Part shown: one piece after another, positions 1-33,581 of the stretch
How positions within the stretch are numbered: position 1 is the first letter of the stretch
Layout of the letters: each line of letters starts with the position of its first letter
Notes under the pieces: model-generated
Told to the model about the DNA's origin: nothing
Database searches by the model: none
The model's input: the letters and a program-made list of their open reading frames with translations, nothing else
Origin: a virus
Lineage: Duplodnaviria > Caudoviricetes
Strand: one strand, 5' to 3'
IMG/VR virus record: IMGVR_UViG_3300046368_001116
Span: 1 to 33,581 of that record
Length of the DNA stretch: 33,581 nt
Position numbers and translations under genes: made by a program

Positions 1-1
1 G

Positions 2-2185
2 TTGGGTAATCTTATGCCCAGTCTAGACTATATGCATAAATCAGGAGGCATTATTTTACCTGATGGTTCGTTCATAAAAAAGCATACCGAGCATAACATA
101 GACTTATTTGACTGGATTGAAAATAATTCAAAACATCCATTTGCTGAGAAGATGAAAAAGGCAGAGGAGGACCACAATGAAAAGTATGGCGAGGAGGAAG
201 GTTTTCATGTCTTGGAAGCAGGTTTAAATGCAGGGGCAATTAGAGTCGCCAGGGATAGCCCAAATTCTAAAAATATTTACATTCAATCCAGTGGAGAAAT
301 TCCTGGCAGACTGAAGAGGGAATTAATTGACCAGGCTATGATGACAGGTGATACCTTGATCCAGGACCGAGGGCCACGGGAACAGATAATATTTGAACCT
401 GGTAACCCTGACATAAGGTTCATGCCTGCAACAGGGCAGAAGATGCAGACCAAGTTCCGTAGGGATGGATGGTTACTGGCAGATGGTGAATTTATTGATG
501 CACAATTTAATGACCATGATGGAACACTAAACACTTTTGTAAAAAAGAATCCTGATCATCCGTTCGCTAAAAAAGTAACTGCTATTGCAGAAGGAAAGGA
601 AAGAAGAACATCCAGGGGAACAAAAGTAAAACCTAAGAAATTTAGGGCATTTAGGGAAGACGGGATCCAGGCAGGGGCAATTAGAATTGCCAATCACGAA
701 AGAAATATTCACATCGAGGGTAAACCTAACAGGACCCAAAGGGAACTAATTGAAACACTTGCAGAGAATACTGGAAGAAAGGTTTTCACTGAAGATAGTA
801 TTTACTACAGACTGGGTGTTCCCCAGGAAGATGGTAAATTATTCTATGACCCTCCTGGTAACCCTGATATTAGGTTCATGCCCTTACTAAACCTGCCAGG
901 GGACAAGAGTGTGCAGTATAAGAAGAATAAGAACATTATTGATGTAGTGTTTAAGGATGCTACAGGGCTACAGGATAAGTTTGTAACAATGGTTGAAGCA
1001 GACAGGCATGATACTGATGGTGTTCGCATGGGTGGACCCTTACACGCATTCCTGAAGAGCAATGATGTAATTGTCACAATTGACGGGGTTGATTTTAGAC
1101 CCCAATGGGCAAACCTAAAGTGGTCTACAATTAAAGGTATGATTGAACGGGTTAAACTTACTGATGATGGTCATGCACTGATTCAGATAATGGAAAAGGA
1201 AACCCATCGTTCAAATAAAGATATGTTTTCCAGGGTGCTTGGGTCTTTCCAGGATAACAGGAAAAATATGTCTGTCCTGGAACGGGAAGTTACTGCCAAT
1301 ATTTTACGGATACTGAGGAAGAGGTTTACCAAAAGTAAACCTAATGCTCAGGAAAATGCCTTCCTGAAAGACATGACTCAGTATAAGACTAAACTTACAC
1401 GGGGTAATGTTGATGAAGCAAATAAGATACTTGCTGACATTAAAAAGAATTATGGAAAAACTAAATGGTGGAATGACAAGGAAGTAAAATCCTTTGCAAA
1501 AGATTTTACTAAAGCATTTACAGATTCATCTTTTAAGGCCAGGGCAGAAATAACTAGTTACTTTTTACCCAGGGATGAAAATTCTGCCAGGATGCCATTT
1601 ATTCCTGACATTAGAAAATTGCTAAAGTCTGAAATGGATTATCATGGGGCTAAGGCAGGGGATGTTGTGGGGGTTGTCCAATTATCTAAGCATAACCTAA
1701 ATAATAAGAAGAGGGTGTTTGGTGTTTATTTTGGTGATGACCCCAAAGAATTTGCTAGAATGACTGACAATGAAAAGTTAGCTAGAAAGAAATTACTTGC
1801 TAACAAGAAATTCAGGGCACACCCGTCTTACGATTGGTTAATGCTTGGTCCAGGTGATGCAGACTTTTTTATGTTTGATAAACCTAAGAATGCAGTGCAA
1901 ATGGCACCTGACTTTGCAAAGAACCATGCTAAGTTATGGAAACAGGATGTTGCTAAATTGAAGAGCGAAACAATTAAGAAGTATGGAACTACTAAACAGG
2001 ATCCTGAAGACTTTAGTGTTACCCCTGACATAAAACAACGGACTGAAAGGTTTAAAGGCATTGATAAATTCCTAAAGGAAAGTAGTAAAAAACCATTGTA
2101 TGATCAGTCAGAATCTAATATACAAGGTGCTATGCTAAGAGGGCATAAACGGGGTGTTCCACAACTTACCCAATTCTTAAAATGA
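2..2185 (+). CDS. C-terminal part of a large multidomain (polyvalent/ejection-like) phage protein, 5'-truncated
   Basis: 727-aa ORF open from the window edge; two ~150-aa related modules, each ending in PGNPDIRFMP, resembling DIRF/YS linkers of phage polyvalent proteins. Confidence 0.6.
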   Translation: MGNLMPSLDYMHKSGGIILPDGSFIKKHTEHNIDLFDWIENNSKHPFAEKMKKAEEDHNEKYGEEEGFHVLEAGLNAGAIRVARDSPNSKNIYIQSSGEIPGRLKRELIDQAMMTGDTLIQDRGPREQIIFEPGNPDIRFMPATGQKMQTKFRRDGWLLADGEFIDAQFNDHDGTLNTFVKKNPDHPFAKKVTAIAEGKERRTSRGTKVKPKKFRAFREDGIQAGAIRIANHERNIHIEGKPNRTQRELIETLAENTGRKVFTEDSIYYRLGVPQEDGKLFYDPPGNPDIRFMPLLNLPGDKSVQYKKNKNIIDVVFKDATGLQDKFVTMVEADRHDTDGVRMGGPLHAFLKSNDVIVTIDGVDFRPQWANLKWSTIKGMIERVKLTDDGHALIQIMEKETHRSNKDMFSRVLGSFQDNRKNMSVLEREVTANILRILRKRFTKSKPNAQENAFLKDMTQYKTKLTRGNVDEANKILADIKKNYGKTKWWNDKEVKSFAKDFTKAFTDSSFKARAEITSYFLPRDENSARMPFIPDIRKLLKSEMDYHGAKAGDVVGVVQLSKHNLNNKKRVFGVYFGDDPKEFARMTDNEKLARKKLLANKKFRAHPSYDWLMLGPGDADFFMFDKPKNAVQMAPDFAKNHAKLWKQDVAKLKSETIKKYGTTKQDPEDFSVTPDIKQRTERFKGIDKFLKESSKKPLYDQSESNIQGAMLRGHKRGVPQLTQFLK

Positions 2186-2421
2186 AACTCCATAAAATAA
2201 TTCTTACAGACGAAACAATTGACATACCAGGTTACGAGGAAAGACCCTGGAATGATCTTACTTTTTTCTTCGATCCAACCAGGGCAAGTGTTGAAGAAGT
2301 TGAAGAATTGGTAAGGCTAACTGAAGAGGATAATGTGGAGGAAAATGACAACCTGGAAACAATCAGGAGGAAGTGTGATTGGTTCCCTGACACCAGTGCT
2401 TTGGATCTGTCAGAAAGCTGA
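2182..2421 (+). CDS. acidic hypothetical protein
   Basis: 79 aa; ATGA overlap with the upstream stop. Confidence 0.7.
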   Translation: MKLHKIILTDETIDIPGYEERPWNDLTFFFDPTRASVEEVEELVRLTEEDNVEENDNLETIRRKCDWFPDTSALDLSES

Positions 2422-2426
2422 CAGAT
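2405..2426. terminator. perfect hairpin ATCTGTCAG-AAAG-CTGACAGAT over the stop codon
   Basis: 9-bp perfect inverted repeat; no U-tract, so the function is uncertain. Confidence 0.4.
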
Positions 2427-2428
2427 AA

Positions 2429-2456
2429 TGTCCACTCCTGTCCACTCTTGTCCACT
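2429..2456 (+). repeat. 3x TGTCCACT at 10-bp period, putative integrase arm-type sites
   Basis: copies at 2429, 2439 and 2449, about 55 bp from the att core. Confidence 0.65.
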
Positions 2457-2509
2457 TAAACCCCTGATGAAACCTACAAACCCTCTGTTTGACAGGGGTT
2501 GAACCTTCT

Positions 2510-2547
2510 TTAAAAGGCCACTGCTCTACCGATTGAGCTACCGACCC
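2510..2547 (-). other. attP: 5' half (nt 1-38) of tRNA-Lys(UUU)
   Basis: reverse complement GGGTCGG TA GCTC AATCGGTA GAGC A GTGGC CTTTTAA fits tRNA numbering 1-38 with anticodon TTT; similarity stops at the end of the anticodon loop; integrase ~1 kb away. Confidence 0.85.
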
Positions 2548-2558
2548 ATCTCTGTTGG

Positions 2559-2571
2559 AACCAACGACTTG
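2559..2571 (+). promoter_or_regulatory. IHF-like site
   Basis: AACCAACGACTTG vs consensus WATCAANNNNTTR, one mismatch, next to the att core. Confidence 0.35.
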
Positions 2572-2603
2572 TGCCATTTTGAAAAACTTTTATTAAAAAA
2601 GTT

Positions 2604-2620
2604 TGTCAATTCAGTTGACA
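2604..2620. promoter_or_regulatory. back-to-back -35 boxes TGTCAA-N5-TTGACA (divergent promoters or operator)
   Basis: two perfect TTGACA in inverted orientation; no canonical -10 at 17 bp on either side. Confidence 0.4.
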
Positions 2621-2704
2621 GAAGGGCAGATATATCTGACACTTTGTCTGACAGAGGGCATTGGTCCAATTTAAATAACATAACCCACATATACCAAAAA
2701 AACT

Positions 2705-2980
2705 ATGAGCGACAATCTTAAAAATAAATTTACAATTAATGCTATTGCAGACTTTCAAAAAACATTCAGTGAGGAAGTTATTGGGGACCATGAAACTCAA
2801 CTTGAAATGGGTGAAACTGAAGCTACTTATTTGACTGGACTAAACTGGGGGTTGAGAATTGCAAAACAACTTTTAGAAGGCGAAAACCATTTGTTAGTTG
2901 AGAGAGAAACTACTCGCATGAAAACAAGAATATACGAGGCAGTAAAAAGAAACGAAGCTAAAGCCCCTTGTTCCATATAA
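2705..2980 (+). CDS. hypothetical early protein
   Basis: 91 aa, starts MSDNLK within a repeated leader. Confidence 0.75.
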   Translation: MSDNLKNKFTINAIADFQKTFSEEVIGDHETQLEMGETEATYLTGLNWGLRIAKQLLEGENHLLVERETTRMKTRIYEAVKRNEAKAPCSI

Positions 2981-3004
2981 TCTAACCCCCCAACTTTAAA
3001 AACT

Positions 3005-3301
3005 ATGAGCGACAATCTTAAAATTACTACCCTGGAGTCAGTTGGCTCAGGGATTGATACTAACGGAATGGTGTTCCCTCAGAACACTGATGACACATTT
3101 GACCTGGAAGATCCCATTTCCATATTCCAATGCACTGAAGAATTTCTTACTTCATTGTCCAGGGAAGATAAGGACAAGATTATTGATGTTCTTAATGACC
3201 ATGATTCCAACCTTGCGAGACAATTTCCTGATTATCAGAGAACCTGGTTCTTCTTAGCAGGGGGATTAATCCAACCCGTTGAGTCCTTTTCCCAACTTTA
3301 A
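3005..3301 (+). CDS. hypothetical early protein
   Basis: 98 aa, starts MSDNLK within a repeated leader. Confidence 0.75.
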   Translation: MSDNLKITTLESVGSGIDTNGMVFPQNTDDTFDLEDPISIFQCTEEFLTSLSREDKDKIIDVLNDHDSNLARQFPDYQRTWFFLAGGLIQPVESFSQL

Positions 3302-3306
3302 AAACT

Positions 3307-3564
3307 ATGAACATATTAGTAAAACCCTTCAAAACCCCTAATGGACCAAGGTGGATCCTCTTTACAGGAAATGACAAGACCATGTTTCTAAATGCTACAG
3401 GTGAACCTGTTTCCCTGGTGAGCGAAAATGTAAAAATTTGCACAACCAGGGCAGAGGCAAATCGTCATGCTTTAGAATTGGCAAAAGTTGTTTCGATAAA
3501 ATCAATTAAGTCCGATTATAACGGGTCACTACAAGATATTTACTACAAAAACTCAAAAAACTAA
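3307..3564 (+). CDS. hypothetical early protein
   Basis: 85 aa, repeated leader, TAATG coupling to the integrase. Confidence 0.75.
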   Translation: MNILVKPFKTPNGPRWILFTGNDKTMFLNATGEPVSLVSENVKICTTRAEANRHALELAKVVSIKSIKSDYNGSLQDIYYKNSKN

Positions 3565-4874
3565 TGACTACTTGGCAAGCAAAATTACAACCCCGTCTCA
3601 TCGGGAATTATTGGTCAATCCAGGGTTCCGTCCCCGTTTTAGGACGGGTACGGAAACAATACCCTGATCAAGAAACTGCAAACCTGGAATCTGAGAAGAT
3701 GATTACCCAGGTGAGTAATAAAATTGCAGGGGCAGAGATTCGTGAAACCCTGCTTACCAAGAGTGAGGAAGCAGATGCTCACACTGCATTGAAGATCCTT
3801 CAATCAAGTCCTGATATGCAAGGGTTAAACTTAACTGGTCTTTTAAATTGGGCAGTTTCTAATTATCGTGACGAGGCAAGCGAGAGAACTATCGAGGTTG
3901 CAAGTAAGGAATACATTGCCGAATTGGGGACCCTGAAAAGGTCCAAGACCCATATTGACGGGGTCACAAACAAACTAACCAAGTTAGCTAATTGGTTCCC
4001 TGGTAAAAAAGTTTCAGAGTTTACACCTGAGAACATTCGCCAATGGATTAGTGACACAAAGGGTGACTACGGGCCATTTGCAGGCAGGGTTGTTTCCAGG
4101 ACCACTAGGACCAACGAACGCACAAAATTGAAAGCTTTTTTTAATTGGTGTAAGGCAAGAAAATACCTGCAAGAAACTCCAGTAGATGATTCAGTAAAAT
4201 CACCAGGCATTCAACGGGCAGAAATTATCGCCCTGGATATTGACCAGGTAAAAACTTTTATGACCATAGTAGATAGTCTACCCAAGCATTTAAGGGACGA
4301 GGCAGTGCCTTACTTTGCCCTGTCATTATTTGCAGGCCTTCGTCCCCAGGAGTTAAGGCCCGTTGATGGTAGCAATGGAGTTGACTGGTCAGACTTTACC
4401 TGGAGAAAGAAGGAAAGTACCCTGGTCATCAGTTACGAAGTGGGCAAAGTTACTTCCAGGAGGGTTATCAAACTGCCTGACAATTGTGTTGCCTGGGTAA
4501 AACCTTTTGCCAAGGAGTCAGGACCCGTTGTGGCATCCTCTTACGCATCCTGGAGAGGCATTAAGGATTATGTTAGGGCCAGGGCAGGGTATAAAGTTTA
4601 CGGAAAGCATTTCACCCATATTGACTATGATTTATCAAAGGTATCAAATGATGAGTCCCGTCCAAAGTATGTTGCAGATGTGCTACGGCACACTGCCATT
4701 AGTTATTACCTGGAATCTAATGACAATAACAAGGACCTGGTTGCCAATTGGGCAGGTAATTCAAGTAAAGTTATTGATGAGCATTATCGCTCATTGATTA
4801 AAGGTACTAAAGAAATATCACCATCAAAGATGGTTGAAATATTTTGGTCTATTAAACCTATGCGAACCAAATAA
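3564..4874 (+). CDS. int: tyrosine recombinase / phage integrase
   Basis: core-binding LKAFFNWC; LFAGLRPQEL, DVLRHTAISY, AGNS and HYR motifs. Confidence 0.92.
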   Translation: MTTWQAKLQPRLIGNYWSIQGSVPVLGRVRKQYPDQETANLESEKMITQVSNKIAGAEIRETLLTKSEEADAHTALKILQSSPDMQGLNLTGLLNWAVSNYRDEASERTIEVASKEYIAELGTLKRSKTHIDGVTNKLTKLANWFPGKKVSEFTPENIRQWISDTKGDYGPFAGRVVSRTTRTNERTKLKAFFNWCKARKYLQETPVDDSVKSPGIQRAEIIALDIDQVKTFMTIVDSLPKHLRDEAVPYFALSLFAGLRPQELRPVDGSNGVDWSDFTWRKKESTLVISYEVGKVTSRRVIKLPDNCVAWVKPFAKESGPVVASSYASWRGIKDYVRARAGYKVYGKHFTHIDYDLSKVSNDESRPKYVADVLRHTAISYYLESNDNNKDLVANWAGNSSKVIDEHYRSLIKGTKEISPSKMVEIFWSIKPMRTK

Positions 4875-4929
4875 CCTATGATACAATAATGGCAGATTTA
4901 ATTTAATTTAGTCATTAAGTTTCCTTTCT

Positions 4930-5106
4930 TCAAAAGCCCTGGTCAGTCCTCGATATTCTGACCAGGGCTTTTTTGTCGGATCTTTCTAGGATGCCCTGGA
5001 GGAACTTAATATAAGAATCTCTCAATCGGTCTTTTAATATATCTTGTTTGCAGATCTTCAGGGCCTTCATAAAGTTGGCCCCTTTTTTTCGTTCATCTTT
5101 TCTCAT
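4930..5106 (-). CDS. basic hypothetical protein
   Basis: likely start MRKDERK at 5106, ATGA-coupled. Confidence 0.55.
   Translation of the reverse strand: MRKDERKKGANFMKALKICKQDILKDRLRDSYIKFLQGILERSDKKALVRISRTDQGF
4932..4974. terminator. bidirectional intrinsic terminator
   Basis: 15-bp perfect IR AAAAGCCCTGGTCAG...CTGACCAGGGCTTTT with T-run, at the convergence of int and the left arm. Confidence 0.75.
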
Positions 5107-5327
5107 CCATAACCATTGTGAACCAGGCAATCGATGACCCTGTCAAATGTCTGCTTAGTTCCATCCCAACCTGGCCTGCCCTTCATCTCATCCAGGATGC
5201 TTTGAAGGGTTTCAATATCCTGGTCACATTGTTGGTCCCTGTCTAATTCAGGGGGAGGTTCCATCGGACAATCATGGGCCTGGTCCAGGCAATCATATTG
5301 CTTGTCTGAAAACTGGTCTATGCTCAT
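5103..5327 (-). CDS. hypothetical protein
   Basis: TAATG-coupled start MSIDQF. Confidence 0.6.
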   Translation of the reverse strand: MSIDQFSDKQYDCLDQAHDCPMEPPPELDRDQQCDQDIETLQSILDEMKGRPGWDGTKQTFDRVIDCLVHNGYG

Positions 5328-5548
5328 TAGTCCAGGCAATCTATTGATTCAATGATAACGGCAGGGCCTGCAATAGGAACCCCTGCCAGGGCAGATGCTT
5401 CCTTGTTAGGCATCTTGCCCTTCAGCTTGGCATCTTCGTCAACAATCAATTGATTCCCGTTGCCCAGGGCAACCAGTGTAATATACCCTCCCACTTTTTT
5501 CTGCAGTGCTTCCAGGGTAGTTTTTTCTTTTATAATTTCTATACTCAT
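5327..5548 (-). CDS. DUF3846-like phage protein
   Basis: LEALQKKVGGYI...IVDEDAKLKG..N..AS...IAGPAVI pattern. Confidence 0.75.
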   Translation of the reverse strand: MSIEIIKEKTTLEALQKKVGGYITLVALGNGNQLIVDEDAKLKGKMPNKEASALAGVPIAGPAVIIESIDCLD

Positions 5549-5742
5549 AATCTTTTTTTGTAGTTCAATTCATTAATTAATTTTTTAACATCCAGTGACC
5601 TGTAACGAATGGATCTGCCAATCTTTATGCAGGGCAACCTGCCTGCCTGCTCCCATCTTCTGATTGTCCTGGTGCAGACTCCTAATAAGTCTGCAACCTG
5701 GACCCTTCTCATTAAAATGGGTTCTAACTTAATTCCCTCCAT
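5545..5742 (-). CDS. excisionase-like HTH (HTH_17/MerR-type)
   Basis: VADLLGVCTRTIRRWEQAGRLPCIKIGRSIRY. Confidence 0.85.
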   Translation of the reverse strand: MEGIKLEPILMRRVQVADLLGVCTRTIRRWEQAGRLPCIKIGRSIRYRSLDVKKLINELNYKKRL

Positions 5743-5948
5743 AATATTGTATTGTCTCCTTTTCGTAATTTTTTTAATGCCTGGTTCTCAATTTGCCTGA
5801 CCCTTTCCTTTGTAAGTTGGCAATAGTCAGCAATTGCCTGGTAAGAATAAGTTTCCATTGGCTTCTTATTTATTACCATTTCCCTCAGTTTGATATTGGT
5901 CAGTTCTATTCTTTCCAGGCCTTTCAATTTATGCTTTTGTTTCTTCAT
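5724..5948 (-). CDS. stand-alone sigma-70 region-4 HTH protein
   Basis: YSYQAIADYCQLTKERVRQIENQALKKLR matches sigma region 4.2. Confidence 0.85.
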   Translation of the reverse strand: MKKQKHKLKGLERIELTNIKLREMVINKKPMETYSYQAIADYCQLTKERVRQIENQALKKLRKGDNTILWRELS

Positions 5949-6841
5949 GTGGTATACCTTTTAAATTCCACTGGTAAATCACTGCCTGTAATTAAAGGGG
6001 GAATCATTTTGACTGAACGGGCCTTCACCTGGGGCATGGATCTGCCTGTTACTTCCATGATGGCATGGTAGGGTTCATTGTGATGTGACAAGGTCAACAG
6101 GGAGTCAGGGAACCTTGAAAAAGCCCCTGCCCCTGATGACCTGTCAATATGACTTTCCCTTCCCATATTACCCTTTCGATAATGATGTGACAGAAGAAGT
6201 GCAGATCCAGTTTGTTTAGTTATCCCCTGCAGTTCACGGAGCATTGCAGTGACTGCAGAGTTAGAGTTTTCGTCAAATTCTCCACCCCCTTCCAACATAT
6301 ATATAGGGTCAATAAATATCGCATCCATTGGAGGCAGATCTGCCAACCTGGCTTGCAACACTTCTATCAGTGTTTCCATATCGTAAACACAGGAACGCAG
6401 GGACCATAGGTATAGATCTTCAGGCACCTGCTTCAGACCCTGGGACAAAGCAATTGACCAAAGTCTGTCCTGGGCATCATCCTTGTGCAGTTCCAGGTCA
6501 AGCATTAGGACCCTGCTCTTTGCTACTTCAAGGCCCAAGAATTTCTCCCCTGATGCCAGGGATGTTGCCAGGGTAGAATAGAACCAACTTTTTCCCATTT
6601 TACTGGGGGCAGTAAGCAGAACATTATCACCTACCCTAAACAAATTTTCCACCAGGGGTTTCCGTTTTACCAATTCATATTGAGGTGGAAATTCTGAACC
6701 AGGGATAATAGGGGGCAAACCTTCCGTCTCTGATGGATCCAGGTTTGGGTCCTTCCAGGTTTTTTCCTGTCTGTTAATGATGGGTCCCTGGCCTTTAGTT
6801 TGTTCCACCATGTCCTTCACGAAATTTATTGTGTCATCCAT
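5945..6841 (-). CDS. RepA-like SF4 helicase (AAA_25)
   Basis: Walker A APSKMGKS, Walker B IFIDP, HHYRKG, SGAGAF. Confidence 0.88.
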   Translation of the reverse strand: MDDTINFVKDMVEQTKGQGPIINRQEKTWKDPNLDPSETEGLPPIIPGSEFPPQYELVKRKPLVENLFRVGDNVLLTAPSKMGKSWFYSTLATSLASGEKFLGLEVAKSRVLMLDLELHKDDAQDRLWSIALSQGLKQVPEDLYLWSLRSCVYDMETLIEVLQARLADLPPMDAIFIDPIYMLEGGGEFDENSNSAVTAMLRELQGITKQTGSALLLSHHYRKGNMGRESHIDRSSGAGAFSRFPDSLLTLSHHNEPYHAIMEVTGRSMPQVKARSVKMIPPLITGSDLPVEFKRYTT

Positions 6842-7829
6842 AATATATTACCTTTTGTACTTTGTTATTATCTGTTCTTTTCCCCCAGGGCATACGGACC
6901 AATTGACTTGGTCTTAATGATGCTGAGTCTGCTCCCAACATGGTTGCCAGGTTAAGGAATTTATACACCTTTCTCTCTTCTTTTCCTTCCACCTGGAACC
7001 AGGCATGAAGTGATTTGTTTCCTGACCACACAATCATTCTTAGGGGCATATCCTTAGCCAACCTATCAATTAACCCTGCCTGAATGTCCCAGTTCCCTGC
7101 AATGTTAGGGTGATCAGATTCAAACACCACAAACTTCCTGGATAAAATGTTGTCCAGGCACCTTCCTCTGTCCAAACCCTTTAGGGGGTTGGGACAAATA
7201 TATTGGTAGGGTTCTGCTTGATCATCTGCTAGATAGGGCAACCAGTCTTCCCTGCTTTTAACATCCCTCCCGTTGAACACTTCTTTAGATAAATGAAGTA
7301 AAGTTTCAGCATCATATAATTTACACATAATATTGCACTGACTAGGTATTTCATCGGAACGGGAACGAAGGTCATCTATGTCCCCCCTGCATCCAAATTC
7401 ATTTATCAATTCATTGGATACTTTTCTCTTAGGTTTTACATACCTGGAGGGTTCCCCTGATGACTGGTACGAGTAATTAACTGCCCGTTCAATTTCCCCT
7501 GGTTCTAATTCCCTCCTGGTAACCTTCTCGGATGCCTTATGCATCATTTCAATGGCCTTTTCAGGAGGCACATTGCAGGAGTTTAAAATACCTGCCGTTT
7601 TTACAATTGATACATGGTAACCGAATCCTTCCCTATCCATGTTATCCAGTAGTTTTGCTAGTTTGTCATGGGGACTAGATCCCCTTTTTAATTTTGCCAT
7701 GTATTCACTTTCTAATTGTTGTTGCTTCCAATCCCAGGGGCAGTCGAAGTTGTTTTGCGTTGGGTCATCCCATAACCTTGCCAGGGCCAAACAAGTTTCT
7801 TCCTCAACTGAACTTTCTGAGTATTGCAT
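6834..7829 (-). CDS. AEP-superfamily primase
   Basis: VVFESD, WSGNKSLHAWF, LVRMPWG; adjacent to the helicase; start uncertain. Confidence 0.75.
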   Translation of the reverse strand: MQYSESSVEEETCLALARLWDDPTQNNFDCPWDWKQQQLESEYMAKLKRGSSPHDKLAKLLDNMDREGFGYHVSIVKTAGILNSCNVPPEKAIEMMHKASEKVTRRELEPGEIERAVNYSYQSSGEPSRYVKPKRKVSNELINEFGCRGDIDDLRSRSDEIPSQCNIMCKLYDAETLLHLSKEVFNGRDVKSREDWLPYLADDQAEPYQYICPNPLKGLDRGRCLDNILSRKFVVFESDHPNIAGNWDIQAGLIDRLAKDMPLRMIVWSGNKSLHAWFQVEGKEERKVYKFLNLATMLGADSASLRPSQLVRMPWGKRTDNNKVQKVIYYG

Positions 7830-8046
7830 TTAATTGCTTTATAGTTTTTTCCAGGGCAATTTTCCTTGACCCGTTAGACTCCATCCTGGCCCTATGCCAG
7901 GCCTGGAGTCTGTATATTTCATCTGCCAATTGCTCACATTTTATCTGATTTTCAGATTTAGTAATCTCGCAATGTCCACCCAGGGCCAAAACTTCCTGGG
8001 TATTTAGTTCAAGAGTTTGTTGTTTCTCGTCTTCCATAAAACTCAA
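7804..8046 (-). CDS. hypothetical protein
   Basis: 80 aa in a packed operon. Confidence 0.6.
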   Translation of the reverse strand: MSFMEDEKQQTLELNTQEVLALGGHCEITKSENQIKCEQLADEIYRLQAWHRARMESNGSRKIALEKTIKQLNAILRKFS

Positions 8047-8320
8047 CCTCCTGTTCAGGACACAAATTATTTATTTTAGTCTTAATTGCCTGAAGATAAA
8101 ACCACTGGTCAATCACCTCGTCTTCCAAGTCATTAATTTTTACATCAACGGGAAGCAGGCCCCCATGTTCCTGTTGGCCTTTGTCATATTTAGCCCTGGC
8201 TTTATTTAAGAATCGTTCCATCGATTCCTCACGAAACTTAGCAGATTCTATGAGTAAACTTTCCTTCTCGGCATCTTCCTTTTCGGCCTTGCCATGAGCC
8301 ACATTTTCCATCTCTTGCAT
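8009..8320 (-). CDS. phage protein, possibly MazG/dNTP-pyrophosphatase-like helical fold
   Basis: KYDKGQQEHG...LEDEVIDQWFY; true start probably downstream. Confidence 0.5.
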   Translation of the reverse strand: MQEMENVAHGKAEKEDAEKESLLIESAKFREESMERFLNKARAKYDKGQQEHGGLLPVDVKINDLEDEVIDQWFYLQAIKTKINNLCPEQEVEFYGRRETTNS

Positions 8321-8493
8321 AATTCTTCCCCTTCCATTTTAGTTTTGGCCGAAGTTGCCAGGGTGGGAAAAGTGTCCCCCCTGGCTAACCTCGGACCTAC
8401 GGGTTGTTCACCCATTACGGCATTCCAGTAGCGAACTTTGTACCTGGTCCCTTGTTGGACCAAAATTATTGTTTCCTCAAGATCGAGGGTCAT
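8248..8493 (-). CDS. hypothetical protein
   Basis: likely start MTLDLEE; fills the gap in the operon. Confidence 0.55.
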   Translation of the reverse strand: MTLDLEETIILVQQGTRYKVRYWNAVMGEQPVGPRLARGDTFPTLATSAKTKMEGEELCKRWKMWLMARPKRKMPRRKVYS

Positions 8494-9232
8494 ACTTGTT
8501 CCTAATTCGCCACAAAGCATTGACTATTTTGAATGTCTCAAAACACTCTTCAAGTTTGCTAGGTTTGTACGAATGAACCCTGAACTTTGCCATTCCATCA
8601 TCGTCAAACTCAGTGGTGCTTATGTAAGCATTAGCACCCCACACTTCATGGTTATTTAGTGCCTGTTGCCCCCACTGGGCACAAGCATAAGCACTAATTT
8701 GCTCAGGTTGTCCTGGATAAGGTGTTGACGGGATTTTCTTGGTACTTTTCCAGTCCAGAATAAAAGGTTGGCCCCCTTTTGTGTAAGCGATAATATCTGC
8801 CGTCCCTGCGTACCCCTCTTTTTGGTTGACCACAACTTTTTCACATTCCTCTAATTTGAACCCTTTTTCGTTAAAGTAATTAACGGCAGGGGTTACAAAT
8901 GGCACCAGGTCAATATTAATTTGCTTGATGGTTTTTTCACCTAGCAACACTGACTCAATTCCATCATGGATCCTGGTCCCTAGATTACTAGCAGAATCAT
9001 CCCCGTAGAGAGCATTCTTGACCCTTCGTTGAAAGTCCTTAATAGGTTCATCCATTTTAGCAGGGTTTTTAAATGCTTCCTCGATCATCCGATTTTGTTT
9101 CCACATTTCAAGCCCTGGGGCAGACTCTATTTTCTGTATCTCAGTTACAGAGAAATAGAGGCCTGCCTTTTTGGCTTTTGCAGGGGTTAGGTCAAAATGG
9201 GGGTTTCCCTCTTTATCATAACAATGAGGCAT
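8477..9232 (-). CDS. PD-(D/E)XK exonuclease (Cas4/RecB-like)
   Basis: GTRIH, E..V, YAGTAD, ILDWKS, QISAY. Confidence 0.85.
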   Translation of the reverse strand: MPHCYDKEGNPHFDLTPAKAKKAGLYFSVTEIQKIESAPGLEMWKQNRMIEEAFKNPAKMDEPIKDFQRRVKNALYGDDSASNLGTRIHDGIESVLLGEKTIKQINIDLVPFVTPAVNYFNEKGFKLEECEKVVVNQKEGYAGTADIIAYTKGGQPFILDWKSTKKIPSTPYPGQPEQISAYACAQWGQQALNNHEVWGANAYISTTEFDDDGMAKFRVHSYKPSKLEECFETFKIVNALWRIRNKYDPRS

Positions 9233-9834
9233 CAGAAGGGATCCTCTTCATCATCGTCCTGACTCTTTTTCGGGGCACTCTTCTTAACCTTTTTCTTAGG
9301 GGCAGGTTCTTCTTCTTCCTCACTTATCCAATCAGGTATAGGTGATCTTCTTTCGCCAGGTACTTCAGCATTAATTGAAGGAACATCGTCCTCAAGTTTT
9401 TTGCTGATCTTAGCAACAGACTGCACGAACCCATATTCTTTATTTAATTTAGAAGTGCGTGTAGCGATAGTGACCATTACTTTCTTGCCAATTTCATCAC
9501 AATAATCGTATTCAGGGTCACCCAAAGGAGGCAATTTACCACGAATAGCAGTGAGTATTTTAACCAGGTTGCTTCTTTCGTCAGCAGACTGAGTCATTTC
9601 CCCTGTCATTGAAAGGCAGGTATCACCTTCGTCATTATTGTATGCGAATAAGAACCTGGTAACATCCCGTTCAAGCATTTCGCCAGGATTATTAAAGTCT
9701 TTAACAAGCACTTCATCGTTATCAAGTATATCCAGGAGAATACCAGGATATGTTCCTTCTTCTGCAGGTTGACCAGATAGGTCCCAAGATCTGTTAGATC
9801 CTCCTGTTTTTGGTTTTATTTTGAACTTTGCCAT
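9232..9834 (-). CDS. putative ssDNA-binding protein
   Basis: next to the exonuclease; acidic tail DDDEEDPF. Confidence 0.6.
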   Translation of the reverse strand: MAKFKIKPKTGGSNRSWDLSGQPAEEGTYPGILLDILDNDEVLVKDFNNPGEMLERDVTRFLFAYNNDEGDTCLSMTGEMTQSADERSNLVKILTAIRGKLPPLGDPEYDYCDEIGKKVMVTIATRTSKLNKEYGFVQSVAKISKKLEDDVPSINAEVPGERRSPIPDWISEEEEEPAPKKKVKKSAPKKSQDDDEEDPF

Positions 9835-9836
9835 AA

Positions 9837-9986
9837 TTATTTCAGGTTTTGTTTTAGTATTTTTATTACGAATTTGGTCATGCTTATGCCCTCAGCATTA
9901 GCTTGGACCATTAGATTTTTTTTAAGTTCCATAGGTAGGCACACACTAAGTTGTGCCCCTGGAGTGCGAGGATTTGATTTTTCCAT
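9837..9986 (-). CDS. small ribbon-helix-helix protein (49 aa, not in the ORF track)
   Basis: MEKSNPRTPGAQLSVCLPMELKKNLMVQANAEGISMTKFVIKILKQNLK; TAATG-coupled. Confidence 0.7.
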   Translation of the reverse strand: MEKSNPRTPGAQLSVCLPMELKKNLMVQANAEGISMTKFVIKILKQNLK

Positions 9987-10429
9987 TATTTATTAAAAAA
10001 CCAGTGTGCGATTAAAATTGCATCGGCAGTTTTAAGGTTAACCTTTAATTTTGGATACAACCTTAGTGCGTGTTCTTTCAGGATCCTTTTCCGTTGAGGC
10101 CCTGTACTCTTTTGCAACCTGGGTAATCCCTTTTGCCATACCTTTGGGCTAACCAAGTGGCAGGCTATCCCCAGGCCCATTGCCAGGCCTTCAAATTGAC
10201 CACAATTCTTTCCTAGTTTAAAACCTGCTGATGATGGAATATTCTTGCCCACAAATGGGGGAACATCCTCCAGGACCATTTGGACAGGTTCCGTATCATT
10301 TAATAGGTATGGACGAATTTCATCGAGAAAGTCGGCCATTGTAGTGAAGTTTTCTGCCACACATACATTGTGTTCTGAGCATATTGCATATCCACCACTC
10401 ATGCCAGGATCCACTGCAATGGTAATCAT
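9986..10429 (-). CDS. RuvC-like Holliday junction resolvase
   Basis: IAVDPGMSGG, VLEDV, VSPKVWQK, ADAILIA; start MITIAV at 10429. Confidence 0.85.
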   Translation of the reverse strand: MITIAVDPGMSGGYAICSEHNVCVAENFTTMADFLDEIRPYLLNDTEPVQMVLEDVPPFVGKNIPSSAGFKLGKNCGQFEGLAMGLGIACHLVSPKVWQKGLPRLQKSTGPQRKRILKEHALRLYPKLKVNLKTADAILIAHWFFNK

Positions 10430-10542
10430 AGTGAAGAACCTCCACCAAATATTGCCAGGGCAAATGCAAATACGATGTAAGCCCAAACTATTATGGACAG
10501 GCCAAAACCAATGTAGATTAAAACATTCTCCTCTTTAAACAT
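10426..10542 (-). CDS. small single-TM protein (38 aa, not in the ORF track)
   Basis: MFKEENVLIYIGFGLSIIVWAYIVFAFALAIFGGGSSL; ATGA-coupled to the resolvase. Confidence 0.6.
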   Translation of the reverse strand: MFKEENVLIYIGFGLSIIVWAYIVFAFALAIFGGGSSL

Positions 10543-10717
10543 TTTCATTTTCCACTAGGAGTTTGTCTATCTGCCTTTTAACCAATGAGGATAAGGATCT
10601 ATCCTGGTCAAATGCCATTTGTTGTAGTTTTCGTTTATATCCTTTGGGCAAATGCACGGATATAAATTCCTTTTTGAGTTTTACTTTTGGGCTAACTTTA
10701 GGAGTACCAATCTTCAT
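10535..10717 (-). CDS. ribbon-helix-helix (Arc/CopG-like) regulator
   Basis: FISVHLPKGYKRKLQQMAFDQDRSLSSLVKRQI. Confidence 0.8.
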   Translation of the reverse strand: MKIGTPKVSPKVKLKKEFISVHLPKGYKRKLQQMAFDQDRSLSSLVKRQIDKLLVENENV

Positions 10718-10765
10718 AGTTTTTGTTTTTTGTTAATGTGGGTGAGATTCCTATTAAGATGAAAT

Positions 10766-10828
10766 AATATTCTCATTTCAACACAAATATTCTCATTTAT
10801 GTCAGGTTCATAACATTGATGAATAGTT
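10766..10828. promoter_or_regulatory. putative operators
   Basis: AATATTCTCATTT at 10766 and 10786, followed by an IR TTCATAAC...GTTATGAA. Confidence 0.5.
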
Positions 10829-10962
10829 ATGAATATTTATTAATTATGAAAACAGGGTTGACATACACCTCTGTTTTTCAGTATGACGCACCTAATGAAC
10901 AGGCTAATACATATTAAGAAAATAATTCTTGACAGGTTAGCTTGTTAATAACCCTACAAATT

Positions 10963-11220
10963 ATGACCAGTGACGATAAAAGAATATCTGTCGTGTTAAC
11001 AAACGATCAGTTCATCAGAATTAATAAATTAAGAGAAGAAATGGATGTAGATTTGTCTAAAATCATCCGATGGTGCATTGATTCCTGTTTAAATATGGGT
11101 GACACATTACCTGACCTTCACGAAGCAATTGGCCCTGAGTTTTCAGGGAAGCTTAGGCAAATAACTTCACCCCGTACTAATTTTCTCCTTGACACAATTG
11201 CAGAACAGGTAGACTCTTGA
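10963..11220 (+). CDS. RHH/CopG-like regulator, candidate repressor
   Basis: KRISVVLTNDQFIRINKLREEMDVDLSKIIRWCI; lone + strand gene divergent from the left arm. Confidence 0.7.
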   Translation: MTSDDKRISVVLTNDQFIRINKLREEMDVDLSKIIRWCIDSCLNMGDTLPDLHEAIGPEFSGKLRQITSPRTNFLLDTIAEQVDS

Positions 11221-11225
11221 TAAAA

Positions 11226-11263
11226 TACTCTCTGCTAGGGCACCAAGCCCGTAGCAGAGAGTA
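11226..11263. terminator. hairpin between convergent genes
   Basis: TACTCTCTGCTAGGGC-ACCAA-GCCC(G)TAGCAGAGAGTA. Confidence 0.7.
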
Positions 11264-11307
11264 ATACATTGTTAACAGGGAACTTAGGTTGCATATTAGC
11301 AGGTAAG

Positions 11308-11823
11308 TTAAGAATCAGGGGTAACATCGATTACAGGTGTTACCTTCATTGCATCTAATTCCTTTTGCACTTCATCCAGGGATACAACCTTCTTATGCTC
11401 AACAATACTGGTTGCCTGGCCTAAGTCTGACTTTTCCTTATCTCTCAGGATGCCAAATGCTATTGGTAACACCCCTGCAGGTATTTGATCAGATTCTAAT
11501 TTCTCTATTATCTTCATCAGGCAGGCTTGACTAGCATAACTAGTCAGGCCCATTGTCAGGGATTGCACCTTATCAATGGTTTTAGTTTCCCTCTTTGCAA
11601 TAGCAGTGATGGTTTCAGGGGCACACTTGTTATCCTTGGCTATCCTGGTTAATGCTTTGCCTTCACTAAGTTCCTGGACAACCTTGGCATACCTTTCAGG
11701 ATCCTTCTCTGCCAGGGTATTGCCTGTAAATAATGAAGGGCACACTTCTTCAGGTGTTGTCAGAGCAGGCAGGTTATCAGGTATTATCGCTTTTCTTTTC
11801 TTCTTTGTTGGCATGGTCATCAT
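11308..11823 (-). CDS. putative terminase small subunit
   Basis: HTH-like LSEGKALTRIAKDNKCAPETITAI, helical middle, C-terminal VIDVTP. Confidence 0.5.
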   Translation of the reverse strand: MMTMPTKKKRKAIIPDNLPALTTPEEVCPSLFTGNTLAEKDPERYAKVVQELSEGKALTRIAKDNKCAPETITAIAKRETKTIDKVQSLTMGLTSYASQACLMKIIEKLESDQIPAGVLPIAFGILRDKEKSDLGQATSIVEHKKVVSLDEVQKELDAMKVTPVIDVTPDS

Positions 11824-12094
11824 GGGTTATTGTGTGAACATAGATGGGCTTAACATCAAGGGGCATACAATCCTGGATATTGAAGTAAAAATGTTCCCAG
11901 GCATCTTCCCTGGTTAAGTCTGGATCTAGGGCAATTATGTCGATCATTTTGTTCAGGTCATAGATGACTCTTTCAAGAAGATCATCTATGCCTATTATAC
12001 ATGAATTATATTCAGGTGTTAATACATGGAGTCCAGGATGCTCCAGGATCATATCAGGTAACTCAGTGTTAGTTGGTTTCAATGGTGCTATCAT
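11777..12094 (-). CDS. conserved-type phage hypothetical protein
   Basis: CIIG..RVIYD..KMI..EDAWEHFYFNI..PIYV pattern. Confidence 0.65.
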   Translation of the reverse strand: MIAPLKPTNTELPDMILEHPGLHVLTPEYNSCIIGIDDLLERVIYDLNKMIDIIALDPDLTREDAWEHFYFNIQDCMPLDVKPIYVHTITHDDHANKEEKKSDNT

Positions 12095-12278
12095 TTTGTA
12101 TTTCCTCCAGGGGTTTTCTTTCTGCTTTAATTATTAGTGGTAGTTCACCCCCTAAAAATTTATCTGTCAGGTGGACCAGGGCATTGCTTGTTGCTTCCGT
12201 AACATTGGCACCAGGCACGACTATTTGTTCCAGGGTAATCACCCAGGCATCAGGGGTTTGGTTGGTTGGGTTGGTCAT
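12069..12278 (-). CDS. hypothetical protein
   Basis: 69 aa with AAAAACTATGA leader. Confidence 0.6.
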   Translation of the reverse strand: MTNPTNQTPDAWVITLEQIVVPGANVTEATSNALVHLTDKFLGGELPLIIKAERKPLEEIQNDSTIETN

Positions 12279-12614
12279 AGTTTTTATTGGTGCAAGTATA
12301 TTGAAAAGATTTTCAATCGTCTAGGGACCCAGGTAAAAAACAGACCCCCCCTGGCATTAAATGGTTATAGTATCCATTGGGTTGAGTTGCTATCTTACTA
12401 AGGAATAGCAACTTAGGTAAGGTCCTGGATAATGTCTGTCAGGTATTGTCAGGAAGGGGGGGGAGGGGGTGTTGATTTTGAACGACTTGCGTTCCTTCGA
12501 CCGATTATCTCAAATGAAAAAATTTTGACAATTAGCCAGGGGGTAAAGTCAAGGTGTGATTAATTAATATCGATAATCCACACCTGGCCAACCCTATGCG
12601 TTTTGTAAAAACCC

Positions 12615-12623
12615 TGTTACAAT
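12615..12623 (+). promoter_or_regulatory. extended -10 (TGnTACAAT), possibly leaderless terL mRNA
   Basis: lies 7 nt upstream of ATG 12631. Confidence 0.35.
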
Positions 12624-12630
12624 ATGCTAC

Positions 12631-14292
12631 ATGGCACTTGATTGGTCCCCACATCCAATATTAAAAATTCCAACCCAGGAGGAGCAGATCCAAATGGGTG
12701 CTGAAAAGTTGATAGAATATTGGGAGAGGAGAGAGGGTGCTATTGAGCGAGAACGGGAAGACCCTTTTCGATATGGTACAGAATTACCACACTGGAAAAA
12801 GGTGGATAAAATCCTGGAAGAAAAGGCAGAATTGTTACTGCTTGGTGGTAATCGTTCATCGAAAACCGAGGCAATTGCGAAGAGGGTAGTTAACTCCCTG
12901 GTAGCAAACCCTGGCAGTGTTATATGGTGCTTTACTGCTACCAGTCAAAATAGCATAGCGAATCAGCAGGCAGTGGTGCATAAGTACCTACCTGCTGAAT
13001 TTAAGAACCTGGGCAGAAGTAGGGTTCATTATGTCTCCTATTCGCAGAAGAACGGGTATACTTCCAGTAGTTTCATTTTACCCAACCGAAGCACCTGCGT
13101 ATTCCGTAACTGGTCCCAAAACATTGAGACTATTGAGGGGGGTGAAGTGGGTTGTAAGGACCAGGTAAAACCTGGAACACATAATATTGGGGTATGGTTT
13201 GACGAAGAGGTGCCCCAAAATTTCTTAAATACTGCTAGGTATAGGTGTTTATCCAGGGCCGATCCTAAAACAGGGATCCCTGCCAGGGTGATCAGTACAT
13301 TTACAACCATTTCAGGATGGACCAATGTGGTTGCTAGTTTTCTATCAGGAGCAGTTACCCTGGAAGACAAGGAAGCAGAATTATTACCTGGAGAACGGGT
13401 CCCGATTGTACAACAACCTGTACGCAAAAACGCACAGATATTATATTTCCATACGGCAGACAACCCTTACGGGGGTTGGCCTGCCATGAAAATGCAGTTG
13501 GAAGGGGCCAGACGGGATGAAGTTTTGACCAGGGCTTATGGATTACCGACTAAACCCAGTAACACCACTTTCGTTAACCTGGACGACAGGGTAGTCAAGA
13601 AGCACGAAGATATACCCTGCATAAAGGATAAAAAGAATAACCCCTGCCAGTATATACTGAGCATTGACCCTGCAGGCAGTAAATCCTGGTTTATGATCCT
13701 GGTTGCAGTTGATGTGTTTGGAGTACACTGGGTTTTAAAGGAGTGGCCTGGTGTAGATGTTGGAGAATGGGCAGATCTTGACAGGGGTGAGAAGGGTGTT
13801 CCAGGAGATGCTTCTAAACCAAATGGCAACGGAATCGGGGATTATGCCAAGATCATCAGAGATATGCTCAAGGGCATATCTGATGATGAAATACTGGGTT
13901 GCACTGATGATGTGGAAATAATTATTGACCCCAGGATGGGATCTGCAACCTATGCTAAAAGCGAGGGGACCAGTAACATAATTAGTGACTTACAGGACCA
14001 TAATATAAATGTTTACCCTGCTGAAGGGTTACCTATTGAAGATGGATTGCAGGCAATCAATTCGCTTTTATCTTATGACAAAAGCAAACCAATTGACCTG
14101 GTAAACAAACCCAGGTTGTTCTTTTCCGACCAGGTTGGAAACACCCTATTCTGTTGTATGAACTACAAGATTGATGATGGTTTGAAGGGGGTCTGCAAAG
14201 ATCCACCTGATTGCCTGAGATATGTTGCCATAGGAAATTATTCTTACCTGGAAGACTCAGAATTACGAATAACCGAATCGGGAGGATACTAA
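12631..14292 (+). CDS. terL: terminase large subunit
   Basis: GGNRSSKT Walker A, WFDEE Walker B, TFT coupling motif, SIDP nuclease motif, KDPPDCLRY. Confidence 0.93.
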   Translation: MALDWSPHPILKIPTQEEQIQMGAEKLIEYWERREGAIEREREDPFRYGTELPHWKKVDKILEEKAELLLLGGNRSSKTEAIAKRVVNSLVANPGSVIWCFTATSQNSIANQQAVVHKYLPAEFKNLGRSRVHYVSYSQKNGYTSSSFILPNRSTCVFRNWSQNIETIEGGEVGCKDQVKPGTHNIGVWFDEEVPQNFLNTARYRCLSRADPKTGIPARVISTFTTISGWTNVVASFLSGAVTLEDKEAELLPGERVPIVQQPVRKNAQILYFHTADNPYGGWPAMKMQLEGARRDEVLTRAYGLPTKPSNTTFVNLDDRVVKKHEDIPCIKDKKNNPCQYILSIDPAGSKSWFMILVAVDVFGVHWVLKEWPGVDVGEWADLDRGEKGVPGDASKPNGNGIGDYAKIIRDMLKGISDDEILGCTDDVEIIIDPRMGSATYAKSEGTSNIISDLQDHNINVYPAEGLPIEDGLQAINSLLSYDKSKPIDLVNKPRLFFSDQVGNTLFCCMNYKIDDGLKGVCKDPPDCLRYVAIGNYSYLEDSELRITESGGY

Positions 14293-14804
14293 TGCATAAA
14301 ATAATTATTGAACCCAACGAGATTGAACACCTGCTTATTATTTCAACCCTCCGTGCTTCGCATAACAGGTCAGTAAAAAGGCCTAGCATGACCATAGCAA
14401 AAAGTTTGCAGGGGTGCATTGGAGAATTGGCTTTTGCTAAGTTTTTTAATTTCTTCCCTGACTTTACCTGGGAAACCAGGACACACACTGGGACCAGTTC
14501 AAAATGGTATGATTTTCGATTAAACAACGGGAAGACTTTCGATGTAAAAACCAGTGACAAAGAAACCTTTGCCATTAACCAACAGGCAACCACTTTGAAG
14601 AACCAACCTGACTATTATGCCTTTGTGCAAACTGCTCAGGTTGACCTGGCAAAACAGATAAAAGAACAGGAGGCAATTATTCATGGTTACACTACCTTGA
14701 AACATCTCCAGTCCAAGGGGTTTGTCTCTCATTCAGGAGTGACCCCTTTTTACCTGGTAAAAAAGTCAAACATAAAACCACTAACAAAAAAGCAATATGG
14801 TTAA
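14292..14804 (+). CDS. PD-(D/E)XK-like endonuclease
   Basis: GCIGELAFAK...YD...FDVKT; TAATG-coupled to terL. Confidence 0.6.
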   Translation: MHKIIIEPNEIEHLLIISTLRASHNRSVKRPSMTIAKSLQGCIGELAFAKFFNFFPDFTWETRTHTGTSSKWYDFRLNNGKTFDVKTSDKETFAINQQATTLKNQPDYYAFVQTAQVDLAKQIKEQEAIIHGYTTLKHLQSKGFVSHSGVTPFYLVKKSNIKPLTKKQYG

Positions 14805-15099
14805 GGTAACAAAAGAAGAACTTGAATCCCTTCGTAATGAAGGGATGACATATAAGAAGATAAGCGAGAAGTTTGAAATTTCAGTTTCGACCATAAAGAG
14901 AAAACTGAAAAGTCCTTCAAACCACTACCCCCGTTACCAAAGTGCTAAGGTGACCAGGTTACTGGTCAATGCCAGGTTAATTCAGGTTGAGTATGATGGT
15001 ATAACAACAATTGCCGTAAAGAAACCTGGTTACTTATATAAATTGAGACAGGAAGTTACCCTGGAATTAGTTGATGAAAAAACCTGCAGAGTCCTATGA
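14797..15099 (+). CDS. HTH DNA-binding protein
   Basis: EGMTYKKISEKFEISVSTIKR. Confidence 0.75.
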   Translation: MVKVTKEELESLRNEGMTYKKISEKFEISVSTIKRKLKSPSNHYPRYQSAKVTRLLVNARLIQVEYDGITTIAVKKPGYLYKLRQEVTLELVDEKTCRVL

Positions 15100-15328
15100 G
15101 TCAAGCCAGGGCCGTGCTGACAGGATTGACACACTGCTTAGATACATGGTTGTGCGTGAAGCATCCCTAACTAAACCAGGAGAAGACTATGCCCCCAAAA
15201 CATTAAAACAGATAGCAGAGTTTTGTGGAACTGACATAATGGTTATCTATAGAGCAGAACAATCTGCATTAAGAAAGTTCCAGTCTAAAATCAAAGATTT
15301 TGATTTATACTTAGGATTGGATGGATGA
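15074..15328 (+). CDS. second sigma region-4-like HTH protein
   Basis: TLKQIAEFCG......RAEQSALRKF. Confidence 0.65.
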   Translation: MKKPAESYESSQGRADRIDTLLRYMVVREASLTKPGEDYAPKTLKQIAEFCGTDIMVIYRAEQSALRKFQSKIKDFDLYLGLDG

Positions 15329-17399
15329 ACCAAATGAACAAATTTATTCTGACGAACCCGATATACCTCACCTCCAGGATGACCTGGAAAGATGCAGGGT
15401 AAACCTTTCCTTCTATAAGGACAAAAGCGATACTGCCAGGGATACACGATTTGGTGCCTGGGCAGGCAGAAACTACAAGACCAATCGCAAGGAGGGTCAG
15501 GATGCTTTTCCCTGGCAAGGTGCTTCAGACCAGGCAGTTGGCTTAATCGATCAAATTGTTGGTTCCGATGTAGCAATGTTAAAACGGGCCGTATCAGGTG
15601 GAAACTTAAAGGCAGTTCCAACTGAACCCACTGATATTAGGGTTTCTTCCCTGGTATCAAAATTCCTTAAATGGACCCTTTCAGAGATGGAAGAATTTAA
15701 CAGGGAATGCTCGATACTTGCGAATAATGTTCTCATGTACGGAAATGGTATTTTAGGCACTTATTGGACCAGGAAGGTTGATAGGTTTTACGAGGCAATT
15801 ACCCTGGAGGAAATTGCCGAGCAGGCCCCTGAATTAGCAGAGTCCATAATGGCAAAAGACGAGTCTGCCAGGGAATTACTTTCCCAGGCATTTCCAAATT
15901 TAAAAAAGAAACGGGTTAACAAAATCATTAAGGACCTGGCAACGACAGGGCAGGCCGAAATTCCTAAAGAAAGAATGGTAGTAAATCGACCCTCCGTAAA
16001 AAGTTACGAAATTGGCAGGGACATAATTTTTGATTCAAATGTTTTATCTGACATTCAAAATGCCAGGGCAATATATTGTATTCACCATCACTCACCTGAG
16101 TCATTAAAAGAAATGATTTTCACTCAAGGTTTTGACCCTGAGTTTGTTGACGAGTTAATCGAAAAGAGCAATCAAAACGCTCCTTCCAGTGACTACACTG
16201 ATTTTCCATCCAGGAACCATGATGACCTTGAACACTTTGAGGGATTGATAAAGTTGGTATCAGTTTACAGGAGGGAACTAGATGAGGACGGGGTGCCATT
16301 AATTAGTCACACGATTTTTTCTGAAGATTCGGACAATTATGCAAAGCACGAATTATCATCTTACTCCCAGGGTAAATATCCTTTTACAAGTTTCTGCAGA
16401 GAAGCGATAAACCATCGGATCCTGGATTCCAGGGGATTATGTGAGATTTTACAACCTTACGAGCAGGCCATTAAGGTTGAGATTGATTCACGAATTGACC
16501 GAGCATCACTTTCTACAATTCCACCAATAACTTATTTGGTTGGAAGAAAACCTGAACGGATTGGACCTGGTAGTTTTGTTCCAGTCAGAAGACCAGGTGA
16601 AATTTCCTTTATGGATATTCCTCCTCAATCCCCTGCTTCAAGTGAAGTGGAAAATGAGTTGCGAATGATTGCCAACAAAATTGCAGGCAGACCAACCAGT
16701 GCTGAAGACCAGGTTGAAGCAAACTTGATTCGTCAAGAAATGGTATCTATGTGGTTATCTAACTGGAGGCCAGTGCTTAAACAGATTTGGCATTTGCAAC
16801 GCACCTACGGAGGTGCAGAGCAATGGACCAGGGCAATGGGAAATGAACAGGACCTGGAAGTTGCGTTTGAAGAAACCAGTGAAAAATTTGATTTTGAATT
16901 AACCTTTAATGCTGACTCGTTGGACCAGGAAAAAGTTCTTGATAAACTAAAAGCACTGGGTGAAGTATTCGCTCAGTACGACAGGCAAGGGCAAGCTAAC
17001 TTTGGGGAATTAATGAAGTTATTTGCTGAAGCAATTGACCCGAATTTGGCAGACCGATTGATTATGCCCCAACAGGCATCGAGCGATAAGGAAATTGAAG
17101 AGACTAGTTCTGATTTAGCTAAAATCGCATCAGGCCAGGTTGTTAATGCTCCTGAAAATGCAAACACAGATTTGCGTAAACAAGTTGTCCAGGGATACCT
17201 TGAAGGAACGGAAGAAATTCCAGGTCAGGACATTCAAGAACGATTGCAGTCTGATGAAGGGTTCAAGGCCAGGTTAGAAAATTATATTAAGCAAATTGAC
17301 CACCAGGCCCAACAACGAAAAAACGCTCTGACGGGCAAGCTAGGGGCACCTCCAGGTAATGTTCCTGGAACATCTCAGGCACCACAACAAAATGGATAG
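15321..17399 (+). CDS. portal protein (P22/SU10-like)
   Basis: 692 aa between terL and scaffold; YGNGI, YPF, SRGLCE..Q pattern. Confidence 0.85.
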   Translation: MDEPNEQIYSDEPDIPHLQDDLERCRVNLSFYKDKSDTARDTRFGAWAGRNYKTNRKEGQDAFPWQGASDQAVGLIDQIVGSDVAMLKRAVSGGNLKAVPTEPTDIRVSSLVSKFLKWTLSEMEEFNRECSILANNVLMYGNGILGTYWTRKVDRFYEAITLEEIAEQAPELAESIMAKDESARELLSQAFPNLKKKRVNKIIKDLATTGQAEIPKERMVVNRPSVKSYEIGRDIIFDSNVLSDIQNARAIYCIHHHSPESLKEMIFTQGFDPEFVDELIEKSNQNAPSSDYTDFPSRNHDDLEHFEGLIKLVSVYRRELDEDGVPLISHTIFSEDSDNYAKHELSSYSQGKYPFTSFCREAINHRILDSRGLCEILQPYEQAIKVEIDSRIDRASLSTIPPITYLVGRKPERIGPGSFVPVRRPGEISFMDIPPQSPASSEVENELRMIANKIAGRPTSAEDQVEANLIRQEMVSMWLSNWRPVLKQIWHLQRTYGGAEQWTRAMGNEQDLEVAFEETSEKFDFELTFNADSLDQEKVLDKLKALGEVFAQYDRQGQANFGELMKLFAEAIDPNLADRLIMPQQASSDKEIEETSSDLAKIASGQVVNAPENANTDLRKQVVQGYLEGTEEIPGQDIQERLQSDEGFKARLENYIKQIDHQAQQRKNALTGKLGAPPGNVPGTSQAPQQNG

Positions 17400-17610
17400 T
17401 TTAGAAGAAGCAGTTTTAGGCCTGGAAGATAGGCCTGAGTTTGAATTTTTAATGGACCACTTGAAACAATATCGTGAGGGTTATATCTCAGATCTAAGCC
17501 AAACTGCCAGTGTAGAAAATCCACAAGTTTTGGCCCATATTGCAGGTTGTGTTTCTGTCCTGGATACTTTCTTACGGGAAGTTAACGATGCCAGGGCCAA
17601 CAGATCCTGA
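17392..17610 (+). CDS. small post-portal protein
   Basis: start MDSLEE overlapping the portal end. Confidence 0.65.
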   Translation: MDSLEEAVLGLEDRPEFEFLMDHLKQYREGYISDLSQTASVENPQVLAHIAGCVSVLDTFLREVNDARANRS

Positions 17611-17758
17611 AGGGCAAATAGTATCTTCAGTGATTGTGCTTTGCAATCGCTATGCTGAAGAGAGTGACTTGTCAGAAGAGGAAATTGTTCAATCAGTTGT
17701 AAAAGGATTAAACGAATGGTTGGGAGATGATGTGATCGAATTTTCTGCCGATACTTAG
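17588..17758 (+). CDS. small acidic hypothetical protein
   Basis: start MPGPTD. Confidence 0.55.
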   Translation: MPGPTDPEGQIVSSVIVLCNRYAEESDLSEEEIVQSVVKGLNEWLGDDVIEFSADT

Positions 17759-17839
17759 TCTAAATTTTAATTTTGTAAGTTAAAATTAAGACTTAGGCAG
17801 GTGAAAACCTGCAGTCTATGAAAGCGACATAATAAAAAA

Positions 17840-18832
17840 ATGCAGATTACAAATAATGACGAGGTTGCCGTTTCACAAGCAACAGAGACAACAGAAACAA
17901 AAGGGAATCTCAGTGATGATGATTTTTTAGGCTTTTTAGCCCAAGAGGATCCAGTTGCTGAGTCACAAGTCGAAGATGTTACCACTGATGAATCGGGGGT
18001 AGAAGCAGAAGAGGCAAGTGAAGAAGAAAATGTTCTTTTACAATCAAATGACGAGGAAGACGAGGAAGATGAGACTGATGAGACTGATGTATTAGAAGAA
18101 TCAGAAGAATCAGAAGAATCAGAGGAACCTAAGACTCCAAAATCCGTTCAGAAATTAGTTAAACAGATAGGGAAATTGACAAGCAGAGCAAAAACTGCCG
18201 AGGAAAATTTCGCATCAATATCGAATGAACTAAAAAGTTTGAGGGAATCTAAGAGTGAAGAAAAAGCACATTCACCTGGTGTAAATGAAGTAGAAACTTT
18301 TGAAGAATTGGAAACCCTTCGTAAGGAGGCAATCAATGCAAAAAAGTGGGCACGGAAATACGAGGGTGAATCTTTCGTTGAGGAAAATGGTGTTGAGTAC
18401 ACTGCCGAGCAGATTAAGGAAATTCGGAACAATTCAGAAGATTGTTTAGACGAGTTAATCCCTGCCAGGCAAAAATTTCTCCAGGAGAGAGATAGTTCAA
18501 ATGCTCAGGCCACACAATCATTTCCATTCTTGCAAGATCAAGCATCGGAAGGGTTCAAACTACTCAGTTCCATAAATGAAAACCCAAGGTTCAAAACACT
18601 GAAGGATCTACCTAACGAATTATACCTAAAAGGTTTATTAGTTGAAGGAGTTTTAGCAGTTAAGTCCAGGAATACGGCACCGAAAAAAGTAGTTAAGAAA
18701 ACTGCTAAACCAATGCCCCCTGTTGAACCTTTTAGCGAGGTATCACCTCCCGTCAAAAAAGTAAAAAACAAATCTAAAATCCTGGGTAACGGAAATGTAA
18801 CCGAAGATCAATTAATCGCATTTTTATCATAA
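17840..18832 (+). CDS. capsid scaffolding protein
   Basis: very acidic N-terminus, coiled coil (VQKLVKQIGKLT), precedes the MCP. Confidence 0.8.
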   Translation: MQITNNDEVAVSQATETTETKGNLSDDDFLGFLAQEDPVAESQVEDVTTDESGVEAEEASEEENVLLQSNDEEDEEDETDETDVLEESEESEESEEPKTPKSVQKLVKQIGKLTSRAKTAEENFASISNELKSLRESKSEEKAHSPGVNEVETFEELETLRKEAINAKKWARKYEGESFVEENGVEYTAEQIKEIRNNSEDCLDELIPARQKFLQERDSSNAQATQSFPFLQDQASEGFKLLSSINENPRFKTLKDLPNELYLKGLLVEGVLAVKSRNTAPKKVVKKTAKPMPPVEPFSEVSPPVKKVKNKSKILGNGNVTEDQLIAFLS

Positions 18833-18854
18833 CAAAATTTAAACAAAACATATC

Positions 18855-19928
18855 ATGGCACAAGCAACTTCATATTCACTAGGTGATCGACCATCCGTAA
18901 GGGGTGCTAGAGAATCCTTAGACAACACACTTCGCAGAACTGCAGTAGAATCAACACCTATGTTCGCAATGCTCTCCAGGGGTCCATCAGCAAAAGCAAT
19001 GCTTTCTGAATGGATGGTAGATGACCTTTCCGAGGTTTCTTTTCCTGGTGTTGCAGATGGAAAACCACTCGCATTCGGGGGTGACTTTGTAGACAAAACA
19101 ACCGAGCGATGCCGTTTTGCAAATCGCATTCAACAATTGCAAAGAACTTTCAGCGTTTCTCCTCAAGCAGAGGCAGTAGATGTTGCAGGTCCTTCAGGGC
19201 TTTATGCACAAAGTAAAGCACGGGCACTTATCGAGTTAAAACGAGATTGTGAAGCTTTAATCTGCTCCGATAGTGAAATGGCAGTATCTGCTATCCCTGC
19301 ACCAATTGGAGGTGTGGCACAACCTCGCACAGGTGATAAACTTGGTGCTTTAGGTGCCTGGACAAACCCTACCAACAACACTGCAAATGGTGTTTATGGG
19401 TCTGTCCTTCAACAGGGTTATCGTTCAGTAGCAGGTTCAAGGTTTGATATGACAGGAAATGGTGGAGTAATGACTGAAGATGATCTTCGTGGATTACTGC
19501 AATCAATATTTGAACAGAGTGGATCTGCAACTAGTTACAAATTAATCGGAGGACCTTCCGTTTTAAATCAGATTGCTGACATGACGAGAACCAACGTTGG
19601 TGGAGGTTCCCCTTCGTACCAGTTGACTCAAAATGTTGGTGATGGGGTACTCAAATTGCAGGTCCAAGAGTATATTTCTGACTGGGGCCGAGTATACTTG
19701 GTGCCGACCTTACTTAATGGTAGAACTTCAGGAAATGCATTAAATAACGCTTCTCGTAGTCGAGCGTACATCATTCCTTCTGACAATCACATTACTCTTC
19801 GTTTCCTTGAAGGTATTCGTTCGATTGACCTTGAGGACATTGATGGAGCAGGTAAACGAGGATTGGTTCGCACAATGTTCACCATGACTCCTACCAGTGC
19901 AGGCCGACCCCTTGGTTCAATAATTTAA
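18855..19928 (+). CDS. major capsid protein (SU10/DUF5309-like)
   Basis: RESL, TPM, EWMVDDL, NRIQ, ELKRDCE, YISDWG motifs; followed by a terminator. Confidence 0.88.
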   Translation: MAQATSYSLGDRPSVRGARESLDNTLRRTAVESTPMFAMLSRGPSAKAMLSEWMVDDLSEVSFPGVADGKPLAFGGDFVDKTTERCRFANRIQQLQRTFSVSPQAEAVDVAGPSGLYAQSKARALIELKRDCEALICSDSEMAVSAIPAPIGGVAQPRTGDKLGALGAWTNPTNNTANGVYGSVLQQGYRSVAGSRFDMTGNGGVMTEDDLRGLLQSIFEQSGSATSYKLIGGPSVLNQIADMTRTNVGGGSPSYQLTQNVGDGVLKLQVQEYISDWGRVYLVPTLLNGRTSGNALNNASRSRAYIIPSDNHITLRFLEGIRSIDLEDIDGAGKRGLVRTMFTMTPTSAGRPLGSII

Positions 19929-19952
19929 TCTAGGTTTATAGTTATCCTAGTT

Positions 19953-19993
19953 GGGGGGACCTTTTCGTGGGGTAAGGGTCCCCCCTTTTTTTT
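19953..19993 (+). terminator. rho-independent terminator
   Basis: GGGGGGACCTT...GGGTCCCCCC followed by T8. Confidence 0.85.
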
Positions 19994-19999
19994 AATACC

Positions 20000-20311
20000 A
20001 TGAGTTTAAATATCATAATTAAAGGACCCAAAAAATCAATGTCAGACAATGAACTGAATGATTATTTGGCCCGTGAAAATAATAAAACTGCATATTATGA
20101 AAAGCAGAACTACATGAAACGACAACGGAAGGTTGCCAAGAATAATGAGCATTTGAAGGGGACTAGTTTAAAAAACATGAAACCAACAGGGGCAATTGAT
20201 TTAACAACTTTTGTAAGAATGGAGCAAAATGATCCTGGTTTTTGGGACGATAAAGGGAGCCGAGATTCCTTCATGCGTGATAATCCCGAATGCAGGATTC
20301 AGAATGATTAA
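20000..20311 (+). CDS. hypothetical virion-module protein
   Basis: 103 aa after the MCP. Confidence 0.75.
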   Translation: MSLNIIIKGPKKSMSDNELNDYLARENNKTAYYEKQNYMKRQRKVAKNNEHLKGTSLKNMKPTGAIDLTTFVRMEQNDPGFWDDKGSRDSFMRDNPECRIQND

Positions 20312-21067
20312 ATGGCAAACTACCCTACAGACCCTTACTCAGTAGTTCAGGATAGATACAAGGCCTTAACGGGCCTTGAGGTACTCCAGGACTTTGATGA
20401 AATGGCACTGAGGGACAATATCAGAAAACGATTTAAAACTGCATTTGATGCCTACCCTTGGCCTGAATTTAGGGTAATAGGTGAGCAGTTATTATTAACA
20501 TCAAATAACATTAGAACTTTAAGTCCTCCAGGTGTTCCTGGTGCAGGGGTTGCCCTGGCATTCGATGCTGACCAGGTTCTATCAATTCAGAAGGAAGATC
20601 CGAACAAAGTTTTAAACCCTTCAGAATACATTTTCGTAAAAAACCAGGATACTTTCAATGCTCCTTCAGTTAAGATAATTTCAACAATTGATTTGGACGG
20701 GAACAATGTTTTTGTAACTTACAAAAAGGATTTTGACCTGGTAGTGAAAACAATATCCAACCCAAATGGTACAACTGGATATTTTGGAACCCAAGCAGGT
20801 GACACACCTGAAATTCCCAGGTTCATTTTAGAATACTGCACACACGGGGCCTATTGTGATTATTTAAAATCTGACGGGCAAAATCAAAAATCAATCATAG
20901 ACGAACAGGTAGCAGACAACTTGTTGACCAGGGCGATTGAAAATTTGGAGTCTAGTGGAAGGCAACATCGTAATAATATTGGCCAGGAAAGACCCAGGTC
21001 ACAATTTAATCGCCATCAGGGCAGACAGGCCCAGGCAGTAACTTTACCAGGACAGGGCCGAGGATAA
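20312..21067 (+). CDS. head-tail adaptor-like protein, paralog 1
   Basis: position; WPE and IP..Y...G...D..D.Q..K motifs shared with the next gene. Confidence 0.55.
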   Translation: MANYPTDPYSVVQDRYKALTGLEVLQDFDEMALRDNIRKRFKTAFDAYPWPEFRVIGEQLLLTSNNIRTLSPPGVPGAGVALAFDADQVLSIQKEDPNKVLNPSEYIFVKNQDTFNAPSVKIISTIDLDGNNVFVTYKKDFDLVVKTISNPNGTTGYFGTQAGDTPEIPRFILEYCTHGAYCDYLKSDGQNQKSIIDEQVADNLLTRAIENLESSGRQHRNNIGQERPRSQFNRHQGRQAQAVTLPGQGRG

Positions 21068-21669
21068 TGGATGTAATTACATATGATGATTTGGAGAAAA
21101 GTTTTCAGGCCCAGGCAGGGTTAATTACCCTGGATGCCACGGACAAATTCTTCTTCGTAAATTCACTAAATTTACGATTACGAGATGCATGGTCCAGGGC
21201 AAAGTGGCCTGAGTTAATACAGGTTGGAGAATTAGCCTTAGCAGACAATGCTCCTTATGGTAAATCAACTCCCCAGGTAAATTATGACATTTTAAATGTC
21301 TACGATAAAAATCCGTATTCTGATATAACTGCAAGAACCCTATTTTATACATTAATTGATTCCAGGGTTCAGGTTAATATTCAAACACCTGTTGCGAGTA
21401 TTTTTGTTTTAAAGAAAATACCATTCACTCCGTATGATGAAAATTCTGCAGACATTCCCGTTATATTTCAGAGTTACCTGGTAGCAGGGATCCTGTCTGA
21501 CTTTTTCAGGGGAGATAACCAATATGATAAAGCCCAGGCCGAAGAGGCCAGGGCTGAAGAAGCACTTTTAAAACAGATAGACAGGGTTGAGCGATTACAG
21601 AATCAAAACACTCCCCTGGTTGGAAATTACACTTTAAATCAAACCAGGAATATATTCCAAACCACTTAA
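21067..21669 (+). CDS. head-tail adaptor-like protein, paralog 2
   Basis: same motifs; TAATG-coupled. Confidence 0.55.
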   Translation: MDVITYDDLEKSFQAQAGLITLDATDKFFFVNSLNLRLRDAWSRAKWPELIQVGELALADNAPYGKSTPQVNYDILNVYDKNPYSDITARTLFYTLIDSRVQVNIQTPVASIFVLKKIPFTPYDENSADIPVIFQSYLVAGILSDFFRGDNQYDKAQAEEARAEEALLKQIDRVERLQNQNTPLVGNYTLNQTRNIFQTT

Positions 21670-21672
21670 AAT

Positions 21673-21924
21673 ATGGGAAATGTAAATGTAAATAATTTAA
21701 CAGGTCAAAATGGGGGTGAACTAGTTCGTGGTCCTCGATTGGTGACAGGTCCTATAACTGCAATACAATGCCTTGACGATGTAATGCTTGGGCCAGTGCT
21801 GACAAATATTGATCAAACCACTGACTCTTTTACTAATCAGGTAATTCCTCCTGGAGTAATTATTTACGGAAAATATTCTTCCGTAACCATTTCCCAGGGC
21901 ACTGCAATTTTGTATTATAAATGA
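21673..21924 (+). CDS. small beta-rich structural protein
   Basis: 83 aa. Confidence 0.65.
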   Translation: MGNVNVNNLTGQNGGELVRGPRLVTGPITAIQCLDDVMLGPVLTNIDQTTDSFTNQVIPPGVIIYGKYSSVTISQGTAILYYK

Positions 21925-22796
21925 CCCTTGGACTTTCATTTGGGAATGCCCTGGGTCTTGGAAATACTTCAAGAAATTTAATAAGAAATGTCCGTTACTG
22001 GACCCCTGGAGACATTGACACATTAGCATGGTTTGATGCTTCCGATGATGCATCAAACAATGTGACAAACAACCTGGTGACCAGGTGGAAAGATCTGAGT
22101 GGTAACAATAATCACTTAGCCCCTGTTGGCCCAGGCCCCAACCGAAACACCTTTACTAGGAATAGTTTAAAAGTGAACCATTTCTCAGGGGACCGACACA
22201 TGAGAAGGATCCAGGCAAATATCCCCACGGGGGACCAGGCCTGGGTGTTAATTGCAAAATCGGATGTGGTTGATTCCACCTCCGATGCATTAATTTCTCA
22301 CAAGGGAAATTGGCAATTAGAGGGTGGGGCCAATAATAAGTTCCACGGAAGATTATTAAAGAATCTTCAAGCACCGATTCAATTAAGATTCTCAAATGTT
22401 GAGATTACTGACTATTCTATTTTTACTATAATTATAGACCAGGCAAATGGTCTGGTTACAATTAAATTAAATGGTACTGAAATAGACTCAGGGGTGGACC
22501 TTACTCCTGGTGTTATAGCAAACCAGGACCTTTTAATAATGGCAAACAGGGGTGAATCTCAATTCCCTGAAGGGAAAATGGCCGAAATTGTTTCTGTTGG
22601 TAGTGTAGACCCTGCGATTGTTGAAGTAGTTGAAGGTTACCTTTCCCACAAGTGGGAAGTGGACCTACCCGTAGATCACCCTCATTCTGCCGAACCTCCA
22701 AGTGTGGTTCAGATTCAGGCAACTGAATTTCTAACAGATGAGAATGGTAGAATAATAAATGACATAAATGGCAATCCAGTAATTGTCCAGGGATGA
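21921..22796 (+). CDS. LamG/concanavalin-like virion protein
   Basis: AWFDASD..WKDLSGNNNH..G.MAEI..VEGYLSHKW. Confidence 0.7.
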   Translation: MTLGLSFGNALGLGNTSRNLIRNVRYWTPGDIDTLAWFDASDDASNNVTNNLVTRWKDLSGNNNHLAPVGPGPNRNTFTRNSLKVNHFSGDRHMRRIQANIPTGDQAWVLIAKSDVVDSTSDALISHKGNWQLEGGANNKFHGRLLKNLQAPIQLRFSNVEITDYSIFTIIIDQANGLVTIKLNGTEIDSGVDLTPGVIANQDLLIMANRGESQFPEGKMAEIVSVGSVDPAIVEVVEGYLSHKWEVDLPVDHPHSAEPPSVVQIQATEFLTDENGRIINDINGNPVIVQG

Positions 22797-22797
22797 T

Positions 22798-23085
22798 ATG
22801 CCAAATGTCAAAATTACAGAACTACCTGCCATTGGTGACCTGGATATTACCAACGATGATATTTTCCCAGTTGTGGATGCTCCAAATGGAGGGGTCCCAG
22901 TTACAAAAAAACTATCTGTTGCAAAGCTATTTAACACTGCACCAGTGAAGAGCGTGGCAGGCAAAACGAATGGTGACATTACCCTGGATTCTAGTGACCT
23001 GGATAACACTGCAGACATTACCCATTATTCTGACTTGGGTGATTTTGAACTATTTAAGCAAACATTTAATAATACGATAATATGA
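22798..23085 (+). CDS. small tail-associated protein
   Basis: MPNVKITELP, TKK, PVKSVAGKT motifs typical of tail-fibre segments. Confidence 0.6.
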   Translation: MPNVKITELPAIGDLDITNDDIFPVVDAPNGGVPVTKKLSVAKLFNTAPVKSVAGKTNGDITLDSSDLDNTADITHYSDLGDFELFKQTFNNTII

Positions 23086-26000
23086 AGATTTTAGAAAAAG
23101 TGGCAGGCCTTATCGGTCTTGAATTTAATGCAGTACGAGTAAGCTTAGGTAATGTTCAAAATATATCTAACTTGGCAATGCCCAGGGCAGAAGCAGAAGC
23201 AGAATTTGCGACCCAGGTAAGTTTAGGCACTTATACAAAATCAGCAGATATTTTAATCAGTCACTACACTAAAACCCAGGCCAATAATTTATTCAGTACC
23301 CAAGTATCTTTAAATTCAGGATTAGGGGACCGATATACAAAATCAGAAAGTGTTGCCCTATTTGCCGACAAAAATAACCTGGCAAATAATTATACTAACA
23401 CCACAACCCTGGTTGAGAATTATGCAACTAAGGCAAGTCTTGGTGCGATAGGGGAACAATTAGTTAGTCTTTCAGCATCGATATTTAGTGTTAATCATGT
23501 TTCAGGGGATTCAATGGACCTTTCGGGTAATCTCTCAATCGGGGGTACATTTACTGCCGTTGGTGATGCCAGGGCACAAAATGTTTCGGCCCTGGCACAA
23601 CTCTCAGGCATGAGGGCAGAGTTTGGAGATGCTACTAGTCAAGCCAATGGCACAAATATCATTGATGTTAAAGGGGGTGCAAACATCCAGGGTAAATTAG
23701 TTGTTTCTTCACTCGATGTGAAGGGAACAACTAACATTGTAAACACAACTAGTGTTGAAGTTTCTGACAATTTTATAGAATTAAATAAAGCTCAAGACGG
23801 GAGTGTAACTGCAAGTGAGGCAGGCATTACAATCAACAGGGGACTAGTTCAGGATGGTGTTGACGGGAATGGTGACCCAGTAATGGTGGAGGCCGATGAT
23901 GCCAAATTACATTTTAATAATGTTACAGGAAAGTGGTCCTTAACTAATGATGGTCTTGCCCTGGCAGAATTAAGTGTTGGAAAGATTTACTCTTCCAATT
24001 CATTTGCAAATTTAGCAGGTTTTCCTCTCGCAAGTTCATTCCCAGGAATGGTTGCAATCGCAGTTGATACTAAAATAAATTACATTTCTTCAGGAACTAC
24101 TTGGGTAGCAATTGCAACACAAGCGAATCTCGATTCAAGCATAAACAACCTGGGCACTTTTGCTGAGTTTCAAGCTCAATTTCTTGGATCTTTGGATTCA
24201 GATGGTGATGGAATTTCAAATGCAAATGAGGATATTGACGGAGATAATATTCTTGATGGAGTGGATCCTGATCTAACTGATGGTCCCTTAGCAGATGCAG
24301 ACGGGGACGGGGTTATTAATTCCCTGGATGCATTTCCAAATGACCCAAATGAAACAACTGATACTGATGGAGACGGGGTAGGTGATAATGCTGACCCTGA
24401 CCCCAATGATGATAGTGTAACTGGGGATGCAGATAATGACGGGGTAGATGATTTAATAGATGCCTTCCCTAATGATGGAACAGAAGATACTGATTCAGAT
24501 GGGGATGGGGTAGGGGATAATGCAGATGCCTTCCCTAATGACGGAACAGAAGATACTGATTCAGATGGAGACGGGGTAGGTGATAATGCTGACCCTGACC
24601 CTAATGATAATAGTGTAACTGGAGTTGACTCAGATGGTGACGGGGCTGACGATGCAGTCGATGCATTCCCAAATAATCCAAATGAACAATTAGACACAGA
24701 TGGTGACGGGATAGGTAACAACGAAGATTCCCATCCTGACGATCCTAGTCAATCAGGAGTTGATGCAGATAATGACGGGATTGATGATGCAATAGATATA
24801 GACCCAACTGATCCATTAAGTTCGGGACAGGATGCAGACAACGATGGTATTGATGATGCATTGCAAAATTCGCCTGGTTATGACAAAGACGGAGATGGAA
24901 TAATTAATAGTCAAGATTCTCATCCTGACGATCCTAGTCAATCAGGAGTTGATGCAGATAATGACGGGGTTGATGATGCAATAGATATAGACCCAACTGA
25001 CAATACAAAATCAGGAGTAGATTCTGATAATGATGGGGTTGATGATGCAGTAGATTTATACCCAAATGACAATACACAATCAGGAGTAGACTCTGATAAT
25101 GATGGGATTGATGATGTAGTAGATACACACCCAAATGATAATACACAATCAGGGGTAGATGCTGATAACGATGGAGTTGACGATGCAGTAGATTCAGACC
25201 CATCAGTTAATGATAATTTTGTTGATGTAGATGGGGATGGGGTATGGGATAGTGTAGACTCCAATACAACCCCTGCAGGTCAACCTGGATCCGATACGAG
25301 TGTTAGTAGTACATTTATCGGGTGGGGGACAAGCGATCTAATGCTTGACCTTAGTCAAAGTAGTGGTCCTCACTACGCAAGAGAGTACCTGGCTCATATA
25401 TATGAGAATTTGGGTACATATTATTTGGGTCAAGGTTGGGACGATATTGCTATGGCCGAAAGTAAACGAGTTACGATACCAGGCCTGAGTAATTACTTCA
25501 TTACTGGTTTTGAGTATTCTCTTGCCACTTCAGATGACGGGCAAAGTGCAGGGCTTTTCGTCCACATTGTTAACGGAGATTTAGTGCTTCAAGTCCGAAA
25601 CGGGAATAAAGTTGGGTATAGAAAAATCTATGACTCAAGCACTCAGCAATTTGTAAACGGATTCTCACTCAGTAATTACGCATTTCTTGGAGGTGACCTT
25701 GCTAATCAGGGGTACATTAAAAGCTTTAACCTCAGTTACGATGTTACTAAAGTGCAGGATTCTGATGGTGATGCAATTAGTGATTTTGAGGATGCATTTC
25801 CAAATGACTCAACTGAACACCTGGATACGGATGGGGACGGGACAGGTAACAATGCAGATACGGACGATGATGGTGACGGGGTCCTAGACAATGTTGATAC
25901 TCATCCTTTGGATTCAACAAAGTCATCAGTTCCATTTGAAACTATAACGATGCAGAAAGTTGTAAGTGGATGGGCAGTTGGTGCCCCAACATTTACTCCC

Positions 26001-26351
26001 CTGGCCGATGAAATTGGTTACGAAACTACAACAGGATCCACTGACTATCCCTCCAAATATTATAAAACATATCAATTAGGTGATTTTACACTGGAGATAA
26101 CTTCTCTTCAAACAACCTTAACGAATGCAACCCTGGGGATTAATCAGGTCATTGCCACAGGGGTCCAACACCTTGAGGACTCTGCTCTCAGGGCATTAGG
26201 TATGTATAATGAATCAAGTCCAATTATGAGTGACCACTCAACTGCATCGTCAGCAATTGGAGGAGGGGATCTGGCTTCAATCACATTCCTTCCAACAGAA
26301 CCTAGTGTCATAAGTCATTATTATAATAAAATTATTTTAACATTAAACTAA
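23082..26351 (+). CDS. tail fibre/adhesin with thrombospondin type-3 Ca-binding repeats
   Basis: YTK repeats, VSDNFIELN..AGITINRG shaft motif, many DxDxDGxxDxxDxxP repeats. Confidence 0.8.
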   Translation: MKILEKVAGLIGLEFNAVRVSLGNVQNISNLAMPRAEAEAEFATQVSLGTYTKSADILISHYTKTQANNLFSTQVSLNSGLGDRYTKSESVALFADKNNLANNYTNTTTLVENYATKASLGAIGEQLVSLSASIFSVNHVSGDSMDLSGNLSIGGTFTAVGDARAQNVSALAQLSGMRAEFGDATSQANGTNIIDVKGGANIQGKLVVSSLDVKGTTNIVNTTSVEVSDNFIELNKAQDGSVTASEAGITINRGLVQDGVDGNGDPVMVEADDAKLHFNNVTGKWSLTNDGLALAELSVGKIYSSNSFANLAGFPLASSFPGMVAIAVDTKINYISSGTTWVAIATQANLDSSINNLGTFAEFQAQFLGSLDSDGDGISNANEDIDGDNILDGVDPDLTDGPLADADGDGVINSLDAFPNDPNETTDTDGDGVGDNADPDPNDDSVTGDADNDGVDDLIDAFPNDGTEDTDSDGDGVGDNADAFPNDGTEDTDSDGDGVGDNADPDPNDNSVTGVDSDGDGADDAVDAFPNNPNEQLDTDGDGIGNNEDSHPDDPSQSGVDADNDGIDDAIDIDPTDPLSSGQDADNDGIDDALQNSPGYDKDGDGIINSQDSHPDDPSQSGVDADNDGVDDAIDIDPTDNTKSGVDSDNDGVDDAVDLYPNDNTQSGVDSDNDGIDDVVDTHPNDNTQSGVDADNDGVDDAVDSDPSVNDNFVDVDGDGVWDSVDSNTTPAGQPGSDTSVSSTFIGWGTSDLMLDLSQSSGPHYAREYLAHIYENLGTYYLGQGWDDIAMAESKRVTIPGLSNYFITGFEYSLATSDDGQSAGLFVHIVNGDLVLQVRNGNKVGYRKIYDSSTQQFVNGFSLSNYAFLGGDLANQGYIKSFNLSYDVTKVQDSDGDAISDFEDAFPNDSTEHLDTDGDGTGNNADTDDDGDGVLDNVDTHPLDSTKSSVPFETITMQKVVSGWAVGAPTFTPLADEIGYETTTGSTDYPSKYYKTYQLGDFTLEITSLQTTLTNATLGINQVIATGVQHLEDSALRALGMYNESSPIMSDHSTASSAIGGGDLASITFLPTEPSVISHYYNKIILTLN
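24196..25260 (+). repeat. coding tandem repeats (TSP3-like)
   Basis: near-identical DNA blocks, e.g. ~24725-24810 vs ~24915-25000. Confidence 0.85.
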
Positions 26352-27722
26352 ATGTCAATTCTCGCTAGTATTGCCGAAACCATCGGCTCAACTATAAACC
26401 CTTTAATCTCCAGGATAAAAAACCTGGAGATTAGAATGGGAAGTGCCGAAGTGGCGATTGTTAATCTTGGGGGTCAGCAACCTCCCCCAACAGGAGATTT
26501 TACAATTGAACCCGTAACTTGGACTAATTTGACTGAAATTGATTTAAGTGGTGAAAAGCTTTTAAATACAGATTTTAGCAATACCTATATTCAGTATGTT
26601 GCTGACCCTGAAAACGATGGCTCGTCTAGGGGGGGTGGTATAAATCCTGTCAAGCTCATTGCCTTAACTGACATAAGTCTTCGAGGCACGATTATTCCCC
26701 AGGGCACACTATTGCATGGTGTTGGGGGAGGTGGTTCTGCCAACGAATTGATAAGAATGGAAGACCCTGATGACCCCAGGGACTACCCCTACACGGCAAG
26801 TAACCAATGGACAGGAACATGGGATTGGGAACCTTGGGCAGACCGAGGAACAACATGGGAATTTGCCAAAGAAGAAAACTTACCAACAAATTGGTCCGTA
26901 AGTAGTTCGACTCCATTAGACCAAGATAAATTAGCACAAGGCATTATTAAAGGTGATGGTGGGGCCGTTTCCATTCAGCAAATGTTCAGCAATCCAATTG
27001 CCATCGGAACTAAGCTAGTGGCTAAAGTCACTCGCACGGACCCCAATATTAACGGGGTTGTCCATGTAAAAACTTTACGGGCAAACGAAAGCCCTTACGG
27101 GGTGGAAAGAAACATAACTTTCGCAGACGGGTATGTAGAATTTGAGGCTACGGAATTAACATATGGCTTGCGTTTCTCTACGGCACACGGAACGAGAGAA
27201 ATAAGTTCTATTTCGTTGTTCAAAGGCGAGGTAAGTGGTGGGTCAGTGCAGACTTTTACGGGAGGCTCAGTCGAAAAAATTAGTGGAGTTGACGGGTATA
27301 ATGCAGGAGCATCTTCAGTTCAGAAAATTGATGGTCAAAGCAATGGGTATGTTCAGTTCCAGATTGGAACACCAAATAAGTCTGTAAGAGTAGGACTTGT
27401 TGGAATTGACTCAGACTTTGAAGTGGATCCACCATTCCAAATGAATTTTGGTGGTGGGACTATTGATTTATATAGTCCTTGGCTGAGTAATTACGCAACC
27501 TATGAAAGTGGCGATTGGTTTCGGATAAGGCATTATTCTGCTAACAACCAAATTCATTTTCAGAAAAAGCAAAATGTTTTAGATAGCAACGGGGTTTTGT
27601 TAGGGCAAGACTATGTGACCTTCTACACGCATCCGACTTTTTCCAACGGCAACGATCTATATTTTGACATTTCATTTCACACAATTGGCTCAAGGCTTAA
27701 CGATGTGCAAATCGCTACATGA
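26352..27722 (+). CDS. putative receptor-binding/tail protein
   Basis: short coiled-coil N-terminus, PPP linker, beta-rich body. Confidence 0.6.
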   Translation: MSILASIAETIGSTINPLISRIKNLEIRMGSAEVAIVNLGGQQPPPTGDFTIEPVTWTNLTEIDLSGEKLLNTDFSNTYIQYVADPENDGSSRGGGINPVKLIALTDISLRGTIIPQGTLLHGVGGGGSANELIRMEDPDDPRDYPYTASNQWTGTWDWEPWADRGTTWEFAKEENLPTNWSVSSSTPLDQDKLAQGIIKGDGGAVSIQQMFSNPIAIGTKLVAKVTRTDPNINGVVHVKTLRANESPYGVERNITFADGYVEFEATELTYGLRFSTAHGTREISSISLFKGEVSGGSVQTFTGGSVEKISGVDGYNAGASSVQKIDGQSNGYVQFQIGTPNKSVRVGLVGIDSDFEVDPPFQMNFGGGTIDLYSPWLSNYATYESGDWFRIRHYSANNQIHFQKKQNVLDSNGVLLGQDYVTFYTHPTFSNGNDLYFDISFHTIGSRLNDVQIAT

Positions 27723-28168
27723 AGAAAGTCGTTTTAATATTATCAATCTGCCTGCAAGGTTGCCAGGGTATTAAAACTTTTGCCCCCACAATTGGTGGAG
27801 GGATAGGTGCAGGTTTGGGATCCCTAGGTGGTATACCTGGAAGTATTGCAGGTGGAACATTGGGAGCAGGGGCAGGGCAGATTTACAAGGAAGTAAGTCA
27901 GAATGAAAAAGCAAAGAAAACCCTGGAGGCAATTTCACACGGAGATGTTCAGGCATTAGTTTCAGCACAAATGTCAGACCAAGTTTCAGGGTTTGACGAA
28001 TTTAAAAGTACAATTTTGAAAATCTTAAAAATAGCAGGGGCCTGCCTGTTAGCATATTTAACCATTCCACTTTGGGTTGCCAGGAAAACTGCAACCCAAT
28101 GTGCAAAGAGTGAAGCAAAGAAACATCAGACCAGGGCACCTTTTCCCGTCAAACCACCAAGCAGATGA
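27719..28168 (+). CDS. putative lipoprotein with glycine zipper and TM helix
   Basis: signal MKKVVLILSICLQGC; GxxxG repeats. Confidence 0.6.
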   Translation: MKKVVLILSICLQGCQGIKTFAPTIGGGIGAGLGSLGGIPGSIAGGTLGAGAGQIYKEVSQNEKAKKTLEAISHGDVQALVSAQMSDQVSGFDEFKSTILKILKIAGACLLAYLTIPLWVARKTATQCAKSEAKKHQTRAPFPVKPPSR

Positions 28169-28278
28169 ACAATTTAAAATTATTAAAAAAGGCCTACTTA
28201 GAACTATCACCCAGGAACAAAATGCTGACTGCACTTTTATTTGTAATATTGTTAATAATAGGCCTGGAGGTGCTATAA
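28165..28278 (+). CDS. small single-TM protein (37 aa, not in the ORF track)
   Basis: MNNLKLLKKAYLELSPRNKMLTALLFVILLIIGLEVL; coupled on both sides. Confidence 0.65.
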   Translation: MNNLKLLKKAYLELSPRNKMLTALLFVILLIIGLEVL

Positions 28279-28427
28279 TGGACAGAACAACATTATTTGG
28301 CTTCAGTGGATGCCTGGCAACAATAACGCTTGGGTCATTTGATGAAATATTATCAATTTTAGCAGGGGTCTTAACCTGCACCTATATGGCAGTTAAAATA
28401 TATTTCTTAGCTAAGAATAAAAAATGA
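28278..28427 (+). CDS. holin-like small membrane protein
   Basis: 49 aa, hydrophobic segments and basic tail KNKK. Confidence 0.5.
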   Translation: MDRTTLFGFSGCLATITLGSFDEILSILAGVLTCTYMAVKIYFLAKNKK

Positions 28428-30214
28428 GATATAGAAGTTATGGTTCATATGATGATCAACCTATCCTAGACGGGGATGAGGGTTTTATGAACATGAATAC
28501 CATGACGGATCCCTCTCAATTGGAAAATGGTGTAGTTACTGAATCCAGGAACATGAGACTGACCAAAGGGGTTGCTGAATCACGAAAAGGGACCAGTCTT
28601 TACTTACCCCCTGCTTCAGCAAATGCAGTTGCCCAGGAAGGAATTTTGGATGCAATTGCAGTTGGTTTGGACGGGGTTGACGATGATGTTCTCATAGCAA
28701 CCAACACCAAGGCTTTTAAGTGTAACGAACAGGGGCATTCATTAATTTCATACCCGTTCAATTTCCCCAGGGTGCAAAGTGCTTTTTTATTAGATACCAG
28801 GGTAAATACTTTAATGTTTTCAGATCCTGGTCCTACTCTTCCTTTTACCCTGGATGCTACCCTAGGTAATTCAGTTTTACGATTGGCAGACGGGGAAAGT
28901 GAATTTAAGCACTGGAAACAGGTCAGTGCCACGCAAATAACTTATTCAGCAACAGGGACCCATTCGGTCACATTGTCTCAAAATACTGACCTGAAGATTG
29001 GTGAGAAAATCAAAATTGTAAACGGAGCAGGGTTCAGTAATTTTGCCTGGGAAGTTTCAAATGTGGGAGATAAATCAATTGAGATAACAAGCACTGACAA
29101 TTCAGTAAAAAGCAACCTGGCAGACAGGGTTGCTAATATGTATTTATATTCACTGGCAGACCAATGCCCCCCTGCCTATTTTGCGACCTGGGCAGGCAAC
29201 CGATTAGTTGTCCCCGTTGGAGTTGATGAACTGGCAATCAGTTCACCATTATCCACACATGATTTTCCAGTTACCAATAAGTTAGTAATTGGCAGTGGCG
29301 AAAGTGGTGACATTCAGGCCCTGGAACCATTAGCAGATGATGGATTGATTTGTTTTAAAAATCACTCCATTCATATAATAACTGGGGTATATGAAATGAA
29401 AGGTGCTTCCGAGGGAGGCAGACTGGCAATAACCAGGGTAACCGACCAACTGGGTTGCACTGCCAGGGACTCGATTCAGGTAATTGGTGATGAAGTTATT
29501 TTTCTATCCCCCCAGGGCATTTATGGCCTGACCCTAAATGCCAAAGGGGCAGGGGGTGTAGGTTTACCACCACAAGCAGTTCGTGTATCAGATGTGCCAC
29601 TTTCAAAAAATATCAATGATCACATTGAGTCATTTGACCAGGACAAATCAAGTGCCTGTTTTCATCGGGGAAAGTATTATATATTTAATGGTTCGGAGAT
29701 TTTTGTTTACTCAACCTTAACTCAAGGTTGGGAGTCAATTGACTCAGTGCCTGTAGGGGCACTGAAGTTAATTTCTATAAATAACCAAAAGGCCAGGTTG
29801 CTGATAATTCATAACACTTCCAGTATTTTAGAAGGTGAAGCAAATGAAATAGGCCAGGATGCTTCCCTGGGTCAGTCTGAGGATTTTGAATCCTTTATTA
29901 CCACTAGGGAATATCGATCAAATAGTTATGATAATAAACATTATCGCAGGGTTCAATTGTCCTGGGATGCAGTTGATGCAGAAAATAATTTTGAGGTTAC
30001 TGCAAACACGAATAACCCTGATACCACAAACAAGGTAATTGATTACCAGGGTAATAATTTAGTTGCCCAGGGTAATTATTCTACCAGGGCAAACCTTCGT
30101 TCAAGGGGTGAATCAATTTCATTAAAAATCAGCAATAATAACCTGGGGAGAATCAAAGTTAAAAGAGTGCTTGTCGAAGCATCGGGTGGATCCAGGGGAA
30201 ACAACAAACTTTAA
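28424..30214 (+). CDS. tail nozzle / DNA-stabilisation protein (P22 gp10-like)
   Basis: 596 aa, beta-propeller-like; LGCTARDSIQVIGDEVIFLS..GIY. Confidence 0.7.
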   Translation: MRYRSYGSYDDQPILDGDEGFMNMNTMTDPSQLENGVVTESRNMRLTKGVAESRKGTSLYLPPASANAVAQEGILDAIAVGLDGVDDDVLIATNTKAFKCNEQGHSLISYPFNFPRVQSAFLLDTRVNTLMFSDPGPTLPFTLDATLGNSVLRLADGESEFKHWKQVSATQITYSATGTHSVTLSQNTDLKIGEKIKIVNGAGFSNFAWEVSNVGDKSIEITSTDNSVKSNLADRVANMYLYSLADQCPPAYFATWAGNRLVVPVGVDELAISSPLSTHDFPVTNKLVIGSGESGDIQALEPLADDGLICFKNHSIHIITGVYEMKGASEGGRLAITRVTDQLGCTARDSIQVIGDEVIFLSPQGIYGLTLNAKGAGGVGLPPQAVRVSDVPLSKNINDHIESFDQDKSSACFHRGKYYIFNGSEIFVYSTLTQGWESIDSVPVGALKLISINNQKARLLIIHNTSSILEGEANEIGQDASLGQSEDFESFITTREYRSNSYDNKHYRRVQLSWDAVDAENNFEVTANTNNPDTTNKVIDYQGNNLVAQGNYSTRANLRSRGESISLKISNNNLGRIKVKRVLVEASGGSRGNNKL

Positions 30215-30216
30215 AA

Positions 30217-30585
30217 ATGGGCAATATAATTCCAGGGACAACATTTGTTAATGGTCAACTAGTCACTGCTAGTGACCTTAACAATCAACTTGAAAACGCA
30301 ACTATAAATTCTGATGTGATTACACCAGGAATGCTCAACTCAACTTTGATTACGGGGAATAGCGAATTGGAAGAACTTGATGTGAAGGACGAAGATTTTT
30401 TCTTGGTTTGGTCATCAGTCAATAATGCATTTCGTAAAGTTAGAAAAGGTTTCATCGGCTCAGGTTCAGGTTCATCGGGGGGAAGTGCGTTTACTTTATC
30501 AGGGACCACTTTAACCATGACAAGTGGTGGAACAGGAACTGCAACATTTTCATTATCGGGTTCAACATTGACCATTACAACATGA
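30217..30585 (+). CDS. small tail protein
   Basis: GTTFVNGQLVTASDLN; two F.LSG.TLT repeats. Confidence 0.65.
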   Translation: MGNIIPGTTFVNGQLVTASDLNNQLENATINSDVITPGMLNSTLITGNSELEELDVKDEDFFLVWSSVNNAFRKVRKGFIGSGSGSSGGSAFTLSGTTLTMTSGGTGTATFSLSGSTLTITT

Positions 30586-32090
30586 CCACACAAACCACAA
30601 ATCTAGCATCCGTTGATTCTATAGATTACAACGGAGCAAATGTTGAAACTGCCATAATGGACGGGACCACAATTTGGGCCAAAATTGACGGGGTTGCTTA
30701 TTATATAGGCCAAACAATTTGGGTTAATGGAGTAGAGAAAACAATAACATCATTGTCAGGAGGATTAATATTCTTTGAGGGTGGAGGATCTACTGGATCT
30801 GTTGACCCTACTGATGGATCCGTATCAGAGACGGACCCAGGGACAGGTGACAATTCAGGTGACAACTCAGGTGACAATTCGGGTGACAATTCGGGTGACA
30901 ATTCGGGTGGAACAGGTGCCCCAAGTGCAGACGATATTGATGGTGACGGGATCCCAAATTCGTCCGATACAGACAATGCAAATAATCATATTTATTCTGA
31001 GCTTAGAAAGGGCTATTCAAATGTAAATGCATTTGCTAATATTAATCCTGATGTTGATTCAGAGGAACTAATAACTGGTTTCCGTACTGATCGGACAGGT
31101 TTTGTTGGTGGGGGGCACGATACTTCATTTTACGCATCGGACGGAATTATTAGAGGTGTAAATGCGTATGCCGATAATTCGGATAATGTAAGAAGAAATG
31201 AAGTTATTCTCACATTAAAAGATCTGCTCTATGGAAGTAATGGTTATACTTCAGATTGGTTAATGGTGCAGATTATTGACTCAAGTGATAATGCAGGCAT
31301 TACAACCACATTAAAATTAAACAAGACTGAAGATCATTTAAATTTTTGGAGGGGGCATTCATGGCATTCAGACCAGTTGAGTGCTTATGATGCACAAAAT
31401 GATAATTTATACGGGGCTTCAGTGCTTGGAAATTCAGGGCAAACTGGACCTAATGCAACATATACTGGTGGATTAGGTTCCAACTTTGCAGGCAGATGCT
31501 TTTTCGTAAACATTGCATCAAGTATCCCTGATGAATTAAGAATTAAATTTGTAGGAGCAAATTCCTTTAGTGCTTTGCAGTACATGGGAGGCATTTCTTA
31601 TATTAGTGTTAAATTGTTAAAGGCTCAACTGACAGGTTTGGAAAACAACCCAGGACTTGGAATTTACAGATCCTCAACGGATACGCACAAATCCAGTTAC
31701 TACGATGTGGTCCATAACTATGGAATATTTAATGGAATTGGGTCAAATGGAGGTTATACCATGACTATGGGCGATAGTTTGCAACCTTTCAAATTAGGCA
31801 GTAGCACACCAGGTGAAAAACTTACAATTGGTAAAATTTATTATGTATCCCCTGCAGGGAACAACAAATGGTACTTAGCCCAACTTTACATGATGGTAAA
31901 CTGGGTTAAAACCAATGACCAACCGACCTTTATAACTCAAGCACGATTTGAACCGATCAAGACTTATTCGGAAATGCCAAACACTGGAATCCTGGAGGTA
32001 AATGGGGCCAATGAAAAAACGGACAGAATAGGTCCCCTAGATTCATCGGGGATGCCAACAATGCCTGCAGGTGGAGTAGAGGGAGTATAA
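30582..32090 (+). CDS. putative tail/adhesin protein
   Basis: 502 aa; GDNS linker repeat and one DIDGDG motif. Confidence 0.6.
   Translation: MTTQTTNLASVDSIDYNGANVETAIMDGTTIWAKIDGVAYYIGQTIWVNGVEKTITSLSGGLIFFEGGGSTGSVDPTDGSVSETDPGTGDNSGDNSGDNSGDNSGDNSGGTGAPSADDIDGDGIPNSSDTDNANNHIYSELRKGYSNVNAFANINPDVDSEELITGFRTDRTGFVGGGHDTSFYASDGIIRGVNAYADNSDNVRRNEVILTLKDLLYGSNGYTSDWLMVQIIDSSDNAGITTTLKLNKTEDHLNFWRGHSWHSDQLSAYDAQNDNLYGASVLGNSGQTGPNATYTGGLGSNFAGRCFFVNIASSIPDELRIKFVGANSFSALQYMGGISYISVKLLKAQLTGLENNPGLGIYRSSTDTHKSSYYDVVHNYGIFNGIGSNGGYTMTMGDSLQPFKLGSSTPGEKLTIGKIYYVSPAGNNKWYLAQLYMMVNWVKTNDQPTFITQARFEPIKTYSEMPNTGILEVNGANEKTDRIGPLDSSGMPTMPAGGVEGV
30846..30905 (+). repeat. 5x 12-bp tandem repeat GGTGACAAYTCR (GDNS)
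   Basis: read directly from the sequence. Confidence 0.9.
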
Positions 32091-33581
32091 TGCCCACACC
32101 TGCTCAAGCTTATTTAAACCTATCTGCCAATATGGGCAGGGGGTCAACTGCATCAGGAGTTTCTTCTGACAAGGGTGCTGAGAAATTTATAAACAATACT
32201 GCAACGGCAGGTGCTTTAGGAGCAACTGCCGTTTTCCCTGCAGTGGTCAACAACATGAGTTATGCAAATGACTATGTAAACTTGACCAAGAGTGTAAACA
32301 AAGTTGGCCAGGCAGGTGCCGTTTATTCAAGTTATAAAACTGCTTTGGGGTTGGCAGGTCCCCAGGGATCCGAGCAAATGGGGAATACATTTTCTCCAGG
32401 TAATTTAATGAGAGCAGGGGTTGAAACTGCTTCTTATTTAAATCCAGTTACGGGTGTTTTAAATGCAGTCAATTCAATGACCAAAAATGAACAGAACCCC
32501 CAGGGTACTTTACCTGGTGTAAGTTATGTCCAGGGGAAGGTTGATCAGTTTGGCAATGCATTGAATGACACAAAGGTTGGTAACTTCATGTCAAACACTG
32601 CCCAGGCATTTCACGAGAATTTTATCAGTCCTGTTCTTCAAACTCGTCCAGGGCAAATACTAACAAGTGTTGCAGGGATCCCAATGGGGGCAGTAGAGAG
32701 TGGGTATAATGCATTGCGTGAAGGTTACCAGGGTTTGGACAGAAACTTCTTTGGGGGTTACCTTCCAGGGGGAGCAAAGGATGGTGATGCAGAGACTCAG
32801 AGGTGGGACAACCCCCTGCGTCCACTCAATGAATCGCTTGACCATTTTGGCAATACTTTAAGGAATGATCAGAGGCAACCCGAAGCGATTGTTGTCCCAG
32901 GTGGACCAGTTAATAATTCTTCCCCAAACGCAGAAGCATTATTTAATGACATGGTTATTGACGGGAAAGTTTACACTGCTGAGGAAATTCAAGACACAAG
33001 ACAAAATCCAAATTTCAAGCAAGATGCAGTTCGCAACTTGGATGCATTAGCAACATATGCTCAAAGTGTAGGCATTGATATGGAATCAACTCGATCAGGG
33101 GAGCAAAATGTTATTTCCGATGACCCTAAAACATTTTCAAAATTAGTAGGAACAAATGCGAGTTATACGGACTCTAATGATAACTTAGTAGTAGCAGGTT
33201 GGTTCACAACTGCCAGACCCGATAAAATTGATTTTGAATTAGAATATAAGAGTGTTGAGGGTTATGAAACCTACTACAAAAAAGGAACAAACATACCTTT
33301 TGAGTACACCAGGGAATTTGGGGAAATGTATGGTAGTCTAAATGACAATCAAGTTACTGAATTTTTTAATGATATGTCAGGTTCCGAGAAGGGTGATTGG
33401 TATAAAGGGGACGAGGGTCATCGGATGAGATTCGATAACGCTAATTATAGTCCCCTCCATTCTAAATCACCCTGGCAACATCGTGACATTTTTAAAAATG
33501 CTAGTGCATCTGCAAACACTGATGCCGAGTATTTAAATAATTTAAAGGCAGGTTGGGGTGACGGGGGCGATGGGTGGAACG
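32090..33581 (+). CDS. 3'-truncated large protein, possibly an internal virion protein (not in the ORF track)
   Basis: TAATG-coupled start MPTPAQAYLNLS; frame stays open to the window end (~497 codons). Confidence 0.8.
   Translation, partial: MPTPAQAYLNLSANMGRGSTASGVSSDKGAEKFINNTATAGALGATAVFPAVVNNMSYANDYVNLTKSVNKVGQAGAVYSSYKTALGLAGPQGSEQMGNTFSPGNLMRAGVETASYLNPVTGVLNAVNSMTKNEQNPQGTLPGVSYVQGKVDQFGNALNDTKVGNFMSNTAQAFHENFISPVLQTRPGQILTSVAGIPMGAVESGYNALREGYQGLDRNFFGGYLPGGAKDGDAETQRWDNPLRPLNESLDHFGNTLRNDQRQPEAIVVPGGPVNNSSPNAEALFNDMVIDGKVYTAEEIQDTRQNPNFKQDAVRNLDALATYAQSVGIDMESTRSGEQNVISDDPKTFSKLVGTNASYTDSNDNLVVAGWFTTARPDKIDFELEYKSVEGYETYYKKGTNIPFEYTREFGEMYGSLNDNQVTEFFNDMSGSEKGDWYKGDEGHRMRFDNANYSPLHSKSPWQHRDIFKNASASANTDAEYLNNLKAGWGDGGDGWN

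What the first reader, a model, noticed from the sequence alone, without database searches (positions are those of the whole stretch)
1..33581. Two dipeptides missing from the proteome: no Ala-Ala (GCNGC) and no Thr-Val (ACNGT)
Seen: across the called proteins (~10,500 aa) I found no AA and no TV, while VT, AV, TA, AG, PG and GP are common, even in Ala/Thr/Val-rich capsid and tail proteins. The supplied antisense ORFs also appear to lack both. Established: AA can only be written GCN-GCN and TV only ACN-GTN, so they always create the palindromes GCNGC (Fnu4HI-type site) and ACNGT (HpyCH4III-type site), and synonymous changes cannot remove them. At ~6% residue frequencies a few dozen of each would be expected. 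Inference: a host DNA-targeting defence is strong enough to force amino-acid substitutions genome-wide. No methyltransferase is visible in the window.
Basis: partly seen in the sequence, partly recalled or inferred. Interest (0 to 1): 0.88.

Follow-up and report, generated by a model that had tools for sequence, protein, structure and literature searches.

The report
Temperate phage bans Ala-Ala, Thr-Val
This marine phage has removed a dozen short DNA words so completely that its proteins contain no Ala-Ala or Thr-Val, likely to escape DNA-cutting enzymes of its predicted Opitutales host, while it keeps and over-uses one other palindrome, CCWGG, for a reason not yet known.

Summary
Confirmed. 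AA is 0 (46.9 expected) and TV 0 (42.3) in 10,845 residues. GCNGC and ACNGT are absent in all frames and on both strands, as are GANNTC, CCGG, CCGC, GCGC, CGCG, VCAGC, CGNCG and RCATGY. In terminase homologues, five conserved AA pairs became SA/GA/AS/AL in a 23-row clade and never the deamination products VA or AT, which points to selection. The phage carries an integrase and a 38-nt tRNA-Lys attP-like core, exact in 54 of 76 genomes of one Opitutales family. Those hosts carry two conserved orphan-like C5 methylases and scattered R-M systems, one related to NgoAVII (GCCGC). No GCWGC or ACNGT enzyme was found. This is restriction-site avoidance, a known strategy. The scan already noted AA loss in other viruses; TV loss and a temperate carrier were not in its notes. 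The odd part is CCWGG: 319 sites against 176 under an avoidance-only model. Its fixed bases are conserved between relatives while W toggles freely, and a sister lineage has none. Hoarding of a host-methylated 'self' mark is possible but unproven.

The parts
1..33581 (.). Partial (CheckV 83%) genome of a marine tailed phage with zero GCNGC, ACNGT, GANNTC, CCGG, CCGC, GCGC, CGCG, VCAGC, CGNCG and RCATGY, and 320 CCWGG
   Evidence: completeness; seawater runs
2510..2547 (-). 38-nt attP-like core identical to the 5' half of a host tRNA-Lys(TTT)
   Evidence: exact in 54 of 76 genomes of the family of G006, 1 of 201 in a phylum-wide sample (G006 itself), 0 of 201 in the phylum of G009
3564..4874 (+). 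Tyrosine integrase; homologues in G001 (68%), G002 (52%) and G003 (43%, partial)
   Evidence: phrog_1 E 1e-20
5545..5742 (-). Excisionase-like HTH protein
   Evidence: phrog_66 E 7e-11
12631..14292 (+). Terminase large subunit. Ancestral AA sites read GA (12736-12741), AV (12970-12975), AS (13810-13815) and SA (13942-13947); ancestral TV sites read TI (13306-13311), VV (13327-13332) and TT (13564-13569)
   Evidence: homologues carry PF03237; site states
14292..14804 (+). DUF5843 protein with a PD-(D/E)XK-like motif; tested as a self-encoded nuclease, inconclusive
18855..19928 (+). Major capsid protein (32 Ala, 24 Thr, 23 Val; no AA, no TV); holds the single ACGT at 19594
   Evidence: PF17236

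Best explanation
The phage lacks GCNGC, ACNGT and about ten other short words on both strands, likely because restriction-modification systems circulating in its predicted Opitutales hosts have selected against every copy, and since Ala-Ala and Thr-Val can only be written with two of those words the proteins have taken substitutions instead. SHOWN: the zeros; replacement of conserved AA/TV pairs in TerL; different word sets in different lineages. INFERRED: the host family (from the att core and TerL homologues in MAG bins); restriction as the agent; a stepwise history in which GCWGC went first (AA survived through GCS codons in the outgroup) and GCSGC second. The CCWGG excess is partly spill-over from the bans; the rest is unexplained.
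For: Zero words are enriched for palindromes: 17 of 46 six-base palindromes with expectation >=3 are absent vs 183 of 1,965 non-palindromes. Among 40 TerL rows at >=60% identity, 20 have no AA, against 1 of 16 and 1 of 59 in the more distant bins. The AA-less rows form a 23-row clade (SH-aLRT 87) nested among rows with 4-7 AA, and a separate 6-row group has 0-1 AA (quick tree). Five AA pairs conserved in 19 AA-rich rows are kept in 0 of the 23; only 14 of 359 control pairs are lost that completely. In 168 cells from 28 AA-less rows the replacements are SA 29, AS 25, GA 18, AL 11 and others, with VA 0 and AT 0. Word sets switch by lineage: G003 keeps ACNGT (145) and TV (52 vs 49.3), and G002 keeps GANNTC and CCGG but lacks CCWGG. 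In 12 outgroup TerL genes, 40 of 44 AA pairs start with GCG/GCC, and GCWGC is near zero in most of those loci. The host family has scattered C5-MTase plus nuclease pairs in G420, G442 and G449. The G420 nuclease matches R.NgoAVII at E 1e-30, which recognises GCCGC (PMC4267654, passages). Of 40 listed population variants, 1 makes a core banned word on its own vs 4.6 expected, p 0.04; that one has a neighbouring change listed in the same run.
Against: No GCWGC-, ACNGT- or GANNTC-specific enzyme was identified. Bsp6I-family search gave 0 of 76, but its control was also silent. The two methylases conserved across the host family had no nuclease among the neighbours in the loci I read. ACGT and GCGC, also purged in the phage, may therefore be orphan-methylase sites, and the host is depleted for them too (146/642 and 216/613). 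Host regions do not avoid GCWGC, and AA and TV are near expectation (552/603, 283/308). Temperate phages usually eliminate fewer sites (PMC6286503, passages). TV->TI, the commonest TV replacement, is also the deamination product. TV is naturally rare in distant TerL (39 of 59 rows have none). No integrated prophage was seen; the best integrase hit in 401 Opitutales genomes was 30% identical.
Confidence: 0.78

Rival explanations
1. Mutational decay: host C5 methylases mark these words, and deamination of 5mC erodes them without selection by restriction.
For: 73 of 76 host-family genomes have a C5 methylase. One conserved type is close to M.HhaI (E 8e-106). Host ACGT and GCGC are depleted 4- and 3-fold. 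Window CpG is 0.44 of expectation and CA/TG is 1.18.
Against: AA sites went to SA/GA/AS/AL and never to VA or AT. Counts are exact zeros across several 33-43 kb genomes, whereas the host keeps 23-35% of its ACGT and GCGC. Decay may contribute for ACGT and GCGC only.
Confidence: 0.07
2. Methyl-directed (Type IV/IIM) restriction: sites methylated in one host strain are cut in the next, so the words are a liability even for a temperate phage.
For: BlsI test substrates include methylated GCNGC and ACNGT, and GlaI cuts R(5mC)GY (PMC13510852, passages). Mrr-like domains occur in 8 of 76 host genomes. It would explain elimination despite a lysogenic lifestyle.
Against: ACNGC/GCNGT (TA 51, AV 43) and ACGC (41) are tolerated, unlike the broad BlsI and GlaI sites. 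GANNTC and RCATGY do not fit. No BisI/GlaI homologue was searched for.
Confidence: 0.1
3. A translation- or protein-level ban on AA and TV, or a phage-encoded nuclease whose sites the phage must lack.
For: A PD-(D/E)XK-like ORF follows TerL in the window, G001, G002 and G003.
Against: The words are also missing out of frame and on the other strand, and host proteins use AA and TV normally. One nuclease cannot explain more than ten unrelated words.
Confidence: 0.05

Closest known systems
Restriction-site elimination in dsDNA phages (Rusinov et al. 2018, PMC6286503; Koulouras & Frith 2021, PMC8034619; Zarai et al. 2020, PMC7320823; passages read)
   Same: Short, mostly palindromic, Type II-like words are absent far beyond chance; absent viral words can point to unknown restriction motifs.
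   Different: Here the purge changes protein sequence, covers more than ten words and occurs in an integrase-bearing phage, the class reported to eliminate fewer sites. The passages seen do not treat dipeptide loss; 'dipeptide' has 0 hits in PMC7320823 and PMC8034619, and 'amino acid' has 0 in PMC6286503.
Earlier notes of this scan on AA/PG/WP-less viruses (e1-6023031, e1-6046913, e1-5326816, e1-6010912, e1-6023040)
   Same: AA is lost through a GCNGC purge, once as the union of two half-words.
   Different: Those are other genomes (archaeal, peat and sediment viruses). A look-up for TV/ACNGT and two for CCWGG enrichment returned nothing.
HIP1 of cyanobacteria (PMC13756078, abstract read)
   Same: An over-represented, conserved palindrome; an analogy for the CCWGG excess.
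   Different: HIP1 is a host 8-mer with known methylases. CCWGG here is enriched in the phage (3.5x) far more than in host regions (646/547), no cognate methylase was identified, and spacing is clustered (CV 1.24) rather than periodic.
DISARM (PMC9142583 and bioRxiv 10.1101/2021.12.28.474362; passages read)
   Same: Defence described as repressed by methylation; the class 2 methylase marks CCWGG. A phage facing it could gain from many methylated sites.
   Different: Only one DISARM locus (class I-type DrmD and DrmMI, G446) was seen in 76 genomes. Its motif is unknown, and class 2 is reported to restrict modified phage as well.

Membership tests
Restriction-site avoidance (Type II) | Sites absent beyond composition- and codon-aware nulls, on both strands and in all frames | tested here: met
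Restriction-site avoidance (Type II) | Avoided words are enriched for short palindromes | tested here: met
   17 of 46 vs 183 of 1,965
Restriction-site avoidance (Type II) | Loss by selection rather than methyl-C decay | tested here: met
   met for GCNGC (VA 0, AT 0 of 168 cells); not decidable for ACNGT
Restriction-site avoidance (Type II) | Host encodes R-M systems with the avoided specificities | tested here: inconclusive
   NgoAVII-like nuclease plus MTase in G420 fits GCSGC by homology only; nothing found for GCWGC, ACNGT or GANNTC (control silent)
Restriction-site avoidance (Type II) | Phage lacks its own protective methylase | tested here: met
   PF00145 0 of 6 records; PF01555 and PF02086 0 of 4. 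The window is 83% complete; G002 is 100%.
Restriction-site avoidance (Type II) | Adding sites lowers infection | not testable with these tools
   uncultured phage and host
Temperate phage | Integrase, excisionase and an attP core matching a host tRNA | tested here: met
Temperate phage | Integrated prophage seen in a host chromosome | tested here: inconclusive
   TerL hits lie on 7-44 kb MAG contigs, which I did not examine for host flanks; no close integrase in 401 genomes
VSP-repair-driven CCWGG enrichment | Only inner-C transitions are protected, CTWGG is depleted, and the host has Vsr | tested here: not met
   transversions and the outer C are protected too; CTWGG 84 vs about 110; Vsr in 14 of 76 genomes
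HIP1-like selected palindrome | Over-representation plus conservation of the fixed positions | tested here: met
   319 vs 176; losses 12 vs 52 against G001; W toggles 4 vs 3.2
HIP1-like selected palindrome | A cognate methylase marks the motif | not testable with these tools
   no methylome; methylase specificities not assignable here

The most novel reading that the evidence does not exclude
The phage plays both sides of host methylation. It deletes every word that unmethylated-DNA restriction can cut, even at the cost of amino acids, and it is selected to hoard CCWGG (one per 105 bp, near saturation; perhaps GGATCC too). The host would methylate these sites, giving a dense 'self' coat that switches off a missing-self defence of the DISARM kind or blocks overlapping restriction sites. 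A sister lineage on a different host made the opposite choice and has none. GANNTC would be an undescribed restriction specificity.
Probability: 0.27. Interest if true: 0.85.

Novelty: new variant of a known kind. Interest (0 to 1): 0.58.

Why it matters
It shows restriction pressure strong enough to rewrite conserved positions of an essential phage enzyme, in a temperate phage where the literature expects weak avoidance. The steps can be ordered on a tree (GCWGC, then GCSGC, then ACNGT). The purged words form a testable forecast of the methylome and defence repertoire of an uncultured marine Opitutales family, including a possibly new specificity (GANNTC). The CCWGG excess, if functional, would be a rarely considered anti-defence strategy: gaining sites rather than losing them.

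Tried and rejected
1) Single-protein TerL scan of genome contigs: 19 pattern hits, none confirmed; the alignment scan found 5. 2) Integrase search in 401 Opitutales genomes: best 30% identity, no close prophage. 3) ARAGORN and Rfam find no RNA in the window; the att core was spotted by eye. 4) Bsp6I family: 0 of 76, control silent, uninformative. 5) First iterative avoidance model diverged (expected CCAGG swung between 150 and 249) and was discarded; the damped rerun settled at 176. 6) VSP repair as the cause of the CCWGG excess: rejected. 7) Shielding test: rare copies of depleted words mostly do not overlap CCWGG (CCAGA 0 of 8, CACAG 0 of 6, GCAGGA 0 of 4; GGATCA 4 of 5), so there is no general in-sequence sign of Dcm-like blocking in the window. 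8) Fold of the DUF5843 ORF (pLDDT 83): no PDB match at E<=0.001, weak rows are nucleases such as D212 and Hjc. 9) The careful tree did not finish and the quick tree was used; L114 was left out for an internal stop and homologues outside 500-600 aa were left out. One versus two TV losses is unresolved. 10) L273, L271 and L266 were not held as whole records, so their methylase content is unknown. 11) Ten literature searches showed, in their listings, no paper on dipeptide loss from restriction avoidance, on GANNTC as a restriction site (10 listed, by title on eukaryotic gene regulation or cancer) or on CCWGG hoarding in phages. REBASE could not be consulted, and subscription journals and supplements (none opened) may hold such reports.
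Full report
Observation. The window is a whole 33,581-base virus record, 83% complete by CheckV, found in seawater runs. In 47 genes chosen by me from the ORF list (10,845 aa), Ala-Ala is 0 against 46.9 expected and Thr-Val 0 against 42.3. The only other missing dipeptide is CW (1.3 expected), and the next most depleted is IV at 21 vs 40.6. AA forces GCNGC and TV forces ACNGT (genetic code). Both words are absent from the DNA (about 40 and 84 expected), including frames where no AA or TV is involved: ACAGT/ACTGT is 0 vs 31.7 with the protein fixed. They belong to a larger purge: GANNTC 0/114, CCGG 0/52, RCATGY 0/31, GCGC 0/19, CGNCG 0/12, CGCG 0/10, CCGC 0, VCAGC 0, ACGT 1, CCAGA 8. Of six-base palindromes expected at least three times, 17 of 46 are absent, against 183 of 1,965 other six-mers. 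Contigs of four seawater runs match the 7.3-kb stretch laid. Of the 40 variants listed (34 more were not shown), one makes a core banned word on its own against 4.6 expected, and none destroys CCWGG against 3.0 expected (p about 0.04 each).

What the element is. It has a head-tail gene block (TerL with PF03237 homologues; SU10-type capsid), a replication block, an integrase and an excisionase-like gene. Bases 2510-2547 (minus strand) equal the 5' half of a tRNA-Lys(TTT). The exact 38-mer occurs in 54 of 76 genomes of the family of G006 (a MAG titled Opitutales bacterium), in 1 of 201 genomes drawn across that phylum (G006 itself), and in 0 of 201 from the phylum of G009. Four of five TerL hits in GTDB genomes are Verrucomicrobiota bins, three of them (G006, G008, G010) in that family. 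The integrase is shared with G001, G002 and G003. I infer a temperate phage of marine Opitutales; no integrated copy was shown. No methylase of PF00145 (0 of 6 records), PF01555 or PF02086 (0 of 4) was found, and G002 is rated complete.

The purge reaches proteins. Whole relatives show the same: G001 AA 0/51.8 and TV 0/40.0; G002 0/58.0 and 0/44.4; G003 AA 0/56.3 but TV 52/49.3 with ACNGT present. The distant phage C75C1 has AA 76/78.1 and TV 39/51.1. I aligned 114 of 120 listed TerL homologues with the query. AA is absent in 20 of 40 rows at 60% identity or more, 1 of 16 at 46-60% and 1 of 59 below. TV is absent in 9 of 40, 1 of 16 and 39 of 59, so TV in a single distant protein says little. 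On a quick maximum-likelihood tree of 78 rows, the AA-less rows form a 23-row clade (SH-aLRT 87) among rows with 4-7 AA, and a separate 6-row group has 0-1 AA. TV-less rows fall in two groups (5 rows with the window, support 100; 10 rows, support 99) beside rows that keep 1-4 TV. Five AA pairs conserved in the 19 AA-rich rows survive in none of the 23, while only 14 of 359 control pairs vanish so completely. The replacements are small residues reached by varied routes (SA 29, AS 25, GA 18, AL 11 of 168 cells). VA and AT, the products of 5mC deamination in GCNGC, never occur. TV sites read TI 30, TT 14, CV 8, VV 4, MV 3, AT 1; TI fits either cause and is partly ancestral. These cells count related rows, not independent events.

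Order of events. Phages about 50% identical in TerL mostly lack GCWGC, ACGT, CCAGA and CGWCG but keep GCSGC, and 40 of their 44 TerL AA pairs begin with GCG or GCC (12 loci). AA therefore probably died when GCSGC was banned on top of GCWGC. I took this two-half-word lead from note e1-6046913 and tested it here. In lineages that tolerate ACCGC, TCCGC or ACAGC, both GCAGC and GCCGC stay at zero, so the ban is specific to the GCNGC halves. Other lineages ban other words: G002 lacks CCAG, AGCC, AGCT, GGNNCC and RGATCY, and has GP 10/44.8. L053, L054 and L069 lack CCGG and CCWGG and have 0-1 GGNCC.

Host side. C5 methylases occur in 73 of 76 family genomes. Two types recur in housekeeping surroundings in the loci I read, one close to M.HhaI (E 8e-106). 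Twenty pooled host regions (102,694 codons) are depleted for ACGT (146/642) and GCGC (216/613) but have near-normal AA (552/603) and TV (283/308). Of 16 extra methylase regions examined, three hold an NgoFVII/NgoAVII-type nuclease (G420, G442, G449) and one holds DISARM genes (G446). The G420 nuclease matches R.NgoAVII (E 1e-30), whose site is GCCGC (PMC4267654, passages). This fits GCSGC by homology only. No Bsp6I-type enzyme rang (silent control); Vsr was found in 14, Mrr-like domains in 8 and DUF1998 in 2 of 76. MAGs under-sample defence islands (established knowledge). Hiraoka et al. saw no motifs or methylases in five marine Verrucomicrobia MAGs (PMC8919816, passages), whose family is not known to me.

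Mechanism. Most likely (0.78), strain-variable R-M systems in the host population cut any unprotected site, and a phage without a methylase survives by having none. Where a word is forced by a dipeptide, the protein changes. The zeros, the substitutions and the lineage switching are shown; the enzymes are inferred. Methyl-C decay is contradicted for GCNGC, though it may thin ACGT and GCGC. Methyl-directed restriction remains possible (PMC13510852, passages). A translational cause is excluded by the out-of-frame zeros. A self-encoded nuclease could explain at most one word.

The unexplained part. CCWGG occurs 320 times in the window (319 in the genes), against about 90-95 from codon usage, 132 with 13 words forbidden and 176 in a converged model penalising 116 depleted words. 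Spill-over thus explains under half of the excess. Against G001, synonymous changes that destroy CCWGG number 12 vs 52 expected; against L011, L007, L003 and L266 they are 25/55, 10/27, 8/30 and 8/30. In the G001 comparison CTNAG (18/15), TCNGA (7/6), GGWCC (8/8) and CCAGT (10/12) sit near expectation. Words sharing CCTG are also partly retained (GCAGG 6/17, TCAGG 6/14), gains are not raised (4/4.3), and only 22 one-step gain opportunities remain. These comparisons share the window and are not independent. Transitions and transversions at the fixed positions are both suppressed while W toggles at background rate (4/3.2, 8/5.8, 9/4.9). That is the pattern of selection on the motif and not of VSP repair. 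GGATCC counts co-vary (25/9, 28/7, 25/5, 55/11; 0/11 in G002), but its retention is not clear (2/4.4, 5/5.0). G002 has no CCWGG. In G003, ACAGG, GCAGG and TCAGG are depleted while CCAGG is five-fold enriched. Unmodelled weak bans could still produce part of this. A functional reading is that host-methylated CCWGG acts as a self mark: DISARM is described as repressed by methylation, and its class 2 methylase marks CCWGG (PMC9142583 and bioRxiv 10.1101/2021.12.28.474362, passages). However, only one DISARM locus was seen, and spacing is clustered (CV 1.24). I give it 0.27.

Comparison and verdict. Site elimination is a known strategy, reported as weaker in temperate phages (PMC6286503, passages). 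This scan has noted AA loss in other viruses (five notes, at least three genomes); look-ups for TV/ACNGT and for CCWGG enrichment returned nothing. Ten paper searches listed no report of dipeptide loss, of GANNTC as a restriction site or of CCWGG hoarding. REBASE, subscription journals and supplements were not seen. Verdict: a real, extreme new variant of a known kind, with a temperate carrier, a pinned host family and one unexplained positive signal. Interest 0.58.

Noticed in passing
window 1-33581; G001, G003, L012, L273 vs G002: CCWGG is enriched 3.5-5x and conserved at its fixed positions in several lineages but absent from G002, where CCSGG is enriched instead (109/25). GGATCC counts follow the same split in the window, G001, G003 and G002.
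   Followed up: yes
window 1-33581, G001: GANNTC is absent (0/114, 0/97) but present in G002 and G003; no matching restriction specificity turned up in the paper search.
   Followed up: partly
L038:15176-15213; L040:9112-9187: G001 carries a different tRNA 5' half near its integrase (anticodon read by eye as TGT, Thr). G002 carries a whole tRNA-Lys(CTT) next to its integrase. The att module appears to be swapped among relatives.
   Followed up: partly
L225:10225-13260 (G406:C50): A C5 methylase and a convergent 295-aa ORF with no family hit sit directly beside a copy of the tRNA-Lys att core, suggesting an R-M island at the phage's own integration site.
   Followed up: partly
L228:397-8595 (G446:C9): DISARM DrmMI, DrmD and a C5 methylase in a host-family genome; a DUF1998 gene lies on the same contig.
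   Followed up: partly
L043-L044 (G003), L029: ACAGG, GCAGG and TCAGG are nearly absent while CCAGG is 5x enriched; 74 of 76 CAGGG/CCCTG overlap a CCWGG. CCGG and GGCC are enriched 2.5x.
   Followed up: partly
L053, L054, L069; L013, L033, L036: Other relatives purge CCNGG and GGNCC, or nearly all GGNCC, which would remove Pro-Gly or Gly-Pro; G002 has GP 10 vs 44.8.
   Followed up: partly
window 23082-26351: 1,089-aa protein with long Asp-rich DxDxDG repeats (calcium-binding-like by recall) and no Pfam or PHROG hit; this variable region has the lowest CCWGG density.
   Followed up: no
window 14292-14804: DUF5843 ORF after TerL with a conserved GE..F...D.K pattern; only 27-34% identical between lineages whose TerL is about 63% identical.
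   Followed up: partly
L130, L200-L224, L233-L236: Two C5 methylase types (about 325 aa, HhaI-like; about 440 aa) recur across the host family without a neighbouring nuclease in the loci read; host DNA is depleted for GCGC and ACGT.
   Followed up: partly

Follow-up and report, generated by a model that had tools for sequence, protein, structure and literature searches.

The presence of exactly half of a tRNA gene beside a phage integrase raises the question of whether the half serves as the phage attachment site (attP) and, if so, how the host tRNA would be restored and transcribed after integration. The half is a 38-mer at positions 2547-2510 (minus strand) of the window, here the whole of a linear virus record of 33,581 bases with a completeness estimate of 83%. 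Gene content analysis of the window revealed a primase, an exonuclease, a resolvase, an SU10-type capsid protein and a tyrosine integrase (3564-4874). The 38-mer is present in single copy and corresponds exactly to nt 1-38 of a 76-nt cellular tRNA-Lys(TTT), its last base being the end of the 7-nt anticodon loop; the host bases that follow nt 38 are missing from the window after it. Phage genes flank it on either side, with ORF 2-2185 on the left and small ORFs and the integrase, about 1 kb from the tRNA half, on the right. The original prediction had read the locus in this way, as tRNA positions 1-38 ending right after the anticodon loop and lying between phage genes, and both readings were confirmed.

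No full tRNA was detected in the window by ARAGORN or Rfam, and the 3' half of the host tRNA-Lys shared no 12-mer with the whole window. The window thus carries no 3' part of a tRNA, the fragment that defines a standard tRNA attP. It carries the tRNA from nt 1, and the corresponding integrated geometry, a 5' fragment upstream and an intact gene downstream, was found in G006, G065, G075 and G108. The block of host tRNA identity contains the 7-nt loop and stops at the loop end, as in the anticodon-loop class of sites. The sequence comparisons indicate that the 38-mer is an attP core and not a decayed gene. It is very probably the core of a temperate marine Opitutales phage that recombines within the loop of tRNA-Lys(UUU), with the gene being rebuilt at the integrase end. 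The 7-nt loop (2510-2516, minus strand), where identity stops in the window, in five relatives and in attL-like fragments of host genomes, is the predicted crossover (overlap) region, and the complete block of patch and loop spans 2510-2547 (minus strand). Integrase and host bending proteins would bind the arms and exchange strands within the loop. The resulting attL would consist of the host promoter, the stranded 5' half and the distal arm; attR, at the integrase end, would comprise the proximal arm, the phage 5' half and the host 3' half. Within this explanation, we infer the integration by the phage of the window itself and the roles of the arm motifs.

Host assignment and relatives carrying a tRNA half

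A scan of 185,579 species genomes (one per species), using a pattern with 37 of the 38 bases fixed, yielded 63 loci from 61 genomes. Their titles all name Verrucomicrobiota or taxa within it, mostly Opitutales. The match was exact (38/38) at 60 of the 63 loci, and since all of them fall within Verrucomicrobiota, the 38-mer is not a chance resemblance. Complete tRNA-Lys(TTT) genes were present at 59 loci, and two others were cut by contig ends. The remaining two (L008 and L012) showed a promoter-like upstream region, then exactly nt 1-38 and then foreign DNA, which in L012 runs on into a C5-methylase and a weak Rep match. Another locus of the same MAG (L005) has the same upstream sequence, over the 16 nt available, followed by the intact gene. 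The distant integrase homologues that bear names were Verrucomicrobiota integrases as well. The expected match to a cellular tRNA-Lys was therefore found at 63 loci, exclusively in Verrucomicrobiota, and the proposed use of the 38-mer as a host-identification tag holds to about the order level but not at finer ranks, as 61 genomes share it; judged from these matches, the tag is indicative of Opitutales and not of a species. The exact 38-mer gave no match to viral contigs, in a collection that may omit the window's own and near records.

Integrase scans recovered 4 viral and 51 metagenome loci; a single-sequence integrase scan returned just one weak locus. The site was found in five loci with integrases 67-95% identical to that of the window, and all five carry a tRNA half and none a full tRNA, a count from which six close loci (L077-L082) were excluded as their sequences extend only 3-567 nt upstream of the integrase match, with no half seen. 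In L074, L075 and L076 (integrase identity of 95, 75, and 73%, respectively), the 38-mer is identical and the flanks have diverged, and in L066 and L083 (68 and 67%), the same slot is occupied by nt 1-38 of tRNA-Thr(UGU). Between L066 and the window, identity is 93% over window positions 865-2726 and 71% over the integrase region, and this combination of a Thr half and a diverged integrase with a conserved backbone indicates that target and integrase changed together.

These relatives also bear on two other origins of the 38-mer. It might be what is left of a phage tRNA-Lys gene in decay, lying near the integrase by accident, given that a sister clade encodes a full tRNA-Lys and that a T-loop-like GGTTCAA follows the half. 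The full genes of the sister clade, however, are Lys(CUU) genes of another sequence, located behind the integrase and not in this slot, while the half matches the host at every base, its Lys and Thr versions stop at the same position, and it is followed by a conserved arm that is also present in loop-only sites. Relatives with a full tRNA in this position would have favored decay, and five of five carried the half; with the Thr halves of L066 and L083 and the prophage G006 already refuting it, this origin is highly improbable. The probability that a phage contig was wrongly joined to a host tRNA during assembly is lower still and close to nil: assemblies do break at the core, which is shared with host tRNAs, but such a chimera is already refuted by the recurrence of the structure in independent contigs whose flanks have diverged (L074, L075, L076, L066, and L083).

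Recombination site, integrase and sister clade

Alignment of the sites on the loop revealed an arm architecture with fixed spacing in nine related sites, comprising TGTCA/TGACA repeats that end 91-93 nt left of the loop, an IHF-like motif at -55 and TGTCA at +87. Seven TGTCA/TGACA pentamers occur in 2400-2660 compared to 0.7 expected, which makes this the densest 261-nt stretch of the window for the motif. Repeats of the arm type were thus found on both sides of the core (-91 to -93 and +87), at motif level only. The integrase-proximal arm (2604-2653) holds four of the repeats, conserved in relatives, and the distal arm (2408-2423) holds an inverted TGTCA/TGACA pair; both are predicted to contain arm-type integrase sites. 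The TGTCA at +87 from the loop is shared by the window, L074, L075, L076, L066, and L084. Elsewhere in the window, five TGACA copies with a 12-bp period (30848-30900) lie inside ORF 30582-32090 and represent a four-residue coding repeat.

Between the core and the proximal arm, 55 nt left of the loop, the window contains a putative IHF site (2559-2571, minus strand) with one mismatch to the IHF consensus. A looser IHF-like motif was found at -55 in all six half-type arms and in L067, and L074 matches the full consensus. An imperfect palindrome with A/T tracts (2579-2609) is complementary at 12 of 13 positions in the window and at 9-11 of 13 in five relatives. Its outer TTGACA would be one of the arm repeats, not a promoter box; the same TGACA occurs 91-93 nt from the loop in arms without a tRNA half. 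On the other side of the core, three GTGGAC repeats with a 10-bp period (2430-2455, minus strand; +55, +65, and +75 from the loop) are candidate excisionase or accessory sites, being present in three copies in the window and L074, in two in four other relatives and in one in L084 and L067. The roles of all these motifs as arm, IHF and excisionase sites are predicted by analogy with the lambda paradigm. A motif to the right of the core had been considered as a core-type mirror of the D-arm sequence GGTAGAG and was dropped, as loop-only arms have no left partner. A scan for the arm motifs gave six loci, two known family members and four chance matches without a window protein; scanning for the arm together with the D-arm returned 14 loci; none matched the 17 window proteins tested, and 13 hold tRNA genes called by ARAGORN.

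The integrase (3564-4874, plus strand; 436 amino acids) is transcribed away from the tRNA half and was assigned to phrog_1 (E 1e-20), with no Pfam match at 1e-3. Residues R260, K295, D372, R375, N399, and Y408 are invariant in 30 sequences; D372 and N399 replace the two His of the canonical motif, and the catalytic R, K, R, and Y positions are maintained. The profile match and the catalytic residues together show that a tyrosine integrase lies near the site. Its sole match in the phage collection was the integrase of Akkermansia phage Chantilly, with 23% identity. A small HTH protein (5545-5742, minus strand) matches phrog_66, "excisionase and transcriptional regulator" (E 7e-11), and is a candidate excisionase. 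The left attP flank is formed by the large ORF 2-2185 (plus strand), which is open at the window start, ends 325 nt from the core and is 98% identical over 439 amino acids in the sister phage L066; judged from its position, it is probably the end of the virion module. Three small ORFs (2705-3564, plus strand), each preceded by a repeated start motif, form a variable cassette region between attP and the integrase, and are missing in L075 and L083, where the integrase directly follows the arm. The repeat at their starts measures 20-29 nt (2698-2726, 2989-3026, and 3291-3310), and the presence of other small genes, or none, in this region of relatives suggests cassette shuffling. A hairpin with A and T tails (4930-4975) separates the integrase from the early genes convergent with it; it resembles a bidirectional terminator by eye but was not among the features listed by the scan. 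Internal repeats were also observed at 24298-25258 and 25790-25858 within a 1089-amino acid ORF (23082-26351) that probably encodes a surface or fibre protein with repeats.

A sister clade, with integrases 47-52% identical to that of the window where full length, supports the earlier claim that the crossover occurs in the anticodon loop, since there the loop is the sole core. The loci L084, L067/L086, and L087/L068 have the same arms, a core consisting only of the loop CTCTTAA, and an A/T-rich spacer in place of tRNA nt 1-31 of the window. Such loop-only cores point to a crossover in the loop and to a 5' half acting as a repair patch. The 31 nt on the left side of the loop appear to be a patch that is not needed for recombination, as the sister clade has the spacer at this position and, behind its integrase, a whole tRNA. 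With a crossover in the loop, either tRNA half could act as the patch; a possible reason for the choice of the 5' half is that a slot of about 40 nt is free in the left arm, the right-side motifs beginning right after the core.

The full tRNA lies just behind the integrase in 13 of 15 sister-clade loci (L067, L068, and L084-L096; partly redundant), 12 of them being Lys(CUU) and one Arg(CCU). The latter (L096, 254-327) is similar in its body to the tRNA-Lys(CUU) of its relatives, with the anticodon altered. Promoter boxes of the full tRNAs often fall inside a terminator-like hairpin (L084, L067/L086, L068/L087, L088-L094, and L096). In L091, arm and loop run straight into the 3' half of a tRNA-Lys(CUU); the initial 27 nt of this half agree with a gene from Opitutales and not with the tRNA that the element itself encodes. 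This locus, which extends just 152 nt past the loop, is likely an attR and belongs to an island rather than a phage; its interpretation as a 3'-type attP was judged less likely, the right-arm motifs being missing. Downstream of the full tRNA in L089 and L091, a sequence resembling, by eye, the start of a type I restriction-modification methylase was noted, from which it follows that this integrase clade would also serve non-phage islands. In a tree of 37 integrases, the loop-only/full-tRNA loci and one tRNA-less member formed one group (support 100/98) that sits with the half-type loci, with G006 outside. This topology, taken without a formal test, suggests that 5' repair preceded the whole-tRNA strategy.

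Integrated forms and the promoter of the rebuilt tRNA

The related prophage G006 (36,230 bases) has an integrase 37% and a capsid protein 61% identical to those of the window and shares 11 of the 17 window proteins tested. One of its ends carries nt 1-41 of tRNA-Gly(UCC) with TTGACC at -45, and the other carries a whole tRNA-Gly gene diverging from the integrase. This is the arrangement predicted for the phage of the window, and its geometry agrees with the original prediction that the rebuilt tRNA, made of a phage 5' half and a host 3' half, is separated from its native promoter. When the host flank of G006 was sought in 401 genomes of the phylum, its tRNA part alone matched. Compared to window positions 12631-17399, two large conserved genes (51% identical) have the opposite orientation in G006, indicating an inversion within the family. 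The search for integration junctions was thus successful for a related prophage but not for the window's phage, for which no attL or attR was found in the contigs of four runs; these contigs break at the core and cannot reliably span 38 nt shared with host tRNAs. No close integrase was present in 401 Opitutales genomes, the best having about 28% identity.

The 5' half of tRNA-Lys(UUU) followed by non-tRNA sequence was found in six of the 401 Opitutales genomes, and on this basis tRNA-Lys(UUU) is a recurrent 5'-type target in Opitutales. In G065, G075, and G108, the full tRNA-Lys lies, respectively, 7.4, 8.6, and 1.5 kb downstream of the 5' fragment, and no integrase was detected in these three islands by profile search. 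In G144, the full tRNA-Lys gene diverges from a PF00589 integrase and the 5' fragment is on another contig; G117 has the 5' half without a second tRNA-Lys copy. The 7.4-kb island (L174; G065:C3:2892070-2899570) lies upstream of tRNA-Lys(UUU), holds a TIR-WD40 gene and a DDE transposase, with no integrase detected, and ends in the 5' half with a diverged copy of the host promoter region. The 8.6-kb block (L175; G075:C5:319170-327870), likewise with no integrase detected, holds an RND efflux system and a histidine kinase between fragment and full gene. At about 12460-12520 of L181 (G092), a damaged tRNA-Lys(CUU) 5' half is joined to a normal 3' half; the joined sequence diverges from an integrase, lies upstream of tRNA-Thr(UGU) and was not called by ARAGORN. 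More distant Opitutales integrases are mostly found downstream of a co-oriented tRNA, the usual layout. Three loci without the usual upstream hexamer (L032, L061, and L057) were considered as attR candidates and dropped, as no integrase was found in them and L057 has housekeeping neighbors. As G108 yielded no further copy of the 5' half of tRNA-Thr(CGU), L129 and L130 count only as cases of an integrase divergent from a tRNA.

Host upstream regions contained TTG[AC]C at -58 to -34 in 56 of 60 cases. Such a hexamer was present in one of eight half-type arms or attR junctions (L076), compared to five of eight full tRNAs of phages; the full tRNAs of the sister clade scored above shuffles in five of eight cases. 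Upstream of the half in the window, no host-like promoter was found: the host-trained score was 5.7 against a host median of 18.2, with 10 of 60 shuffles as good, and in a generic promoter scan 67 of 100 shuffles matched the score. These scans are crude and of low power, and the host-trained one misses the native promoter of G144. By the host-trained scan, a promoter is present in the islands of G065 and G075, and the score of the G108 attR is circular, as this sequence appears to be part of the training set (L039). The possibility that a TTGACA at -62 is a -35 box was discarded, since this hexamer has no -10 partner and recurs at the same distance in arms without a tRNA half.

The tRNA-Lys(UUU) is needed for reading AAA codons, which in one host gene number 32 against 20 AAG, and a stable lysogen must therefore somehow transcribe the rebuilt gene. 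We infer that transcription would start from a weak or atypical promoter on the phage side. A bolder version, which is rather unlikely, has the rebuilt tRNA-Lys(UUU) lacking an ordinary promoter and being transcribed from a phage-controlled element in the integrase arm; AAA reading would then depend on the prophage state, a cost that would have driven one branch to lose the 5' patch and to carry a whole tRNA with its own promoter. Alternatively, the rebuilt tRNA may have no working promoter at all, so that lysogens would be non-viable or short-lived and the 5' half would repair nothing. In agreement with this, seven of eight half-type arms or attR junctions showed no promoter, compared to the five of eight sister-clade tRNAs above shuffles, and no lysogen of the clade was found among 401 genomes. 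Such a failure is nevertheless improbable, since the half is base-perfect from nt 1 for three different tRNAs, beyond what a loop-only core needs, the sole full tRNA-Lys(UUU) match of G144 sits at such a junction, G006 is an assembled prophage, and the absence of promoters comes from weak scans, of which the host-trained one fails on G144. The half might instead be kept because it gives rise to a small RNA, either a regulator or a decoy for defences that cleave tRNAs. One contig of an RNA library spans 2220-2539, but contigs reveal neither strand nor transcription, no promoter was found, and the attachment-site geometry fully accounts for the position and boundaries of the half, which makes a small RNA as improbable as gene decay.

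Relation to known systems

A Mesorhizobium loti element, reported by Zhao and Williams in 2002, is said to reverse the orientation at its target and to carry the 5' end of the target tRNA; unlike the present phage, it would be a cryptic island in an alphaproteobacterium. In the Islander collection, 159 of 3919 islands have a 5' tDNA fragment (PMC4383910). As far as the accessible part of that paper describes, they resemble the present case in the terminal 5' fragment upstream of an intact gene, the integrase inside and the anticodon-loop crossover class (site A), and differ from it in that here a free attP is found in a phage, with a host lineage and an integrase clade that are not discussed in that part (PMC4383910).

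According to the available sections on marine pelagiphages, the host tRNA is complemented by its own 5' end in several isolates; in others it is disrupted, and the phage encodes a full copy (10.1101/410191). The 40-bp core of HTVC028P corresponds to the 5' end of tRNA-Asn, with junctions verified by PCR (available part of PMC8477408). From these partial texts, phages of the HTVC028P/HTVC019P type are similar to that of the window in being marine, in encoding a tyrosine integrase and in having a core that corresponds to a host tRNA's 5' end, but they infect SAR11 hosts and use other tRNAs, and no pelagiphage integrase appeared in the phage-collection search (PMC8477408; 10.1101/410191). The original claim that 5' replacement is uncommon is therefore correct overall (4% in Islander) but not for pelagiphages, in which it is common and experimentally shown, within the portions of these sources at hand. 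The word "promoter" does not occur in the accessible text of 10.1101/410191, and the accessible portions of a tycheposon preprint and of PMC4611503 contain nothing on orientation.

Group G11 of the uvMED marine phages was assigned to Verrucomicrobia by integrase/att identity (PMC3861242). It is alike in being a marine Verrucomicrobia phage with a host assigned via a tRNA att match; the tRNA and the half are unstated in the part of the paper available, and the group may overlap with the phage family of the window (PMC3861242). A literature search covering few subscription papers found no description of this site in an Opitutales phage. The mechanism is thus already published for pelagiphages and islands, and what is new is the host lineage and a clean comparative set, with no new principle: a family of uncultured marine phages is assigned to Opitutales and is very probably temperate. 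The set offers one natural series that bears on two points. The first is the change of target tRNA within a single integrase clade (Lys-UUU, Thr-UGU, Gly-UCC, and Lys-CUU) with constant spacing of the attP arms; the second is the means by which a lysogen would retain an essential tRNA that is cut from its promoter, either a 5' patch or complementation with the whole gene.

Complementation of this second kind, termed tRNA-dependent lysogeny, was shown in the mycobacteriophage Fionnbharth and its relatives (PMC10865867, seen in part). The phage of the window, with its 38-nt core and no full tRNA in 33.6 kb, differs from that system, and the actinophages repair with the 3' half (PMC10865867, same part). 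The sister clade fits the sequence definition given there, namely a short core, no rebuilt tRNA and a phage tRNA with a matching isotype, as observed in L084, L067/L086, L068/L087, and L091, and is thus a candidate for tRNA-dependent lysogeny in Verrucomicrobiota phages. Related integrases of the Fionnbharth system also switch between repair and complementation, according to the same part of the source (PMC10865867).
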